Virus record (IMG/VR): IMGVR_UViG_3300044631_002617
Location: 1 to 50,972 of that record
DNA from: a virus
Lineage: Duplodnaviria; Caudoviricetes
DNA: 50,972 bases
Strand: one strand, 5' to 3'
Shown here: positions 1 to 50,972 of the stretch, in pieces
Layout of the letters: each line of letters begins with the position of its first letter
Position numbering within the stretch: the first letter of the stretch is position 1
Notes under the pieces: generated by a model
What the model was told of the DNA's origin: nothing
Databases searched by the model: none
What the model saw: the letters and a program-made list of their open reading frames with translations, nothing else
Made by a program: the position numbers and the translations under genes

Positions 1-127
1 CCTACAACCTGTTCCGCTCCCTCGCCAACCAGTTCCGCAGCAACGACAAGTCCGCCGTGCGCGACACCATGCTCGCGCTCGCCGAGATCGCCAAGATGCT
101 GCCCGGCACCCGCGTCGCTCCCAACAT
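1..127. repeat. Terminal direct repeat, copy 1 (assembly circularisation overlap)
   Basis: Identical to 50846-50972, and an ORF reads through the junction in frame. Confidence 0.97.
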
Positions 128-302
128 CGAGTGGACCGAGGACGGTCAGTACGCCAACGTGCGTGGCTCCCGCACCTGCCCCTCCTACCTGTCCGCCGCC
201 AACGAGCTCGACCCGGGCGCGCAGTTCACCGGGGACGACACGGACAGCAACCCCGCTGCCCCGACCCGTCGCCGTGCGCTCGTCAGCAAGTCCCGCAAGT
301 GA
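1..302 (+). CDS. 3' part of the junction-spanning protein starting at 50527
   Basis: Same frame as the 50527 ORF across the overlap, ends ...VSKSRK TGA. Confidence 0.8.
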   Translation, partial: YNLFRSLANQFRSNDKSAVRDTMLALAEIAKMLPGTRVAPNIEWTEDGQYANVRGSRTCPSYLSAANELDPGAQFTGDDTDSNPAAPTRRRALVSKSRK

Positions 303-319
303 TGCCCCATCCACTCGCT

Positions 320-355
320 CCCCCACCAGCCTCTGCTTCGGCACGCTGGTGGGGG
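320..355 (+). terminator. Hairpin whose stem is two inverted copies of the GCTGGTGGGG motif
   Basis: CCCCCACCAGC...TGC-TTCG-GCA...GCTGGTGGGGG just after a stop codon. No strong U-tract. Confidence 0.55.
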
Positions 356-379
356 ACGGGCTTCCCGAAAGGAGCAACC

Positions 380-988
380 ATGTCACCCGAGACTCAGCCT
401 GACCTCCCGTCCCTCGTCGTCGCCGCTCTCCTCGTCCCCCTGCCTATGTCCTCGTGGCTCGTCCACCACTCCGCTGTCGAGGTGTCCGCACAGCCCACGT
501 GGATGGACAACGCCACCGACGACCACCGTCCCTACTTCACCGCCCCCAACCACGACACCCTCTCCGACCCCGTCGTCCTCCCCAGCGAGGAGCCCGACTC
601 CACGCACTCCGAGTTCTCCTTCCGTGCCGCATGGGAGATCACCCGATCCGTCGAGCACCTCCCGCCCGCATGGCGATCCGTCTACCGCAAGTGGAATCGC
701 ACGCTCTCCGAGGAGCACGACCTGTCCATGTCATCCGGCGGAGCGCACCGTTACACACGCCTGCACGACACCATCGTCCGCACGCCGCCCACCCCACCAA
801 CCCCAGCCACCATCGAACTCGGCATGTCGCGCTCCCACTCGCGCCGTCGCCAGTTCCGCTCCGCCCTCTACCGCCGTCTAGGCATCGTGCGCTGCCCGCG
901 TACCAACCAGTTCGCCCGTGACCCCGACTCGTCCTGGACCAGCCACGGTCCGCTCGACCGGCGCGTCCGCTGGGCACGACCCGCCTGA
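380..988 (+). CDS. Hypothetical early protein
   Basis: AAGGAG RBS, ATG at 380, C-ending codon usage. Confidence 0.65.
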   Translation: MSPETQPDLPSLVVAALLVPLPMSSWLVHHSAVEVSAQPTWMDNATDDHRPYFTAPNHDTLSDPVVLPSEEPDSTHSEFSFRAAWEITRSVEHLPPAWRSVYRKWNRTLSEEHDLSMSSGGAHRYTRLHDTIVRTPPTPPTPATIELGMSRSHSRRRQFRSALYRRLGIVRCPRTNQFARDPDSSWTSHGPLDRRVRWARPA

Positions 989-1011
989 CCACCACCGCGC
1001 AACTCCTTTCA

Positions 1012-1053
1012 CCCTGTCAGCGTCTGACCCGGCGCTGGCAGGGTTTCTCTTTT
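1012..1053 (+). terminator. Intrinsic terminator
   Basis: CCCTGTCAGCGTC/GGCGCTGGCAGGG stem followed by TTTCTCTTTT. Confidence 0.75.
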
Positions 1054-1077
1054 ACCCCACCGAACCCCGAGGTAGCC

Positions 1078-1368
1078 ATGACAACATCGACCCCCGACCC
1101 CGGACCAGGCCGCTTCTCCGTCTTCTGTGCCTTCGACCCGCACGGCAGGCCCATGCAACTGTGGATGACGCCGGACAAGTACATGCCCGAACTCGTCTGC
1201 GACGACTACCCCATCCCCGATCACCACATCACCAGCCGACTCCTCATCTCCACCAACTCCTTCGCCGAAGCAGCACGCTGCTGGGAAGACAACGCCCGAG
1301 TCCTCCGTCACTTCGCAACCACCTACCACGTCTCCGTCACCACCCTCAATCAATACCTGGAGCACTGA
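1078..1368 (+). CDS. Hypothetical protein
   Basis: GAGGT RBS, typical codon usage. Confidence 0.75.
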   Translation: MTTSTPDPGPGRFSVFCAFDPHGRPMQLWMTPDKYMPELVCDDYPIPDHHITSRLLISTNSFAEAARCWEDNARVLRHFATTYHVSVTTLNQYLEH

Positions 1369-1371
1369 ACC

Positions 1372-2148
1372 ATGCCGTCCCCCACCAACCGCCTCTACCT
1401 CCACGCCGGCGCATCCGAGATCGCCTTCGATGACCTCGCCATGATCGTGCCGCCCGACCCGACCCCCTCGTGGCACCCCATCCCGCACGCCAGCTACGTC
1501 ACCGCCATCCGCGACTCCATCTCCATGCTCGGCGGTCGCATCACCTCCGAAACCCTCGCCATCAAGCCCGGCAAGACCGGTGCCGACAAGCTCTTCGGCC
1601 TCATCGAGTTCGAGCACCCGCGCATCACGCCCCGCCCATCGGGCACCGTTGGCTTCGGCTTCCGCGGCTCCTGGGACAAGACCTTCGCGCAGTCCGGCAT
1701 GCTCTCGTTCCGCACCTTCATCTGCGACAACATGGCCATGTCCGGCGGCGACGCCATCTCGTTCCACCGCAAGAACACGCCCGGTCTCGCCGACAACTAC
1801 GAGACCACCATCGCCACGGCCATGATCGACTTCATCTCCCACGCCAACCGCTTCGTCACCACCCTCAACAACTTCGACACCGTCCCCCTCCCCGACACCC
1901 GTGAGTTCATCGACACCACTGCCTGCGCTCTCGCCGATGCCGGCGCCGTCCTCTGGCAGAATGTCCCCCACCTGCGCCGCGAACTGTCCAACCCCGCCGG
2001 TCCCGCCGGCCTCTTCCCGCAGCGCGAAGCCGGCCTCACCAAGGGCCTCGTCCTGCAGGCCGTGACCGAAGTCGAGAAGCGTTCCCTCAACGCCCTGTCC
2101 ACCGTCGACCGCATGCAAGCGGCCACTTCCTACCTCGCCACCCTCTAA
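1372..2148 (+). CDS. DUF932/DUF945-family protein
   Basis: GSWDKTFA...FRTFICDNMAMSG resembles the NSHD...FRxVCxNG signature, plus a PIPH motif. Confidence 0.7.
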   Translation: MPSPTNRLYLHAGASEIAFDDLAMIVPPDPTPSWHPIPHASYVTAIRDSISMLGGRITSETLAIKPGKTGADKLFGLIEFEHPRITPRPSGTVGFGFRGSWDKTFAQSGMLSFRTFICDNMAMSGGDAISFHRKNTPGLADNYETTIATAMIDFISHANRFVTTLNNFDTVPLPDTREFIDTTACALADAGAVLWQNVPHLRRELSNPAGPAGLFPQREAGLTKGLVLQAVTEVEKRSLNALSTVDRMQAATSYLATL

Positions 2149-2161
2149 CCCGGAGTCTCAC

Positions 2162-2413
2162 ATGAACAAGGAAACCATCGACAACATCCGCTGCGTCCTC
2201 CGCAACAACAACGACTACTACTGGGATCGCCCGAAGCTCGACAAGATCAGCAAGGAAATGGCCGAGTACTCCGAGAAGTACTTCAAGCTCGCCATGAAGT
2301 GGATCGAACTGAACGACGCGCTCACCCGTGCGCTCGAAGTCATCGAGCAGCAGCGTGCCCGCATCGTCGAACTCGAGAACGACCTGTGCCTGCCCGACCA
2401 GAAGGAGAACTGA
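2162..2413 (+). CDS. Hypothetical coiled-coil protein
   Basis: GGAG RBS, heptad-like C-terminus. Confidence 0.75.
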   Translation: MNKETIDNIRCVLRNNNDYYWDRPKLDKISKEMAEYSEKYFKLAMKWIELNDALTRALEVIEQQRARIVELENDLCLPDQKEN

Positions 2414-3021
2414 TGTCCACTACCTACGCCACCCGCACCCGTCCGTTCACCTGCCCGCACCCCATCTCCTCGCTCCAGTCCGAGGCCATCGCCCGTCGTG
2501 CCGAGTTCACCAAGGCCCGTCGTGCCCGCATCGCTGAACTGGTCGAGTCCGCACCGCCCGAAGACCGCGACGAGTTCTACTGGACCATGATCTACGACCT
2601 GGAGCAGGCACCCAAGACCACGGGCCGGGCCCAGCTCCTCGAGTTCGGCATCGTCCCCGTTCCGCCGCAGGAACTGAACAACCCCACCGACCTGCACGAC
2701 GAACTGTGGACGGTCATGGAAGCCCTGTCCCGTGCCGGCATCTACCTCGTCAACACGGATCACCTCACCGACTCCGACCTCTACTCCCGCCTGTACTACC
2801 GCATCCTCGACGAGCCGTGCCAGATGATGCCGCCCGAAGCGGAGTGCGCCGAGTACATCGACGTCCTCCACCCGCTCGACACGGAGTACCCGCTCGGCCG
2901 CGCCCTCTCCAACCGTGGCCCCGCCATCTGCAACCCCGACGTCCCGTACCAGCGTGGCCCCATCTGCACTCTGTCCGGTTGCCTGTCCAACCGCGACACT
3001 TACCTCCCCTCCCGCGTCTAA
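2413..3021 (+). CDS. Conserved hypothetical protein, bacterial-like
   Basis: AAGGAG RBS, TGATG coupling, motifs LHDELW...IYLVNTDHLTDSDLY...EYID...RDTYLP. Confidence 0.8.
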   Translation: MSTTYATRTRPFTCPHPISSLQSEAIARRAEFTKARRARIAELVESAPPEDRDEFYWTMIYDLEQAPKTTGRAQLLEFGIVPVPPQELNNPTDLHDELWTVMEALSRAGIYLVNTDHLTDSDLYSRLYYRILDEPCQMMPPEAECAEYIDVLHPLDTEYPLGRALSNRGPAICNPDVPYQRGPICTLSGCLSNRDTYLPSRV

Positions 3022-3415
3022 CCATACGGGGGCAGGCATGGTTCTCTGACGTGGATGCCCCGGCATGTGCCGGCCATTGCACCATGACCTGCCCCCACCA
3101 AGCCATGGGATATTGCTGCTGTCCGTACTAGTAGGACGGCCTTGCCTTTCCCATGAACACCATGCGTCCTGGCGTTGCCAGGGAGCGGACCCCGTGTCCG
3201 TACGCATGGAGACCGTCAGTGCCATAGATCCTCCGTCTGGCCCACGGTGTGTTGGCATTGACGTCGGTATCCCCCAGCCAACCGCCCTCCTCTGAGCGTC
3301 CATGCCTCTGCTAGCTCCCTGCCGTGATATCCGCGCACAGCTTCCGCAAGCTACTAGTGTCCACCACGATAAGGCTCTGGCTGGTGGGGTACATTCATCA
3401 ACCCCGAGGTCCCAC
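3022..3415 (+). ncRNA. Candidate structured non-coding RNA or long structured leader
   Basis: Intergenic gap with at least six consecutive stems. G-U wobbles favour the + strand. Confidence 0.55.
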
Positions 3416-4090
3416 ATGCAACTCACGCTTCTCCCCACCAAGCCGTCATGCACGGCGTGCGATCTCCATTCCGCCGCGAAGAACGTCGGCATCCCCTCCC
3501 GCCATCTCCCCACCAGCCTGCCGTCTGACCCCACCAACCCGGTCGTCATCGTCATTGGCATGAACCCCGGCACGCAGGAGGACAGGCAAGGCGAGTGCTG
3601 GATCGGTCCCTCCGGCCAGCTCCTGTCCGGCCCGTACCTCGCTGGCTCCGGCGTCGACAACCTCGCCACCATCTACCTCTGCAACGTGGCCCGATGCGTC
3701 TCGCCCGGTGGCAAGCCCAAGCCCGCGCACTACCGCACCTGTTTCAACAACACCCTGCTTGACATCACCACGATCCTGGACCATCATCACGCCGCGTCCG
3801 CCCGTGCCATCCTCTGCGCCGGCGCTGACCCCGTTACATACCTGAGCCGCACGTGGGGCAAGCGTGCCATGTCCCAGCAAGAAGCGTTCCGCGCACAGGG
3901 CATGGCAATCCCGACCCTCCCGCGCACCCACTTCTTCGCCACCTACCACCCGGCCGCAGTCCTCCGGGAGCCCGGTCTCATCCATCCCGTCGCCGACCAC
4001 ATGGCCTTGCTCGCCAACTTCCTGACCGGCGACCTGGCCCGTCCGTCCGCACCCCTCATCCGCACCCCATTCCTCCCGAGGACCACATGA
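3416..4090 (+). CDS. Uracil-DNA glycosylase superfamily, family-4-like
   Basis: CTAC Fe-S motif, GMNPG-x-QED...IGPSGQLL, NVARC, TYHPAAVLR. Confidence 0.9.
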   Translation: MQLTLLPTKPSCTACDLHSAAKNVGIPSRHLPTSLPSDPTNPVVIVIGMNPGTQEDRQGECWIGPSGQLLSGPYLAGSGVDNLATIYLCNVARCVSPGGKPKPAHYRTCFNNTLLDITTILDHHHAASARAILCAGADPVTYLSRTWGKRAMSQQEAFRAQGMAIPTLPRTHFFATYHPAAVLREPGLIHPVADHMALLANFLTGDLARPSAPLIRTPFLPRTT

Positions 4091-4380
4091 ACCTGAGCCC
4101 CGCCGACCTCTCCACCATGCGCCAAGCCCTCGTCGACCTCCGCACGCAGATCGAGGAGACCGGACCCTGCGATCACCCCGTCAACATCTGCGTGTGCGGA
4201 CTCCGCACCACCTACAAGAACCTCGGCTCCCTCTTCTACCGCATCACCGATGGGCAGGTCGGTTTCGTCCCCGAACCGCAGTTCATCGACCTCGAGCAGA
4301 TGACCCGCAACATCCTCGGCATCAAGCCCGACGCCGACACTGCCAACACCGCCTTCCGCAAGGGAACCATCAATGACTGA
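4087..4380 (+). CDS. Hypothetical protein
   Basis: GAGGA RBS, ATGA overlap, CDHPVNICVC motif. Confidence 0.75.
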   Translation: MNLSPADLSTMRQALVDLRTQIEETGPCDHPVNICVCGLRTTYKNLGSLFYRITDGQVGFVPEPQFIDLEQMTRNILGIKPDADTANTAFRKGTIND

Positions 4381-4609
4381 ACGCGACCACGAATACGAAC
4401 ATCTCCGTCAGCTGGTGGGGTGGACCGTCTCGCACCCTGTCCGCATCAACCACGGCGACGACGACGACGGGATCTACGAACCCTTCTACGGCCTGGTCCT
4501 CACGCATCCGGACAACAAGAAGCACCAACTCCTTGTCACCATCCAGTGCGACCCCGAAGGCAACGGCCCCGGCCACCTCGCCATCGAGAAGGAGAAGTAC
4601 GGCACATGA
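4373..4609 (+). CDS. Hypothetical protein
   Basis: Coupled ORF containing DPEGNGPG. Confidence 0.75.
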   Translation: MTERDHEYEHLRQLVGWTVSHPVRINHGDDDDGIYEPFYGLVLTHPDNKKHQLLVTIQCDPEGNGPGHLAIEKEKYGT

Positions 4610-4785
4610 CCGACCACGAGAAGGACATCGAGAACCTGCGCCTGCAGATCGACATCCTCCGCGCCGAGCGCGACGAGGCGAGGCGTATGTATTGCGGGCG
4701 GGTATCCCGCGATGTGCCGCTTGATGCGTTTGATATTGCGAAGAACCACGGCTGGGATTGCTTCCCGCAGGAGGACGGCAAGTGA
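4606..4785 (+). CDS. Small ERDEARR...GWDCF protein
   Basis: ATGA overlap and GGAG RBS. Confidence 0.75.
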   Translation: MTDHEKDIENLRLQIDILRAERDEARRMYCGRVSRDVPLDAFDIAKNHGWDCFPQEDGK

Positions 4786-5066
4786 GCAAGAAGAAGCCAA
4801 AGACGATTGATGCTTCCTGCCCCGTTACGTTGATGGGGTGCGAAGGAGAAGTGATCGTAGAGATGACTCCGACCGAGGCAGTTTTGATGATCGAAAAGGC
4901 ATGGCAGGAAAACAAGCGACTGCGGCAGGAGAACGCAACCATCACCGCCGAGCGTGACAGGGCAAGGCGTATGTGCTGTTTGTTTCAGTCGCGGCTGCTT
5001 GGATCCGAACCGCTTTGGTGGGCAAAGAAGCAGGAGTGGAATTGCTTTACGGAGGAACAGCCGTGA
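4782..5066 (+). CDS. Small ERDRARR...WNCF protein, paralogue of the previous gene
   Basis: GTGA overlap, GGAGG RBS, shared C-terminal motif. Confidence 0.75.
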   Translation: MSKKKPKTIDASCPVTLMGCEGEVIVEMTPTEAVLMIEKAWQENKRLRQENATITAERDRARRMCCLFQSRLLGSEPLWWAKKQEWNCFTEEQP

Positions 5067-5233
5067 ACGACCACGACCTACTCAACTGGTTGATGCGCAC
5101 GGATGGCAGGTCGCAAAGCGTCAACATGATCGCGGCCGAACGCATCCGTGAACTAAAACGCGAACTCAACCGCGCCAACCAGCGCATTGGCCTGTTCCAG
5201 CACCACGCATCCAAGAAGAAGGCGAAGCGATGA
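5063..5233 (+). CDS. Hypothetical protein
   Basis: GTGA overlap, GGAGG RBS. Confidence 0.7.
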   Translation: MNDHDLLNWLMRTDGRSQSVNMIAAERIRELKRELNRANQRIGLFQHHASKKKAKR

Positions 5234-5442
5234 GCAAGGAGAATGAGGAACGAGCAGCCCGTGCGCAGCGCGCAATCGTCGCGTACATCGACAGCAACGA
5301 GGAGACGCGACACGTCGAGCTGCACGACGAGGCAACCCTGTCAGACCTGATCGCCGACGCGATGCACCTGTTCGGAAAGCACGCGGTCCTCGAAGCGGTT
5401 CACCGTGCGGAACTCCACTACAAGGAAGAGATCGGAAGATGA
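5230..5442 (+). CDS. Hypothetical protein
   Basis: ATGA overlap, LSDLIADAMH motif. Confidence 0.75.
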   Translation: MSKENEERAARAQRAIVAYIDSNEETRHVELHDEATLSDLIADAMHLFGKHAVLEAVHRAELHYKEEIGR

Positions 5443-5675
5443 GCACTCCCGCATCCGACAAGGTTCACGGGCCGAGCGGACATTGGACGCTGGACAAGCA
5501 ACTGATGTACCTCGTCGGGCTGTCAGAGGCGCTGGGCAACGTCACCCTCAGCGCTGCCCTTGTCCACGAAATCTGCGAGGCGTACAACTACTACCGCTTC
5601 CGCTCGGAGCGCATGGGCAACGAGATCGAAAAGCTCGAGGCGACCATCAAGAAACTCAAGGAGAAGAACAAGTGA
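5439..5675 (+). CDS. Hypothetical protein
   Basis: ATGA overlap. Confidence 0.7.
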   Translation: MSTPASDKVHGPSGHWTLDKQLMYLVGLSEALGNVTLSAALVHEICEAYNYYRFRSERMGNEIEKLEATIKKLKEKNK

Positions 5676-5863
5676 CTGACATCGTCAACCAACTTCGCAC
5701 CAACAGCGAGTGCCTTGCACCATCCATCATGCTTGCCGCTGCTGATGAGATCGAACGGCAGACACAGATCATCGTCACGCTGCGGCAGGAACTGAAGGAA
5801 GCGAAGGCTCGCAACACCATGTACCTCTCCAAGATCCAGGAGTACGAGGCCCGTGAGCAATAG
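5672..5863 (+). CDS. Hypothetical protein (DIVxxLR...AADEIER type)
   Basis: GTGA overlap, AAGGAG RBS. Confidence 0.7.
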   Translation: MTDIVNQLRTNSECLAPSIMLAAADEIERQTQIIVTLRQELKEAKARNTMYLSKIQEYEAREQ

Positions 5864-6065
5864 CGTCCACCAATTCACCACGCCCATCCCCGTCGTGACG
5901 TGCGATGGGCAGGACGGCTACGCCCTCTATGTCCGTGACGGCGGCACGTTCGAGAACGATGTGTGGTGCATCGCTCTCTGCAACGGCGGACACCTACGCC
6001 ACTACACCACGGCCCAACTGCGCGTCCACCAGAACATGACCTTCGAGATTCGGAAGACTCCATGA
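5853..6065 (+). CDS. Hypothetical protein
   Basis: Coupled to its neighbours on both sides. Confidence 0.7.
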   Translation: MSNSVHQFTTPIPVVTCDGQDGYALYVRDGGTFENDVWCIALCNGGHLRHYTTAQLRVHQNMTFEIRKTP

Positions 6066-8146
6066 CCAGCCCACGCATCATCTCCCTCGACATCGAGACC
6101 TACGGCGCAGCCGCCACCAACGGTCGGGGGCAGATGCTGCCGGCGCAGACAGTCTTTCATCCTGCACGGGCCATCGCCACGGATGGCGTTGCCCGCCAGG
6201 ATCTTGTGCTGACCTGCGCCATCACCGTTGCAGCAACCGAGCCACCCTACGAGGGACCCGCCGACATGTGGGATCTCGAGCGGGTTGCTGCCCTGCAGCC
6301 CGGCCCGACCTTCACCCTCAACCTGACCGACCCCACCAGCCACGACACTCTGCTGGCCTGGCTCCGCCATGCGCACACCATCGTCGGCATGAACCTGCCG
6401 TTCGACATCCTCTGGCTGCGCGCCTACACCCCGGCCCTTGCCCTCGCCCTCAACGGTCGGCACACCCTCATCGACCTGTCCGTCGTCAACTTCCTGCACT
6501 CCGAACTCCGGCCCGAGCGCAGCCTCAAGTCCCTTGGCCCCGTCCTCGGCACCCACTCCTACCGTGACGAAGCCACGCTCAAGGACGGTCGCCGGTTCCC
6601 TTCCCCCACCTGCCCAAACCTCCACGCGTACAACGCGCAGGACACGCACAACACCATGCTCGCCGTCGCACACCTGGCCCGGCGCATCCAGCGTGACTAC
6701 CCCAGCACGGACAAGCTCAGCTCCTACAGCGTCAACCACTTCAGCGACACGCTGTGGTCCACGATCCGCATGAGCGAGGCCGGCATTCCCTTCTCGCTGC
6801 CTGCACTCCGCACCCTCGAGGCCGACCTCATCAAGCAGGCAGACGACGCCACCAACTGCGCCGCTGCTGGTGGGGTACTCATCGAAGGCGAAGGCTCCGT
6901 CCAATCCCAGCGCGAGTTCATGGCCCGGTGCATCGAGGACATCCTCCCCACCAACCCTGACTTCCTGTCCCACCCCCTGCTCACCTACACCGAGAAAGCG
7001 AGGGAACTCTCGTGGTCCAGCGAGAACCGCAGGCTCATCGCGAGCCACCTGCCCGACTCTCACCCAGCCCGCACCATCTTCGAGTGTGCAGACAAACACA
7101 GCACGGCACAGAAGTTGGTGTCTTCCTACACATATCCGCTCTTGCGTCATCGCCGCACCAAGCCGGCCGACAAGTCGTCTGTCCTGCTCCCACTCACGAG
7201 CACGTCAGACATTGGCCTTGCCTACCCAACTTGGTATACAGTTCCCTCCGTACCAAAGGACTCAGGCTCTGAGGGCGGCACGATCCAAGCCCGGATCACC
7301 TGCAAGAACCCGGCGGCCCAGACTTTCCCCGCCGTCATCAAGGACTGCGAGACCAGCCGCTACCCCGGCGGCACCATCGTCTCCTTCGACCTGAGCCAGA
7401 TCGAGCTACGCGTCGCAGCCGTCCTGTCCGGCGAGCCCACCCTGCTCGCCGCCTTCAACGATGGCCTCGACCTGCACACCCAGCGCACCCTCGCCATCTT
7501 CGGGCAAGACGCGAAGGACCGCCCCGACTTCAAGTCCCTCCGTCAGATCGGTAAGACCGTGAACTTCGCCGACCTGTTCGGTGCGTCCGCGGCCCGCCTC
7601 CAGCGCAGCGTTCTCGACATGTCCGGCACCCTCTACCCCCTGTCCTTCTTCGACCAAATCGTTGCCAGCCGATACGCCCAACGACCTGGGCTGGTGGGGT
7701 GGCAGTACGCACTGTGCAAGCAGGCGGAATCAGCCGGCTACATCGAACTGCCGTACACCGGCCACACCCGCACCTTCACCAGCTTCCGGCTGGACGAACG
7801 GGCATGGCGCAGCAAGCGGGAACTGAAGCAGGTCCTCGCCCGTGGTGGCAAGAGCATGATCTCCGAAGTCTGCAACTTCCCGGTGCAGGCAACGGCGGGC
7901 AACGTCATGCTCGCCATCCAGAACTTCATTCACCGTGCGCTGGGTCCCATCACGAACCCCACCAGCCACAGGCAACCGCAGCTGTTCCTCCAGGTCTACG
8001 ACGCCCTGTACTTCGACTGCCCGCCGGGCACCGAGGGTCAGGCAGCGGACCTCATGTGGGCAGCGGTGGAGTTTGTCGGCACCGCCGGTTACTGGCATGA
8101 GTTGTGCAAGCGTTCCGGTCATCACGCACCCCTTATCTACGAGTAG
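6062..8146 (+). CDS. polA: Family A DNA polymerase with 3'-5' exonuclease domain
   Basis: ExoI DIET, ExoII NLPFD, ExoIII YNAQD, motif A DLSQIELR, motif B RQIGKTVNFADLFG, NFPVQATA, motif C QVYDAL. Confidence 0.95.
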   Translation: MTSPRIISLDIETYGAAATNGRGQMLPAQTVFHPARAIATDGVARQDLVLTCAITVAATEPPYEGPADMWDLERVAALQPGPTFTLNLTDPTSHDTLLAWLRHAHTIVGMNLPFDILWLRAYTPALALALNGRHTLIDLSVVNFLHSELRPERSLKSLGPVLGTHSYRDEATLKDGRRFPSPTCPNLHAYNAQDTHNTMLAVAHLARRIQRDYPSTDKLSSYSVNHFSDTLWSTIRMSEAGIPFSLPALRTLEADLIKQADDATNCAAAGGVLIEGEGSVQSQREFMARCIEDILPTNPDFLSHPLLTYTEKARELSWSSENRRLIASHLPDSHPARTIFECADKHSTAQKLVSSYTYPLLRHRRTKPADKSSVLLPLTSTSDIGLAYPTWYTVPSVPKDSGSEGGTIQARITCKNPAAQTFPAVIKDCETSRYPGGTIVSFDLSQIELRVAAVLSGEPTLLAAFNDGLDLHTQRTLAIFGQDAKDRPDFKSLRQIGKTVNFADLFGASAARLQRSVLDMSGTLYPLSFFDQIVASRYAQRPGLVGWQYALCKQAESAGYIELPYTGHTRTFTSFRLDERAWRSKRELKQVLARGGKSMISEVCNFPVQATAGNVMLAIQNFIHRALGPITNPTSHRQPQLFLQVYDALYFDCPPGTEGQAADLMWAAVEFVGTAGYWHELCKRSGHHAPLIYE

Positions 8147-8148
8147 CC

Positions 8149-8442
8149 ATGCAGATTAAGATCCCCCCGCACATCTTCGACGCACTCCACCGTTACTACA
8201 AGTTCGGGCACCAGCCCGGCTCGTGCCTTCGTGACTTGCTCGAGGGTCGCATGTACGAGTCCGCACTTCGCGCAGACTCCGAGACCCGCGCCCGGTTTGC
8301 TGACATCATCATCTTCGTGCATGAGTTTGCCGACAGGGTCAGGCCCGACGAGGAACTGTTCAACTTCAAGTGGGAAACCTGGCGCTGCAAGTTCAGCCCC
8401 GACGCCACGGAGATCAACTTCAACCGAGGATCCGACGAATGA
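8149..8442 (+). CDS. Hypothetical phage protein
   Basis: GHQPGSCLRDLL...RAD motif, follows polA directly. Confidence 0.75.
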   Translation: MQIKIPPHIFDALHRYYKFGHQPGSCLRDLLEGRMYESALRADSETRARFADIIIFVHEFADRVRPDEELFNFKWETWRCKFSPDATEINFNRGSDE

Positions 8443-8759
8443 GACACGACATCGAACTCACCATCGAAACCGAGGACATCTACCTCACCGTCACCTACGA
8501 CTGCAGGATTGACCGCTTCCGCAACTCCGACGACACAGGCCGACGCTGGTGGGAGGCTGAGGCTAAGTCCACCCTCGTGCATGCGATCCTCTACTACGGC
8601 GACGACGACGACGAGATCGAGTGGCGGTACGGAGACAACAAGCCGCCCGTCCTTGCCGCTGCTCTTGAACGTTACAACGGCCAGCTTGACGAGATGCTGA
8701 CCGAAGAAATCCAGGAACTCGTCGACGACCCATCATTCGGAAAGGACAACGATGCCTGA
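8439..8759 (+). CDS. Acidic hypothetical protein
   Basis: ATGA overlap, D/E-rich. Confidence 0.75.
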   Translation: MRHDIELTIETEDIYLTVTYDCRIDRFRNSDDTGRRWWEAEAKSTLVHAILYYGDDDDEIEWRYGDNKPPVLAAALERYNGQLDEMLTEEIQELVDDPSFGKDNDA

Positions 8760-9144
8760 CTTCCCCACCATCCGTGCCACCGTCGATGCGCTTAAGCCCC
8801 ACCTGCCCGAAGGCTTCCGCATCATCGTCCAGTACTCCGGCTCCGACGACTCCGGCTGGTTCGACAACGAGTACTTCCAGACCAAGGACGAGAAGACCAT
8901 CTACATCGACGAGAAGAAGCCGGAGCCCGAAGCGATCCTGCAGGAGTTCCGCATCGAGATCCACAACGAGTTGTACCCCATGCTCTACAACCGCTTCCCG
9001 GGTTGGGAGATCGGATGCGACGAAGTCCGTGGTTCGCACGGCCACTTCACGATCGACAGCGCAACCAACACCATCACGCAGACGCACATCCAGGACTTCT
9101 GCAGCGAAGAAGATCTCAGCCCCGAAGAGAAGGTCAAGTTCTAA
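8752..9144 (+). CDS. DUF6878-like protein
   Basis: YSGSDDSG and GWEI...GSHG motifs. Confidence 0.7.
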   Translation: MPDFPTIRATVDALKPHLPEGFRIIVQYSGSDDSGWFDNEYFQTKDEKTIYIDEKKPEPEAILQEFRIEIHNELYPMLYNRFPGWEIGCDEVRGSHGHFTIDSATNTITQTHIQDFCSEEDLSPEEKVKF

Positions 9145-9533
9145 TGCACCCCTACCACCACGCCCTGTCGTCCGCCAAGAAGCACGGCGGTGAACCCGGC
9201 GACTACCAGTTCATCCACGACTGGTTCGACGCCACCAAGCAGTACTTCGGTGACGCCCGTCACCGGGCCCTCCGTCACCACACCGCCGGCATCTTCTGGT
9301 GCGAGGAGATCTACGGTCACACCATCACCAACCGTGACGGCAAGCAGATCCCCGTCCGAGTCATCGCCGAGCAGCACGTGATGGAGGACATGGGGTTCTT
9401 GCCCACGCCCGAGTGGTGGCTCAGCAAGATGACCCTCACGGTCGACATGAACCGGGTCCCCACCAAGCCGGACAGTGCGTTCGACAACCTGAAGCGAACC
9501 CTGGCGGCGGAACTGTACAAGGGTGAGGGCTGA
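9144..9533 (+). CDS. DUF6915-like His-rich protein
   Basis: HPYHHALSS..HGG...IHDWFDATK...RHRALRHH..GIF...AEQHVMED. Confidence 0.8.
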   Translation: MHPYHHALSSAKKHGGEPGDYQFIHDWFDATKQYFGDARHRALRHHTAGIFWCEEIYGHTITNRDGKQIPVRVIAEQHVMEDMGFLPTPEWWLSKMTLTVDMNRVPTKPDSAFDNLKRTLAAELYKGEG

Positions 9534-9548
9534 CCCTACGATGGGGCG

Positions 9549-10238
9549 GTGTCCCAAGTCACCGTCCTGATTGACGCCCGGGAAAAGAAACCCCTTGCCT
9601 TTCCCGCACACCTCGTGGTGCTGGACAGGAATGCCCTGCCCACCTCCGGTCGGTCCCGCACAGTCACGGTCCGCACGCAGTCTGAGACCATGAAGACTGG
9701 GGACTACCGGTTGGTGGGGGGCAAGGCGGCCATTGAGCGGAAGGGATCCTTCGAGGAGATCGCGGGGAACTGCCTAACCCTCGACGGCAGGCGACGTTTT
9801 ATTGAATGCTGCCGCCGCCTCCGGGACGAGTGCAGCAGGGCGTGCCTCTTGTTCGAGGGCGCAGTGGGGGGCTTCGAGGTTCGGGCTGGACTTCCCCATC
9901 CGGGGGTCGCAACCGACGCTTTATTGGATATCATCGGGGAGCACGGGCTACCGCTCATGCTGCTCCCCCTGAGCACGACCGGCCAACGTAGGGCGGCAGG
10001 GGAATGGGCGCTGAGGTGGCTCCTATCGCAGGAACGCCATGTCATACGTCACGCTCACGACCGACACCAAGAACTACCACAAGTCGACGACCTTCGCAGT
10101 AACGGCGACGGCGGCCCAGGCAAAGTCGGTTGTGACGACGAAGCCCGAGCCGGTGGCGAATCGCAGCACGGTGCTGGGCGCATCGTACAACTACCTCAAG
10201 CTGAAGATCTACTGCAGCGCAAGCACCCCGGTGCCTAG
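9549..10238 (+). CDS. ERCC4/XPF-domain nuclease (probable resolvase)
   Basis: IDARE, GDY and IERK motifs. The C-terminal tail overlaps the next gene. Confidence 0.85.
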   Translation: MSQVTVLIDAREKKPLAFPAHLVVLDRNALPTSGRSRTVTVRTQSETMKTGDYRLVGGKAAIERKGSFEEIAGNCLTLDGRRRFIECCRRLRDECSRACLLFEGAVGGFEVRAGLPHPGVATDALLDIIGEHGLPLMLLPLSTTGQRRAAGEWALRWLLSQERHVIRHAHDRHQELPQVDDLRSNGDGGPGKVGCDDEARAGGESQHGAGRIVQLPQAEDLLQRKHPGA

Positions 10239-10536
10239 CGTCTACATCTACGGCTGGAACTACTGCCCCGAAGTCAACGGCTGGGTTCCGCAGCTTCTGT
10301 ACTCCGGCACTGTTACCCTTGCGTCCAGCTCGCAGACCCTGCCGAGCGTTGGCACGGTGTGGGAAGTTGCAGCGCACACAAAGGTGACCGGTGACGGCAA
10401 GCTCTTCGACGGGTCGAGCTCGACCAGCAACGGTGGCTTCCTCCTCATCGACACGCTGGGCTGCGAGTACATCGAGCCCTCGTTCACCGTCTCCACCGGC
10501 AGCCAGAACATCACCGTTCTTGCCGCAGGACTCTGA
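10039..10536 (+). CDS. Beta-rich, probably virion-associated protein
   Basis: AGGA RBS, T/S/G/V-rich, upstream of a tail fibre gene. Confidence 0.7.
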   Translation: MSYVTLTTDTKNYHKSTTFAVTATAAQAKSVVTTKPEPVANRSTVLGASYNYLKLKIYCSASTPVPSVYIYGWNYCPEVNGWVPQLLYSGTVTLASSSQTLPSVGTVWEVAAHTKVTGDGKLFDGSSSTSNGGFLLIDTLGCEYIEPSFTVSTGSQNITVLAAGL

Positions 10537-10769
10537 TGTTCCACACCCGCACTCGTCCACTGTCGGAGTTCCCCAACCGCACGCAGCGGTTCCGGATCTC
10601 CATGTTCAATCCCGTTGTCCCGATTGAAGAGGCCATCTACAACGGGCAGACGGCGTCGTTCACCGCGTTTGCTGAAATCTTGAACGGCGAGAACGCATCG
10701 TTCACTAGCTACCAGCGCACCATTATTCCTCCTGACGCAAGCGGCGGATACCCTGCCGCCGAGGCCTGA
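10536..10769 (+). CDS. Hypothetical protein
   Basis: TGATG coupling. Confidence 0.7.
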   Translation: MFHTRTRPLSEFPNRTQRFRISMFNPVVPIEEAIYNGQTASFTAFAEILNGENASFTSYQRTIIPPDASGGYPAAEA

Positions 10770-10771
10770 CC

Positions 10772-11791
10772 ATGGCAACCAACGTAGACGCACAGATTTG
10801 TGTTCGCCGCGACACCGCAGCCAACTGGGCAAGCTCAAACCCCACCCTCCTCAACGGCGAGGTGGGGTACGACACGACCAACAACAAGCTGAAGATCGGC
10901 AACGGCACCCTTGGCTGGAATGCGCTGTCCTATCTGACCGATGCAACTGGAAGTGTTTGGCCTGATCCGGTGCGTAAAGCATTGTGGCAATGCGAATTCA
11001 CCAGCGGAGTCCCAACATATCCAGCCCCGGGTGCTTCTAGCACTTTGCGAGGGTTGACTCCGCAGTATTACTACGGCGCAAACGACCGTAACTACATGAC
11101 TGTGGAGGGCATCGATTCAGAGGAGTGGTCGTATGGTGCGGTTGCAGTGTCGGTGATGGGGCCAAATATGTGGTGCTGGATTGGCGAATCTATTCCTTCA
11201 GGCTATTCAGCCCCCAGCGGTGACAACAATGCCCCAACGGCCCGATACCACACGCAGGAGTTTGTTTCAATCTTCCGGACTCCAATTAGCACGGCCAACT
11301 ACATCCTTTGTGTTGGAGCGTCAGGTAATGGAACTGGCGATCCACGCCACACGGCAAACACTGGATTCTTCTTCAAGTATCAACCGGGCAACAATGGAAA
11401 CAGGTGGCAATGCGTCATCCGGCTTCTTGACAGCACGCCTTGGGCGCAAGTTGAGTATGTCGTGGACAGCGGCATTGCGTTTACGGCATACACGGTTTAC
11501 AACTTGAAGGTAGTAACAACTGAAGGACCGGGTCCGACTCTGATTCCGACTGTTCGGTTCTACATCAACGAAGCACTCGTTGCTACGGTCAACCTGTCAA
11601 TCTACCCATCGACTCAAACCCAGTATTTCTTCCCATTGACGAACAACATTTCGCAAACCACGCAGTCCGGACTTGGTGCATATGACACCCGTGCGTTCTA
11701 TGTGGACTATATGCACCGCCTGATCACCTTCAACACGGTTGTTCCGCGCTTGCGTGACGGCATTACGGCAGTTAGCGGCAGTGAGTCCTAA
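10772..11791 (+). CDS. Tail fibre / receptor-binding protein with Mtd-N-type N-terminus
   Basis: RRDTAANWASSNPTLLNGEVGYDTTNNKLKIGNG...W..L.Y, followed by a beta-rich distal domain. Confidence 0.8.
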   Translation: MATNVDAQICVRRDTAANWASSNPTLLNGEVGYDTTNNKLKIGNGTLGWNALSYLTDATGSVWPDPVRKALWQCEFTSGVPTYPAPGASSTLRGLTPQYYYGANDRNYMTVEGIDSEEWSYGAVAVSVMGPNMWCWIGESIPSGYSAPSGDNNAPTARYHTQEFVSIFRTPISTANYILCVGASGNGTGDPRHTANTGFFFKYQPGNNGNRWQCVIRLLDSTPWAQVEYVVDSGIAFTAYTVYNLKVVTTEGPGPTLIPTVRFYINEALVATVNLSIYPSTQTQYFFPLTNNISQTTQSGLGAYDTRAFYVDYMHRLITFNTVVPRLRDGITAVSGSES

Positions 11792-11803
11792 AGAAAGGCA
11801 ATC

Positions 11804-12208
11804 ATGCGTAGCGCATTCATTGAAAACAACAAGGTTGGCACCATTCGTGAGGTGTCGTACCCGGACCATCCAATGTGGGTTCTGCTCAACGAGGGTGAGG
11901 TTTGCCATACTGGAATGCTGTACAGGCCCAATGAGACCCCCCGCTTTGCGTTTCCAGAGCCTGCTCCAAAGCCCGTTGAACCAAAGGCATGGACGGCTTT
12001 TCAATTCCTGCTTCGGTTCACCGAACAGGAGCGTGAGACGTTCCGCGTTGCTGCTCTGACGGACGGCAAGGTTGCGGACTTCATGCAGTTGTGCGGCGCA
12101 GCCAGCGAGGTTGAGGCCAATCACCCGCTGACGGTGGCAGGCATGGCGTACCTGGTGTCTCAGGATCTGCTGACCCAGGCGCGCGCTGACGAGGTGCTGG
12201 GAAACTAA
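11804..12208 (+). CDS. Putative tail-fibre accessory or chaperone protein
   Basis: Follows the fibre gene, FLLRFTEQER...LLTQARADEVL pattern. Confidence 0.55.
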   Translation: MRSAFIENNKVGTIREVSYPDHPMWVLLNEGEVCHTGMLYRPNETPRFAFPEPAPKPVEPKAWTAFQFLLRFTEQERETFRVAALTDGKVADFMQLCGAASEVEANHPLTVAGMAYLVSQDLLTQARADEVLGN

Positions 12209-12211
12209 GCC

Positions 12212-12430
12212 ATGACCATTGAGCGTGACAACGTCGTGAAGCTGTCGGCAGGCAACTGGATCGCCATCGTGGGCATCGCCGTGACCGTGTTGGCCTTCGT
12301 TATCCCTGCGTACATCAACCACGACCGGCTGCTTATGCAAGTGATTACCCAGCAAGCAGCGCTCAACCAGCGGCTGGACAAGATCGAGATCAAGCTTGAG
12401 GCTGCTGCCGCTCATCCTGCTGCTCGCTGA
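12212..12430 (+). CDS. Small membrane protein (holin candidate)
   Basis: One hydrophobic helix plus a coiled-coil tail. Confidence 0.55.
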   Translation: MTIERDNVVKLSAGNWIAIVGIAVTVLAFVIPAYINHDRLLMQVITQQAALNQRLDKIEIKLEAAAAHPAAR

Positions 12431-12890
12431 CTTCTGGTTGCTGGTGGGGTGCAGCCCGACCGCACGGGTCGCGCACAACTCCACCCTCATTCAGTCGGAG
12501 GCACAGGCGCTGATTGACAGGGGCGAGGCGACCGGGGACAAGGAGGTCGTGAAGCATGCAGAACGTATTTACGGGCTTGCTTCTGATATCCATGGTCAGC
12601 TACCTTATCTGGAGGACCGAGTGCCATCGTGGCTCACGACGCTGTGGTGGTGCGCGGCAGCCGCAATCGTTATCGGCATCTGCGTTATCCTGTGGCAGAC
12701 CGGAATCGGCACTGCCATCCGAGTCGCCATTGGCTGGCTCCCGCGGAAGAAGGTTGTTGACGCCGACCTTGCTTCGGGCATGCTCGACCCAAACAAACCG
12801 GAAGACGCTCGTGAGTATGTTGCTGCGCGACGGGCGTCCGACCCAGAGTTCGATGCCGCGTGGCGACGCATTCACAAGGAGAAGTCATGA
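12396..12890 (+). CDS. Lipoprotein with C-terminal TM helix (spanin candidate)
   Basis: Signal peptide ending in an LVGC lipobox, plus a second hydrophobic segment. Confidence 0.6.
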   Translation: MRLLPLILLLADFWLLVGCSPTARVAHNSTLIQSEAQALIDRGEATGDKEVVKHAERIYGLASDIHGQLPYLEDRVPSWLTTLWWCAAAAIVIGICVILWQTGIGTAIRVAIGWLPRKKVVDADLASGMLDPNKPEDAREYVAARRASDPEFDAAWRRIHKEKS

Positions 12891-13006
12891 CGACTCTCGC
12901 TGACATCAGTTCGTTCCTCGGTAGCCTGTGGTTCGCAGGCCTGCTTGGCACCCTCGGCTTCGTGGCCGGTTGGTTCCTCTGCAAGAAGCACGGCAGCAAG
13001 TTCTGA
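12887..13006 (+). CDS. 39-aa membrane peptide MTTLADISSFLGSLWFAGLLGTLGFVAGWFLCKKHGSKF
   Basis: AAGGAG RBS, ATGA and TGATG coupling. Too short for the ORF track. Confidence 0.7.
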   Translation: MTTLADISSFLGSLWFAGLLGTLGFVAGWFLCKKHGSKF

Positions 13007-13923
13007 TGGCAAACGTACCGTTCCAGGTGAGGGCAGCAACGAGGAACATCCACCTTGTTGATCTCGATTTCACCTCGAAGACGGATGAGTGGTGGTTCCT
13101 ACTGTCCGGGGACCGCCACCACGATAACCCACACGCAGACCACGAGCTGGAGCTCAAGCACCTTGAAGAAGCAAAGGCTCGCCGTGCCGGCATCATTGAT
13201 GTGGGCGATCTGCACTGCGCGATGGAAGGCAAATTTGATCCTCGCCGCAACAAAGCAGGGATTCGTGAAGAGCATGCAATGGCTCCGGACTATCTCGATT
13301 CCCTAGTCCGTCACGCCGCTGATTTCTACGCGCCATACGCCAGCAACTTCGTCGTGATAGGCCGCGGGAATCACGAGTCGGCGATCCTGAAGAACTGCGA
13401 GACCGACATCACCGAGCGCCTGTGCGAGCGCATGTCCCAGATGAGCGGGCACAAGGTGCATCCTGGCGGCTACGGGGGCTGGGTCAAGTTCCACCTTGAG
13501 ACACCCAACAACGAACGGTACACGCTAAGCCTCAAGTACTTCCACGGTGCCGGAGGCGCAGCACTCATGTCCTTCGACACCCTAAAGGTGCGTCGCAATG
13601 CTGCGGTCATGCCGGATGCAGACGTCATCGTGCAGGGCCACGTCCACAAGCAGTGGTTCATGCCCCTGTCCCGCGAGCGCCTGGTCTGCGACAAGCACGG
13701 CTGCCGCGTGGTCAGCGACATCCAGTTCCACGTGAGAACGGGGACCTACAAGGACGAGTTCGGCGATGGCCACTCGGGCTGGCACATCGAGCAGGGCCGT
13801 GGCCCTGAAGTGCAGGGCGCAGTCTGGATGCGCCTGTACCTCGCCAAGAAGGCGGGTCGCACGACCGGCGGCGACTCCAAGACCTACTACCAGCTGACGC
13901 CTGAATTCCACCTGGCGCACTGA
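13006..13923 (+). CDS. Calcineurin-like metallophosphoesterase
   Basis: GDRH, VGD, GNHE, FHG and GHVH motifs. Confidence 0.9.
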   Translation: MANVPFQVRAATRNIHLVDLDFTSKTDEWWFLLSGDRHHDNPHADHELELKHLEEAKARRAGIIDVGDLHCAMEGKFDPRRNKAGIREEHAMAPDYLDSLVRHAADFYAPYASNFVVIGRGNHESAILKNCETDITERLCERMSQMSGHKVHPGGYGGWVKFHLETPNNERYTLSLKYFHGAGGAALMSFDTLKVRRNAAVMPDADVIVQGHVHKQWFMPLSRERLVCDKHGCRVVSDIQFHVRTGTYKDEFGDGHSGWHIEQGRGPEVQGAVWMRLYLAKKAGRTTGGDSKTYYQLTPEFHLAH

Positions 13924-13935
13924 ACCCCACCAGCC

Positions 13936-14205
13936 ATGGCCAAGGGAGATCGCATCCTCCGCATCCGTGGCCAGCGCTGGAGGCTGCGCTTCGTCAGCAA
14001 CCTCGGCGACAACCGGGGCGTGTGCGACAAGCCCAACCGCATCATCCGCGTCCTGTCCTCCCAGGAGGGACAGATGGAAATGGACACCATCATCCACGAG
14101 ATGCTGCACGCCGCCCTCTGGGACCTCGACGAGGAAGCAGTCCACGACACCGCCAACGCCATTGCCGCTGCGCTCTGGCGGGTGGGGTACCGCCGTCCCC
14201 AGTGA
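13936..14205 (+). CDS. Small HExxH zinc metallopeptidase-like protein
   Basis: DTIIHEMLHA...EEAV. Confidence 0.75.
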   Translation: MAKGDRILRIRGQRWRLRFVSNLGDNRGVCDKPNRIIRVLSSQEGQMEMDTIIHEMLHAALWDLDEEAVHDTANAIAAALWRVGYRRPQ

Positions 14206-14229
14206 AGCAAATCCTTCACCCGCTTCCCC

Positions 14230-14272
14230 TATAGTCGCGCAAGCGGGGAGGCGCGGTGCGCCCCGCTTGCGC
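14230..14272 (+). promoter_or_regulatory. -10-like TATAGT followed by a 12-bp perfect inverted repeat
   Basis: GCGCAAGCGGGG (14237-14248) / CCCCGCTTGCGC (14261-14272), upstream of the recombination module. Confidence 0.5.
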
Positions 14273-14292
14273 TCACCACAGGAGTCCCAACC

Positions 14293-15519
14293 ATGCCCCC
14301 ACCAACCCAGGCTGTCCATTACCCCACCAGCGTCGTTGACCCCAACGTCCGTCACTGGCTTGAGGCCCACGGCATCTTTGCCCGCAAGCCCCCCATCCGC
14401 TCGAGCGACTACCGCCTCGTGCGCTCGTGCCCCCGCACCTACTACCTGTCCCGCCGGCTGGGCCTCGTCAAGGCGTTCCAGTACAGCAAGGCCCTGACCC
14501 GCGGCAGCTGGGTCCACCTCGCGTTCGCGTGCATCCTCGATGACCCCACCGACCGGGCGATCACGCTGGAAAACGCCATCGCCGCCCGCTGCGAGGAGCT
14601 GCGGGAAGTGGCCAAGGCGCTTGGCGTGTCGTCCGAGAAGATCCGGGAGATGGTTGCGCGGGAGGAGCAGGACGCCCGCACCAGCATCGCGTGGTTCAAC
14701 GCAGCCCTCCAGATCCCGGACGGCAGTGGCCGCACCCTGGCCCAGCGGTTCGCGCAGGATTGGATCGTGGTCGAGCAGGAGCCCGAGATCCTGCACGGCG
14801 ACCGGCTCATCCAGCCCGACGTCATCGTGCGGGACAAGGTGGGGAAGTTCTGGATCGTGGACTTCAAGACCACGGCCATGTCCACCAACGCCCGCCTCCA
14901 GACCTGCCCGCTGGAGTTCCAGACCCAGCACTACTTCCACACCTACCGCGACAAGTGCGCAGAAGACACCGCGTTCCAGCTCGCGTACTGCATGCCCGAA
15001 GACGTGGGCGGCGTCCTGCACATTGCGATCCGCAAGCCCAGCATCGAGTTCGGACTGAAGGACAGGCCGTTCACCCTCGACGAATCCCCGTTCAAGTCCG
15101 GCCCGCGAAAGGGCGAGCCGCGCAACGAGAAGATCTACACCGGTGAGCCTGACGCGTACCTGTACGAGCAGCGTTGCATCGAGTGGTACATGGGCCGCGG
15201 TGAGTACAGCCACTTCGAGCCTGAGCGGTTGACCGATCCGTGCGTCGCGATTTCCACGACATCCGCTGAACTCCTCACTTGCGCTGACATGCAGGCAGAG
15301 TACAATTCGCGTCTGTCCCTCATCCGGAACTACACGAGCCGCCCGTCGCAACCCAGCGAATTCGAGATCGGTGACCCTGTCGTGCAGCATGGCACGCCGT
15401 CGCCCTATCTCCCGTTCCACATGGTTGAACCCGCGAAGTGGCCCGACCTGATCCGCAGTGAGGGGTTCCTGCAACGCGACAGAGACAACCACACGGAGAT
15501 CGACAATGGATCAGAGTGA
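14293..15519 (+). CDS. PD-(D/E)XK nuclease, Cas4/RecB-like exonuclease
   Basis: CPRTY, GSWVH, E-x-E, PDVIV...IVDFKT, Q...Y motifs. Confidence 0.88.
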   Translation: MPPPTQAVHYPTSVVDPNVRHWLEAHGIFARKPPIRSSDYRLVRSCPRTYYLSRRLGLVKAFQYSKALTRGSWVHLAFACILDDPTDRAITLENAIAARCEELREVAKALGVSSEKIREMVAREEQDARTSIAWFNAALQIPDGSGRTLAQRFAQDWIVVEQEPEILHGDRLIQPDVIVRDKVGKFWIVDFKTTAMSTNARLQTCPLEFQTQHYFHTYRDKCAEDTAFQLAYCMPEDVGGVLHIAIRKPSIEFGLKDRPFTLDESPFKSGPRKGEPRNEKIYTGEPDAYLYEQRCIEWYMGRGEYSHFEPERLTDPCVAISTTSAELLTCADMQAEYNSRLSLIRNYTSRPSQPSEFEIGDPVVQHGTPSPYLPFHMVEPAKWPDLIRSEGFLQRDRDNHTEIDNGSE

Positions 15520-15985
15520 GACCCCCACCAGCCAGGAAGCAGGGCGTTCCGTCCTGGGCCCTGCCATGTGGCAAGAGGTGCTGCGCCTCGTCATCGCCCC
15601 CAAGCTTGCGGTCATCGTGACCCGGCACGGGAACGACATCGAGAACCGGCAGCAGCTGCACCGCAAGTTCTGCGAGGAGTACGGTGTCAAGCCGTCCTAC
15701 TCCACATTCAGCGGGTGGTGCGAGGACCTGGGCATCAGCTTCCGCAAGCGCATCGAAGTCAGCATCCCCGGCTGGAAGGAGATGCCTTCTGTCCAGCCCA
15801 CGTGGTCCGACAAGCCCATGGTCGTGCCCGTGATCCTGCAGGAAGAAGACGCCGAAGCGCCTGTGACGTGGGACAGCCCGCAGACCGAACAGGCGCCCGC
15901 GGCTGACCCGTTCAACATCCCGGAAGTCCTGCCTGGCGGCATGCGCCCCCCGGCGTTCCTGAATCAGTCGGACTTCGCCAACTAA
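15506..15985 (+). CDS. Hypothetical protein, possible N-terminal DNA-binding helices
   Basis: GGAG RBS, overlaps the nuclease stop. Confidence 0.7.
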   Translation: MDQSETPTSQEAGRSVLGPAMWQEVLRLVIAPKLAVIVTRHGNDIENRQQLHRKFCEEYGVKPSYSTFSGWCEDLGISFRKRIEVSIPGWKEMPSVQPTWSDKPMVVPVILQEEDAEAPVTWDSPQTEQAPAADPFNIPEVLPGGMRPPAFLNQSDFAN

Positions 15986-16006
15986 CCCCCAACCCAAGGA
16001 GTCATC

Positions 16007-16906
16007 ATGACACACTCCGTCACCCACGGTTCCACTGTCGCATCCAAGTACGCAGGTCTCGGCAATGCAGTTACCACCGGTCGCACTACTCCTTCTCGCA
16101 TGCTGGGACTCGTGGTCGGCGAGGCAGGATGCGGCAAGTCGTTCCTGCTGCAGTCGCACCCCGGCGCGTACATCCTCAACCTCGACGAGACCCCTGCCGT
16201 CTGCGGCACCAGCGAAGCCGTCATGTTCCCCACTCCCGGCCCGGATGGCCGCAGCGTGGACGAGCGTGGCAGCCCGATCGTCCTCGATTGGGCTGCGCTT
16301 GAGGCCAAGCAGAAGGTCCTGATCGACCTCGCCACCCGCAACCAGCCCCGGCCGGAAACCGTCGTCATCGACACGCTTGGTGCAGCCATTCGCCTGCTCC
16401 GTCCGCACATCGCCAAGTTGTACGGGCGTGAGCGGTTCACCGACGTGGACGGCCGGCTGGGCTGGGAGCGGTTGTTCGACACCCTCATCGAGTTCGGCAC
16501 CAGCCTGCGCCGCCACGGCTACGGCGTGTACTACATCGCCCACCTGTCCCGCAAGCACGTGCCGCTCAGCGAGAACCAGAACGTCGAGGAGTACAAGATC
16601 CTCATCTCGGACGGTCTGTACGCCCGCATGTTCCCCATGTTCGACATTGTCATCCCGGTCACCGCACAGTGGGATGTCAAGGAGATCACGCGGGACCAGG
16701 AAGCCAACGTCGGCGGCAAGGTTGTCACCCGCAAGGTGACGAGCCAAGAGAAGGTCCGCCGCCACTACTGCTCTTTCGACAACCCGAAGCTGGAGGGCAT
16801 CGCCAAGGTCCGCACCTTGTCGCCCCTGACCACCATCGAGTTGCCCCGCGAGAACGCTTGGCAGTCGTTCTGCCAGGCCTACGAGACCGCGAACGTGGCC
16901 CGCTGA
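16007..16906 (+). CDS. AAA_24 / Sak4-like ATPase (annealing recombinase candidate)
   Basis: Walker A GEAGCGKS, Walker B VVIDT, IAH motif, located between an exonuclease and an SSB-like gene. Confidence 0.82.
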   Translation: MTHSVTHGSTVASKYAGLGNAVTTGRTTPSRMLGLVVGEAGCGKSFLLQSHPGAYILNLDETPAVCGTSEAVMFPTPGPDGRSVDERGSPIVLDWAALEAKQKVLIDLATRNQPRPETVVIDTLGAAIRLLRPHIAKLYGRERFTDVDGRLGWERLFDTLIEFGTSLRRHGYGVYYIAHLSRKHVPLSENQNVEEYKILISDGLYARMFPMFDIVIPVTAQWDVKEITRDQEANVGGKVVTRKVTSQEKVRRHYCSFDNPKLEGIAKVRTLSPLTTIELPRENAWQSFCQAYETANVAR

Positions 16907-16984
16907 CGCGGGGCCCACGTTCGCTACCCCCAACGTCGTTTCGTTTGTTTCGTTTCTTTCACCCCTCTCTATTCGGAGAATCAG

Positions 16985-17506
16985 ATGCCCATTGAGAACA
17001 ACGTCAAGGCCATGTTCAACTCGCTCAACAGCACCTTCGCCAACGCGCAGCCCGACAACGGCATGGGCGCCGGCGGTTGGTGGCCGGCCGAGGGTCAGCA
17101 CGAAGTGTTCGTGTCCAGCCTCAACGTGCGCCCCAGCGAGTACAAGCTGCCTGACGGCCAGAAGGTCCCCGGCACCGAGATCAGCTTCCGCTACCAGCTG
17201 ATCAACGACGCGGACCAGCCCAACGAGCCGCGCTCGTTCGACGGTACGTCCTTCCGCCTGCCGCAGGACACCAACGTCCTGGACGAAAAGGGTCGCATGC
17301 GTACCGAGATCGAGATGCGTCGCCTGAAGGGTCACCTCCAGACCATCCTGCGCCGTGACGTCAAGGATATCGGAACCGCTATCGCGGACGCCGATGCCAA
17401 GATCAACGGTCAGGACGCGGTCGCCGTCGTGGTCAAGTGCCAGTACGACAACGTCAACGGCAAGACTTACCGCAAGGACTTCCTCGTGAAGCCCCTCGCG
17501 TCCTGA
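16985..17506 (+). CDS. SSB-like (DUF669-type) protein
   Basis: PAEGQHEV start of a beta-rich core, usual position after a Sak4-like gene. Confidence 0.6.
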   Translation: MPIENNVKAMFNSLNSTFANAQPDNGMGAGGWWPAEGQHEVFVSSLNVRPSEYKLPDGQKVPGTEISFRYQLINDADQPNEPRSFDGTSFRLPQDTNVLDEKGRMRTEIEMRRLKGHLQTILRRDVKDIGTAIADADAKINGQDAVAVVVKCQYDNVNGKTYRKDFLVKPLAS

Positions 17507-17586
17507 GTTCTGCTACACTACCCCGTACCCCACCAGCCGGGGGAGGGTTGCCCGCAAAGCGCCCTCCCCCTCATTGACCCCCGGAT

Positions 17587-17630
17587 GGCCCCCGGTTGCC
17601 CCGCACGACGGAGAGCGACCGGGGGCTTTT
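17587..17630 (+). terminator. Intrinsic terminator-like hairpin
   Basis: GCCCCCGGTTGC...GCGACCGGGGGC followed by TTTT. Confidence 0.55.
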
Positions 17631-17651
17631 CCCGGGTGGGAAAGGACTCCC

Positions 17652-18095
17652 TTGTACCGAACCCGATTCGTTCTCCGCCTTCCCCTGCGCGACGCCGGCA
17701 AGGTCGCCACGCACATCGACGAGGTCGGTTGCGAATCAGGCACCATGCCCAACTCCGTGCACATCTCGTCCGACGAAGAGACCAAAGACGTCGTAGCTAC
17801 GGTCGACTACCACACCGCAACCTCCTCTGACAGCGACCTGATCATCGGCGCGTGGCGGAACACGGTCCCTGGCATTCAGGTCGAACGCCAGCACCGCATC
17901 AACCCCGACCACTTCGAGACCTTTGCGCTCACGGGGCAGAACGGGCGTGCGCTCCGGCACGCCCTCGCCCGTGATGTGCGCGAACTTTGCGTTCGCGGCG
18001 TGGGCAGCAAGGGCATCCTCGAGTACCTCGAAGAATGCGAAGCCATCGTCGGTGAGATGCGGGAGTTCGTACAATCCATGCGTGCACCAATCTGA
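17652..18095 (+). CDS. Hypothetical protein
   Basis: AAAGGA RBS then a TTG start within ORF 17574..18095. Confidence 0.65.
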   Translation: MYRTRFVLRLPLRDAGKVATHIDEVGCESGTMPNSVHISSDEETKDVVATVDYHTATSSDSDLIIGAWRNTVPGIQVERQHRINPDHFETFALTGQNGRALRHALARDVRELCVRGVGSKGILEYLEECEAIVGEMREFVQSMRAPI

Positions 18096-18528
18096 ACACG
18101 GCCTGTCCGCAGTCATCCAGAAGCACGACGGCGAACCCCTCTCCATCACCGGCCCCTCCCCCTTCGCCGACACGACCGAACCCCTCCCCGCCCACTGCGG
18201 CATCCTCCGCGCACAGACCGGCTGGTGGGGCATAGTCGTACACCGACCCCGCGGCGTACACCCCCAAGAGGCCGTGCAGCACTTTGAGATCGAACCGCAG
18301 CCCATCGTGTGGTGCGGACCCAACGCGACCATCGGCCTGTATCGGCTCCCCACCAACCAGCTCGTGGTCTCCGCCCGGATCCAGGAGTCTGGCGTGATGC
18401 AGATGAAGTCCGTCATCGCAGGCGAGACCGGTCGGGACTACGCGGACAGCCGGTTTGACAAGCGTCGCATCCCCGCAGGCGTGCGCTGGCTGCCCGGCAA
18501 GCAGCTCCAGCTCTGGTTCAGTCTCTAA
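18082..18528 (+). CDS. Hypothetical protein, last gene of the rightward arm
   Basis: Typical codon usage, start uncertain, stop overlaps the converging gene. Confidence 0.65.
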   Translation: MHQSEHGLSAVIQKHDGEPLSITGPSPFADTTEPLPAHCGILRAQTGWWGIVVHRPRGVHPQEAVQHFEIEPQPIVWCGPNATIGLYRLPTNQLVVSARIQESGVMQMKSVIAGETGRDYADSRFDKRRIPAGVRWLPGKQLQLWFSL

Positions 18529-21500
18529 CGATTGCCCCACCTGTACATATCACCCTGCTGCACGACCGTAGCGGGACCCGGCATCAGCAGGCCCGGCATG
18601 TACTGCTGCACGGCCTGAGCGTACTGGCCACGCATCGTCTGGTCCACGGACTCCAGCTCGCGGGCAACGATGGACTTCTCACGCACCTTCATGGCTTCCT
18701 TAAACTGAGCCTGCGTAACGGTCAGCGGCAGCCCGAACTGCTTCTCGAACCGCGCCTTTACCTGCTTGGCCGCGCTCATGTTGTTGCCCAGCACGGCCGC
18801 GATGAACTGCCGGCGACCCTCACGGATCTGCTCGCGGTTCTTGAGGATGAACTGGCTCAACTCCTGCGGCTGCTGGAACCTACCCAGGTCCGCACCGAAC
18901 GCCCTCAGCACCACGTCGCTGGTGGGGTACTGTCCCATGAACCGCTGGTCGCTGTCGTACACAGGCACCATGCCGCTGCCTGACTGACGCCAATCTGCGT
19001 ACGTCTTCTGCAAGCCCAACGCCTGAAGCGGCGCAGACTCCGGCAACGCTCCCAACGCACGACTGACCGCAACGCCGCCCGGAATCGCACGCGGCACCCA
19101 ATCCTGCAGGATCTCGCTGTCACCCGTGGCCAAGTACCGCGCTGCATCCCAACCCACGTCCACGATGGGCGGGATGTACATGGGGAAGTTCTTCTGCGTC
19201 AGCGCACTTGATCCCCCCACCAGATCGACCGGACCACCGAACGCAAGGCCGCGGCTGATGTCCGCGCCCAGCATGTTCTTGAAGATCTCGTATGTGACCG
19301 CGCTCACCGCAGCCATCTTCGTCAGGTCAACCAGCGTGATGCCGAACCGATTTCGCACGGGCTTGCCCAGCACCATGCGCTCATCGCCCATCATGGACGG
19401 CAGTGTGAACAGGTTTACGAGGGAGCGGAACCCGTACTGCGCAAACTGGCGGAACTCAGGACGACGCAGGAAAGGCTGGAAGAACGCGCTCGGTCGGTTG
19501 ATGGGACTGCCGCCGAACTGGAACTGCTGCACCGCAGACTCCGCGTCCAGCATGGCGCGGTGGAAGTCGAGGCCCGCCGTCCGTCCTGCCTTCTCGTACA
19601 GGTTCAGCACCGCGTTCGACGTCATCACGCGGTTGACGGTCTCGGCCGTCTGGAACGGGATCATCATCATCTCAAGCAGCTTGAAGCTCGGCTTGCCCAC
19701 CGTAGGACGCACGCCAAACCCAGCCTTCTCGATCATGTTCCACGTCTGCCCGATGTCCGACACGTCAACCAGACTCACGCGCCCACGCCCGAACGTACGG
19801 CTGAACACCCGCTGGCGCATCTCCTCGACTTCTGCCTGCGAAGCCCCACCACCCAGCTTCATGCGCTCCAGGGCGTAGTTGCCCACCATGTTCAGACTCT
19901 GCCAGTACGCCTTGGCCGACGCCTTCATGCCGTACTGGTGCACGGTCTGGAGAGGCTGCAGCAGGTTGATGATCGCGCTGCCCATGTTCAGGCCAAGGTG
20001 GCTTGAGTACAGCAGGCGGGTCGCAGCACCCCACGGCTGGTTCGGATCGGCCATGGGATCGTTGCCCCACATCCGCATCTCCTGCACGAACCGGGCTGGG
20101 ACCCCGCCCATCCGCTCAACCGTCTTCATGAACCGGCTGTTGGCAAGACGAAGCGCGCTCTCCCGGATCGTCGCGCTGGCGACCGCCTGAGCCGCATCGT
20201 CCATGGGCTTCACGCCGAACATGGTCGGCAGGATGTGGTTGCGCCACAGGCCGATGGAGAACTTCTCGTTGGGCTGCGCGGCCTGCACGGCCCGCAGATC
20301 GGCGTCCATCAACTGAGCCAGTGAGAACCCACCAACCGGCCGCATCTCAGCCGGAATCTCCTCAAGCCGCGACACGCCCGCAGACACGCCAGCCTGCGAC
20401 GACCCGAGCGGTCCAGTCATCCGAGCCTTGCTGCCCCCACCAGGCCCATAGTCCAGCATGATGGCACGGATACGGGGGTCAGCCACCGCATCCATCGAGT
20501 GCAGCGCGTAGTCGCGGGCGGTGGAAGCGATGTACTTGCTGGCCGCAAGGTCGGGCGCAATCCGCATCACCCGGTACTGGTTGCTGTTCTCCAGCTGCCC
20601 CTGCACCCGGCGATTGGCGTGGCGAATCAGCTTCTCCAGATGCGTGGTGCCCCCGAAGTACCGCCGGATGAACTCCAGGTCCTCAGGCGCATACGGCACG
20701 TTCGTGCGCTGGCCACGGGCAATCGTCCGTCCGCTGGCCGACATACCGAACTCAACCCCGCTCACGCCCCCGCTGGTGGGGGCATTCACGTCAAACGGGT
20801 TGAACGCCACCCGCTTGTTGCCCCGGTCCCTCATCTCCAGCGTGTTGCGGGGCATGTAGTAGGGATCCTCGAACCCCTTCCGGTACGCCTCCGCCACGAC
20901 CTTCTCGATCTCAGCCCGCGTAGCACCCATGCGGATGCGCTTGCCCTCACTGCGTTCCGCAGCCCGCAGCAGCCGTCCGCCAACCTCGTCGCTCAGCAGA
21001 GCCCGGATTGCCTCCGAACCGCCCAGTTCGATGTTGCCGCCGGACGTCATCAACTTGTTGTCGATGAGCATCTGCACCTGGCTGCTCGCCAGACGCAGCA
21101 ACTTTCCGTTGTCAAACCGGAACCGACCGGTCTCCGCGTAGTGAGCCTCGTCCCCCACCAGATGCATGCGGGAACGCTCGTACATCTGCTCCTGCGCCCG
21201 CACAAGCCCGGCCAGCCCCAGTTCCGTTTCAACCCGCTCAACCTCGTTCAGGTTGCGGATCCACTTCTTGCGGAGCTTCGGGCTCCACTTGACCTTGACT
21301 CCGCCCTCCACGAGGCTGGCCACCGACAGCGACGGATCGTTGCGGTCCATCACGTTCCGCGTAAGTTCGCCCTTGAGGCCCAGCCGGAACACAACCTTGT
21401 CGAGCTTGCGCTCGGTCATGTAGTCCAGCATGTTCATGCCTGCCGTTGGGCTGTTCATCTCCCGCAGCAGTTCGGTATTTTCGGCAAGGTTGAGTTCCTG

Positions 21501-22277
21501 CCGATACTTCCCGTCCCGCGTCTGCTGGAACAGATCATGCAACTTGTAGAACAGGTCCTCAGTCACCTGCACCGCACGCGTCTTGGACTTGCGGTTCTCT
21601 TCCCGCGTCACCCGAATGTGGTAGCGTTCAGGCGCAACGCCTGCCAGCGCTTCCGTTTCCCGGTCAAGGTGCAGACCCTGCTTGCGGATCTCCAGCACAG
21701 CACGGATCAGCCGCAGGTCGTGTGCAATTGCCTCGTTTGGAGCAGCGTCGGGATTCAGGCTGGTGATCTTCTGCCTGTGCTTCTCCGACAACGTCTTCAG
21801 CACGCTGTTGACCTCGGGCTCCATGATGCCCGCAAGGTCCTTCTGCACCCGGTCAAGGTGGTGGCCTGACACCTGCGCCAGACCAGCAATGCGCCTGCCC
21901 CACGATTCCGTCATGCCGCTCGTGCCGTGAATGGCACGCGCAAACGGGAACATGGTCTTGAAATACGCGCCAGGGCCGCCGCCTCCCCCGAAGAAACGGC
22001 GACCCTCCATCACATTGACCGCACCCGGAGCAGCCCCACCGGCCACAAGCATGCCCATCCAGACGATGGGGTTGGCCATCACGTCAATGGCCGTGTCGAT
22101 CACCGCGTTGTTGCCGAACTGAGCCTTCAACTTGTCCGCAACAGATTCCCGTTCGCGGGGGCTCAGGGCGGCCGGATCAAACAGAACGCGACGCACCGAG
22201 TCGGTGGTCGCGATTCCGTTTGCCAGCTGCGCGATGATTACGCCTGGCTTGTCGTAGCTGCGTACCGGGTCAAACAC
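18525..22277 (-). CDS. 1250-aa probable internal virion / DNA ejection protein
   Basis: Largest ORF, helical composition, last gene of the virion operon. Confidence 0.65.
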   Translation of the reverse strand: MFDPVRSYDKPGVIIAQLANGIATTDSVRRVLFDPAALSPRERESVADKLKAQFGNNAVIDTAIDVMANPIVWMGMLVAGGAAPGAVNVMEGRRFFGGGGGPGAYFKTMFPFARAIHGTSGMTESWGRRIAGLAQVSGHHLDRVQKDLAGIMEPEVNSVLKTLSEKHRQKITSLNPDAAPNEAIAHDLRLIRAVLEIRKQGLHLDRETEALAGVAPERYHIRVTREENRKSKTRAVQVTEDLFYKLHDLFQQTRDGKYRQELNLAENTELLREMNSPTAGMNMLDYMTERKLDKVVFRLGLKGELTRNVMDRNDPSLSVASLVEGGVKVKWSPKLRKKWIRNLNEVERVETELGLAGLVRAQEQMYERSRMHLVGDEAHYAETGRFRFDNGKLLRLASSQVQMLIDNKLMTSGGNIELGGSEAIRALLSDEVGGRLLRAAERSEGKRIRMGATRAEIEKVVAEAYRKGFEDPYYMPRNTLEMRDRGNKRVAFNPFDVNAPTSGGVSGVEFGMSASGRTIARGQRTNVPYAPEDLEFIRRYFGGTTHLEKLIRHANRRVQGQLENSNQYRVMRIAPDLAASKYIASTARDYALHSMDAVADPRIRAIMLDYGPGGGSKARMTGPLGSSQAGVSAGVSRLEEIPAEMRPVGGFSLAQLMDADLRAVQAAQPNEKFSIGLWRNHILPTMFGVKPMDDAAQAVASATIRESALRLANSRFMKTVERMGGVPARFVQEMRMWGNDPMADPNQPWGAATRLLYSSHLGLNMGSAIINLLQPLQTVHQYGMKASAKAYWQSLNMVGNYALERMKLGGGASQAEVEEMRQRVFSRTFGRGRVSLVDVSDIGQTWNMIEKAGFGVRPTVGKPSFKLLEMMMIPFQTAETVNRVMTSNAVLNLYEKAGRTAGLDFHRAMLDAESAVQQFQFGGSPINRPSAFFQPFLRRPEFRQFAQYGFRSLVNLFTLPSMMGDERMVLGKPVRNRFGITLVDLTKMAAVSAVTYEIFKNMLGADISRGLAFGGPVDLVGGSSALTQKNFPMYIPPIVDVGWDAARYLATGDSEILQDWVPRAIPGGVAVSRALGALPESAPLQALGLQKTYADWRQSGSGMVPVYDSDQRFMGQYPTSDVVLRAFGADLGRFQQPQELSQFILKNREQIREGRRQFIAAVLGNNMSAAKQVKARFEKQFGLPLTVTQAQFKEAMKVREKSIVARELESVDQTMRGQYAQAVQQYMPGLLMPGPATVVQQGDMYRWGNR

Positions 22278-22294
22278 CCGTTACCTCCGTGCGG

Positions 22295-22741
22295 TCAAGC
22301 GCCGCGGTACAGGAGGGTCACGCTGTTGAAGACGCTGTTGGTCGTGGCGTGGTTGCTGGCCAGGAAGCCAATCGCCTTACCAGCCGGGACCACGATGGGC
22401 TTGTAAGCCGCGGGACCCGTCGTCACGCCGTTGTCGTTGATGACGTGGGTCTGCGTGCCAATCGCGGCCACGTCCGTGAACGCAGCGCCGCAGGCCGTCA
22501 CGCCAGTAGCAAGCGAAGTGCCGGGGTCGGCGTAGCCGCAGGTGAACGTCATGCCCGAGGTCGGAGCGCTGCTGCCGCCACGGTTCATCGAGAAGCCAAG
22601 GATCTCGACGGCGAACGGGAAGCAAGCCACGGTCGTGAACAGGTTCTGCGTCGGGGCAGTGCCTGCAGCAGCCGAACCGAAAGCCTCGGTCAGAACGCTG
22701 TAGGGCGGGGTCAGGTAGATGCTGGTGTCAAGTGCTGCCAT
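22295..22741 (-). CDS. Small beta-rich structural protein
   Basis: T/A/G-rich, in the virion operon. Confidence 0.7.
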   Translation of the reverse strand: MAALDTSIYLTPPYSVLTEAFGSAAAGTAPTQNLFTTVACFPFAVEILGFSMNRGGSSAPTSGMTFTCGYADPGTSLATGVTACGAAFTDVAAIGTQTHVINDNGVTTGPAAYKPIVVPAGKAIGFLASNHATTNSVFNSVTLLYRGA

Positions 22742-22787
22742 GGTGGGGTCCTAGTGTGGGGTGCGTGGGGTGAGTGTGCGAGGGACT

Positions 22788-23210
22788 TTAGTTCAGGCGG
22801 CTGCGGAAGCGGATCTGAATGGCCACGACGGTGTTGGCGTCACCGTTGCCGCTAAAGCCGAGCCAGTTACCAGCCTTGACGAGGTTTGTGTCGTTGGCCG
22901 GAGTCGCGAGTGCGGGACGGAAGGTGCCGGCGGTGGTGATTGACTGCACCGGCGAGTACAGGGACGTACCCGATTGGATGTCCGCGGCAAGCGCGGAAGC
23001 CGGCGAGGCGAGGGTGCCAGTCGTTGTCTTGTTGAACCCGATTCGGGAGCCGGCACCGCCACCAACGGACACGCCGATAGTGATCGAGTCAATGACGATG
23101 TCGCGGTCAGCGTAAAGAAACGCGGTGCCGCTGGAGAACGCGCCGCGAATGACGTAAGTGAGGACCTGGAAGTCGTCGGTGTAGTACTGGGTCTGGAGAA
23201 CGTTGGGCAT
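22788..23210 (-). CDS. Small beta-rich structural protein
   Basis: AAGGAA RBS, composition similar to its neighbour. Confidence 0.7.
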   Translation of the reverse strand: MPNVLQTQYYTDDFQVLTYVIRGAFSSGTAFLYADRDIVIDSITIGVSVGGGAGSRIGFNKTTTGTLASPASALAADIQSGTSLYSPVQSITTAGTFRPALATPANDTNLVKAGNWLGFSGNGDANTVVAIQIRFRSRLN

Positions 23211-23233
23211 GGGGGGTTCCTTGGGTCTTGAGT

Positions 23234-23728
23234 TTACTGGGAGAATCGGCCGTCCGCCATGGACCGGCCAAGTTCATTCAACAAATCCTGGCGGGGTGCC
23301 CCGCCAAGGACAACGGCTCCGGACGGCAGCCGACGACCGGCCGCCACCGACATGTACAGGTCCGGCGCGCGCTGCATGATCTGCTGCAGGTTCCGCTGGA
23401 TCGAGTCTTCGTACGACAGACCCTGCGCTTCATTGGTCAGGCTTGCCAGACCAGCATCCCGGACCTGACGCTGAAGGTCGTACGCAGCCTTGTCCATCAG
23501 CTGCTGTTCGGTAATGCCCGCCATCTGCATGCCCTTGCGTGCGCCGGCAGCCAAGCCAAGCCCACCAAGCGCCGCAAGCCCCGCGCGGCCCATGTTCTTG
23601 CGAGCTGCAGCACGGCGCAGGCTAGACATCTTGGCGTCCTGGCGACGCATGCGCTCGGCCATTGCCGGCGTAGCCAGTGCTTGGGCTCCCGCAGCAGCAG
23701 TAGGAATGGCCCGGCTCCTAGGCATCAC
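23234..23728 (-). CDS. Hypothetical virion protein
   Basis: Gly/Ala hydrophobic stretch, helical. Confidence 0.7.
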   Translation of the reverse strand: MMPRSRAIPTAAAGAQALATPAMAERMRRQDAKMSSLRRAAARKNMGRAGLAALGGLGLAAGARKGMQMAGITEQQLMDKAAYDLQRQVRDAGLASLTNEAQGLSYEDSIQRNLQQIMQRAPDLYMSVAAGRRLPSGAVVLGGAPRQDLLNELGRSMADGRFSQ

Positions 23729-24200
23729 CCATAGCCTCCATCATCTGGATTACTTCAAGCGGCGTGATCCCACGCTCGGACTGAAGCGCAGCAATGCGCG
23801 CCTCTTGCCCCGCCAGGATGTCATTCAGTTCCCGCGATCCATATGGACGCTGGCGACGGAACCGTTCCATGCTCTTCGCACCACGTGCAACCTCACGCAG
23901 CAGCTCGTCCTCTTCCATCAAGTCAGTCAGCGAGCGACGACCCCCACCAGCCACCAGATCGTTGAGATCGCTTGGCTCTCCGTACTGCGGCTGACCACCC
24001 ATCTTCGCCGCGCGCTCTGCCTCAAGCTTCTCGCCGATCTCCATCTGCTTACGCATCTGGTCTTCAACAGACCCATGCAGCAAACGGCTCACGCCTTCCC
24101 ATGCCGCAATGCCACCCAGCGTTGTTAGCGCGTGTGCGCCAATCTTTGCTGCTGCACCGCCGCTGAAGAGTCCTGCAAGGGGAGCAATAAATGCGGGCAT
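23718..24200 (-). CDS. Hypothetical virion protein (pilot-like)
   Basis: GGAGG RBS, N-terminal Gly/Ala hydrophobic segment. Confidence 0.7.
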   Translation of the reverse strand: MPAFIAPLAGLFSGGAAAKIGAHALTTLGGIAAWEGVSRLLHGSVEDQMRKQMEIGEKLEAERAAKMGGQPQYGEPSDLNDLVAGGGRRSLTDLMEEDELLREVARGAKSMERFRRQRPYGSRELNDILAGQEARIAALQSERGITPLEVIQMMEAMGDA

Positions 24201-24529
24201 TACGCTTCCTCCGTGAACACAATCGCCTGCTCGTGGTCAGGCGATCCAACCTTGCCGACCTTGCCCCACCAGCTGGTGGGGGACTCACGCTCAACGTACA
24301 CCAGAACATCCGGGTCGCGCCAGACGGGATTGTATCGGACTTCCCACAGCCAGCGACGCAGGGTGCGCGGAGTTACCTTGGTGAACTGGCGGTCCAGGCC
24401 CTCGACCGGCACGAACGCACGGTCCCCCACCAACTGGAACCCGTTGCGGGAGTCGGGGGTAGACAGCGCGGTCCCAAACTGGTGGGCCATGTGGGTCAGA
24501 AAGTGACTTGTGCGCTTCCAGTCGATCAC
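24200..24529 (-). CDS. Hypothetical protein
   Basis: Coupled to both neighbours (GTGA, TAATG). Confidence 0.7.
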   Translation of the reverse strand: MIDWKRTSHFLTHMAHQFGTALSTPDSRNGFQLVGDRAFVPVEGLDRQFTKVTPRTLRRWLWEVRYNPVWRDPDVLVYVERESPTSWWGKVGKVGSPDHEQAIVFTEEA

Positions 24530-26109
24530 GGTCGGGGACCCATCCGCCCAAGCAGGGCAGCAATTCCAGCCCGGTTAGCACCAATGCCAGCTTGCTGAGG
24601 GTACATAGCCTTGATCTGTGCCAGAACGTCGTCGTCCGACTGCATCTCAGCCAGGTCACCCAACTCGCGCGCCGCTGTTTCCGCGTCCGTCTGGGCCTGC
24701 GGTACAGCAGCCTGAGCCTTCTTCAGCTCACCCAGCCGGGCAGCGTCAAACCGACCAAGCAGCGCCTCGCCCGCCGAGTCCAGCGTGCCCTTGCGGCGCA
24801 TGCTGGCAATAACCTCGATGGCCGAACGCATGTCTTCCAGCGTCGTGTGGGATCCGTCGATCTTCAGCGCGGCCTTGCGCGCCAGCGACGAACGGGTCTT
24901 CAGCGCGTTCTTGGCCTGCTCCAGCGCCATGTTTTCCAGCGACTCCTGGCCGCCATACTGCTGGCGGTAACGCGCCTGCAGCTGCATGATCTTCATCCAC
25001 TCCGGGTTGGCCGTGTTCTCCTCGCTGCCCATGGCTGCTTCGTTGAGGAAGTGGTACATGGTCGACAGCGGGATGCCGGCCTGCTGCGCAAACTGCGCCA
25101 GCTGCGTCTTGTCCCCGTCACCCAGCGCGGACTCGACCGCACGTCGAGCGGCATCCTCGTTGAAGTTCGGCAGCTTCATGCCCCTGAACTGATCGACAAG
25201 GGCGGACGAAAGCTTGCGCTTCTCGCCCTCGGTGATGGTGTTGGCATCAACCGCACCAGACACCATCTTCGCGGACGACAACTCGGTGAAATCAAGTGCG
25301 CCAGTCAAACGACCCCACGAAGAGGGATCAACCTGCAGGTACTCAAACCCAGGCAGATCCCCGGCCTCGACCAGCGCCTGCACGTGGCTGATGTCCGGAG
25401 CAAGGGGTGCAAACTGGTAGTTGAACCCGCCCAACTTTTCGGCGCGCGTCTTGTTGTACGCGTCGATGTTGCTCTGAATGCTCGAAGCACCAAGACGGCC
25501 GAGGAACCCGGGCGTGTGCGACTTGGCAATCTCCAGCTCGTGCTGCTTGCCGTTGATCACCTGCTCGTACTGGTCGACAAGCGAAGTGAACATGCCCTGC
25601 ACCTGCTCCTGCGACTTGCCCAGCGCAGCCTTTGCCATGGCCAGCTTCTGAGCCCGCTGGGAAATCATCTTCTTGGTGGCTTGCCGAGTTGCAAGGATCT
25701 GCTGCGCGGCCGCCTGTTCACCCCGAGCATGAGCCTCCTGCGCCTGCAAGTCTAGGTCCGCAAGTTCAAGATTCATCTTGTTGAGGTCGTAGGTCTGGCG
25801 TTCCTGCCACTTCATGAACGCGTCCTGCTGCGCCTGCTCAAACTTCTGGCGATCGGCCTGCAGCGTCTGCTGATTCTGGAATCCCTGCTGCGACAGGTTG
25901 AGGTCATGCTGGCGCTGGCGCTCAGCCTCCTGCAGCGAAGTTGCAAACTGATCGGCCTGCTGGCCCATCTGCTGCTGAGCCAGCTGCATGTTCTGCTGGT
26001 TCTGGAACGCCTGCTGCGCCATGGCGCGGTTCTGCTGCTCCGTGTTGAGCAGATCGCTGTACGCCTGATGGCCGGTGGGGGTGATCGCACTGCCGAGCTG
26101 ACTAGCCAT
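24526..26109 (-). CDS. Gln-rich coiled-coil probable ejection protein
   Basis: Q-rich helical N-terminal half, position after tail genes. Confidence 0.65.
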   Translation of the reverse strand: MASQLGSAITPTGHQAYSDLLNTEQQNRAMAQQAFQNQQNMQLAQQQMGQQADQFATSLQEAERQRQHDLNLSQQGFQNQQTLQADRQKFEQAQQDAFMKWQERQTYDLNKMNLELADLDLQAQEAHARGEQAAAQQILATRQATKKMISQRAQKLAMAKAALGKSQEQVQGMFTSLVDQYEQVINGKQHELEIAKSHTPGFLGRLGASSIQSNIDAYNKTRAEKLGGFNYQFAPLAPDISHVQALVEAGDLPGFEYLQVDPSSWGRLTGALDFTELSSAKMVSGAVDANTITEGEKRKLSSALVDQFRGMKLPNFNEDAARRAVESALGDGDKTQLAQFAQQAGIPLSTMYHFLNEAAMGSEENTANPEWMKIMQLQARYRQQYGGQESLENMALEQAKNALKTRSSLARKAALKIDGSHTTLEDMRSAIEVIASMRRKGTLDSAGEALLGRFDAARLGELKKAQAAVPQAQTDAETAARELGDLAEMQSDDDVLAQIKAMYPQQAGIGANRAGIAALLGRMGPRP

Positions 26110-27257
26110 TATCCAACCCTCCCAAACAGAGCGCCCATTTCAGGGCTCATCTGCTGTCCACGACGCACGTCCGCCGCACTCACCATGCGCGTCAGCGTCT
26201 CGAAGATTGACATCGGACCCATAGGCATGGCGTTGATGAGGTTGGCCGCCAGCTGGTTCCCATTCAGCGTGTACTGCAACGCGTTGGCCTGCGCGCTCTG
26301 CAGCAGGCTGCTGTTGAACTGCGCCATGTTGTTGTAGAAGTTGCCGATCTGTTCTTCGGCCTGCTGACGCATAGCCGAGCCCTGCAGACCCAACTGGCCA
26401 ATTGCCTGACCCACACCCACGCCGAGCTGGCCGAGCTGCGCACCCGCACTCGCCTGCATCTGGCTGATGTTCTGGTCCAGCGCAAGCAGCGTATCCCGAG
26501 CCCGTGCGTCCGCCTGCGCAGCAAGCGCGCTCGACTGCTGCTGCATTCCCTGCCGCAGCTCGCCGGTCATCAGGTCCTTCTGCTCCTGCGTCAGATCATC
26601 GCGCCGGGCAATCTGGTCCAGCTGGTTCTTGTACTGCTGCTGGATGCCCATGACCTGCGCGGCCGTGTCGCTGCGGTTGGTCGAGTCAAACCCGGCGCGA
26701 GACGCCTGCATCGTGCCAATGCCCTGATCGAAGCGCGTCCGCGCCTCGCCCAGGCTCGACTGCATCTGCCGCGTCGCCTCTCCAATTGCCCGCTGGCCGC
26801 TTGCCGCAGCCTGGCGCATCTGGTCGGCCTGACCCTGCATCAACTGCATGTTCTGCTGACCCGACTGCCGAGCGTCCTGCACCATCTGGCCCGCGCCCTG
26901 CATGCTGCCCATGATGCTGCCAAACAGCCCGCGGTACATGTCCAGCTCCTGCTGCCGAGCCCGTTCCGCGTTCTGGTAATCCTGCCCCAGCGCACCCGCC
27001 AGTGCCTGACCGTACGTCAGATTGGCGCCGGGAGTTTGCGTAGGGAAACTAGTTCGGCTTCCCAACTCAGAGTGCGGGTTGGTGATGGGCCGAGTCCGAC
27101 TCTGCAATTCGCCAGGCAAACGAAAGGTGCCCGAGCCGCTTACAAAGCCCGTGTTCATGAAATTCTGGTTGTTGCCACTCTGCTGCTGCTGCTGGCCCTG
27201 TCCGCCGAACAGCCCCTGCAGGTTCTGCCACCAATTACCGCCGCCGAACTGACTCAT
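26109..27257 (-). CDS. Gln/Gly/Met-rich probable ejection protein
   Basis: GGAGG RBS, low-complexity helical sequence. Confidence 0.65.
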   Translation of the reverse strand: MSQFGGGNWWQNLQGLFGGQGQQQQQSGNNQNFMNTGFVSGSGTFRLPGELQSRTRPITNPHSELGSRTSFPTQTPGANLTYGQALAGALGQDYQNAERARQQELDMYRGLFGSIMGSMQGAGQMVQDARQSGQQNMQLMQGQADQMRQAAASGQRAIGEATRQMQSSLGEARTRFDQGIGTMQASRAGFDSTNRSDTAAQVMGIQQQYKNQLDQIARRDDLTQEQKDLMTGELRQGMQQQSSALAAQADARARDTLLALDQNISQMQASAGAQLGQLGVGVGQAIGQLGLQGSAMRQQAEEQIGNFYNNMAQFNSSLLQSAQANALQYTLNGNQLAANLINAMPMGPMSIFETLTRMVSAADVRRGQQMSPEMGALFGRVG

Positions 27258-27721
27258 CGTCCACCTCCAAAGCGGAACGGAGACTGACCCATCGAGCCAA
27301 ACCCGCGAGCGCGACCCTCAAACATGGCGCGTTGATTTTCAGGACGAATGCCGCCGTACGGTCCAACACCGCCGTCCGTACGGATTTGAGAGTTTCGGTT
27401 AAACGAGTTGCCAGCGTTGAACATTGATTGGAATGGATTAGTCTGCCTGGGCTGAACGTTTGGGTTCTGCATTGGCGAACCACCAGAGGCCTGCTGCTGG
27501 TTTATCAAGCCGGCAAGCTGCGAGAAGAAGTCGTTGCTTGCACCGGGGTTGCTTACGGGCTGCATCTGCTGCTGGCGGATCTGCGCCATCTGCTGCGGAT
27601 CAGTCACCGCCTGGCCCTGGTTGTACCCGTAGATGTTTGCGAATCGGCCACCAGTGGCACGGCCGCCAAACCCGCTTCCGCGAGTCGCGCCAAACTGCCC
27701 TGAAAGGAAGTCGTAAGCCAC
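27254..27721 (-). CDS. Q/N/G/F-rich low-complexity protein
   Basis: Coupled ORF, strongly biased composition. Confidence 0.7.
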   Translation of the reverse strand: MAYDFLSGQFGATRGSGFGGRATGGRFANIYGYNQGQAVTDPQQMAQIRQQQMQPVSNPGASNDFFSQLAGLINQQQASGGSPMQNPNVQPRQTNPFQSMFNAGNSFNRNSQIRTDGGVGPYGGIRPENQRAMFEGRARGFGSMGQSPFRFGGGR

Positions 27722-30441
27722 TAGTAGGTCCTCCGAGTACGGTCTGTCGGGAGCATTCTACCCTTTACCTGAAGCCCCACCAGCCGGTACTTGACATTGG
27801 CGAGGAAGGTTTCAACGCAGGGCAGGAACCACTGGCCGAGAATGCCGTGCTTCCCGAACGCCGCCCAGTTGGGGCTGTCACCCCGGATGATGGCATGCTG
27901 CACCGACGTACCATCCGGGTTGGTGGGGTACGCATTCAGCACCGAATTCGTCTCGTTCTCCCGGTACACCCGTGCCACCCAGTAATCCGCATAGGGCGCT
28001 AGGTTGGTGCCGGCCGTGTACGCCACGTCCGTCATCACCAGACCAAGGCTGCTGGGCTGCTTGACCACGAACTCCTCGTCCTTCTGGTCCGTCGTCCGCA
28101 GGGGGGCAGGCATGACCTTGACGTACATGGGGTCCAGCACCACATAAATGGTCTTGCCGGGGGCCTGGATCTCCCGGTCCAGATACAGGTAGTCCTTGTC
28201 CGCGTCGATCACCCGGGCCTTGTTGCCGTCCAACGTCACGTCCGCCTGCGGCCAAAGCACGTACACCCACATCCCCACCAGCCTGGCGGCCGTGGAAACC
28301 GTGCCGTCAAACAGGTTGGTGATCTTGCTGCCGGCAATCGAAGACTTCAGGGTGCAGGTCGAGTCGTAGTAGCTGTACGTGTGGCTGGACACCGACACCG
28401 CGGTAGACGGGTTCCGCACCGCATTCGCGTCAAACATTGACACCTGAGTGCCAACGTTCGACTCCGGGTACTTCTTGTCCCCGTACGTCCGGCAGGGCAT
28501 GTACAACGCAGGCCGGTAACTCGTGTTGGTCACCGCGTCCGGGTAGGGAGCGTTGAACAGGAACATGGCACGGGGCACCAACTGCCCGTCGCTGTCCTCC
28601 CACCACCCCTGCGACACCTTCCCGAAACTCATGTCCTGCAACTCGCTCACTACGCCGGTGGCGAACCAGAACTGCACCGCCTGCTGGCGGGTGGGGTTCA
28701 GCAGGTACAGGCACAGCGTCGACGGATCGAACGCGATGCTGACCTTGCTCAACTCCTGCGCCCCGGTCGTGCCCGAGTACCACTCGTCGCTCACGACCTG
28801 GTTGATCGCCTGCACGTCGTCCAGCCGACCGTCCGGATACACGGCCTTCAGGCCGCGGTAGTTCAGGTAGTACGTCACCGGGCCCACGGTCGCAGCCGCA
28901 TACGGGCCCGTGATGCCGTACCCCTGGTGCGCGGCAAGGACCCTCACGAACCCGTTGTCCTTGTTGAAGAACTGGACACCGTTGCGCGTGAACCCCGACA
29001 TGATCTGGCCCGTGCGCCGGAAGCACGTCACCGCGTCGCCCACGTTCGACGGCTTGTAGATCCCTGCCGCCGTGAACAGCTCGGGGCTGTCCGCGCCGCT
29101 CGCGCTCCACCGCGTCTCGCCCGTGCCGGTCAGGTCACTCGCGCTCTCGCTGATGTTCCCCACCAGCATCGTGCCGTCCAGCAGCGCACCCGCGCCACCC
29201 TTCGGCATCGTTTCGCTGTAACTCGGCTTGTCCAGGAACACGTCCTGCATCACCAGCGCAGCGTCCTTCAACTGGTACGCATACCGGAAGTTCTTGGAGT
29301 CCGCGCCGTATCCGGTCGGCGTGCTAGCCCACGGGAAGTTGGCATCCGTCACCACGTAGCTCGACAGCGTGATCTGCGCTTCGAGCTGCAGGATGCCATG
29401 CGTGTACACACCAGCCGACCCCTCGGTCCGAACACTTCGGTACACGTTCAGCGTGTCAAACCGGCTCGAGTCGTACACCCCGTCCACCCAAACATGTCGA
29501 CTTGCAGAAAGCACAATGTCGACGTTGGTGCTCAACTGGCTCTTGCGGCCACTCCTGCTGTCTTCCAACTGCAGCGCAAACGAGTACGAACCCGCCGTTA
29601 GCAACGCGGAAGTCGTGATGTTGGGGATGCTGGCAATTTTGGTGCCGCTTGTTCCGTTGTGGGAACACACCTTGAACGAACACGGCGGGTTTGGTGAAGC
29701 AGTCGGATCCGGCAGAGACGCAAGACTGTGCGTGCTGCTGGACGAATTGAACGCACCGTCTGCGGTTCCGTTGTACGGAGATCCAGCAATCTTCTTGCCT
29801 GGCCCCGCCGGATCCACAACCGTAGCCGAAGTGCTGGTGGGGCCCGTCGCCGTCTTGAAGTACACAGCGATGGGCGACACACCGCGGCGGAAGACGTACA
29901 CCGCCTTGCCCGTCGTCTCCACGCTCATCACTGCCTTGCCCCCGTCAGCCAGGATGCCGCCGTCCGACATGCCCTGCTGAAGGACGATGGTGCTCCACGC
30001 ACTGCCCGCACTCTGCGGCGCGTAGTAGTCCATCATCAGGTCGTACGTGTTGACGCACGACGGAGTCGCCATGTTGTTCGGCCGGCGGATGACATACACG
30101 TACCCGTACACCCGCGTGCTTGCGCCAGCCACCAGGCTGAACGCCCAGAAATCAACCACCCGCGACAGATGCGCCTTGTTCGTGTACGGATTCGCAATGC
30201 TGAACCGATACGCGTAGTTCAGGACCGACGGCGAAGATCCGCTGTCCGGCGCGTTCTCAGGCGCGAAACGGTACACCTCGCGGAACCCCGGGAACGGGAG
30301 CAGGCCACCGTTGTTCGTGCCGTCGATCCCCACCAGCTCAGCCATGGAACCAGCAGGCGTCCCGGTGTGCGCGGAAGCACGGCTTTCGCTGGCATTCAGC
30401 AGCGAATACGTCCAGTAAATGTCAGTCTCGGGGACCTGCAT
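27721..30441 (-). CDS. 906-aa tail nozzle / hub-like protein
   Basis: Size, beta-rich repeats, RWS...PELF motif, position in the operon. Confidence 0.65.
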   Translation of the reverse strand: MQVPETDIYWTYSLLNASESRASAHTGTPAGSMAELVGIDGTNNGGLLPFPGFREVYRFAPENAPDSGSSPSVLNYAYRFSIANPYTNKAHLSRVVDFWAFSLVAGASTRVYGYVYVIRRPNNMATPSCVNTYDLMMDYYAPQSAGSAWSTIVLQQGMSDGGILADGGKAVMSVETTGKAVYVFRRGVSPIAVYFKTATGPTSTSATVVDPAGPGKKIAGSPYNGTADGAFNSSSSTHSLASLPDPTASPNPPCSFKVCSHNGTSGTKIASIPNITTSALLTAGSYSFALQLEDSRSGRKSQLSTNVDIVLSASRHVWVDGVYDSSRFDTLNVYRSVRTEGSAGVYTHGILQLEAQITLSSYVVTDANFPWASTPTGYGADSKNFRYAYQLKDAALVMQDVFLDKPSYSETMPKGGAGALLDGTMLVGNISESASDLTGTGETRWSASGADSPELFTAAGIYKPSNVGDAVTCFRRTGQIMSGFTRNGVQFFNKDNGFVRVLAAHQGYGITGPYAAATVGPVTYYLNYRGLKAVYPDGRLDDVQAINQVVSDEWYSGTTGAQELSKVSIAFDPSTLCLYLLNPTRQQAVQFWFATGVVSELQDMSFGKVSQGWWEDSDGQLVPRAMFLFNAPYPDAVTNTSYRPALYMPCRTYGDKKYPESNVGTQVSMFDANAVRNPSTAVSVSSHTYSYYDSTCTLKSSIAGSKITNLFDGTVSTAARLVGMWVYVLWPQADVTLDGNKARVIDADKDYLYLDREIQAPGKTIYVVLDPMYVKVMPAPLRTTDQKDEEFVVKQPSSLGLVMTDVAYTAGTNLAPYADYWVARVYRENETNSVLNAYPTNPDGTSVQHAIIRGDSPNWAAFGKHGILGQWFLPCVETFLANVKYRLVGLQVKGRMLPTDRTRRTY

Positions 30442-30450
30442 GCGCTCATC

Positions 30451-30789
30451 CTACTCCGGCCACTTGCCCAAAGGACACTTTGCGCCCGGCATTTCCCACT
30501 TGACCGGGAGCCTGCTCCGCTCCCAGCGGGGGCATCCGCACGCCTTGCAGTACATCTCGCCCTCGTGCTGCTCCATCGACTCGCACCCGAAGCACGCAGC
30601 CTTCCGGCCCTCAATCACCGGCAACCGGAGCGGTTCCTCCAGCGCACGGCTCACCTCCGCCTTCGCGTACTCCACCGCCTTCTTCACGACCCCAACCGGA
30701 CGGGTAGCAGCAACGGTCAGCATTCCCGATTCGGAATCCTGAACCAAGTCGTACGCCCAGCCGTGGAACGAAACCGTGAACTTGTTCAT
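30451..30789 (-). CDS. Cys-rich small protein
   Basis: CFGC, CKACGC, CPLGKW. Confidence 0.75.
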   Translation of the reverse strand: MNKFTVSFHGWAYDLVQDSESGMLTVAATRPVGVVKKAVEYAKAEVSRALEEPLRLPVIEGRKAACFGCESMEQHEGEMYCKACGCPRWERSRLPVKWEMPGAKCPLGKWPE

Positions 30790-32255
30790 AGCAGCCTGAA
30801 ACTCCCGGTAAGGGTCTGGGTCACCGGCACACTACGCGCCGCATAACTAAAGATCTCGGTGTCAACATGCTCGCAGCAACAGGTTGACTCATACGGCCCG
30901 CAGTTCACCCCATAACTACCATCGCAATCCAAGCAAGCCAAACCGGTAGATGCATTGCAATACCCAGACGGCACAGGTCGAGGAGCGTTTGGATCAGCAC
31001 AGCCAAGGGGGTAAGTAGCAAGATCCACGCAGTAGACAATCCTTGTGTACGTTGCACTTGATCCAGAAGCCGAAGAGATAGACAGAGTGTTTGTCTGGAC
31101 AGACGAGCCGGGCGTGAGTTCCCAAGACGCATTCAGGTACGACACTTCCGGACTAAGCACAAAGAAATCAAACTGGGTGTCCATGTAGTAGATGGGGTTC
31201 GTGCTTGTCCGGAAGATGTTGTTCTTCGGGTACCACACAGATGCAAGGAACGCATCCAGCCCATCCTTAGTATTCGGAAACCCAAGACCCGTCTGAAACA
31301 CAAACCCGCTTGTCCCAGTGTTGCGGAACACGCCACACCCGCAGCTGGTGGGGGTCAACTCATCCCCAAAGTCCACAAGTACTGCAACGGTCGAACAGCC
31401 AGACACATTGATGGGGAACGAAACGTAGTCCTTCAGATCCGCAGCAGTTGCGACAGAACCGTACACGCCCCCACCAACCGTAGCCGTGAAGTAGCCGGCC
31501 GCATTGATAGCTGTTGCGGTAGCAGTCAACGTGCCGGTGTACGAAGTTGTCGTACCTGAACCGTTCGTCAGTTTGAGTTCGTTGTTGCTGACTGACACTG
31601 TCCACGGCCCAGACGCAGCACCGGAAACAGTCAACACAAGCGTGATCCCCGGCACGCGGACAGTACACACCGCCGCATATCGAAGAGTGAACGTAGGCGT
31701 CGTGACCGTAAACGACTTGCTTACGTTTCCGCCTGGACCCCACACCGCAATGTCATCCGGCGGAGTTACAGGATCACAGCATCCAAAAGTAGGCAAAAGA
31801 TCAGGACCCGGCAGCGTTGTCTCTGCCATCTGCGTGTACGCACCTACGAACGTAGGGGACCCGAACACATATTCGTGCCGCTTGCCTGTGATAGACGTAG
31901 CAAGAATTGCACCATCAGTTGGTCTGGCATACTCACCAGTTGCTACGGTAACAATCGAATCAGAAGACAAGTTCCAAGTTCCCGTTGCGGTTGTCACGCT
32001 CTGCGTTCGCAACGAAGACACCTGTAGACCTGAGAGATACGAACCGCCGTACTGGGAGTAGTAGGAACGGTATGGCGATACGCACCCGTAGTTTGTGTAG
32101 TCCTCTTCAAGACTCAAGTACATCAACCCGCTGACGTTCATTTCCGTCACGACACGGATGTCAGCAACGATTGACGTGTAGTTGGTCGTCAACGCAGGAA
32201 CGTCAGTCGCATCGCAGACCGCGGGGTCGCATGCAGTCAACTGACGGCCAAGCAT
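30786..32255 (-). CDS. T/S/G/C-rich tail fibre or spike protein
   Basis: TGATG-coupled start (MLGRQLTACD), lower-GC codons, Cys clusters. Confidence 0.65.
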   Translation of the reverse strand: MLGRQLTACDPAVCDATDVPALTTNYTSIVADIRVVTEMNVSGLMYLSLEEDYTNYGCVSPYRSYYSQYGGSYLSGLQVSSLRTQSVTTATGTWNLSSDSIVTVATGEYARPTDGAILATSITGKRHEYVFGSPTFVGAYTQMAETTLPGPDLLPTFGCCDPVTPPDDIAVWGPGGNVSKSFTVTTPTFTLRYAAVCTVRVPGITLVLTVSGAASGPWTVSVSNNELKLTNGSGTTTSYTGTLTATATAINAAGYFTATVGGGVYGSVATAADLKDYVSFPINVSGCSTVAVLVDFGDELTPTSCGCGVFRNTGTSGFVFQTGLGFPNTKDGLDAFLASVWYPKNNIFRTSTNPIYYMDTQFDFFVLSPEVSYLNASWELTPGSSVQTNTLSISSASGSSATYTRIVYCVDLATYPLGCADPNAPRPVPSGYCNASTGLACLDCDGSYGVNCGPYESTCCCEHVDTEIFSYAARSVPVTQTLTGSFRLL

Positions 32256-32986
32256 CAGCAGCCCCCGTCGATGCGGTTCGGTGCGCTGAAGTAATAGACA
32301 GGCGAGCCCGTCATGTCCGTCACCTGCTCCATCCGCACGGCAGCCCCCACCGGAACCGAGCGGACGTAGTAACTGGTCCCGAACACCTTGTCGTATGCAG
32401 CGCCCGTGATGGAGTAGCCGTACGCCGTGCTGTTGTTGTTCGACCACTCCAGCAGGTTGTACGCCGTTACCGATGCGCCAGCCACGCCGCCGGTGTACAC
32501 GTCAACGGTGTACGTCCACTGCGCGTAGGTACCCTTGACCGCAGCGGTAATCACGCCGTAGTACGCCGTCGTACCGCCACCACCCCCGCCCGGAATGTAG
32601 ATCAACGCCACGTTCGGTGACGGGTTGGTGACCGAAACGCCAGCACCGTCGAACTGCAGCGTGTCGATCGTGGTCCAGGGCCCAGCTGGCGTAGCCAGGT
32701 CCTCGACCGTGATCGTCGTTGCCGCCGCAGTGCCGCTGCTAACTGGCTGGATCACGACAGGCGGAAGGGCCGGCGGCAGGCTCACGCCCGGCAGCGTGAT
32801 GTTGGTGTTGCCGAGCGCCGGCAGATTCAGCGGAGCAACAGGGCTCTGCATGTTGACGCCGCCGGAGGGCGTGGTCAACGACAGGGGGAAAGGAGAACCC
32901 ACGCCGCCCAAGCGGTCCTGCGCGGGAAACCGGACGACCTGCTGGAATCCCAGTGTCCGGAAGTCTCCTTCCTCGCCGATTGCCAT
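32255..32986 (-). CDS. Tail-associated protein with Pro/Gly linker
   Basis: GGAGG RBS, poly-Gly, ends FSAPNRIDGGC. Confidence 0.7.
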   Translation of the reverse strand: MAIGEEGDFRTLGFQQVVRFPAQDRLGGVGSPFPLSLTTPSGGVNMQSPVAPLNLPALGNTNITLPGVSLPPALPPVVIQPVSSGTAAATTITVEDLATPAGPWTTIDTLQFDGAGVSVTNPSPNVALIYIPGGGGGGTTAYYGVITAAVKGTYAQWTYTVDVYTGGVAGASVTAYNLLEWSNNNSTAYGYSITGAAYDKVFGTSYYVRSVPVGAAVRMEQVTDMTGSPVYYFSAPNRIDGGC

Positions 32987-33927
32987 CAGATCCTCCAGGG
33001 CTGCGTGAGCTGGTTGTCGACCGTGTCCTTCTCCCACGCCTTCGGGATACGCATCTGCACGTTGCTGTAGTGGTCCATGACCGTCTTCATCGCGTCACGG
33101 TACGCAGCCTGAATCATGCCGAAGTGCTCGCCGCTCAGCCTGCGGTACGTCGCCAACTTGAGCGCGCCGGCCGCAGCAACCGCCTCGAACATGTTCTCGC
33201 TGCCCTCTGGCGCGACCTCGAACGCCGGCAGGTTCCCCGCCGACGCGTAGGTGAACGGCTTGTGGACCTTCAGCGTCCACGTCGAAGACCCGCCGCCAGC
33301 GTACGACCACTCGCTGATCACGCGCTCCTCGACCGTACCCGCAGTCACGCTGGTGGGGAGAAGCCGCAGCATCTGGCCCACATACGCGCTGGGCCTCCGG
33401 TCAACCTCACCGATGCCCGGCGTCAGCGACGCCAGCGTGATGGTGACCGTGTCCTTCGCTGCGTTCAGAACCGCGCTGCTCGAACCGCCAATGAAGTAGA
33501 ACGGCTTGTAGTCGCCGCTGGAGCAGTACCACAGTTCCATCGTCGTGTAGTCCGCATTGGGGTACGGCAGGAACGACACCATGTTCCCCTGCACCATCCA
33601 GTTCGGACCACGCAGGTTGTACAGGCCACGGGGAATGGCTTCCTGCAGCACTCGACCCGATCCGTCAACCAAGCAGATTCGCCACACCTCGCCGACGCAC
33701 GGAGGCAGCTGGTAGTTGGCCTGGTTCTGGTACAGCGGGAACGCAAGGCGCTGCAGCACGGGATTCGTTGCGCTGTTGTTGATGCGGCTCATCACGCTCG
33801 CGAACGCGGGCGCAACGATGTGCCGGACGATGTAGTCGTCGCTGTACTTGGCCTCGAGATCCGGGTCGTCAAGGAACCCCCGGATGCGCTCGATGACCGT
33901 CTTCAGCATGCTTCCCGTGCTATCCAC
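32986..33927 (-). CDS. Head-tail adaptor-like protein
   Basis: N-terminal helices, YQLP and FLPYP motifs, position. Confidence 0.6.
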   Translation of the reverse strand: MDSTGSMLKTVIERIRGFLDDPDLEAKYSDDYIVRHIVAPAFASVMSRINNSATNPVLQRLAFPLYQNQANYQLPPCVGEVWRICLVDGSGRVLQEAIPRGLYNLRGPNWMVQGNMVSFLPYPNADYTTMELWYCSSGDYKPFYFIGGSSSAVLNAAKDTVTITLASLTPGIGEVDRRPSAYVGQMLRLLPTSVTAGTVEERVISEWSYAGGGSSTWTLKVHKPFTYASAGNLPAFEVAPEGSENMFEAVAAAGALKLATYRRLSGEHFGMIQAAYRDAMKTVMDHYSNVQMRIPKAWEKDTVDNQLTQPWRI

Positions 33928-33928
33928 G

Positions 33929-34477
33929 TCACACCGCCTTCGTCATGGCCAGCAGTTCGCTGACGGTTTCCTGGTACTTCTCGCCGCACTCGCTCGGCGC
34001 AGCCCACGCCGTCTGCCCACTCTCCAGCATGTGAGCCGCAGCGTCCATGCCCTTCTGCTTCATGTACTTCACCGCGCTCGCCTTGCTGTGGTCCCGCTCG
34101 GCCTGCATGGACCGCCGGTGACCGGCCGCCTGTCGCATCTTCCGCTTGATCGCCGCAACCGTCTCGTCCACGGGCGTGCAACGGGCCTTCAGGGCATCCC
34201 CCACCAGCCGTCCGGATGCGGGCATGTCAGGCGGGAACGGCATGACCTCCAGCTCCAGCGCAACCGGACTGTCAGTTTGGCTAGGCGGAAAGAGCCACTT
34301 CGCCAGAACCCAGCTCTGGGCGCGCCTGTGGTGGTAGACAAACAGGTCATTGATGCCGGTGAGCTTGCGCGCATACCGGATCCACTCGCCGTCCGGCCAC
34401 ATCTGGTGGTCTTCATTGAACGCGAGGCCAGCGCACGCGGCCTCCCACTTCGGGTCAAACGTGATCTCCATCTCCAT
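33929..34477 (-). CDS. Hypothetical protein
   Basis: GGAGGAG RBS, TAATG coupling. Confidence 0.75.
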   Translation of the reverse strand: MEMEITFDPKWEAACAGLAFNEDHQMWPDGEWIRYARKLTGINDLFVYHHRRAQSWVLAKWLFPPSQTDSPVALELEVMPFPPDMPASGRLVGDALKARCTPVDETVAAIKRKMRQAAGHRRSMQAERDHSKASAVKYMKQKGMDAAAHMLESGQTAWAAPSECGEKYQETVSELLAMTKAV

Positions 34478-34722
34478 TAGTCGGTACTCCTCCAACCCCC
34501 ACCACCCATCCCGCGGCGGAAGTGGCGCAGCGTAGCGCCGGGACCTGGCTTCACGCCGCCGGTCTTGCGAGTCCACATGATGATCTCAAACTTGGTGAGC
34601 GGCCGGTCCAGGTTCTCGGGTTGCTTGCGCTTCGGCTGGGGCAACGGCTTGGGCGCAATCTTGGGCGGAACCCTAGGTCCGCGCATGGATGGATCGGGTC
34701 CGAACAGGCCTTTCTCGTTCAC
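34477..34722 (-). CDS. Small basic Pro-rich protein
   Basis: GTGA and TAATG coupling. Confidence 0.65.
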   Translation of the reverse strand: MNEKGLFGPDPSMRGPRVPPKIAPKPLPQPKRKQPENLDRPLTKFEIIMWTRKTGGVKPGPGATLRHFRRGMGGGGWRSTD

Positions 34723-34895
34723 TTGCCACCCCGGTTCTTGGCCATCTTCTTGAACGTCTTAGCTAGGTTGTAGCGCTTGCTGCCGGGCGGGCACGACGCC
34801 CCGCCGAACTTGCTGCCCGTGCAAACACCCTCGGTGCCACGCCGCTTGATGCTCGCTCGCACCTTGCCGATCCAGTTGGTGGGGTTCTTCGCCAC
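34719..34895 (-). CDS. 58-aa basic protein MAKNPTNWIG...
   Basis: AAAGGAG RBS, GTG start. Confidence 0.7.
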   Translation of the reverse strand: MAKNPTNWIGKVRASIKRRGTEGVCTGSKFGGASCPPGSKRYNLAKTFKKMAKNRGGK

Positions 34896-34975
34896 AGCAT
34901 GCTCCTTTATCGAAAGTGGGGCCGGCCCTTCGACCGGCCCCTGCGGGAGTCCCTGCCCGCCCACCTCTCAGTGGT

Positions 34976-35119
34976 TCAGTAGCCCTTGGTCTTGCCGAAC
35001 TTCAGCCCGCTAAAGCCCTTGATGTTGAACCGCCTTCGAGCACCAGTGCTTTTCATTCCGGCAGGCTTGACTTGCACGCGGCGCTTCATCTTGCGCTTTA
35101 AGTTCTTGAGGGGATTCAT
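34976..35119 (-). CDS. 47-aa basic protein MNPLKNLKRKMKRR...KTKGY
   Basis: GAGGTG RBS, translated by hand. Confidence 0.7.
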   Translation of the reverse strand: MNPLKNLKRKMKRRVQVKPAGMKSTGARRRFNIKGFSGLKFGKTKGY

Positions 35120-35127
35120 GGTTCACC

Positions 35128-35211
35128 TCACTTGCAGCCACAGCCGCAGCTGCTCATGGCCTTGCCGCAACCCTTGCACATGCCGCCCTTGACCTTGATC
35201 TTCTTAGCCAT
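35128..35211 (-). CDS. 27-aa Lys/Cys peptide MAKKIKVKGGMCKGCGKAMSSCGCGCK
   Basis: TAATG coupling with the upstream gene, translated by hand. Confidence 0.65.
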   Translation of the reverse strand: MAKKIKVKGGMCKGCGKAMSSCGCGCK

Positions 35212-35348
35212 TACTTCCAGCCTTCCTGCATCTTGCGATACTGTTTGGGGTCCACTGTCGATTCCGACTTCGGCCTGCTGGTCCCAAGCTTTCGGCGCTT
35301 GTTGATGTTCCCCACCAGGCTGTTCTTGACCTTCACGCGCTTCGCCAT
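35211..35348 (-). CDS. 45-aa basic protein MAKRVKVKNSLVGNINKRRK...GWK
   Basis: Starts 1 nt after the upstream stop, translated by hand. Confidence 0.7.
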   Translation of the reverse strand: MAKRVKVKNSLVGNINKRRKLGTSRPKSESTVDPKQYRKMQEGWK

Positions 35349-35349
35349 G

Positions 35350-35598
35350 TCAGCACTTCCATGCCCGCAGGCTCTTGTTGATGCGGGAGTTCGGGTCGTT
35401 TGCGGTCTTGCTGCTGGTCAACTTCTTCTTCATGCCGCGCATACGGGCGCAAAAGGAGTTTCGCCTCGACCCACCTTCGGGTTGCGGGCGCTTTAGGTTA
35501 CCGCCCGTAGCGCGGTTGTAGGCGCGCCGACCGAGCTCGCTGAGCCCGCCAGCGGGATTCTTGTGCTTGGCCTTGAACTGGAATCGCTTCTTCGCCAT
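35350..35598 (-). CDS. Basic protein, DUF6321-like
   Basis: KNPAGGL...RRNSFCARM...DPNSRINKSLRAWKC. Confidence 0.8.
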   Translation of the reverse strand: MAKKRFQFKAKHKNPAGGLSELGRRAYNRATGGNLKRPQPEGGSRRNSFCARMRGMKKKLTSSKTANDPNSRINKSLRAWKC

Positions 35599-35600
35599 GG

Positions 35601-35993
35601 TCAGCTCAGGGTAAGGAGGTAACGGGTCTTCTGGACGGCGCCCAGTGCTTCGTCCCGAAGGTTGAGGAGAGCGGTCTCGTCGTCGCCAACGTCACGAGTG
35701 ATCTCGTCACGGAGGATGCCTTCCAGCTTGGAGAGGATGCTTGCGATGTCCCCACCAACCGACAGCGTGTTGATGCCCGCGAGGACAGAGCGGTCCTGTG
35801 CGCCGATCAGCGTCTCGACGTAGGTGTCGAGGAAGTCCTCAAGGGACTCGTACAGACCCCCGAGAGCCTGGTGCTGCGCGTAGGACTTGGTCATCCAGTG
35901 CTGCAAGTGGAGCGACTGAATGCACTCCATGAGGCGCGCAACGGTGTTCCGGCGCACTTCAGGCTTGGCTGGGGGCTTGATCGGAATTGCCAT
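35601..35993 (-). CDS. Ferritin/Dps-like protein (DUF5856-like)
   Basis: HLQHW.TKSYAQHQALG..YE...D..VE...YLLTL. Confidence 0.8.
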   Translation of the reverse strand: MAIPIKPPAKPEVRRNTVARLMECIQSLHLQHWMTKSYAQHQALGGLYESLEDFLDTYVETLIGAQDRSVLAGINTLSVGGDIASILSKLEGILRDEITRDVGDDETALLNLRDEALGAVQKTRYLLTLS

Positions 35994-36007
35994 GCCACCA
36001 GTTTAGC

Positions 36008-36041
36008 AAAGAACAGGGGCGTGGCCCGAAGACCACGCCCC
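36008..36041 (-). terminator. Intrinsic terminator after the major capsid gene
   Basis: On the - strand, GGGGCGTGGTC-TTCG-GGCCACGCCCC followed by TGTTCTTT. Confidence 0.8.
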
Positions 36042-36066
36042 GAGGGTTGCGATTCTTTGCCGCGAC

Positions 36067-37569
36067 TTACTCGCCGTACTGGCGATCCGTCGAGACGCCG
36101 GTGAGCTTCAGGCCGGCCGGCTGATCCGGGACGAGCTGCATGCGCAGCATGCCCGGCATCTGGGCGCCTTCCGTCAGCAGGCTGTTGCCGCTGCCGGTAG
36201 CCACCTTCGTGATCGGGACCTTGATGCTGGAGTAACCCAGCGCCGGGCCGACGAACTCGAAGGGGATGAAGGACTCAGCCTTGTCGAACTTCTGCGTGCC
36301 CTTCGGGCTCGGGGGCACGTACTTCTTCCAGTTCGCAGCGCCCTTCTTCAGGCCGTACACGGTGCCGTCCTCGATGTAGTTCGAGGTGTAGCCCGTGTAG
36401 GTGCGGCCGTCGAAGGTGAACTTGAAGCCTTCCTGGCTGCCCTCGTTCGTGAGGCTCGACAGGCGGTTCGTGCGGTCCAGCATGTACTGGCCGATCTTCT
36501 GCGCCTCGTAGTTCAGCCACACACCATCGGACGCGATGAGCGTGTCGATGGTCTGGCCGTACTTCTCCTTCGCACGGTGGAAGCCACGCAGGTACTGGCG
36601 GAGCTTGTGCTCCGTCAGGGTGCCGACGCTGGTCTTGAAGAACGACTTGAACTCCGGGTGCACGCCGACGTCGATCTGGTTTGCAGAATCGGCATCGTTG
36701 CCCAGGAGGTTGCCGCTGTTCTTCAGCCAGCTGTTGATGCCCGCGATGCCGTAGCTGCGGCCGTTGGCGAAGTGAATCGCGTAGGCAGCAACGTTGAACG
36801 TCACGGAGGTCGTGCCGATCACGGTGATGCTGACGTTGTTCGAGACCTCGTCAACCTTGGACACGATGGCGTTGAGGCGGTTGCCCGAGCCATCGACGTT
36901 CAGGCGGGTGGAACCGTTGAAGATGTCCACGCGCATGCCGACCGCGTAACGGTCGATGTTCAGCTCGGCCGGCGTGAAGGTCACGACGGTGTTGCCGCTG
37001 CCAGTCGTCTGCGTCGGGCTGGTGCCCATCGTGCCGATCTGGTAGTTGCTGTTCTCGCTGATGTACCAGTAGTTGCACAGGGTCTGAGCGATCAGACGAG
37101 CGTGACCCTCGAGCTTCGGCGCCAGGACCTCACCGATGAACGCGGGGGTCGCCTCGGCCTGCATCTCACCCAGGGTGACGAGCAGGTTGGAGACCATCGC
37201 CTTCATGCCGATGCCCAGGCGGTACGGACGCGCCATTGCGCCTTCCGTAGCGTCCGGCCAGGTCTGCGTGAGACCCTGGGTCTGGAGCTTGTCAGCAACG
37301 TTCGTGATGGTGTTGTCGCCGAACAGCACGAAGTTGTTGCGGCTGTCAGCCATCTCGAACACGCCAGCCATCGAGCCCATGTAGATCTTCAGGATCTTCA
37401 TGTCACGACCGATGAGGTTGGCCTGGCCAACGCCCTGGCTGGTGACGGTGGTGTCACGCCAAGCGGGGTCCAGAGCCGGAAGGAAGACCTCAATGTTCTT
37501 GTTGAGGACCTCCTGGATGCGGAGCGACTGCGCGCCAAACAGCGAGCCAGTCGTAACGGTGTAAGCCAT
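36067..37569 (-). CDS. Major capsid protein
   Basis: Follows portal and scaffold, GGAGG RBS, strongly biased codons, terminator downstream. Confidence 0.8.
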   Translation of the reverse strand: MAYTVTTGSLFGAQSLRIQEVLNKNIEVFLPALDPAWRDTTVTSQGVGQANLIGRDMKILKIYMGSMAGVFEMADSRNNFVLFGDNTITNVADKLQTQGLTQTWPDATEGAMARPYRLGIGMKAMVSNLLVTLGEMQAEATPAFIGEVLAPKLEGHARLIAQTLCNYWYISENSNYQIGTMGTSPTQTTGSGNTVVTFTPAELNIDRYAVGMRVDIFNGSTRLNVDGSGNRLNAIVSKVDEVSNNVSITVIGTTSVTFNVAAYAIHFANGRSYGIAGINSWLKNSGNLLGNDADSANQIDVGVHPEFKSFFKTSVGTLTEHKLRQYLRGFHRAKEKYGQTIDTLIASDGVWLNYEAQKIGQYMLDRTNRLSSLTNEGSQEGFKFTFDGRTYTGYTSNYIEDGTVYGLKKGAANWKKYVPPSPKGTQKFDKAESFIPFEFVGPALGYSSIKVPITKVATGSGNSLLTEGAQMPGMLRMQLVPDQPAGLKLTGVSTDRQYGE

Positions 37570-37611
37570 GTCTAGTTGCCTCCGGCAACGTGCCGGTCAG
37601 AGTGCGGAAGT

Positions 37612-38508
37612 TCAGACCTTCGTTTCCCCACCAGCCGTCTCGTCGATGGCAAGGCGGGAAAGCGCGTCAACGTTGAAGCTGCGAAGATCCTTCTCGACCT
37701 CGCCGCGGTCAGTGCCCTTCTTGAATTCGGGGGGCGCGACCGGGGCCTTGGCCTTCAGGAACTCGAGCTCGCCTTCCGTTTCCGGCGACCGCCCGAGGGC
37801 ATCAATGTCGCCGATGACCGTGCGATAATTTCCTGCAACAGCCTTCGCCGCCTTCGCGGCTTCGTCCGCAACCCAGTCCTCGCTGAACTGTCCGCCAGCC
37901 GTATCACGACGGGCGTACAGGTTCTTGAGGGTGGCCTCACGGACCTGCTCCTGCAGAGCTCGCCAGGCACCCGCCGCATGATCGCGGCCACGGGTCTTGT
38001 CGAGCGTTTCCAGCATCTTAACGATCTCCGGGTTCCGGTCAATCGAATTCACGACTTCCCGGTCCATTTGCTCCTTCAGCAGACGCAGCCGCAGATCACG
38101 GGTTTCCCGTGCCGCCGCCTCTGCCCGCTCCTCCGCGGCCCGAGTGGTCCGCTTGAGCATCTGTTCGATCTGCGCTTCTTCGCTCACATCTGCCTCCTGG
38201 TCCCCACCAGACTCACCGTCCACGTAGTCCTGCGCGTACTCCCGCGCTTCCTGGTCGCTGAACCCCGCACCGCGCAGCACTTCGTACGCAGCCTGCAGGT
38301 CCGGGGTCTCGCCCTTCATCAGCTTCGTCGCGTTATCCCGGAACTTGTTCAGGTCCTGGACCTGGCTTCGGAGTTGGTTCGCCTCCTGCGACATGCGAAG
38401 GAGTTCTCCGACGGTCACGACCGTACCGTCTTCCATCTCCAGTTCGGTGTCCATGTCGATGCCGTCATCCTGCGGCTCATTGTCGGGGTGGATGCTTGCG
38501 TCAGCCAT
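37612..38508 (-). CDS. Capsid scaffolding protein
   Basis: Acidic N-terminus, VTVGELL motif, coiled coil, lies between portal and capsid. Confidence 0.72.
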   Translation of the reverse strand: MADASIHPDNEPQDDGIDMDTELEMEDGTVVTVGELLRMSQEANQLRSQVQDLNKFRDNATKLMKGETPDLQAAYEVLRGAGFSDQEAREYAQDYVDGESGGDQEADVSEEAQIEQMLKRTTRAAEERAEAAARETRDLRLRLLKEQMDREVVNSIDRNPEIVKMLETLDKTRGRDHAAGAWRALQEQVREATLKNLYARRDTAGGQFSEDWVADEAAKAAKAVAGNYRTVIGDIDALGRSPETEGELEFLKAKAPVAPPEFKKGTDRGEVEKDLRSFNVDALSRLAIDETAGGETKV

Positions 38509-40495
38509 TCATTGCTCCTTGAGGTGGTTGTGCTCCGGGACCGATCCGGCCGGCGACCATGTCAGGGTTGACATTGGCAACGTCGTCCGGGTTCGGGACC
38601 ATCGCGGGAAGGGACTGTCCCATGAACGAGATCAGGGACTCACGGTAGGCCTTGAACGCGTCCTGCACTCCGGGACTCGCCACTGCCATGATCGGGTTGG
38701 ACATGAACGCGCTCAGCACCCTGAGCTGCAGGTCAGGCCGCGCGGTGTGCGGGGTCAGCACGATCTGCTGGGTCTGCTGACCGTCGCCGTACAGCAGCAG
38801 GATGTTGCGGATCACGCACTCGTACGCGCTCTTCTCCTCGTCCATCCACACGGCGAGGTCGATGCCTTCCTTCATGGCAAACAGCTTGACGCCCTCGGGG
38901 TCCGTCAGTCCTGCCTGCAGAAGGCCCATCATCTCCTGCTTCCGCACCGTCTCGCTGCGCGGGCTGGTGTCCCGCACGGTAAACGAGAGCTGGCTGAAGT
39001 TGGGGATTGGGTTCTTCTTGAAGTTGACCGTCCCCTCCTCGGGGTCGATCACCGCACCCGCCAGGTCCAGCGTCAGCTTGTTGACCGGCAGCGCCCGGTC
39101 GCTCATCAGCATCTCGCGGCTCGCCTTCGCCACCAGGCTCTTGTACATGGTGCCGAATGCCATCTGCACACCGCTGGTGGGGTTCGTCATCGCCTTGCTG
39201 ATCTGCTCGTCGAGGAACTGCAGACCGCTTGCGCTGTCCACTCGGCCCTTTTCCGCCAGCAGGTCCTGCACCGGGCTGATGCTGTCCGCAATCGCCTTCG
39301 CGAACTGCGCGACCTTGCCCGGCACGTCACCCGCATTGTGCGGCGTGATGACCATGGGCTTGAAGTCGTCGCCCAGGATCGCGTCCTTGCTGTAGCTGAT
39401 GTACCGCAGGCCCTTGCCGATGTCACGCATCACCGCACGCTCGTTGATCGTGCCCTGCGGCATGACCAGAACGCCGTACTTGTCGATGTCGCGGATGTTG
39501 TTGAACAGGCTCTTCAGCAGCCGTTCCATCTCGCGCACGATGCCGAACATCAGGTCGAACACGCCCGCGCCGTGGAACGTGCCGTTGTCCATGAACCGGG
39601 CCACGCCGAGCGGGCAGTACGTCTCAACCTCGCTCAGGTCACGGTCGTCGAGCGTTACGCCACCGCTGGTCACCACGTACCGGTTGACCGTCCCACGCGG
39701 GCCGTCCATCCACAGCTCGCGGACCTTGACCACTTCCATCTCGTTGCTGCCGGGCACACCGTTCAGCGCGCCGGTGCTTGCGGAGTTCAGGACGTAACCG
39801 TTGCCGGGAGCGTCCGCGGGCTCTTCCATGTCATGCCCGTACTCCCAGCTCCACGCGTCCATCTTCTCCTTGTTCTTCTCAAGGAACGCCTTGCCGAACC
39901 GTTCCTGCAGGAACGTCATCGGCACGATGCGCTGACGGATGATCCCCCGGACTTTCGTGAAGTCGTGGCCCAGGCTCGGGAACGGCAGGATCTCCTTGGG
40001 ATGCACGACCTCCAGGTCGCTCGTCAACCCGATGGTGGGGTGATCGACAATGTGCCCCGTGATGCCCGCGCAGCCAAGCGTGGTGAACAGGTAGTTGAAC
40101 TCCCGCTTCACCTTCTCGAGCTGCTGGTCGCTCACAACCGCATCCGCCACCAGCTGCGCCACGCTCCGCTCGCGGATGCCCGCGAGGCTGAAGCCCTGCC
40201 TCAACGCCTTCGGACGCAGGTCCATCGTGTTGAGGCGCGCCGTCGTCTTGTCGATGATCGAGATCAGCTCGGTGGACTGGAACTCCATGTTCCCGTCCTC
40301 GTCGAGGTAGTACGGCACCACGCGCGTCGTGCGCGGGTCGAAGACGTCGAAGCGCCGGAAGCCGTTCAGGTAGAACCACGCCAGGATCCACAGCGTCCGC
40401 CGATACGTGAGCTTCGTCATCTCACGTTCGCAGTGCTGGTCGATCACCTTTGCCAGCAGGTACTTGTCCTTGGGCAGCGTGTATGAGTCATGCAT
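38501..40495 (-). CDS. Portal protein
   Basis: 664 aa, downstream of terminase, GRVDSASGLQFL, P/Q-rich tail. Confidence 0.8.
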   Translation of the reverse strand: MHDSYTLPKDKYLLAKVIDQHCEREMTKLTYRRTLWILAWFYLNGFRRFDVFDPRTTRVVPYYLDEDGNMEFQSTELISIIDKTTARLNTMDLRPKALRQGFSLAGIRERSVAQLVADAVVSDQQLEKVKREFNYLFTTLGCAGITGHIVDHPTIGLTSDLEVVHPKEILPFPSLGHDFTKVRGIIRQRIVPMTFLQERFGKAFLEKNKEKMDAWSWEYGHDMEEPADAPGNGYVLNSASTGALNGVPGSNEMEVVKVRELWMDGPRGTVNRYVVTSGGVTLDDRDLSEVETYCPLGVARFMDNGTFHGAGVFDLMFGIVREMERLLKSLFNNIRDIDKYGVLVMPQGTINERAVMRDIGKGLRYISYSKDAILGDDFKPMVITPHNAGDVPGKVAQFAKAIADSISPVQDLLAEKGRVDSASGLQFLDEQISKAMTNPTSGVQMAFGTMYKSLVAKASREMLMSDRALPVNKLTLDLAGAVIDPEEGTVNFKKNPIPNFSQLSFTVRDTSPRSETVRKQEMMGLLQAGLTDPEGVKLFAMKEGIDLAVWMDEEKSAYECVIRNILLLYGDGQQTQQIVLTPHTARPDLQLRVLSAFMSNPIMAVASPGVQDAFKAYRESLISFMGQSLPAMVPNPDDVANVNPDMVAGRIGPGAQPPQGAMNG

Positions 40496-40733
40496 CGTTC
40501 TGTCGCTTCCTCAGGGACTTCCAGCCAGGCGGCATCTCCTCGAACAGCTCGACGCCCTTCATGTTGAAGGACGACATCGGCGAGGGATCCGGCTGCGGCA
40601 CCTTCTGGTCGGTCGGTGTCGCATTCATCCGGTCCTCAACCTGCTGCCCATAATACGCTTGGGACAGCATCTGAAAGTATACGAACGGAATCGTGACGTA
40701 CAGGGGATTAGACGCGCGAGCCTCGTTTTGCAT
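40488..40733 (-). CDS. Hypothetical protein
   Basis: GGAG RBS, fills the gap between terminase and portal. Confidence 0.6.
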   Translation of the reverse strand: MQNEARASNPLYVTIPFVYFQMLSQAYYGQQVEDRMNATPTDQKVPQPDPSPMSSFNMKGVELFEEMPPGWKSLRKRQNDA

Positions 40734-42654
40734 TTGGCTTTTCCTCCATGCCATTCATCAGGGACTGAACAGACATCCGGTTGAAATCCATCGCTTCGAC
40801 CGCTGCACCCCCACCAGCCAAGGGGTCGCGGACACTTCCGTCCGACAGCATCTGCTCGAAGTCGAGCGTGGTGGGCTGCTCCCCGGGGGCCAACTGGCGG
40901 TCCAACCGGCCCCGGACCACGAACATGCTCATCGCCACCGTGTCCAGGAAGTCGTCGTGCTGGAGGCCGCCGCTCTCCGCGTCCGGGTTGAACTGCTCGA
41001 TCTGGTCGAACAGGAGCCGCCACGGGAGCTGCCCCCTGCGCCAGACGGGGAACTTTATGAGCCCATGCTCGAACCGGTAGTGCAGGGCGTTGATCTTGCT
41101 GGTCTTGTCCAGCGTGCCCACCCGCAGGGGGATGATCCGGGGCGGGGTCTCGCCCGTAACCTCCGCCGCCTTCTGCCGCACCATGCTCTCCATCGCCGCG
41201 TACAGGCCGAACGACTGCCGCACCACCTCGGGGTGAATCGTCGGGCACCCCCACCTGCCGGCCATCGCAAACGACTTCTCGATCAGCGTCTGCTCCCGGC
41301 ACTGCGAGCCCCACGTGTCCAGCACGAACAGGCACGCGTCAACCGGGTCGTACCCCATCAGGGTGCAGACCTTGTAGTCGCTGTCGCTCGTCGCCGTGTA
41401 ACTGGTGTCCACGGTGATGAACATGCGGACCCGCTCCCGGAGGAACTGGGCCAGCGGCATCTTCTCCTCAAGCCCGCTCTTCCCATTCCAGCAAATCACC
41501 GCCTCGCTGCGCTTGGGATCCGTATCTACCAGTGGGTCCGGACTCTCGAGCCACCAGCCGTGGCGGGCCTGGGTAACCTCGCCGAAGTGCAGGTCCTCGG
41601 ACTCGCCCGGCTGGGCCAGGTACTCAGCCAGGTAGTTGTGGCTGCCGATCATCTCCCGGATCTCTTCCAGGCTGACCAGCCCCTTCAACTTGGGGTCCGC
41701 GTCCTTGGCTTTCCGGTCCAGCGGCCACATGCCCGGCCAACAGGACTTCCGCACCCCGTCCTCTTCGTACTCCGCCTTCAGCACCAGACGCGCCCACTGG
41801 TCGAAACGGGGGTCCGTTGCCACCTGACCGTGCGGCCCCGCCTGCGTCATCATCGCGTGCCACGCGTAGTGCCGCCGGCTCACGAACGTGGCCAGCCACC
41901 GCACGCTTGTATCACGCCGTGTCACCATTGGCATGACGACCTTGAACAGCAGCCGCTCCATGTACGACCGCAGCACGCTCATGCTCGTGCTGGCCTTCGG
42001 GTCATACTCCGGGTCATCCAGCGCATACACGCGCGGGCGACCACCGCGCTGACGGCTCTCGGCGCTGATTGCGCGGAACCAGCTGCCGTTGTTCAGGTAC
42101 ATCATCTCCACGCCGAACGACCGCTCACCCCTCTTGGGCGTGATGCGGCCATCAGGGAACTCCGGACCCCAATCGTCGAACAGACGCTGGTTGCCGAGGA
42201 ACTGGGTCTTCAGAACCTGGCTCGTCTGCTCCGCGTTGTCTATGCTGCTCGTCGCGTAGATGAAGGAGTACGCCGGGCGGCTAACCATCTGGAGGAGTGC
42301 CGACTTCCGGAAACAGTTGCTCTTGGCAAAGCCGCGGGGCGCAATCGCCACAGATCGCGGTGCGAGGGCCCACAGCCGGTAGATGGCGAAGTGGCCAAGC
42401 GGCGATTCGATGGGATCATCATCGTAGAAGTAAGGGTTGAACTCCTCTTCCCAATCCGGGTACAGGTAGTACCGGTCGAAGAAGTTGATGCACGCAGCCA
42501 GCGCGTGCGCCCGATCCATGGGATCGCCACCCAGTTGCCACTGCTTGCACGCGTTCACCCGGGCCAGCCTCTGGCCTTCGGGCGTCAGCGTCAGGTAGTC
42601 CGCCGGCAGCGGGTAGAAGTCGTTTCCCTTGCGCTCGATCCGGACAATGCTCAA
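40708..42654 (-). CDS. terL: Terminase large subunit
   Basis: Walker A APRGFAKS, RGGRP..LDDPE, nuclease VDTS...SD and HDDFLD. Start may be 42654 (TTG) or 42678. Confidence 0.93.
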   Translation of the reverse strand: MSIVRIERKGNDFYPLPADYLTLTPEGQRLARVNACKQWQLGGDPMDRAHALAACINFFDRYYLYPDWEEEFNPYFYDDDPIESPLGHFAIYRLWALAPRSVAIAPRGFAKSNCFRKSALLQMVSRPAYSFIYATSSIDNAEQTSQVLKTQFLGNQRLFDDWGPEFPDGRITPKRGERSFGVEMMYLNNGSWFRAISAESRQRGGRPRVYALDDPEYDPKASTSMSVLRSYMERLLFKVVMPMVTRRDTSVRWLATFVSRRHYAWHAMMTQAGPHGQVATDPRFDQWARLVLKAEYEEDGVRKSCWPGMWPLDRKAKDADPKLKGLVSLEEIREMIGSHNYLAEYLAQPGESEDLHFGEVTQARHGWWLESPDPLVDTDPKRSEAVICWNGKSGLEEKMPLAQFLRERVRMFITVDTSYTATSDSDYKVCTLMGYDPVDACLFVLDTWGSQCREQTLIEKSFAMAGRWGCPTIHPEVVRQSFGLYAAMESMVRQKAAEVTGETPPRIIPLRVGTLDKTSKINALHYRFEHGLIKFPVWRRGQLPWRLLFDQIEQFNPDAESGGLQHDDFLDTVAMSMFVVRGRLDRQLAPGEQPTTLDFEQMLSDGSVRDPLAGGGAAVEAMDFNRMSVQSLMNGMEEKPNAKRGSRV

Positions 42655-42989
42655 GTACGCCCCACCAGCCGCACGCAAGCAATGCGGAGGACGGCGACCG
42701 CCAGCATGCGCGGATCCTTCTGGAACCGGGCCAGGTCGTCGCAGACGTCGAACCAGTACTGCGTGACCTTGACCTCGTTGCGGATCATGTCGCCGAACAC
42801 GGGCGGCTCGACCGCACGGTAGATGCTGGGCTCACCGATTCCCAGATCCTGCAGGATGGCCGCGCCAAGGCGGTAGCACTCAATGGGCTCAAGACTCTGA
42901 ATCGTCTCGAACACCTTGAGATGCCGATCCGGAATCTCGAGCGGGGAGGAACTGGGCTGCGAACGGGAGACTGTCTGGGACTTGGACAT
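42651..42989 (-). CDS. Hypothetical protein
   Basis: GGAG RBS, coupled to terL. Confidence 0.65.
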   Translation of the reverse strand: MSKSQTVSRSQPSSSPLEIPDRHLKVFETIQSLEPIECYRLGAAILQDLGIGEPSIYRAVEPPVFGDMIRNEVKVTQYWFDVCDDLARFQKDPRMLAVAVLRIACVRLVGRT

Positions 42990-43308
42990 GGGACTTGCTC
43001 TCCTGAAGTGACTGCACCAACTTGGTGGTCGAACTGATCTTAACCGTCTGGTTGCCTTCCGTGTGCGTGATTTCCGCGTTCTGGCTCCGGATCACCCCGT
43101 TGATCTCCGCCGTCTCCCGCACCACGCCACGCAGCTGCTTCATCGCCGCCATCGCGACCTTCGGGTCCGGGTCCCGGCTGAACCCCACCAACCGCTCCAC
43201 TTCCTCCCGTGCTTCCCAGCCCGTGGACCGCAGGCCCAACGCCACGCCGTCCATGCCAAAGAAAGCGCGGATGCACTCGCTGTTCGGATCCGCACGTTCC
43301 TTCATCAC
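42889..43308 (-). CDS. Terminase small subunit candidate
   Basis: Helical, DPKVAMAAMKQL, upstream of terL. Confidence 0.5.
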   Translation of the reverse strand: MMKERADPNSECIRAFFGMDGVALGLRSTGWEAREEVERLVGFSRDPDPKVAMAAMKQLRGVVRETAEINGVIRSQNAEITHTEGNQTVKISSTTKLVQSLQESKSHVQVPDSLPFAAQFLPARDSGSASQGVRDDSES

Positions 43309-44993
43309 TTGCGGCCTTCCTTGTACTGACGGGGCAACTTCACTGCCTTCCCAAGTTCAAGCAGTCGGGACAAAGCACTACGACCGGAAGCAGTCTTACG
43401 TCCTGCCTTGCGCGGCTTCCCCTTCGGCACGTAGTCCGGTGGAACACCTCGCGCCCTAGGATGTTCCCTGAACGGAGCGTTTCGGCTATCAAGAATGTTT
43501 TCGTGGGCCCCGCCCAAACCACCGGGCCGTCTCGGACGTGGCTCTCCGCGAGCCACGAGCGCATCAAGGGCGCGGCCGATTGCTTCGTTCTCGCGGGCAA
43601 TCTTTGCACTGCCTTCCGTATCAACGCCGCTGGCGCCAGGATCCTGAACGTAGGTCCGCGGCTTGAGGCCGGCTTCCGACCGCGTCGTTGCCCTCTTTGC
43701 CTTAGGCAGTGGTTCTGCAACGCCCTTTCGCTTTGCCTTGCCGGAAACCTCCCGAAGGTTTCGCGGTGCAGGCCCCCGCGCTTCTGCATCTTCCTGGCGG
43801 ATCCTCGCAGCCTCGCGCATGGCCCGGCGCTGCATTTCGTTCTGCGCCGATTCAGCCTTCTTCGCTTCAGCCGCCCGTTCCTTCGCGTCGGTGGGAACAA
43901 CCTTTGGCTTTCCCTTGCGGCGGGTAACCAATGTGCCGCTGGAAGCGCTGTACTTGTTGGGAACAAACTCGGGCTTGTCTCCATCCTTTGCGCGTGCTGC
44001 CGCAAGCTTCTTTTCGGAAGCCATGCGCTTTGCGATGGATGCACGGCTGCGGGCGTAAGGGGACTTTGGGCCCAGGCCACCGAGGGCATCGAGCAGCTTG
44101 CGGACCAGCCCGCGTGCGCCGCCCTTTTCGCGGGCTGCAGTCGCGCCGAACACGCCGGTAGGCTCGATGTCCTGCGTGCCAAGGATGCGCGGCTTCAGCG
44201 CGTCTGGCTGACCCTCAGCCTTTGCGCCCTCCATGAAACGGCCCCTGTCGCCGGCACTTGCGATTCGCCTGCGCGCCAGCTTCTCCGCCTCGCGAGCCTG
44301 CTCTGGCCGAAGCATCAGCGGCATCTCGCTCTGACCGGGGCGGGAGAACTCGATTTCGTCACCCGTGCGGGTGGGGGTCATCGGCACGTCGCGGATCTTG
44401 GCTTCGGAACCCCCCCGCGGAATCGCAAGTTCCTGGAGGATTGCCAATGCCTCTTCGCGGGTCTTGGGCACAGGGGGTCGGCCGATGTACTGCGTCTCGA
44501 CGCCTGCACTGCGGGCACCAGCTGCACGCGCTGACGCCATGCGGGCTTCGAGGGAGCCGGGGATCTCGCCCTCTTGCTCAGCCGCCTGCTGGGTGATCAT
44601 GTACAGCTGCTGGCCCGGCTTGGTCTGCAGCGACTCCTTGACCACGCGCAGGATGGGATTCGGGATGTCCTCCTCCATCTTGGGCTTGGCGCCCGGAACA
44701 ACAACCTTCTCCTGCACCCGCTCAGGCGTGATAGACCCAATCTCCTCATCCGGCGCCAGCCCGGTCATCATGCGGGACTGACGGTTCTTCAGGATCTCCC
44801 CACCGTAGACCGCGTAGGCCTTGGCTGCATCTGCCGCTTCTGGCCGCAGGGCACCCATGTCCACGGCCTGCCTGACGGCCTGCTTGATGCGGCTGGCAGA
44901 CATGCTGGTGTCCCCGGACAGGGCAATGATGCGCCAGACTTCGCTCAGCTCGTCGGGGGTTGGCGCGTTCTCAATCTTGATCCGCTTGGCCAT
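43305..44993 (-). CDS. 562-aa basic, largely low-complexity protein
   Basis: AGGAG RBS, R/K/A/P/G-rich C-terminal half. Confidence 0.75.
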   Translation of the reverse strand: MAKRIKIENAPTPDELSEVWRIIALSGDTSMSASRIKQAVRQAVDMGALRPEAADAAKAYAVYGGEILKNRQSRMMTGLAPDEEIGSITPERVQEKVVVPGAKPKMEEDIPNPILRVVKESLQTKPGQQLYMITQQAAEQEGEIPGSLEARMASARAAGARSAGVETQYIGRPPVPKTREEALAILQELAIPRGGSEAKIRDVPMTPTRTGDEIEFSRPGQSEMPLMLRPEQAREAEKLARRRIASAGDRGRFMEGAKAEGQPDALKPRILGTQDIEPTGVFGATAAREKGGARGLVRKLLDALGGLGPKSPYARSRASIAKRMASEKKLAAARAKDGDKPEFVPNKYSASSGTLVTRRKGKPKVVPTDAKERAAEAKKAESAQNEMQRRAMREAARIRQEDAEARGPAPRNLREVSGKAKRKGVAEPLPKAKRATTRSEAGLKPRTYVQDPGASGVDTEGSAKIARENEAIGRALDALVARGEPRPRRPGGLGGAHENILDSRNAPFREHPRARGVPPDYVPKGKPRKAGRKTASGRSALSRLLELGKAVKLPRQYKEGRK

Positions 44994-45468
44994 TTGCCTG
45001 CTCCTGTTCGCCGGACGGGATCAGTGTAAGCACAAACCGGGTCAGTTCAGCGGCCGCACTCCTGATTGCCGCACGATCCGCTGGTGGGGTCTGCAGCCCG
45101 TGCATTCGCCGTGCGTCGATGATGGACCGCACCACCAGCTTCCAGTTCCTCTGCACCTCCTGCGGATCGACCTTGATGCGGTAGTGGTTGCTGGGCAACG
45201 CAGACCGCTTCAGGTACGAGTTGCTGGCGCAGAAGTCACGGTTTCCGGGGACCGACAGGTTCTTGATGCACACCTGGAACACGGCGGGATCGACGAACCC
45301 CACCTTGCCGAAGTAGATCAAGGGGCAGCAGATGGACCGGCACAGCGAACGGAACGACCGGTTGTTGGTGATTCCGAACGGCCGCAGTTCTCGGATGTAG
45401 TACTCCTCCGACATGAGGCGCACGCCCCTGCCGAAGGAGATCACCCACTGCTCGTCCTGCTTGCTCAA
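44971..45468 (-). CDS. Hypothetical protein
   Basis: TTGA coupling, typical codon usage. Confidence 0.7.
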   Translation of the reverse strand: MSKQDEQWVISFGRGVRLMSEEYYIRELRPFGITNNRSFRSLCRSICCPLIYFGKVGFVDPAVFQVCIKNLSVPGNRDFCASNSYLKRSALPSNHYRIKVDPQEVQRNWKLVVRSIIDARRMHGLQTPPADRAAIRSAAAELTRFVLTLIPSGEQEQANGQADQD

Positions 45469-46676
45469 TAGAACTTGCCGGGGAAGTAGTACATGCTGCG
45501 CGGATCGCTGAACGACTTGGGCATCAGAGCATCAATGATGTTTGGCACTGGCTTAAATCGGTTTGAAATGGGATCTGCCCCGATGTTTCCACCGCTTGCA
45601 AGATCACGCGGAGCCCGCGGGATGTCCATCGAGCGAGCCCGATCAAGCCAAGACGCGCGCTCGTCCGACTGATTGGCGCGTTCGGTTTCGCGTGCAAGTT
45701 GTTCGCGGAAGCGCTGAAGGCGTTCCTGCGTTTCCCTTGCTTCTCCCTCAGGCGTGTTGAAGTACGACAGACCCTGCGTAGAAACTCCGGACACCAAGTC
45801 GCCAAGGGCTTCGGCAATCTGCGTCGGCTGCGACGGGACAAGAGGATTCTTGTCCGGGCTCAATGCCATGCTCTTCTCTTGCGTCAGGCGCTGGCTCTGC
45901 TGTTCCGGGCTCATGCGGAACGGGGACGGCGCAGATCGGGGCATGTCAAACACACGACTAACGCCGCTAGGCAGATTCTTTGCCTCAAGATTGGCCATTC
46001 GCTCCGAAATTCGCTGCGCGTCCCTTGCTTCTTGTGCCTTCCTTGCAGCTATTTCCTGCCGTTCTCCAGGGAAAGCCTGATCGTAAATCGACTCAGCGGT
46101 GGAAACCGGAGGTTCAACAATTGGTGCAGGAGTTGCAGCCTTCATTGGAGCAGCCAAAACAGGAGCGACTGCTTCTGAAATCTGCTTGTTTATCTTTGCA
46201 TCGGATGCGGCGCGGGCAGCCTGAACTTGCTCGCGCGCCCGTGCAGCTTCAACATCATGCTGGGCTCCACGATAAGCGGAAATCACGCCTGCCACAGGCG
46301 AATCATCGCCATACACGTTGATCAACTGCCTGTTTGCAAATGCGCGTGATGGCGCATTCATTTCGGCCGCCTGCTCTGCGGTGGGTGCTCCAAACAAAGG
46401 ACGGGCCATGGGAGCCCTTGGAGCATTTGTGGTGCTTGCAGGGGTAGGGCGAACAGGCGTGGTTTCGGCTGCGGTTGTCTTTGTAGCAGCAGGGGCCTGC
46501 TTGCGCTTCTCGGCAAGAGCGCGGCGTTCCTCGCGCATCTTCTCGATTTCAAGGAGGTGACGCTCGCGGGCCATAGCCTGCTGGCGCTGATGCTCAGCAA
46601 AGTCAGCGACGGTAAGCGGGCGGCTACGACGGCCGCGTGGATCAGGACCAGGTCCACGGTAGTTGTAGTTGTTCAT
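45465..46676 (-). CDS. Ala/Pro/Gln/Arg-rich protein, first gene of the leftward arm
   Basis: AAGGA RBS before MNNYNYRG, lower-GC codons. Confidence 0.7.
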   Translation of the reverse strand: MNNYNYRGPGPDPRGRRSRPLTVADFAEHQRQQAMARERHLLEIEKMREERRALAEKRKQAPAATKTTAAETTPVRPTPASTTNAPRAPMARPLFGAPTAEQAAEMNAPSRAFANRQLINVYGDDSPVAGVISAYRGAQHDVEAARAREQVQAARAASDAKINKQISEAVAPVLAAPMKAATPAPIVEPPVSTAESIYDQAFPGERQEIAARKAQEARDAQRISERMANLEAKNLPSGVSRVFDMPRSAPSPFRMSPEQQSQRLTQEKSMALSPDKNPLVPSQPTQIAEALGDLVSGVSTQGLSYFNTPEGEARETQERLQRFREQLARETERANQSDERASWLDRARSMDIPRAPRDLASGGNIGADPISNRFKPVPNIIDALMPKSFSDPRSMYYFPGKFY

Positions 46677-46703
46677 TAGTTTGTGATCCTTCGGCTTCCG
46701 GCG

Positions 46704-46732
46704 TTGAAACGTTCGGGATTCGCGGGCATAAT
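46704..46732 (+). promoter_or_regulatory. Sigma70-like promoter for the helicase gene
   Basis: TTGAAA-17 nt-CATAAT. Confidence 0.6.
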
Positions 46733-46755
46733 TGGTCTTCCAACAAGGAGAGAGT

Positions 46756-48171
46756 ATGACTGACTGGATCCAGAATCCGTTGCAGTCGCTTGAGCCCGTC
46801 AAGGTGGCTCGGCGAATCCTTCACCGCCAGTTTACCGCCCCGGGTGGCATGAGGGGACTGTGGAGGTGGAAGAATGATTGGTGGAGCTGGGAGGGCGGCA
46901 CGTGGCGCGTGCTGGACGAGGAGCGCATCCGTGACCGGGTGTGGCTCGTGCTTGAGGACGCGATGTACGAGCGGCCCACCCAGAACGGGTTGGTGCTGGT
47001 TCGGTACAGCCCGGACAAGCAGAAGGTCGACGGGGTCGTGCGCGCGCTGGAGGCGCTGGTGCGGATTGATGCGGAGGAGGTCCCGCTGTGGCTGGAGGCC
47101 CCGGATGCTCGGTTTCCCGTGGGGGAGACAGTTGCGTTCCGGGATGTTCTGGTCAATGTGAAGACGCTGGAGACCATGGAGCGACCGGCCCGGTGGTTCG
47201 ACACCGCCATCCTGCCCGTTGAGTACAAGCCGGATGCCCCCACCAGCCGATGGCAGCAGGCAGTGAACGAGTGGGGTGACGGGGACCCGGTGTGGGCTGA
47301 GTTGCTGGCGCGGTGGATGGGGTACTGCCTGATGGGCAGCCGCAAGTATGCCCGGTGGATGCTCATGTACGGCAAGATCCGCGGCGGCAAGGGCACGATC
47401 AGCAGCGTGATCCGGAAGTTGGTCGGGCGGGATGCGTTCATGGGCGCGAGCCTGGAGGATCTGGCCGGCGGTTTCGGCATGGACGGGCTCGAGCGCACGA
47501 AGGTGCTGAGCATCAACGAGGTGAGTGAGCTGGATGGGAAGAGTGGCGAGCGGGTGTGTCGGGTGGTCAAGAACATCGTGGGCAGGGATCCGATGACCGT
47601 GGATGCGAAGTACATGCGGCAGCAGCGGAACGTGATCGTGAACGCGGCGGTCATCATGCAGAGCAACGAGATCCCGGTGCTGCCCAACAAGGGCAGGGGT
47701 TTGAGCGGAAAGATGTTGGTTCTGCCGTTCGAGGTGAGCTTTGAGGGCAGGGAGGACCTGGACCTGGAGGGCGAGCTGGAGCGTGAGCTGGCGGGAATCG
47801 CGGCGTGGGCTGTTGCGGGAGCGAATCGGTTGGAGAACAGCCGGGCGGCGGAGAGGTGGCCGGTTCCGAAGGCTGGCGAGCGGGCGGTTCACATGTACCA
47901 CCTGCAGAACAACCCGTTCGATTCGTTCCTTGAGGCACGGTTCGTGAGGAGGAAGGAAGGGTTCGTGAGCAACGTGATGATCAGGAGCCAGTGGGAGGCG
48001 TGGACCAAGGCCAACAAGATCCGGATGCACGTGGCGAACAACATGCTGCCGATGAAGTTGGTGCAGGGGAGCAGCTGGGACCTGCGGCAGGTGAGGCTTG
48101 CGGAAAGTCAGGGCCACGAGAGGGGAATTGCTGGGATGAGCCTCCGGAAGGAGTACGATGATGAGCACTAG
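46756..48171 (+). CDS. D5/P4-type superfamily 3 helicase without a primase domain
   Basis: AAGGAG RBS, Walker A GKIRGGKGT, Walker B LSINE, motif C SNEIP. Confidence 0.88.
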   Translation: MTDWIQNPLQSLEPVKVARRILHRQFTAPGGMRGLWRWKNDWWSWEGGTWRVLDEERIRDRVWLVLEDAMYERPTQNGLVLVRYSPDKQKVDGVVRALEALVRIDAEEVPLWLEAPDARFPVGETVAFRDVLVNVKTLETMERPARWFDTAILPVEYKPDAPTSRWQQAVNEWGDGDPVWAELLARWMGYCLMGSRKYARWMLMYGKIRGGKGTISSVIRKLVGRDAFMGASLEDLAGGFGMDGLERTKVLSINEVSELDGKSGERVCRVVKNIVGRDPMTVDAKYMRQQRNVIVNAAVIMQSNEIPVLPNKGRGLSGKMLVLPFEVSFEGREDLDLEGELERELAGIAAWAVAGANRLENSRAAERWPVPKAGERAVHMYHLQNNPFDSFLEARFVRRKEGFVSNVMIRSQWEAWTKANKIRMHVANNMLPMKLVQGSSWDLRQVRLAESQGHERGIAGMSLRKEYDDEH

Positions 48172-48433
48172 GAGGCGATGGATGAACCCAGACCAGAACG
48201 AGGAAGTGACGCATGAGCAGGTTATGGGCGTGGTGATGGGTGACATCACGCCCCGTGCGAGTGCTGCACTGAAGTATCTGGACTGGCTGGAAGGAGTCAC
48301 AGGCCCGCGCTGGATCGGCACGGACCGGGGAGCTGTGAAGCAGGATGGCAGGAAGCCCCTGGATGTGGAGTCGGAGACCAGGAAGGCCGCGTTGCACTAC
48401 CTGCGGCTGCACTTCCTCGGCGAGATGGACTGA
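48158..48433 (+). CDS. Hypothetical protein
   Basis: AAGGAG RBS, alternative start at 48182. Confidence 0.7.
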   Translation: MMSTRRRWMNPDQNEEVTHEQVMGVVMGDITPRASAALKYLDWLEGVTGPRWIGTDRGAVKQDGRKPLDVESETRKAALHYLRLHFLGEMD

Positions 48434-48458
48434 TTCGGTAAACCGGGACTCTCTCCGC

Positions 48459-48493
48459 GCCCCTGCCTCCTTCGGGAGGTGGGGGTGTTTGTT
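48459..48493 (+). terminator. Intrinsic terminator
   Basis: CCCCTGCCTCC-TTCG-GGAGGTGGGG followed by GTGTTTGTT. Confidence 0.7.
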
Positions 48494-48809
48494 AGGGGGG
48501 ATACCGGAGGTACCAGACTTCCGGTCGCCCCTTTCTTCTATATATACCTATCTCTATTAAAGGAAAGGAAGAGTAGGTATCCCTGGTACTGGTTAGGGAT
48601 TTGGTAGGGAATTTTGAGAGGGAGATACCCTTTCCACTATTATCAGTACCTCACGGTGGGGCCGCTACCCCACCCCCAACCGAACGCACAACGCAGGAAG
48701 CGTGATATCGGACGCAACCCGTGACAGTGCGTCTGTCGCCGCGGATAGTGGTTGTCCTTGGTACCCAAGATCCGTGTGACGAAGCGCCTTCCGTAGGTTT
48801 GCGCTCCCC

Positions 48810-48843
48810 CTCTCTTGTCCCTTCGGATGAAGGGACAAGAGAG
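48810..48843. repeat. Perfect 15-bp inverted repeat
   Basis: CTCTCTTGTCCCTTC-GGAT-GAAGGGACAAGAGAG. Confidence 0.9.
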
Positions 48844-48901
48844 TGTTTCTCCTGTCTTCTTCGCACATTTAGCGCCTACTGGCGCATGAAAGGAGTTCGC
48901 C

Positions 48902-49207
48902 ATGTCGAACGTCCAGCGTTATTCGGGTCTCTCGTCCAGCCTCATCGTCGTGAAGAGCGTGCAGTCTGTGGATTGCTTCGGCAACCAGACCAGCGTGACG
49001 GAACTCGGCGTCGTCAACTCGACCGGCGCCGACATCGTCATCCCCGCTGGTTCCACGCTGTACGTCACCGTCGTGCCCGGCACGTCCTCCGTCAAGGAGG
49101 ACGGTGACGCGAAGACCCGCACCTCGCGCGGGACGGACGTCCGTGTGTGGACGCCCAAGGCGAAGGACGCCGCAGCGACCATCCCGGCCGCTGACGTGCC
49201 GTTCTGA
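48902..49207 (+). CDS. Hypothetical early protein
   Basis: AAAGGAG RBS, biased codons, terminator downstream. Confidence 0.8.
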   Translation: MSNVQRYSGLSSSLIVVKSVQSVDCFGNQTSVTELGVVNSTGADIVIPAGSTLYVTVVPGTSSVKEDGDAKTRTSRGTDVRVWTPKAKDAAATIPAADVPF

Positions 49208-49218
49208 CGTCTCACCCC

Positions 49219-49258
49219 TCCCCTGTACGGCTAACTGCCGTACAGGGGATTTCTCTTT
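49219..49258 (+). terminator. Intrinsic terminator
   Basis: TCCCCTGTACGGC/GCCGTACAGGGGA 13-bp stem followed by TTTCTCTTT. Confidence 0.8.
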
Positions 49259-49424
49259 GCCCTTCGTCCGAACCGGCAACCCATGACAGCAACATCGACC
49301 CCCGTTGCTCGCGTCCTGTGCCGCCGCGTCAAGCCCTCCAGATGCAGGGCTTGTCGCTCTGTTGGTTGTTGGTGCGTGGTGCATCAACACAACTGGCCCC
49401 CGTGGCCAGAGAGAGGAGTTGGCC

Positions 49425-49649
49425 ATGAACGCCAACTGTGTCATTACGTTTCATTCGGCTGTGATCATCGACCGCACGACCTCCGACCCCGGTGCGTGGT
49501 GGCGCGCGACCGAGCGCGATGACGGAACGACGTACGTGGACTGCAAGCGCGACGGCCTCACGTCCATCTCGCTCATCCCGTTCGACCAGTACCTCGAGTT
49601 CCACAAGGCGCGTGGTTGCGAGATCAAGCCCATTGAGACGTTCAAGTGA
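49425..49649 (+). CDS. Hypothetical early protein
   Basis: GAGGAG RBS. Confidence 0.7.
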   Translation: MNANCVITFHSAVIIDRTTSDPGAWWRATERDDGTTYVDCKRDGLTSISLIPFDQYLEFHKARGCEIKPIETFK

Positions 49650-49656
49650 CAACCAC

Positions 49657-49690
49657 TCCCCACCAGCCTTGACTGGTTGGTGGGGATTTC
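49657..49690 (+). terminator. Terminator-like hairpin built from the motif and its variant
   Basis: TCCCCACCAGCC-TTGACT-GGTTGGTGGGGA followed by TTTC. Confidence 0.7.
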
Positions 49691-49744
49691 GTGCCCGGTC
49701 GCGTGACCTGGCACTCTCACCCTGTCCCCCGAAAGGAGACAACA

Positions 49745-50089
49745 ATGTCCATTCCCGCATCGAACCGTCTCGCGTCGCTGTCCCGCATCCAGGACATCAC
49801 GGACTCGCTCCGCATGCTGGCGCTCACCGGACTCCAGCACTTCATCCACGCGGAGTTCGCACGCGGACACCTCACGCCCGCAGATCTCCACATGCTCCAG
49901 CAGGAAATGAGCGGCGTGACCGATCACCTCGCCACGCTCTCGGACATCTGCGAGTCCGAAATCACGCCCGAACCCCACGGCACGCGTGACACCTTCGTCC
50001 CGCATCCCACCGATCACCCGGTGTGCGATTCCTGCAACCACGACCTCGAGCTCAACGCCGACTTCCGCTGCGTCCGCTGCGGAGCGTAA
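49745..50089 (+). CDS. Hypothetical protein with C-terminal zinc ribbon
   Basis: AAAGGAG RBS, CDSC...CVRC. Confidence 0.78.
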   Translation: MSIPASNRLASLSRIQDITDSLRMLALTGLQHFIHAEFARGHLTPADLHMLQQEMSGVTDHLATLSDICESEITPEPHGTRDTFVPHPTDHPVCDSCNHDLELNADFRCVRCGA

Positions 50090-50114
50090 TCCCACCCTTT
50101 ACCAGGACCCCACC

Positions 50115-50426
50115 ATGCCAGCAACATCAAGCGCAACCATCGGCCCCCGATCCGCAACCTTCGACCAAGTCATCGACGTGCCCGACTTGGCGGCAATCTC
50201 GTCCCAGTTCACCATCGTGAACGAGGGCCCGATCATGGACACCCACGACGGCGACGTCTTCACGGTCCGCACCTTCTACCAGCACTACAAACGCACCAGC
50301 GGTGACATCAAGACGGACAGGTGCAACCTCGTCCTCACCTCCAAGGAGTTCATGCAACTCCTCACGATGATCACCGACTTCGCCTCCGCCAATGGCTTCA
50401 CTCCCACCATCCTCCCCGCTCCCTAG
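50115..50426 (+). CDS. Hypothetical early protein
   Basis: AGGA RBS, typical codon usage. Confidence 0.72.
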   Translation: MPATSSATIGPRSATFDQVIDVPDLAAISSQFTIVNEGPIMDTHDGDVFTVRTFYQHYKRTSGDIKTDRCNLVLTSKEFMQLLTMITDFASANGFTPTILPAP

Positions 50427-50434
50427 TCCCTCTT

Positions 50435-50500
50435 CCCCCGATGGGGGGGTCGCTGGTGCGCCCCCCATCGGGGGTTGCAGCGTTTGTTTTTTTCTTCTTC
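50435..50500 (+). terminator. 14-bp hairpin followed by a long T-rich tract
   Basis: CCCCCGATGGGGGG/CCCCCCATCGGGGG, then TTTGTTTTTTTCTTCTT. Confidence 0.6.
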
Positions 50501-50526
50501 TCATTTCTTTCTCATCAGGAGTCCAC

Positions 50527-50972
50527 ATGGACATCAAGTTCGATTCGCTCAACTCGCTCGCCTCCAACGCCTTCGCCAAGGCCGGTCCCTCCGACTACGG
50601 CAACGGCCGCTACTCCGGCACGATCCTCAAGGTCGACGCCGTCACTGCCGACAAGGCCGGCAACTTCTGCTTCCGCTTCCGCATCAACGTCGCCATCGAC
50701 AAGCACGAGGGCAAGCCCAACCTGTTCGTCAGCGACCAGCTGACCTTCACCAAGCGCGACGACGCCGGCAACTACGACTTCGTCTGGGTTGCCGTCAACC
50801 AGTTCTGTGACCTGGCCGCCATGGCTGGCGCTGACCGCACCGCCCCCTACAACCTGTTCCGCTCCCTCGCCAACCAGTTCCGCAGCAACGACAAGTCCGC
50901 CGTGCGCGACACCATGCTCGCGCTCGCCGAGATCGCCAAGATGCTGCCCGGCACCCGCGTCGCTCCCAACAT
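50527..50972 (+). CDS. 5' part of a 206-aa junction-spanning protein (continues to 302), possibly SSB/OB-fold-like
   Basis: AGGAG RBS then ATG (MDIKFDSLNS...), open to the window end and in frame with ORF 57..302. Beta-rich core and acidic C-terminal region. Function is a guess. Confidence 0.8.
   Translation, partial: MDIKFDSLNSLASNAFAKAGPSDYGNGRYSGTILKVDAVTADKAGNFCFRFRINVAIDKHEGKPNLFVSDQLTFTKRDDAGNYDFVWVAVNQFCDLAAMAGADRTAPYNLFRSLANQFRSNDKSAVRDTMLALAEIAKMLPGTRVAPN
50846..50972. repeat. Terminal direct repeat, copy 2
   Basis: Identical to 1-127. Confidence 0.97.

What the first reader, a model, noticed from the sequence alone, without database searches (positions are those of the whole stretch)
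321..49685. Genome saturated with a Chi-containing 10-mer, GCTGGTGGGG: candidate undescribed DNA-marking system
Seen: GCTGGTGGGG starts on + at 345, 3380, 4411, 6866, 7690, 12440, 18221, 18918, 20772, 24272, 29833, 31344, 33349, 39173 and 45080. CCCCACCAGC starts at 321, 3508, 6331, 7957, 13925, 14322, 15523, 17528, 23942, 24264, 27775, 28273, 29158, 30328, 34199, 37626, 40809, 42660, 47238 and 49658. That is 35 copies by eye, about one per 1.45 kb. About 14 GTTGGTGGGG/CCCCACCAAC variants also occur (near 792, 1380, 3529, 6947, 9710, 14297, 18348, 24425, 27919, 31469, 34875, 35750, 43183, 49676). A rough base-composition estimate at an assumed ~64% GC gives about 0.4 expected exact copies. Known: the first 8 nt are the E. 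coli RecBCD Chi site. I saw only a few 8-mers without the trailing GG (near 8545, 40147, 41551, 45132), so the selected word looks longer than Chi. Inference: a protein reads this word. Options are a host Chi-like signal that protects injected DNA from RecBCD/AddAB, a self tag for a phage nuclease, a priming or loading site, or a binding site for a DNA-organising protein.
Basis: partly seen in the sequence, partly recalled or inferred. Interest (0 to 1): 0.93.

Follow-up and report, generated by a model that had tools for sequence, protein, structure and literature searches.

The report
Chi-containing 10-mer saturating a phage genome
An uncultured phage and its relatives keep dozens of copies of a short DNA word that contains the bacterial recombination signal Chi, most likely to control a host DNA-end nuclease, though neither the host nor the protein that reads the word is known.

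Summary
GCTGGTGGGG occurs 35 times (15 on +, 20 on -) against 0.30 expected, and GTTGGTGGGG occurs 14 times against 0.20. The invariant core is GGTGGGG, and TGGTGGGG occurs 63 times.

The window is a complete phage genome assembled as a circle, with a 127-bp end repeat.

Codon usage does not explain the excess: 28 genic sites against about 1.8 after synonymous shuffling. The encoded tripeptides LVG and PTS are themselves in excess.

The core is the top over-represented 8-mer in most of 16 relatives checked, at 50-66% GC. Sites are conserved, third codon positions included (0.86 against 0.68 identity), and they also turn over.

None of about 1,480 sampled bacterial genomes is rich in the word. 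Cyanobacteria could not be tested. The host is unknown.

Best reading (confidence 0.4): a Chi-like signal for a host helicase-nuclease, as in the Chi-rich phages LLS, P1 and MD8. It differs from those in three ways: the word is longer, the strand bias is weak, and the phage has its own nuclease and ATPase genes. A reader encoded by the phage itself is nearly as likely (0.3).

The parts
321..330 (-). GCTGGTGGGG copy; left arm of the conserved hairpin, outside called genes
345..354 (+). GCTGGTGGGG copy; right arm of the conserved hairpin, outside called genes
3380..3389 (+). GCTGGTGGGG copy, outside called genes
3508..3517 (-). GCTGGTGGGG copy, antisense in the UDG-like gene, read as PTS
4411..4420 (+). 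GCTGGTGGGG copy, sense, read as LVG
6331..6340 (-). GCTGGTGGGG copy, antisense in the DNA polymerase gene, PTS
6866..6875 (+). GCTGGTGGGG copy, sense in the DNA polymerase gene, AGG
7690..7699 (+). GCTGGTGGGG copy, sense in the DNA polymerase gene, LVG
7957..7966 (-). GCTGGTGGGG copy, antisense in the DNA polymerase gene, PTS
12440..12449 (+). GCTGGTGGGG copy, sense, LVG
13925..13934 (-). GCTGGTGGGG copy between two genes
14322..14331 (-). GCTGGTGGGG copy, antisense in the PD-(D/E)XK nuclease gene, PTS
15523..15532 (-). GCTGGTGGGG copy, antisense, PTS
17528..17537 (-). GCTGGTGGGG copy, outside called genes
18221..18230 (+). GCTGGTGGGG copy, outside called genes
18918..18927 (+). GCTGGTGGGG copy, antisense in the 1250-aa gene, PTS
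20772..20781 (+). GCTGGTGGGG copy, antisense in the 1250-aa gene, PTS
23942..23951 (-). GCTGGTGGGG copy, sense, AGG
24264..24273 (-). GCTGGTGGGG copy; overlaps the next copy to form a perfect 18-bp palindrome (24264-24281)
24272..24281 (+). GCTGGTGGGG copy; second half of the 18-bp palindrome
27775..27784 (-). GCTGGTGGGG copy, sense in the 906-aa gene, LVG
28273..28282 (-). GCTGGTGGGG copy, sense in the 906-aa gene, LVG
29158..29167 (-). GCTGGTGGGG copy, sense in the 906-aa gene, LVG
29833..29842 (+). GCTGGTGGGG copy, antisense in the 906-aa gene, PTS
30328..30337 (-). GCTGGTGGGG copy, sense in the 906-aa gene, LVG
31344..31353 (+). GCTGGTGGGG copy, antisense, PTS
33349..33358 (+). GCTGGTGGGG copy, antisense in the adaptor-like gene, PTS
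34199..34208 (-). GCTGGTGGGG copy, sense, LVG; core kept in 6 of 7 near relatives
37626..37635 (-). GCTGGTGGGG copy, sense, AGG; exact in 19 of 22 near relatives
39173..39182 (+). GCTGGTGGGG copy, antisense in the 664-aa gene, PTS; exact in 30 of 31 near and 6 of 16 far relatives
40809..40818 (-). GCTGGTGGGG copy, sense in the large terminase gene, AGG; exact in 23 of 36 near relatives
42660..42669 (-). GCTGGTGGGG copy, sense in the large terminase gene, AGG; exact in 20 of 23 near relatives
45080..45089 (+). GCTGGTGGGG copy, antisense, TPPA frame; exact in 3 of 18 near relatives
47238..47247 (-). GCTGGTGGGG copy, antisense in the D5-like helicase gene, PTS; exact in 7 of 13 near relatives
49658..49667 (-). 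GCTGGTGGGG copy, outside called genes
792..801 (-). GTTGGTGGGG variant
1380..1389 (-). GTTGGTGGGG variant
3529..3538 (-). GTTGGTGGGG variant
6946..6955 (-). GTTGGTGGGG variant
9710..9719 (+). GTTGGTGGGG variant
14297..14306 (-). GTTGGTGGGG variant
18348..18357 (-). GTTGGTGGGG variant
24425..24434 (-). GTTGGTGGGG variant
27919..27928 (+). GTTGGTGGGG variant
31469..31478 (-). GTTGGTGGGG variant
34875..34884 (+). GTTGGTGGGG variant; core kept in 7 of 8 near relatives
35750..35759 (-). GTTGGTGGGG variant; core kept in 2 of 2 near and 4 of 4 far relatives
43183..43192 (-). GTTGGTGGGG variant
49676..49685 (+). GTTGGTGGGG variant
314..360 (+). Stem-loop just downstream of the gene ending at 302; its arms are the motif copies at 321 and 345
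   Evidence: -35.1 kcal/mol, z -5.27, 0 of 200 shuffles fold as well; compensatory changes on both arms in 4 of 6 relatives aligned
14293..15519 (+). PD-(D/E)XK nuclease gene; a candidate phage-encoded reader or partner (not shown)
16100..16906 (+). AAA_24 ATPase gene; Sak4-like by recall
13006..13923 (+). Gene matching a 'DNA repair exonuclease' phage family
40708..42678 (-). Large terminase gene, used to find relatives; its sense strand carries most core motifs

Best explanation
The word (G)G-Y-T-GGTGGGG is a Chi-like control signal. A host helicase-nuclease that processes DNA ends (RecBCD, AddAB or a similar enzyme) would read it as single-stranded DNA while unwinding from a free end. Shown: the phage family has accumulated and keeps about one copy per kb, on both strands, at the cost of minor codons and of altered protein sequence. 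Inferred: whichever part of the circularly assembled, possibly permuted genome becomes an end at injection, rolling-circle replication, fork breakage or packaging, the enzyme soon meets a correctly oriented copy. It then stops degrading and switches to promoting recombination. This would be the strategy of the Chi-rich phages LLS, P1 and MD8, adapted to a host whose signal is longer than, or shifted from, the E. coli octamer.
For: 1) Sequence. 35 of the 63 TGGTGGGG cores carry the exact E. coli Chi octamer, and 53 of 63 fit GNTGGTGG. GNTGGTGG is one of the forms listed for Haemophilus influenzae in bioRxiv 10.1101/2020.08.13.249359 (part 1 of 3 of the text read).
2) Selection on the DNA. The excess survives the codon shuffles. 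12 of 16 LVG tripeptides are written CTG-GTG-GGG although GGG is only 17% of Gly codons. 13 of 14 PTS are written CCC-ACC-AGC. LVG (16 against 6.5 expected) and PTS (14 against 4.0) are themselves in excess.
3) Purifying selection with turnover, as expected when density rather than particular positions is selected. Third codon positions inside the word are 0.860 identical to near relatives against 0.676 outside. In far relatives the figures are 0.793 against 0.576, and at non-coding positions 0.948 against 0.788. In the near group the core sits at 42 distinct orthologous positions, many of them present only in subsets.
4) A property of the whole family. TGGTGGGG or CTGGTGGG ranks first in 14 of the 16 relatives analysed de novo, and TGGTGGGG is in the top five of the other two (L031, L046). 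These relatives span 50-66% GC. Five near-complete relatives carry 24-48 cores against 1-4 for the reversed control.
5) Precedent. LLS has 23 Chi (1 per 1.86 kb), P1 has 50, and MD8 has 32 copies of the Pseudomonas form. [quoted passage not shown] Bobay et al. found Chi over-represented in phages that need concatemers (PMC3784561, passages).
6) Spacing is slightly more even than random (CV 0.75 against 0.96; 5.3% of random placements are as even). Most cores lie on the terminase-sense strand in all 6 genomes.
Against: 1) No bacterial genome rich in the word was found.
- 201 Burkholiales-order genomes: at most 68 copies (0.02 per kb).
- 301 Gammaproteobacteria, 181 Alphaproteobacteria, 121 Verrucomicrobiota and 121 Planctomycetota: at most 11 same-strand pairs within 300 bp, and the top values came from repeat arrays.
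- 301 Actinomycetia and 251 Alphaproteobacteria: at most 1 inverted pair.
- 10 single genomes were also at or near background.
These are samples. The pair tests would miss a 10-mer kept at below about 0.05 per kb. Cyanobacteria could not be sampled.
2) In Burkholderiales genomes where GCTGGTGG is common (0.45-0.49 per kb), only 4-8% of copies are followed by GG, against 35 of 39 in the phage. The phage word is therefore not simply that octamer.
3) The flanking preferences differ from E. coli Chi. Here G precedes the 10-mer and GG immediately follows the Chi octamer. In E. coli it is T at -1 to -3 and A or G at +4 to +7 (PMC5041463, abstract and section 16).
4) Known Chi-rich phages show strong one-strand polarity (20 of 23 in LLS; 32 of 32 in MD8) and clustering near one end. 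Here the 10-mer is 15:20 and evenly spread. The 2:1 to 3:1 bias of the core can be accounted for by GC skew of about -0.09, for which I calculate an expected ratio of about 3.5:1.
5) Known Chi-rich phages mostly lack their own recombination genes. This phage has a PD-(D/E)XK nuclease, an AAA_24 ATPase and an exonuclease-like gene.
6) Ten to eleven specified bases is longer than any Chi listed in the papers read (5-8 nt).
Confidence: 0.4

Rival explanations
1. A protein encoded by the phage family itself reads the word. It could be a self tag that spares phage DNA from a phage nuclease that degrades host DNA. It could be a loading or regulatory site for the phage's own nuclease/ATPase recombination module. 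Or it could be a binding site for a protein that organises DNA.
For: The same core is kept in relatives from 50 to 66% GC and down to 69% terminase identity. That fits a conserved phage component. No sampled bacterial genome carries the enrichment. In the IMG/VR scan for inverted pairs, all 9 of the 55 loci analysed that are motif-dense align to this phage; the other 46 carry no more than one copy beyond the pair that was searched for. The near-equal use of both strands suits a protein that binds duplex DNA. The phage encodes a PD-(D/E)XK nuclease, an AAA_24 ATPase and an exonuclease-like protein. Most of its 73 called genes have no known family.
Against: No gene could be tied to the word, and no DNA-binding family was detected among the 63 proteins scanned. 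I know of no precedent for a phage-encoded reader of a word dispersed over the genome at this density, and one search found none for these strings. The exact overlap with Chi would then be coincidence. The IMG/VR test is weak, because it only finds contigs with a pair within 30 bp.
Confidence: 0.3
2. The word is a start or loading site for lagging-strand priming or for the D5-like helicase. About one copy per kb would then match the length of Okazaki fragments.
For: Density is about 1 per 0.8-1.5 kb with slightly even spacing. The phage has its own DNA polymerase and a D5-like helicase. Copies on both strands would suit recombination-dependent replication.
Against: No primase domain was recognised. 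From recall, known primase sites are 3-5 nt and need no enrichment. The nearly constant negative GC skew suggests one-directional replication, which would predict copies on one template strand only. This is not seen for the 10-mer (15:20).
Confidence: 0.1
3. The phage mirrors a word that saturates its host genome for another reason: an uptake-signal-like sequence, or a product of biased repair. The word would then have no function of its own in the phage.
For: The genomic pattern matches uptake sequences as I recall them. It is about 1 per kb, equal on both strands, evenly spaced and confined to favoured reading frames that encode common tripeptides. One inverted pair forms a terminator-like hairpin.
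Against: No saturated genome was found among those sampled, and both the inverted-pair and direct-pair tests are sensitive to saturation of that kind. The phage has its own DNA polymerase and no integrase or other lysogeny gene was detected. Passive drift toward host composition is then hard to reconcile with the strong synonymous-site constraint.
Confidence: 0.1
4. The excess is a by-product of codon usage, repeated peptide motifs or shared ancestry, with no selection on the DNA word.
For: 21 of 28 genic copies sit in the one phase that puts G or C at third codon positions. CTG and GTG are the commonest Leu and Val codons. Many counts in relatives repeat the same inherited sites.
Against: Codon-preserving shuffles give about 1.8 or 0.4 genic copies against 28. 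The same control does explain CCTGCAGG. Seven copies lie outside called genes. The minor codon GGG is used. The word is read in 5 different strand-and-frame combinations. Third positions inside the word are more conserved than outside, and new sites arise at non-orthologous positions.
Confidence: 0.03

Closest known systems
Chi-rich phages that exploit host RecBCD (E. coli phages LLS and P1; Pseudomonas phage MD8 with GCTGGCGC); Zheng et al. 2025, PMC12315714; Bobay et al. 2013, PMC3784561
   Same: A short non-palindromic word containing or resembling Chi is the most over-represented word in the phage genome, at about 1 per 1.5-2 kb. Codon usage does not explain it. Near-variants are also frequent, which suggests gain and loss of sites.
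   Different: Here 10-11 bases are specified instead of 8. The octamer is almost always followed by GG, and the variant GTTGGTGGGG lacks the exact octamer. Copies are nearly equal on both strands and evenly spread, not polar and clustered near one end. The phage has its own nuclease and ATPase genes. Neither the host nor its signal is known.
Chi of E. coli (GCTGGTGG) and H. influenzae (GNTGGTGG), read by RecC
   Same: The first 8 bases of the main form are identical to E. coli Chi. The tolerance at position 2 mirrors the Haemophilus form. The favoured coding phase, G-CTG-GTG-G, is by recall the phase most used for Chi in E. coli.
   Different: The invariant part is shifted toward the 3' end (GGTGGGG). 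The flanking preferences differ from those measured for E. coli RecBCD (PMC5041463). No enzyme was tested.
DNA uptake sequences of Pasteurellaceae (USS) and Neisseriaceae (DUS) (recalled, not from a call)
   Same: A non-palindromic word of about 10 nt, at about 1 per kb, equal on both strands, evenly spaced, with frame-specific use in genes and an inverted pair acting as a terminator-like hairpin.
   Different: Those words saturate bacterial chromosomes and serve DNA uptake. Here the carrier is a phage with its own DNA polymerase and no detected lysogeny genes, and no saturated bacterial genome was found.

Membership tests
Chi (crossover hotspot instigator) signal / Chi-rich phage class | Sequence related to the Chi octamer | tested here: met
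   35 of 63 TGGTGGGG cores carry exact GCTGGTGG; 53 of 63 fit GNTGGTGG
Chi (crossover hotspot instigator) signal / Chi-rich phage class | Recognised by the host RecBCD or AddAB enzyme, with cutting or attenuation in one orientation | not testable with these tools
   Host unknown: no cultured relative, no tRNA, no taxonomy or 71
Chi (crossover hotspot instigator) signal / Chi-rich phage class | Same word over-represented in the host (core) genome | tested here: inconclusive
   Not found in the roughly 1,480 genomes sampled. The host lineage may not have been sampled, cyanobacteria could not be tested, and the pair tests miss low densities
Chi (crossover hotspot instigator) signal / Chi-rich phage class | Strong orientation bias relative to packaging or replication | tested here: inconclusive
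   10-mer 15:20. Core 21:42 in the window and 17:31, 16:31, 17:30, 24:7 and 6:18 in relatives, always favouring the terminase-sense strand. That strand is also the G-rich one, which alone predicts such a ratio
Chi (crossover hotspot instigator) signal / Chi-rich phage class | Phage lacks its own recombination module and RecBCD inhibitor (the rule in PMC12315714) | tested here: not met
   PD-(D/E)XK nuclease, AAA_24 ATPase and an exonuclease-like gene are present. Their role in recombination is inferred from family names only
DNA uptake sequence (USS/DUS type) | About 1 copy per kb, no strand bias, frame-specific use in genes, inverted pairs as hairpins | tested here: met
DNA uptake sequence (USS/DUS type) | Saturates the chromosome of a naturally competent bacterium | tested here: not met
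   No saturated genome among those sampled: at most 1 inverted pair within 300 bp per genome in 552 genomes, and at most 11 direct pairs in 724
Polar chromosome-orienting words (KOPS type) | Near-complete skew to one strand per replication arm | tested here: not met
   15:20 for the 10-mer, with the two orientations interleaved along the genome
Codon-usage or peptide-repeat artefact | Excess disappears when codon usage or protein sequence is held fixed | tested here: not met
   28 genic copies against about 1.8 (synonymous shuffle) and about 0.4 (codon-order shuffle)

The most novel reading that the evidence does not exclude
The word is a self tag read by a protein of this uncultured phage family. 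A dispersed 10-11-nt signal would tell a phage helicase-nuclease or recombination machine 'this is phage DNA'. Host DNA could then be destroyed, or phage DNA preferentially repaired, replicated or packaged, independently of any host Chi system. In effect it would be a phage-owned counterpart of Chi.
Probability: 0.3. Interest if true: 0.85.

Novelty: new variant of a known kind. Interest (0 to 1): 0.62.

Why it matters
If the word is a host Chi-like signal, this phage family gives a ready-made, very sharp readout of the recombination signal of an uncultured host lineage. The word is 10-11 nt long and enriched about 100-fold over a dinucleotide model. Chi-like signals have been characterised in only about five or six species (bioRxiv 10.1101/2020.08.13.249359; PMC5959072), so this would also show how the signal shifts and lengthens in evolution. 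It would extend the 'Chi-rich phage' strategy from temperate enteric and Pseudomonas phages to a phage that has its own DNA polymerase and no detected lysogeny genes, and it would show a mode that uses both strands. Either way, the selection is strong enough to distort protein sequences, which makes the word an easy handle for experiments.

Tried and rejected
Codon or peptide artefact: rejected.

Longer repeat or mobile element: rejected, because the flanks are unrelated.

Cultured relatives, to infer a host:
- 12 kb of DNA against the phage collection: no match.
- Large terminase: 1 record at 20.7% identity.
- 664-aa protein: no match.
- DNA polymerase: 1,510 records, all below 60% identity; the rows shown are 23-25%.

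Other routes to the host:
- tRNA genes: none.
- Protein atlas with the terminase: only 'Viruses' as taxa.
- Homologue search with the DUF6915 protein: 526 hits with no organism names.

No locus held more than 4 copies in 8 kb. This scan cannot exclude a saturated genome further down the collection.

A mistake in test design: the inverted-pair tests are blind to a polar, Chi-like word. I therefore added direct-pair tests, but not for Actinomycetia.

A misreading corrected: the sites of one Burkholderiales contig appeared to be all on one strand. Fetching 400 kb showed 28 on + and 64 on -, and GCTGGTGG is not among the top octamers there. The impression came from the order of the listing.

Other rejected leads:
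- G1079 and G619 gave raised pair counts. These come from a short repeat and a 71-bp tandem array. G1079 has 67 copies in all against 39 for the control.
- Palindrome CCTGCAGG: explained by codon usage.
- Literature search for the four strings: 3,668 papers hold at least one of them. None of the 25 listed concerns a bacterial or phage genome word; they are primers and unrelated sequences. I saw listings only.

Supplementary tables of the Chi papers could not be opened. They may list predicted Chi words for more species than the main texts do.

No structure or complex prediction was run, because no candidate reader emerged.

Full report
WHAT THE WINDOW IS. The window is the whole record, one contig of 50,972 bases. 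Its first and last 127 bases are identical, and IMG/VR classes it as having direct terminal repeats and as 100% complete. It is therefore a complete genome of 50,845 bp that assembles as a circle. Relatives run straight across the window's ends.

It is a tailed phage. Family matches are:
- a family A DNA polymerase (6062-8146) next to a UDG-superfamily gene (3416-4090);
- a PD-(D/E)XK nuclease (14293-15519);
- an AAA_24 ATPase (16100-16906);
- a gene matching a 'DNA repair exonuclease' phage family (13006-13923);
- a D5-like helicase (46756-48171; DUF5906 is above its cut-off, D5_N just below);
- a large terminase (40708-42678, minus strand);
- an SU10-type adaptor (32986-33927, minus strand).

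My own gene calls, from a codon-bias score, give 73 genes covering 88% of the window. They lie on + up to 18.5 kb, on - to 46 kb, and on + again from 46.7 kb. There are no tRNA genes. There is no close cultured relative.

THE OBSERVATION. Every coordinate given for GCTGGTGGGG is correct. There are 35 copies, 15 on + and 20 on -, against 0.30 in dinucleotide-preserving shuffles; the largest shuffle value was 2. GTTGGTGGGG occurs 14 times against 0.20. GCTGGTGG occurs 39 times, so only four copies lack the trailing GG. The flanks of the copies share nothing.

Counting all words shows a nested signal: GGTGGGG 85, TGGTGGGG 63, CTGGTGGGG 40, TTGGTGGGG 17 and GGCTGGTGGGG 19. Single-base variants show which positions matter. 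No variant at positions 4-10 occurs more than twice. Position 2 accepts T (14 copies), and positions 1 and 3 show a few alternatives. The base before the word is G at 41 of the 63 cores. The selected word is thus (G)G-Y-T-GGTGGGG, with an invariant 3' heptamer.

IS IT CODON USAGE? No. Of the 28 copies inside called genes, 21 sit in the single phase that puts motif positions 1, 4, 7 and 10 at third codon positions. These are either sense, xxG-CTG-GTG-GGG (Leu-Val-Gly, 8 copies), or antisense, xxC-CCC-ACC-AGC (Pro-Thr-Ser, 13 copies). Five are read as Ala-Gly-Gly and two in other frames.

Shuffling synonymous codons within each gene, which keeps every protein sequence, gives 8.84 copies (sd 1.28, max 13). 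Shuffling codon order gives 7.39 (max 10). Seven sites outside genes are fixed in both, so the genic expectation is about 1.8 and 0.4 against 28 observed.

Selection also reaches the proteins. LVG occurs 16 times against 6.5 expected from amino-acid shuffles, and PTS 14 times against 4.0. Twelve of 16 LVG and 13 of 14 PTS are written with exactly the motif codons, although GGG is only 17% of glycine codons.

The same shuffles do explain the next most frequent unrelated word, CCTGCAGG: 9 observed against 6.9 and 4.1. The control can therefore remove codon-driven excess when that is the cause.

Orientation relative to transcription is balanced. From the gene blocks, 17 copies read with the local coding strand and 18 against it; 14 of each lie within called genes.

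RELATIVES. A terminase search of IMG/VR gave 55 loci (57 of 62 candidate stretches were confirmed). They fall into one group at about 83-91% protein identity and one at about 67-70%. Together they hold 228 copies of the 10-mer in 597,086 bases, or 0.38 per kb. The near group has 0.2-1.0 per kb and the far group 0-0.29 per kb.

I analysed 16 of the longer loci de novo. TGGTGGGG or CTGGTGGG is the most over-represented octamer in 14, including loci at 50% GC, and TGGTGGGG is in the top five of the other two (L031, L046). Some far relatives prefer GTTGGTGGGG or CTGGTGGG.

Five near-complete relatives carry 48, 47, 47, 31 and 24 cores against 1-4 for the reversed control.

Mapped onto the window, some sites are almost universal:
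- 39173: exact in 30 of 31 near and 6 of 16 far loci;
- 37626: 19 of 22;
- 42660: 20 of 23;
- 40809: 23 of 36.
Others are rare, such as 45080 (3 of 18). In the near group the core occupies 42 distinct orthologous positions, and many are present only in subsets, for example 6 of 28, 7 of 36 and 7 of 18. Sites are therefore gained and lost.

Third codon positions inside the word are 0.860 identical to the window against 0.676 outside (near group), and 0.793 against 0.576 (far group). Non-coding positions are 0.948 against 0.788. These cells are not independent, because the sequences are related.

ARRANGEMENT. Copies are spread over the whole genome, with the two orientations interleaved. Spacing is a little more even than random: CV 0.75 against 0.96, and 5.3% of random placements are as even. 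For the + strand alone, CV is 0.59, with 2.5% as even. With several tests run, this is weak evidence.

The core shows a 21:42 bias toward the minus strand. In all five relatives the majority strand is also the terminase-sense strand (with orientations). That strand is the G-rich one, since GC skew is negative in 21 of 25 two-kb windows. For a word with seven G, I calculate that a skew of about 0.09 alone predicts a ratio of about 3.5:1. I therefore do not count the bias as polarity.

Two copies, at 321 and 345, are the arms of a strong stem-loop 19 bases after a stop codon: -35.1 kcal/mol, z -5.27. In 4 of 6 aligned relatives both arms have changed together (A-T to G-C in two, a two-base swap in one, two positions in another). 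This keeps the stem while losing the word. That pair is therefore, at least partly, a structural element. Two other copies overlap to form a perfect 18-bp palindrome at 24264-24281.

THE SEARCH FOR A HOST OR ANOTHER CARRIER. Background in five assorted bacterial genomes is 9-42 copies per genome, about 0.01 per kb.
- 201 genomes of the order of a Bordetella-labelled genome: maximum 68 copies, 0.02 per kb.
- Inverted pairs within 300 bp: at most 1 per genome in 301 Actinomycetia (15 genomes with any) and in 251 Alphaproteobacteria (4 with any). This test would detect uptake-sequence-like saturation, but not a polar word.
- Same-strand pairs of GYTGGTGGGG within 300 bp: at most 7 in 301 Gammaproteobacteria in the GTDB sense (25 with any), 6 in 121 Verrucomicrobiota, 3 in 121 Planctomycetota and 11 in 181 Alphaproteobacteria. 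The top values came from repeat arrays.
- Five more single genomes gave 0-11 pairs.
- Cyanobacteria could not be sampled, because I could not obtain a handle.
- The IMG/VR scan for the inverted pair returned 56 stretches. Of the 55 I analysed, the 9 that are motif-dense all align to this phage. The other 46 carry no more than one copy beyond the searched pair.

Some Burkholderiales genomes do have GCTGGTGG at 0.45-0.49 per kb, 7.7 times the reversed control. There only 4-8% of copies are followed by GG, against 90% in the phage. In 400 kb of one such genome the octamer is not among the most frequent words.

All of this rests on samples of large groups. It shows 'not found in those searched', not absence.

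INTERPRETATION. The facts call for a reader that needs many copies, everywhere in the genome, in both orientations, and that checks about 10 bases with a strict 3' heptamer. The closest known case is Chi enrichment in phages.
- LLS has 23 Chi (1 per 1.86 kb) and P1 has 50. MD8 has 32 copies of the Pseudomonas form GCTGGCGC. In all three Chi is the top octamer, codon usage does not explain it, and near-variants are also frequent (PMC12315714, sections 15 and 18).
- Chi is over-represented in phages that need concatemers (PMC3784561, passages).
- The word here contains the Chi octamer. Its tolerance at position 2 recalls the Haemophilus form GNTGGTGG (bioRxiv 10.1101/2020.08.13.249359).
- A genome that assembles as a circle may have permuted ends. 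Protection and recombination would then need correctly oriented copies near any possible end. That would explain the use of both strands and the even spread. This step is inference.

Against this reading:
- no host genome rich in the word was found;
- the word is longer than the 5-8 nt Chi forms listed in the papers read;
- the flank preferences differ from those of E. coli RecBCD (PMC5041463);
- there is no strong polarity or terminal clustering;
- the phage has its own nuclease and ATPase genes, whereas known Chi-rich phages mostly lack a recombination module.

I put the Chi-like reading at 0.4. A reader encoded by the phage family (self tag, loading site for its own recombination module, or organiser) is at 0.3. 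It is favoured by the constancy of the core across relatives of very different GC content and by the failure to find the word enriched anywhere else, but no gene could be tied to it. A priming or helicase-loading site is at 0.1. Passive mirroring of a host word is at 0.1. An artefact is at about 0.03.

NOVELTY. Phages enriched in Chi are known. A family of uncultured phages keeping a 10-11-nt extension of Chi on both strands, at 0.7-1.2 per kb, does not appear in the papers I could search. Search 14, on the sequence strings, listed only primers and unrelated sequences. Searches returned the Chi literature cited above. I could not open supplementary tables. I rate it a new variant of a known kind, with a real chance (0.3) of something new in kind.

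Noticed in passing
window 1-127 and 50846-50972: Exact 127-bp direct repeat at the two ends. The genome assembles as a circle, its true length is 50,845 bp, and the gene at 50527-50970 continues into 3-302. Relatives are permuted relative to the window.
   Followed up: yes
window 314-360: Strong stem-loop 19 bases after a stop codon, with no T-run after it. Its arms covary in relatives (compensatory changes in 4 of 6), so the structure itself is conserved. It may be a terminator or a protein-binding hairpin.
   Followed up: partly
window 24264-24281: Perfect 18-bp palindrome made of two overlapping motif copies, inside the gene at 24200-24529.
   Followed up: no
window 2052, 8937, 15835, 19103, 25332, 27215, 38292, 39904, 42848: CCTGCAGG occurs 9 times, always inside genes in the phase C-CTG-CAG-G. 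Codon-preserving shuffles give 6.9 and 4.1, so codon usage largely explains it.
   Followed up: yes
L012, L026, L031, L032, L046, L047 (IMG/VR relatives): Individual relatives each show their own over-represented 8-10-bp palindromes: CAAGCTTG, GCGCATGCGC, CCTCGAGG, AAGCGCTT, TTCGCGAA and TGGAATTCCA. They were measured only against an order-3 Markov model and were not tested with codon shuffles. They may be codon effects, as CCTGCAGG is in the window.
   Followed up: no
window 1-46000 against 46001-48000; intergenic 45999-46755: The + strand is C-rich in 21 of 25 two-kb windows whatever the gene direction. The skew turns strongly positive only at 46-48 kb, next to the 750-bp gap between diverging gene blocks. 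This suggests one-directional replication from an origin near 46 kb.
   Followed up: no
window 30786-32447: A 553-aa frame in a stretch of lower GC (0.577) and atypical codon bias. My codon-based caller did not pick it, and it has no family match. It may be a recently acquired gene.
   Followed up: no
G204 and G185 (unnamed Burkholderiales-order genomes): GCTGGTGG occurs at 0.45-0.49 per kb, 7.7 times its reversed control and about twice the E. coli Chi density quoted in PMC12315714. It is not preferentially followed by GG.
   Followed up: partly
G1079:C36:118963-119024 and G619:C1:561136-562009: A short repeat unit that contains GCTGGTGGGG followed by ACAGGCAC, seen in a Verrucomicrobiota genome. 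A 71-bp tandem array that contains GTTGGTGGGG, seen in an alphaproteobacterial genome. Both are unrelated to the phage.
   Followed up: no

Follow-up and report, generated by a model that had tools for sequence, protein, structure and literature searches.

We have found that the hairpins lying in the gap between two genes of a phage genome are a genuine structured RNA family that is absent from Rfam. The fold on the + strand is conserved and non-coding, and it includes four helices supported by covariation. The explanation that we favor, and to which we give about an even chance, is that a modular RNA of ~370 nt, structured and non-coding, is read from this strand of the gap, a stable RNA whose rod docks a protein. 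The window, i.e., the whole stretch of DNA analyzed here, is one IMG/VR virus record in full (50,972 bp). The 127-bp terminal repeat of the record has the typical size of an assembler overlap, so that its coordinates are arbitrary on a circle and the distance to the contig end is meaningless. The features discussed below are listed in Table 1.

Table 1. Modules of the RNA element and neighboring features in the window.
Feature	Position	Strand	Remarks
UDG, family A DNA polymerase, nucleases and Sak4-like ATPase genes	~1-18.5 kb	+	gene arm
Structural genes		-	
Conserved 202-aa gene of unknown function	2413..3021	+	121 homologs; GC3 0.79
Hairpin 1	3028..3096	+	lower stem 9 + 6 bp, one bulged A; z -2.99
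Linker ACCAAGCCA	3097..3105	+	invariant columns
Hairpin 2 (middle module, type B)	3104..3155	+	z -4.50
Three-way junction (middle module, type B)	3160..3209	+	z -3.90
Hairpin 4 (second half, type A middle module)	3214..3263	+	z -2.35
3' domain, near-invariant rod	3267..3392	+	closed by helix 3267-3280/3378-3392, short inner helices; z -2.00
GAGG ribosome-binding site (3406-3409) and UDG-family gene (ATG 3416)	3406..4090	+	PF03167, E 1.3e-12

The gap and its neighbors

The gap covers 394 nt (3022-3415), from the TAA (3019-3021) of a 202-aa gene to the ATG of the UDG gene with its GAGG, and is as real as the sequence-only reading had taken it to be. The UDG gene and its GAGG site are neighbors that lie outside the RNA element. 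An alternative UDG start at ATG 3302 was rejected, all 14 UDG relatives aligning from residue 1 of the 3416 start. This in-frame ATG, which stretches the UDG ORF into the RNA, is an artefact of the high GC and a trap for automatic gene callers. A 484-aa antisense ORF (2218-3672, - strand) that covers the upstream gene, the RNA and part of the UDG gene is also a high-GC artefact. On the other side, the likely start of the 202-aa gene (ATG 2413) overlaps the stop of ORF 2162-2413. A consensus scan found neither promoter-like nor terminator-like sites adjoining the element in the window, and a blastn search with 2300-4200 against 50,697 phage records gave no match.

The first 4000 positions of the window have a GC skew of -0.24 to -0.35 on the + strand (C > G), far beyond the rest of the genome. 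Among the replication genes there is one (10772-11791, +) whose product has the Mtd_N domain (E 8.6e-15), the N-terminal part of the tropism determinant of Bordetella phage; the scanned ORFs showed no reverse transcriptase and hence no sign of a diversity-generating retroelement.

Folding energy and coding tests

The folding of the gap was compared with that of 100 dinucleotide shuffles. The + strand reached -164.5 kcal/mol against -145.4 +/- 5.7 for the shuffled versions (z -3.35, with 0 of 100 as good), so that the gap folds better than its shuffles. The - strand gave a z of -1.69 (6 of 100 shuffles equally good), and two 132-nt coding stretches, used as controls for the module-by-module values of Table 1, gave -1.47 and +0.21. 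The stems that had been pointed out at 3028-3042/3081-3096, 3104-3110/3149-3155 and 3160-3167/3202-3209, the last one with its two arms, are all present in the sequence and in the minimum-energy fold. The G-U pairs that had been claimed for the + strand were also found, for example U3270-G3389, kept in 28 of 36 rows; on the opposite strand this pair would be a C-A mismatch, which indicates that it is the + strand that folds. The recurrence of CATG in the stems, in turn, proved to be peculiar to this phage, the stems of its relatives having other letters.

A 76-aa reading frame in the gap (ORF 3065-3295) has a GC3 of 0.61, compared with at least 0.73 in nearly all likely genes, and gave no match to a Pfam family. 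The length differences across it are divisible by three in only 9 of 36 sequences. The exchange of whole modules, the loss of the frame and the low GC3 indicate that the gap does not encode a protein.

Conservation and covariation of the fold

The relatives were first reached through the UDG and the 202-aa protein, which led to related viral contigs. For the main test, 37 sequences were aligned with MAFFT without reference to any structure and folded with RNAalifold (alignment A1), which recovered hairpin 1. Over hairpin 1 and the rod, 92.0% of 1,540 cells pair, versus 83.4% in shuffles, and double changes are seen in 17 of the 46 pairs. The covariation score was 0.238 against 0.105 for shuffled alignments (none of 500 shuffles reached 0.238), and when the alignment was slid as a control the paired fraction was 35-43%. 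The sequences are closely related (the rod model has an effective number of 1.46), and these covariation counts ignore phylogeny; part of the covariation signal may come from shared descent, and most rod pairs never vary. An all-against-all scan of columns for more pairings was dominated by the split between the two types of middle module described below.

Hairpin 1 comprises, besides its lower stem, an internal loop that is conserved and an upper hairpin (3060-3073). In A1, 94.9% of its cells are paired and 9 of its 15 pairs have changed on both sides, which supports the stem as first drawn. It was present in 32 of the 37 aligned sequences and wholly absent from the other five. Its ends are fixed. 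All 21 distinct sequences begin the hairpin with four G and close it with four C, followed by ACCA; between these invariant ends the stem covaries freely. The linker that follows begins with four letters that trail the stem like the acceptor tail of a tRNA, and ends in a CCA (3103-3105) that is invariant in 37 of 37 sequences. The tail 3093-3105 nearly repeats the 5' strand of the rod itself. A third copy of its 12-mer (3093-3104) is found at 3435-3446, in the coding sequence of the UDG; it varies among the relatives and is probably a coincidence.

In the window, hairpin 1 begins 6 nt past the stop codon. Of the 32 sequences in which the stop could be found, 30 had a distance of 4-9 nt, which was 6 nt in 20 cases. 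This leaves no room for a promoter and makes the RNA the tail end of the upstream gene's transcript. The hairpin is single copy in the genome (88.1 bits, the next best match having 14 bits) and is thus not a repeated processing signal.

The middle of the element exists in two forms, types A and B, and only this phage has both; its element is 377 nt long, versus 258-325 nt in the other members of the family. Type B was assessed in an alignment of its own, made of the 12 sequences with the middle module of the window. The outer stem of hairpin 2 was paired in 100% of cells, with two of seven pairs changed on both sides, and so were the 19 pairs of the three-way junction, four of them changed on both sides. 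Taken together, these are 26 pairs, 100% paired, with six double changes, so that both of these predicted structures hold. A hairpin homologous to hairpin 4 is present in the type A relatives.

The last ~125 nt are closed into an irregular rod by a long-range helix (3267-3280/3378-3392) that RNAalifold proposed on A1 and that is missing from the stems initially drawn. This closing helix is paired in 98% of cells; a C-G to U-A replacement is compensated in four rows, and six pairs vary through G-U only. In the innermost helix of the rod, all three pairs have changed on both sides. The rod shows a mean column identity of 84% and 57 invariant columns, unpaired ones included (32 distinct sequences), whereas the upstream protein is 50-71% identical across 14 loci. 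The invariance of the letters, also at unpaired positions, points to recognition by a macromolecule.

Three of the pairings initially drawn for the 3' half did not survive the comparison. The local hairpin CCACCA (3361-3366)/TGGTGG (3382-3387) is paired in 98.6% of cells, but it never covaries and excludes helices that do. The stem GTTGGC (3251)/GCCAAC (3277) conflicts with the closing helix. The long-range pairing of 3093-3105 with 3378-3389, paired in 91.4% of cells, shows no covariation and three uncompensated kinds of change. One of its pairs is unpaired in 17 of 36 rows, and a G-to-A change that leaves it unpaired in four rows is compensated by the rod's own 5' strand.

In the whole window there are 12 copies of the heptamer YCTCTGR, versus 31 +/- 5 in shuffles, and two of the 12 (3043 and 3289) are located in conserved loops of the RNA.

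Behind the rod, 10 of 32 distinct downstream contexts contain a further module, in which a single-stranded lead, itself conserved, precedes a GC-rich hairpin of 12 bp. This hairpin has compensatory changes and a conserved loop, and behind it come AUGGU and then the next ribosome-binding site. The module was found in loci L003, L024, L031, L033, L035, L041, L047, L060, L061, L064, L087 and L088 and is absent from this window. Its hairpin, with three U at most behind it, might serve as an operator or as a terminator that lacks a U-run. A pattern search for it gave 13 viral loci, five of which were discarded as chance matches in coding sequences of unrelated phages.

Distribution of the family

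A pattern of the two invariant blocks was found in 21 viral and 25 metagenome stretches, one copy in each, and also once in the window genome, adding up to 47 stretches with 39 distinct element sequences. The gap measured 257-320 nt in 12 related loci and 754 or 961 nt in two others, which have a whole gene between the element and the UDG. A covariance model of the rod (R1) found it in the window and in 9 of the 12 related phage loci searched.

Two phages in which the identity of the upstream protein falls to 42% still have a gap of ~330 nt with a fold z of -6.86 and the same plan, i.e., linker, two hairpins, a domain closed by a helix and a trailing hairpin; model R1 does not detect the element in them.

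The exact two-block pattern had no match in the genomes of 185,579 prokaryote species (one genome each). Model R1 had no match in the 30 bacterial loci of the 202-aa protein family nor in three distant phage loci, and it found nothing in five whole genomes, and then in 101 genomes, of the bacterial order Phycisphaerales to which most of these loci are assigned. As far as searched, the family is restricted to a single clade of phages from fresh water, and the relatives of their genes are binned with Phycisphaerales/Planctomycetota.

The upstream gene and the genes behind the element

In the relatives the element is always preceded by the same 202-aa gene. Its product belongs to no Pfam or PHROG family. 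AlphaFold gave a confident model (pLDDT 91.4), which had no match to a solved fold (best Foldseek E 2.5, best VIA Z 3.5); there was no neighbor in the ESM Atlas, and BFVD gave only an uncharacterized phage protein. The family has invariant His, Asp and Glu positions.

Of the 30 loci with relatives of this protein in species genomes, 26 had labels of Planctomycetota type, most of them Phycisphaerales, which gives a hint as to the host lineage. Those on chromosomes (Phycisphaerales/Planctomycetota bins, L092-L120) are longer, start with Met-Cys and lie beside a lipoprotein-like gene. The phage version looks like a gene captured from a host. In 29 of the bacterial loci there was no RNA behind the gene, mostly another coding gene instead (in the 30th the gene runs off the end of the contig), and this absence indicates that the 202-aa protein does not need the RNA.

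The genes found in the 32 distinct contexts behind the element include UDG, NADAR (E 6e-17), DUF4326, PolA and small ORFs without a family, together with a weak DprA-like match. The site just behind the RNA is a hotspot for varied accessory genes (L005, L012, L044, L051 and others). This variation among relatives indicates that the element is not a leader of the UDG gene. We have rejected a riboswitch or leader of this gene, given the 32 contexts with differing genes, the gene inserted in two relatives and the lack of covariation in the switch pairing. The switchable leader of the replication operon that had been suggested is likewise unsupported: its pairing does not covary, the following gene differs, and 10 of the 32 contexts have an extra hairpin.

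Comparison with known RNAs

Rfam 15 at the gathering threshold gave no match in the whole window, and a relaxed search gave at best chance-level matches (E 0.84-1.4), with scores of 14-20 bits where the thresholds are 40-80. In ten relatives the sole match was to a CRISPR repeat, unrelated and outside the element, and the distant relative L087 gave a chance snoRNA match (E 0.9). ARAGORN found no tRNA or tmRNA gene in the window or in 36 related loci. The earlier failure to match the region to a tRNA or tmRNA thus stands and, with a conserved, non-coding + strand fold that has compensatory changes, so does its reading as a non-coding RNA.

A number of specific candidates were also discarded. 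A tRNA was rejected in the absence of a cloverleaf and a T-loop, hairpin 1 having acceptor-like ends only. The hammerhead ribozyme has a three-way junction and a conserved core (CUGANGA ... GAA). A CUGACGA sits in the internal loop of hairpin 1, but this hairpin has neither the GAA strand nor a third stem, and there was no Rfam hammerhead match. The omega RNAs of TnpB/IscB are expected next to a RuvC-type nuclease gene of ~400 aa or more and transposon ends; the protein adjoining our element has 202 aa, with no Pfam, PHROG or fold match, and the HEARO model did not match. T-box, SRP RNA, RNase P RNA, Y RNA and group I intron were rejected as their cores are missing and there is no Rfam signal. 

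The Rfam 6S models gave no match to the element. The rod of 6S RNA, which binds the RNA polymerase holoenzyme, has ~180-200 nt and a large central bubble; that of the element has ~125 nt and several small internal loops.

Other systems resemble the element in part. The RNase III sites of the T7 early genes are irregular hairpins with a lower stem, an internal loop and an upper stem. Hairpin 1 is similarly irregular and lies directly behind an early gene in what would be a polycistronic transcript, and by analogy the upstream mRNA could be left with a hairpin that protects its 3' end. However, T7 has several such sites, while hairpin 1 is single copy and only the first module of a ~370-nt element with an invariant rod. 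RNase P, on the other hand, cuts 5' of the first G in an acceptor-like helix followed by RCCA, and its substrates with tRNA-like ends include the precursor of 4.5S RNA, the C4 RNA of phages P1/P7 and species 1 and 2 of T4, these T4 stable RNAs being a phage precedent for stable RNAs of unknown role. The long helix of hairpin 1, starting with four invariant G and ending with four C and ACCA, may be comparable. Unlike these substrates, its sequence continues past the ACCA and there is no cloverleaf or T-loop.

The put RNAs of HK022 are cis-acting antiterminators of ~70 nt with two stem-loops, located just behind a promoter. They share with the element that they are phage-encoded folded RNAs of conserved sequence in an early operon that need no particular downstream gene, but the element is five times longer, lies behind several genes, and has no sequence or Rfam link to them. 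Like GOLLD and ROOL, which are found in Rfam, it is a large, ornate, covarying, phage-borne RNA of unknown function; it differs from them in matching no Rfam model, in its smaller size (258-377 nt), in its host lineage and in its fixed position behind one gene.

No description of this RNA was found in the literature searched, nor any occurrence of it in six files of the DNAVirus_N catalogue (PMC10690425). This catalogue contains 8,495 unnamed candidate structured RNAs of 29-151 nt from IMG/VR, i.e., from the same source and with the same kind of evidence. Its size limit is too small for the whole element, although pieces of it could be among the candidates.

What the RNA may do

In the explanation that we favor, the RNA, which is made as the tail of the early transcript of the 202-aa gene, as indicated by its start 6 nt behind the stop, and irrespective of the gene that follows, would persist on this transcript, or be cut from it, as a stable RNA. 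Hairpin 1 would be its 5' boundary, a hairpin for processing and protection. The invariant rod would do the work by docking a protein of the host or of the phage, acting as an RNA-protein particle or a decoy and not as a switch for the next gene. It is the letter-level invariance of the rod that favors a stable RNA with a protein-docking rod. Two points that count against it are the bacterial relatives of the 202-aa protein, which lack the RNA, and the close kinship of the sequences behind the covariation signal. No RNA sequencing run was listed for 2400-4100, and of four runs aligned with the window, the one that may be of RNA covers just 3705-3930, within the UDG gene.

The position of the element, flush with both genes and with no flanking promoter or terminator, suits equally well a cis-acting element of the early transcript, located at the boundary between early and replication genes and with no role for a free RNA. 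By analogy, it could act in processive antitermination, in the manner of HK022 put, or in processing and stabilization like the T7 RNase III sites, whose shape hairpin 1 shares. We regard this as a real but lesser possibility. The element is flush with the upstream stop and, in the window, with the next ribosome-binding site. The transcript might end at the 12-bp GC hairpin that comes next in 10 of the 32 contexts, as well as in the distant relatives, or this hairpin might be a terminator that is read through, and a hotspot of differing genes is what would be expected between transcription units. Nonetheless, invariance over 125 nt, unpaired positions included, goes far beyond the needs of a processing hairpin, hairpin 1 occurs once in this genome and not at several gene boundaries, and the trailing hairpin, with at most three U behind it, is absent from the window.

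A new class of phage ribonucleoprotein or decoy RNA seems unlikely. Here the RNA, with its tRNA-acceptor-like 5' hairpin, would be freed from the first early transcript by the host RNase P, and the invariant rod of 125 nt would capture a host machine in Phycisphaerae. The targets might be the RNA polymerase, the ribosome or a tRNA-directed defence enzyme, and in a variant of this scheme termination of the upstream ORF would make the RNA alternate between two folds. The element is located at a hotspot that elsewhere carries genes such as NADAR, a type known from counter-defence contexts.

A switch coupled to translation is, in our opinion, quite improbable. A ribosome at the upstream stop would open the foot of hairpin 1, and the tail 3093-3105 would pair with 3378-3389, unfolding the rod and altering the next gene. 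The hairpin does lie, in 30 of 32 sequences, within the footprint of a terminating ribosome, and the tail, which nearly repeats the 5' strand of the rod, is complementary to the 3' strand of the rod in 91.4% of cells. Against it, this pairing does not covary and is broken in the rows mentioned above (four with the G-to-A change, 17 of 36 at one pair), hairpin 1 is missing from five of the 37 sequences, and there is no common expression platform, since the downstream gene and its ribosome-binding site differ.

We are at least as doubtful about a folded single-stranded DNA signal, either a replication origin or a priming site on a displaced + strand. The element adjoins the UDG/PolA module, no primase was recognized among the ORFs scanned, and a G-T wobble in DNA is indistinguishable from G-U. 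However, the region is transcribed in the folding sense anyway; the element is necessarily within a + strand transcript, and this makes RNA the simpler reading. In addition, the following gene is not always a replication gene, there are neither iterons nor an AT-rich stretch (GC is 0.65 around the element), and a C-rich RNA is, to judge by ColE1 RNA II, unfavorable for a stable R-loop primer.

Finally, although high-GC sequence folds well by itself and both the 76-aa ORF and the long antisense ORF are open here, it is scarcely credible that the gap holds no more than chance hairpins of a GC-rich spacer or a small gene such as ORF 3065-3295, against which stand the compensatory changes in 17 of 46 pairs, the poor pairing of the slid controls (35-43%), a conservation exceeding that of the flanking protein, and a frame kept in 9 of 36 sequences with a GC3 of 0.61.

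Significance

To our knowledge, large and highly conserved non-coding RNAs are rare, and most of those that were followed up proved to do something fundamental. The element described here is well defined, with clear ends, four covariation-supported helices, an invariant core and a single copy. As a sequence family it is new to Rfam, and its newness in kind depends on its function. It is specific to phages of the freshwater Phycisphaerae, their probable hosts, a group that has hardly been studied and about whose phages very little is known. It offers a concrete target for structure probing, cryo-EM and pull-downs, and its covariance model can annotate a gap that has been left blank in dozens of phage genomes.

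Follow-up and report, generated by a model that had tools for sequence, protein, structure and literature searches.

A short G-rich DNA word repeated about once per kilobase in a freshwater phage genome, possibly of the Chi type

The phage genome and its repeated word

The window analysed, a stretch of 50,972 nucleotides, is the whole genome of an uncultured freshwater phage, and its assembly closes on itself via a 127-base overlap, compatible with a circularly permuted genome with ends falling anywhere. The phage is lytic-looking and podovirus-type, with an SU10-like capsid and adaptor, and it carries recombination genes of its own, namely a PD-(D/E)XK exonuclease, a second repair-type exonuclease and a Sak4-like protein. 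A Shine-Dalgarno-like motif is found at about 63% of the genes, and most early and small genes are without a known family.

The 10-mer GCTGGTGGGG differs from its own reverse complement, CCCCACCAGC, and is therefore not palindromic. It occurs 35 times in the whole window (15 on the + and 20 on the − strand), which corresponds to 687 copies per Mb, and the variant GTTGGTGGGG occurs 14 times (4 on + and 10 on −; Table 1). Pooled as GYTGGTGGGG, these 49 sites compare with a mean of 0.52 in 100 dinucleotide-preserving shuffles (sd 0.77, largest 3), and an order-3 Markov model expects 0.5 copies of the first form and 0.3 of the second. The 10-mer thus falls once every 1.04 kb and TGGTGGG once every 0.7 kb. 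Within the word, TGGTGGGG stands out most strongly, with 63 copies; the E. coli Chi octamer GCTGGTGG, contained in the 10-mer, has 39 exact copies against 8.3 expected under the order-3 model. At the top of the 8-mer lists in the phage genomes stand CCCCACCA, CCCACCAG and CCACCAGC. According to our own gene calls, 42 of the 49 sites lie in genes and 7 are intergenic. The limits 3508 and 47247, given in an initial annotation of this DNA, are the first and the last of the sites named there.

Table 1. Sites of the word and the conserved hairpin in the window. Coordinates count from the first nucleotide; the strand column refers to the word, the sign after a gene to the gene.
Feature	Position	Strand	Context
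TCCCCCACCAGC-N14-GCTGGTGGGGGA hairpin, two inverted copies	319..356		just upstream of ribosome-binding site, gene 380-988
GCTGGTGGGG	321..330	-	intergenic, left arm of conserved hairpin 319-356
GCTGGTGGGG	345..354	+	intergenic, right arm of conserved hairpin 319-356
GTTGGTGGGG	792..801	-	gene 380-988 (+), TPPT
GTTGGTGGGG	1380..1389	-	gene 1372-2148 (+), SPTN
GCTGGTGGGG	3380..3389	+	just upstream of UDG gene start 3416; within ORF if start is 3302
GCTGGTGGGG	3508..3517	-	UDG-superfamily gene, LPTS
GTTGGTGGGG	3529..3538	-	UDG-superfamily gene, DPTN
GCTGGTGGGG	4411..4420	+	gene 4373-4609, QLVG
GCTGGTGGGG	6331..6340	-	PolA, DPTS
GCTGGTGGGG	6866..6875	+	PolA, AGGV
GTTGGTGGGG	6946..6955	-	PolA, LPTN
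GCTGGTGGGG	7690..7699	+	PolA, GLVG
GCTGGTGGGG	7957..7966	-	PolA, NPTS
GTTGGTGGGG	9710..9719	+	ERCC4-like ORF 9549-10238, RLVG
GCTGGTGGGG	12440..12449	+	gene 12396-12890, LLVG; core kept in 5/5 full-length relatives
GCTGGTGGGG	13925..13934	-	between stop 13923 and start 13936
GTTGGTGGGG	14297..14306	-	PD-(D/E)XK nuclease gene, PPPT
GCTGGTGGGG	14322..14331	-	PD-(D/E)XK nuclease gene, YPTS
GCTGGTGGGG	15523..15532	-	gene 15506-15985, TPTS
GCTGGTGGGG	17528..17537	-	intergenic, adjoins strong terminator-like hairpin; kept in 4/5 full-length relatives, fifth unaligned
GCTGGTGGGG	18221..18230	+	gene 18082-18528, GWWG
GTTGGTGGGG	18348..18357	-	gene 18082-18528, LPTN
GCTGGTGGGG	18918..18927	+	1250-aa gene (-), YPTS
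GCTGGTGGGG	20772..20781	+	1250-aa gene (-), APTS
GCTGGTGGGG	23942..23951	-	gene 23718-24056 (-), AGGG
GCTGGTGGGG	24264..24273	-	gene 24200-24529 (-), SWWG; overlaps 24272..24281 as 18-base palindrome
GCTGGTGGGG	24272..24281	+	gene 24200-24529 (-), SPTS
GTTGGTGGGG	24425..24434	-	gene 24200-24529 (-), QLVG
GCTGGTGGGG	27775..27784	-	906-aa gene (-), RLVG
GTTGGTGGGG	27919..27928	+	906-aa gene (-), YPTN
GCTGGTGGGG	28273..28282	-	906-aa gene (-), RLVG
GCTGGTGGGG	29158..29167	-	906-aa gene (-), MLVG
GCTGGTGGGG	29833..29842	+	906-aa gene (-), GPTS
GCTGGTGGGG	30328..30337	-	906-aa gene (-), ELVG
GCTGGTGGGG	31344..31353	+	ORF 30786-32447 (-), TPTS
GTTGGTGGGG	31469..31478	-	ORF 30786-32447 (-), VGGG
GCTGGTGGGG	33349..33358	+	SU10-adaptor-like gene (-), LPTS
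GCTGGTGGGG	34199..34208	-	gene 33929-34477 (-), RLVG
GTTGGTGGGG	34875..34884	+	gene 34719-34895 (-), NPTN
GTTGGTGGGG	35750..35759	-	DUF5856 gene (-), VGGD
GCTGGTGGGG	37626..37635	-	gene 37612-38508 (-; scaffold by position only), AGGE; kept in 22/30 aligned relatives
GCTGGTGGGG	39173..39182	+	664-aa gene 38501-40495 (-; portal by position only), NPTS; kept in 36/47 aligned, 5/5 full-length relatives
GCTGGTGGGG	40809..40818	-	TerL (-), AGGG; kept in 24/37 aligned relatives
GCTGGTGGGG	42660..42669	-	gene 42651-42989 (-), RLVG; kept in 20/23 aligned relatives
GTTGGTGGGG	43183..43192	-	ORF 42889-43308 (-), VGGV
GCTGGTGGGG	45080..45089	+	gene 44971-45468 (-), TPPA
GCTGGTGGGG	47238..47247	-	D5-like primase/helicase gene (+), APTS
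GCTGGTGGGG	49658..49667	-	intergenic, left arm of terminator-like hairpin after stop 49649
GTTGGTGGGG	49676..49685	+	intergenic, right arm of terminator-like hairpin after stop 49649

Coding frames, conservation and strand

The initial annotation had described the word as written into proteins in at least five reading-frame contexts. Of the six frames, the 42 genic sites use five: xPT[S/N] 19 times, xLVG 11, [A/V]GG 7, PP[A/T] 3 and WWG twice, while the sixth (PHQ) is empty. The peptides it listed, matched on four-residue contexts, were all recovered: P-T-S at 3508, 6331, 7957, 14322, 39173 and 47238, L-V-G at 7690, 12440 and four times in the 906-aa gene (27775, 28273, 29158 and 30328), A-G-G at 6866, 37626 and 40809, W-W-G at 18221 and 24264, and P-P-A at 45080. 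In the mRNA, 20 sites are in the G-rich and 22 in the C-rich sense, in agreement with the proposed independence from transcription direction.

When synonymous codons were shuffled within genes, preserving every protein and the codon usage of each gene, only 4.9 ± 1.8 sites arose (largest 11 in 1000 shuffles), compared with the 42 observed. The tripeptides gave the same picture, and the comparison with codon usage that the initial annotation had named as a possible refutation did not refute it: motif codons are found in 13 of 15 PTS, where codon usage alone predicts 0.53, in all 6 PTN (0.57), in 11 of 16 LVG (0.30) and in 3 of 11 VGG (0.03), and GCT-GGT-GGG is used in 4 of 11 AGG (0.04). The word was also said to force GTG, GGG and GGT codons; this holds for GGG and GGT, minor codons with 17% and 20% of their amino acid (GCT is at 17%), but not for GTG, the commonest Val codon (43%). 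Besides codon choice, the proteome is bent too: residue shuffles give 6.6 PT[SN] and 6.2 LVG, whereas the proteome has 21 and 16.

The same word was found in 55 related viral contigs. The search for a host gave only lake, freshwater and wetland metagenomes, and neither a close isolate nor a prophage relative. The family-wide core, YTGGTGGG, is shorter than the 10-mer. In six near-complete genomes spanning 50–62% GC, TGGTGGG has 72, 59, 56, 54, 52 and 51 copies, and the word copy number is thus held while base composition changes. Moreover, relatives retain 155 of 244 aligned sites, whereas for random 10-mers the same alignments show 4–28% retention, so that the sites are conserved about 3 times better. 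The hairpin at 319-356 recurs, with the same pair and the same spacing, in six relatives (L020, L022, L026, L027, L028 and L063). Because of the excess of the word, its deficit after synonymous shuffling and the motif-coded tripeptides, we conclude that selection acts on the DNA word, not on a peptide, across frames and strands and throughout the phage family, as the initial annotation had proposed.

The sites are evenly spread over ten bins along the genome and show no preferred spacing outside the hairpin at 319-356. In absolute terms, one strand carries about twice as many copies of the word as the other, irrespective of gene direction (42:21 in the window, 162:75 over six near-complete family genomes). 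This bias could stem from GC skew alone, which is +0.05 to +0.08 genome-wide and on the same strand, since by our own arithmetic ((1+s)/(1−s))^6 comes to about 2.3 for s = 0.07.

Possible readers of the word

Our preferred reading, still short of an even chance, takes (G)YTGGTGGG(G) for a regulatory sequence of the Chi type that acts on a putative host RecBCD-like nuclease; the reader of the word, the identity of the host and its enzyme equipment are what we infer here. A host helicase-nuclease of the RecBCD (or AddAB) class would enter at any free double-strand end, whether left by injection, by terminase cutting, by rolling-circle replication or by the breakage of a fork, and would read the word on the unwound single-stranded DNA. 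On meeting it in the correct orientation the enzyme would stop destroying DNA and load RecA. With a site about every kilobase per strand, degradation from any end would be halted after one or two kilobases, and the rescued ends would become recombination substrates for circle or concatemer formation; a side benefit might be less degraded DNA to feed CRISPR adaptation.

The match of the YTGGTGGG core to Chi at 7 of 8 bases counts for the Chi-type reading, and the chance of the Chi octamer in a random 10-mer, on either strand, is about 1e-4 by our own arithmetic. The core CTGGTGG is common to the word and to the Chi of E. coli, Haemophilus (GNTGGTGG) and P. syringae (GCTGGCGC); the change tolerated in the word, C or T, falls at position 2, the degenerate position of Haemophilus Chi, and the favoured coding frame, G-CTG-GTG-G, is also alike. 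On the other hand, conservation in the word lies further 3' than in Chi (YTGGTGGG, plus G) and its strongest part is not the Chi octamer, which counts against this reading, and none of five published proteobacterial Chi variants equals the word (PMC8022716).

Chi is the commonest octamer in phages LLS, P1 and MD8, with 23 Chi sites in LLS (one per 1.86 kb), 50 in P1 and, in Pseudomonas phage MD8, 32 copies of GCTGGCGC, the P. syringae Chi, while high Chi density in lambdoid phages is associated with an absent recombination module (PMC12315714). On this precedent, a host not saturated with the word would be expected under the Chi-type reading (PMC12315714). Chi-rich phages are reportedly also the subject of Bobay et al. 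2013 (PMC3784561). Like these phages, the present one has a short, asymmetric, G-rich word as its commonest octamer, with common near-variants and a density far above chance, in their case also above that of the host itself; the density here is higher than in LLS and P1 (one 10-mer per 1.04 kb against one per 1.9 kb). However, in the Chi-rich phages described so far the sites are strongly co-oriented and clustered at an end, whereas here they are uniform and on both strands; the present phage, podovirus-type and not lambdoid, also has recombination genes. Both differences count against the Chi-type reading, while a circularly permuted genome would favour uniform, two-strand coverage and counts for it. 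Among the sampled bacterial genomes (401 + 121 + 151) none stood out for the word. In one complete genome, G522, the sites change from predominantly + in the first ~2.3 Mb to predominantly − in the rest, a switch of the kind expected of a Chi-type word, so that such a pattern was detectable by the method used.

Alternatively, the word may be read by a protein of the phage family itself, possibly as a genome-wide 'self' signature, an explanation that we regard as a serious rival, though somewhat less likely. It could serve in replication or primase-helicase loading, in DNA condensation or packaging, in shielding phage DNA from a nuclease with which the phage destroys that of the host, or as the target of a phage DNA-modifying enzyme. 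Enrichment was seen only in the phage family, at 1 or more core sites per kb, compared with at most ~0.35 per kb in the 5 + 5 whole IMG/VR records followed up. Three IMG/VR pattern scans gave no unrelated word-rich phage, which also tells against the Chi-type reading, but they were too insensitive to weigh much, recovering 0 to 3 family members. The word and its copy number also persist across relatives that probably infect different hosts, uniform two-strand sites are as expected of a duplex binding site, one intergenic position beside an early gene has a conserved, perfect inverted pair always 14 bases apart, and most early genes are without known family. A model is offered by the stoperators of cluster A mycobacteriophages, which are intergenic and oriented with transcription; there, too, tens of copies of an asymmetric word spread over a phage genome, read by a phage protein, but here 42 of 49 sites are genic and orientation is 20:22. 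Against a phage-encoded reader, no candidate sequence-specific protein, methyltransferase or nicking enzyme came to light, a Pfam search of 33 unknown proteins (E up to 0.05) gave no convincing match, the sites show no preferred spacing apart from the hairpin, and the identity with the Chi octamer would be left as pure coincidence.

It appears very improbable that the word marks the host genome as a whole and that the phage carries it through amelioration, host recombination or the same molecular drive. The uptake sequences DUS (Neisseriaceae) and USS (Pasteurellaceae) belong to bacterial chromosomes, where biased uptake maintains them, and cyanobacterial HIP1 is the palindrome GCGATCGC. The initial annotation compared the word with both, and the behaviour is indeed alike: roughly one site in each kb, on either strand and in several frames, altered peptide content, inverted pairs forming terminator-like hairpins at gene ends (49658/49676 and 321/345) and, for HIP1, a hyper-abundant short word cutting across reading frames. 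The likeness stops at the carrier, which here is a phage: among 673 sampled bacterial genomes none was saturated with the word, the maximum being ~30/Mb in 401 Pseudomonadota species, ~59/Mb in 121 Cyanobiaceae-family genomes and ~39/Mb in 151 Actinomycetota, against 687/Mb in the phage. An origin of the uptake-sequence or HIP1 type is thus unsupported, and Chi is the closer analogue. In 400 kb of one Cyanobiaceae-family genome the 10-mer was at expectation (18 versus 15.2, order-3), and, among the matches listed from a search for motif pairs in the genomes of 185,579 species, hits were single and scattered. The word, unlike HIP1, is non-palindromic; GGCGATCGCC (HIP1) is over-represented in G092, whereas GCGATCGC is absent from the window and occurs 0–3 times in six phage genomes. 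The frequent Shine-Dalgarno-like motifs, moreover, argue against a picocyanobacterial host.

A mere by-product of codon usage, favoured peptides or mutational bias, with no function as a word, is hardly credible: the commonest frames have C or G third positions, fitting the codon bias of the genome, and the strand bias agrees with GC skew, but this reading is contradicted by the synonymous shuffle, the Markov model (0.5 against 35), the tripeptide codons, with minor codons used where the word needs them, and the conservation in relatives, and 7 of 49 sites are intergenic though only 7% of the genome is non-coding.

Possible meaning for the phage family

To return to a reader encoded by the phage, the proposal that the word is a virus-encoded signature and not a borrowed host signal, a 'self' mark running through all genes at about one copy per kilobase, with a phage protein as its reader, seems to us rather unlikely. 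If true, the phage could tell its own DNA from that of the host, or organise replication or packaging, and Chi, KOPS or uptake sequences would have their viral counterpart in this word of a widespread freshwater phage family.

Genome and gene content of the window

The window is a single entire IMG/VR virus record of 50,972 bases, with a completeness estimate of 100% and a GC content of 62.4%. What is recorded as a 'direct terminal repeat' is a stretch of 127 bases over which the two ends overlap exactly, equal in length to an assembler k-mer; the unique length is 50,845 bases, and the genome is probably circular in the assembly, being either permuted or furnished with true repeats that the assembly did not resolve. 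Genes were called by an in-house codon-likelihood script and then curated, giving 72 genes and 93% coding sequence; the gene starts are approximate, and the frames of the sites are unaffected by this except at site 3380. The assigned genes are reported in the table with the positions of the features. The labels 'portal' and 'scaffold' used for two proteins are based on gene position alone, and the capsid protein was grouped in the protein Atlas with SU10-like capsids, in viruses only and with no host label. No close isolate of the phage was found by megablast; the search for isolate relatives returned a single record at 20.7% identity for TerL (tblastn) and 23–25% identity at best for PolA, and a relaxed Pfam search of 33 window proteins of unknown family gave nothing usable.

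Genes and positioned features of the window
Feature	Position	Observation
End overlap	1–127 and 50846–50972	exact
Conserved hairpin	319–356	12-bp stem, directly before the ribosome-binding site of gene 380–988
Site 3380	3380	intergenic or coding, according to the UDG start chosen
Low-GC island	10001–12500	57.3% GC vs about 63%; one core site only
ORF in the island	10260–10838	on the opposite strand
Tail-fibre-like protein in the island	10772–11791	Mtd_N domain; oddly placed in the replication arm
Core site	12440	retained in 5/5 full-length relatives
Intergenic copy with GC hairpin	17495–17585	strong GC hairpin GGGGGAGGG...CCCTCCCCC, with the conserved copy at 17528 on its immediate 5' side
Core site	17528	retained in 4/5 full-length relatives
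Bin without TGGTGGG	25001–27500	tail genes 24526–27257; normal GC; 0 copies, other 2.5-kb bins 1–7
Core site	37626	retained in 4/5 full-length relatives
Core site	39173	retained in 5/5 full-length relatives
Second site pair	49658/49676	hairpin immediately after a stop codon
Rightward arm		UDG-superfamily protein, PolA, ERCC4-like ORF, two exonucleases (one PD-(D/E)XK), Sak4-like protein (Pfam, PHROGs)
Leftward structural arm		TerL, SU10-type adaptor (Pfam, PHROGs); capsid protein (protein Atlas)
Second rightward block		D5-like primase/helicase (Pfam, PHROGs)

The low-GC island may be a recent acquisition in which the word has not yet been taken up; no reverse transcriptase was seen. The GC hairpin beside the copy at 17528 looks like a terminator between genes 16985–17506 and 17652–18095. 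Several 6-base palindromes are strongly avoided in the window (observed vs expected: TTCGAA 0 vs 8.9, ATCGAT 1 vs 13.3, CGATCG 4 vs 16.3, TGCGCA 9 vs 31.8, GTGCAC 4 vs 13.2), a depletion that resembles avoidance of restriction sites and could be of use in narrowing down the host.

Selection on the word in the window and its family

The 10-mer GCTGGTGGGG is present in 35 copies (15 on the plus and 20 on the minus strand) and the variant GTTGGTGGGG in 14. The 49 sites, jointly GYTGGTGGGG, stand against a dinucleotide-shuffle mean of 0.52, with a maximum of 3, and against order-3 Markov expectations of 0.5 for the 10-mer and 0.3 for the variant. The initial annotation had proposed that the word is coded through several reading frames, and all the sites and peptides that it named were found; five of the six frames are indeed used, with 42 of the 49 sites genic and 7 intergenic. 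The genic sites read as xPT[S/N] (19), xLVG (11), [A/V]GG (7), PP[A/T] (3) and WWG (2), the sixth frame (PHQ) being empty, and in mRNA sense 20 are G-rich and 22 C-rich. The spacing between sites was not significantly regular, the coefficient of variation (0.85 vs 0.97 ± 0.13) being no different from random.

When synonymous codons were permuted within each gene (1000 permutations), leaving the proteins and the per-gene codon usage unchanged, 4.9 ± 1.8 GYTGGTGGGG sites were obtained, with a maximum of 11, against the 42 observed. The codon test suggested in the initial annotation, run on tripeptides, bore out its claim that the DNA word is selected: motif codons lay far above codon-usage expectation for PTS (13/15, expected 0.53), PTN (6/6, 0.57), LVG (11/16, 0.30), AGG (4/11, 0.04) and VGG (3/11, 0.03). 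In the proteome, PT[SN] and LVG are themselves enriched (21 vs 6.6 ± 2.5 and 16 vs 6.2 ± 2.5 after residue shuffling, respectively), and no enrichment was observed by the same test for [AV]GG (22 vs 17.0) or PP[AT] (8 vs 9.2).

A search of IMG/VR with TerL gave 55 loci with TerL 67–91% identical and GC contents of 50–66%. In most of the high-GC loci the commonest 10-mer is that of the window, and the loci pooled with the window hold 337 sites in 648 kb. Five near-complete relatives (G526–G530) were compared with the window; in all six genomes the top over-represented 8-mers are CCCCACCA and CCCACCAG, and the counts of TGGTGGG in each roughly 50-kb genome are 72, 59, 56, 54, 52 and 51, regardless of GC. 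Since the G at −2 and the last G are strong in high-GC members only, we take the common family core to be YTGGTGGG. Aligned motif sites were intact in relatives in 155 of 244 cases, compared with 4–28% for random 10-mers in the same alignments, and at about 80% nucleotide identity 28/44 and 30/43 core sites were retained. Turnover is also seen, relatives carrying sites that are absent from the window.

The TerL-sense strand carries more of the G-rich form than its complement (42:21 in the window, 162:75 over the six genomes), in an even spread across both oppositely transcribed arms. After masking of the motif, the GC skew on this strand is +0.05 to +0.08 in both arms of all six genomes, which suggests replication in one direction across the whole genome. 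By our own arithmetic, for a word in which G exceeds C by six, the skew alone would produce a bias of about 2.3-fold, and thus the strand bias need not mean a directional function. Close site pairs are C-rich then G-rich in 10 of 13 cases, six of these ten being one orthologous hairpin, that at 319–356 of the window; the opposite inverted order was never found.

The word in bacterial genomes and in other viruses

No prophage relatives were found in one genome per species from 185,579 species, and the sequencing runs with the window sequence (20 rows, 13 studies, with one flagged as the possible source) come without exception from metagenomes of lakes, fresh waters or wetlands, with no isolate. 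The 10-mer reaches 687 per Mb in the phage. In bacterial samples of one genome per species from three groups only, no word-saturated genome was present, the maximum being about 30 per Mb among 401 Pseudomonadota species, about 59 per Mb among 121 Cyanobiaceae-family genomes and about 39 per Mb among 151 Actinomycetota; a paired-motif scan of bacterial genomes gave scattered single matches among the matches listed. Cyanobiaceae raw counts were 5–10 times those of the reversed-word control. A host of this family was dropped, 400 kb of one such genome (G092) being at the order-3 expectation (18 vs 15.2). HIP1 is abundant in G092, occurs in 0–3 copies in the six phage genomes and is absent from the window, and a Shine-Dalgarno-like motif lies upstream of 45/72 window genes vs a 12% background, a figure inflated by a choice of starts that favoured such motifs; the absence of HIP1 and the high Shine-Dalgarno use likewise speak against a Cyanobiaceae host. 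In the same stretch (G092:C1:1-400000, loci L184–L203) the most over-represented words were the HIP1-type GGCGATCGCC (64 vs 17.4 expected), and words around CAGGGCCAGG and TGCGCA; GCTGGTGG already reaches 0.62 per kb there through codon usage alone. The best ratio among Pseudomonadota belonged to G379, a candidate rejected for its orientation, mixed within contigs. In G522, a complete genome, the 10-mer favours the plus strand in the initial ~2.3 Mb and the minus strand in the remainder, a switch of the kind expected of a Chi-type word.

No unrelated word-rich phage emerged from three scans of IMG/VR, whose sensitivity was low (0–3 family members recovered); the matches proved to be repeats, tandem or glycine-rich, or hairpins of the ordinary terminator type, and ten whole records examined from them were not word-rich. 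Hairpins with arms CCCCACCARC ... GYTGGTGGGG were observed in 31 IMG/VR viral contigs unrelated to the family (L415–L448), many followed by a T-run as in ordinary terminators; the flanks are not enriched in the word. In a record classed as provirus (G534, behind locus L262) and unrelated to the family, with weak tblastx matches only, 12 of 13 TGGTGGGG copies are on one strand, 11 of these 12 falling within about 10 kb, at about 24–34 kb. A full-text literature search for the 10-mer gave primer-type matches only, among the matches listed, and nothing relevant together with RecBCD and Chi.

Possible readers of the word

The E. coli Chi octamer lies inside the 10-mer, with 39 exact copies in the window, and shares seven of eight bases with the family core. 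As described in a published account (PMC12315714), Chi is enriched to the commonest octamer in phages LLS (23 sites) and P1 (50), as is the host's GCTGGCGC in Pseudomonas phage MD8 (32 copies), at densities well above those of the hosts, and it is argued that these phages exploit RecBCD for recombination-dependent growth. Because of this Chi content and these precedents, our preferred but tentative reading, at somewhat less than even chances, is that the word serves a RecBCD-class enzyme of a putative freshwater host as a Chi-type signal. Outside enterics, Chi is known or predicted in few proteobacteria, according to PMC8022716, and the family word equals none of the five Chi variants given there. 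The Chi-type reading is weakened by the uniform layout on both strands, by the phage's own recombination genes, by an emphasis of the word shifted 3'-ward of the Chi octamer and by the outcome of the host searches above, none of which gave a host. If the genome were circularly permuted, as the self-closing assembly allows, uniform two-strand coverage would be sensible.

A somewhat less probable but serious alternative is that the word is read by a phage-encoded protein, with which its apparent confinement to the family, its persistence whatever the GC content and the inverted pair conserved in relatives would agree; against this, no candidate protein was found in the relaxed Pfam search of 33 proteins, and the identity with Chi would be left as a coincidence. 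With such a reader, the word would be a genome-wide viral signature of a new kind. A host-wide word of the uptake-sequence or HIP1 type, to which the initial annotation had likened it, is very improbable, being unsupported by any sampled genome. A compositional by-product can practically be dismissed, contradicted as it is by the synonymous permutation, the tripeptide codon test, the order-3 Markov expectations and the conservation of sites in relatives.

As a Chi-type signal, the word would be the densest case so far and a non-polar one, in an uncultured family that lies outside the lambdoid and P1 phages, and a strategy of using RecBCD rather than blocking it would be compatible with the phage recombination module. 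From the phage one would then learn the Chi sequence used by an uncharacterised freshwater host, and YTGGTGGG, polar and enriched in core genes, would be a handle for finding that host. Whichever reading holds, the word shows clearly how a non-coding constraint has reshaped which codons a virus uses and, beyond that, which peptides its proteins contain.
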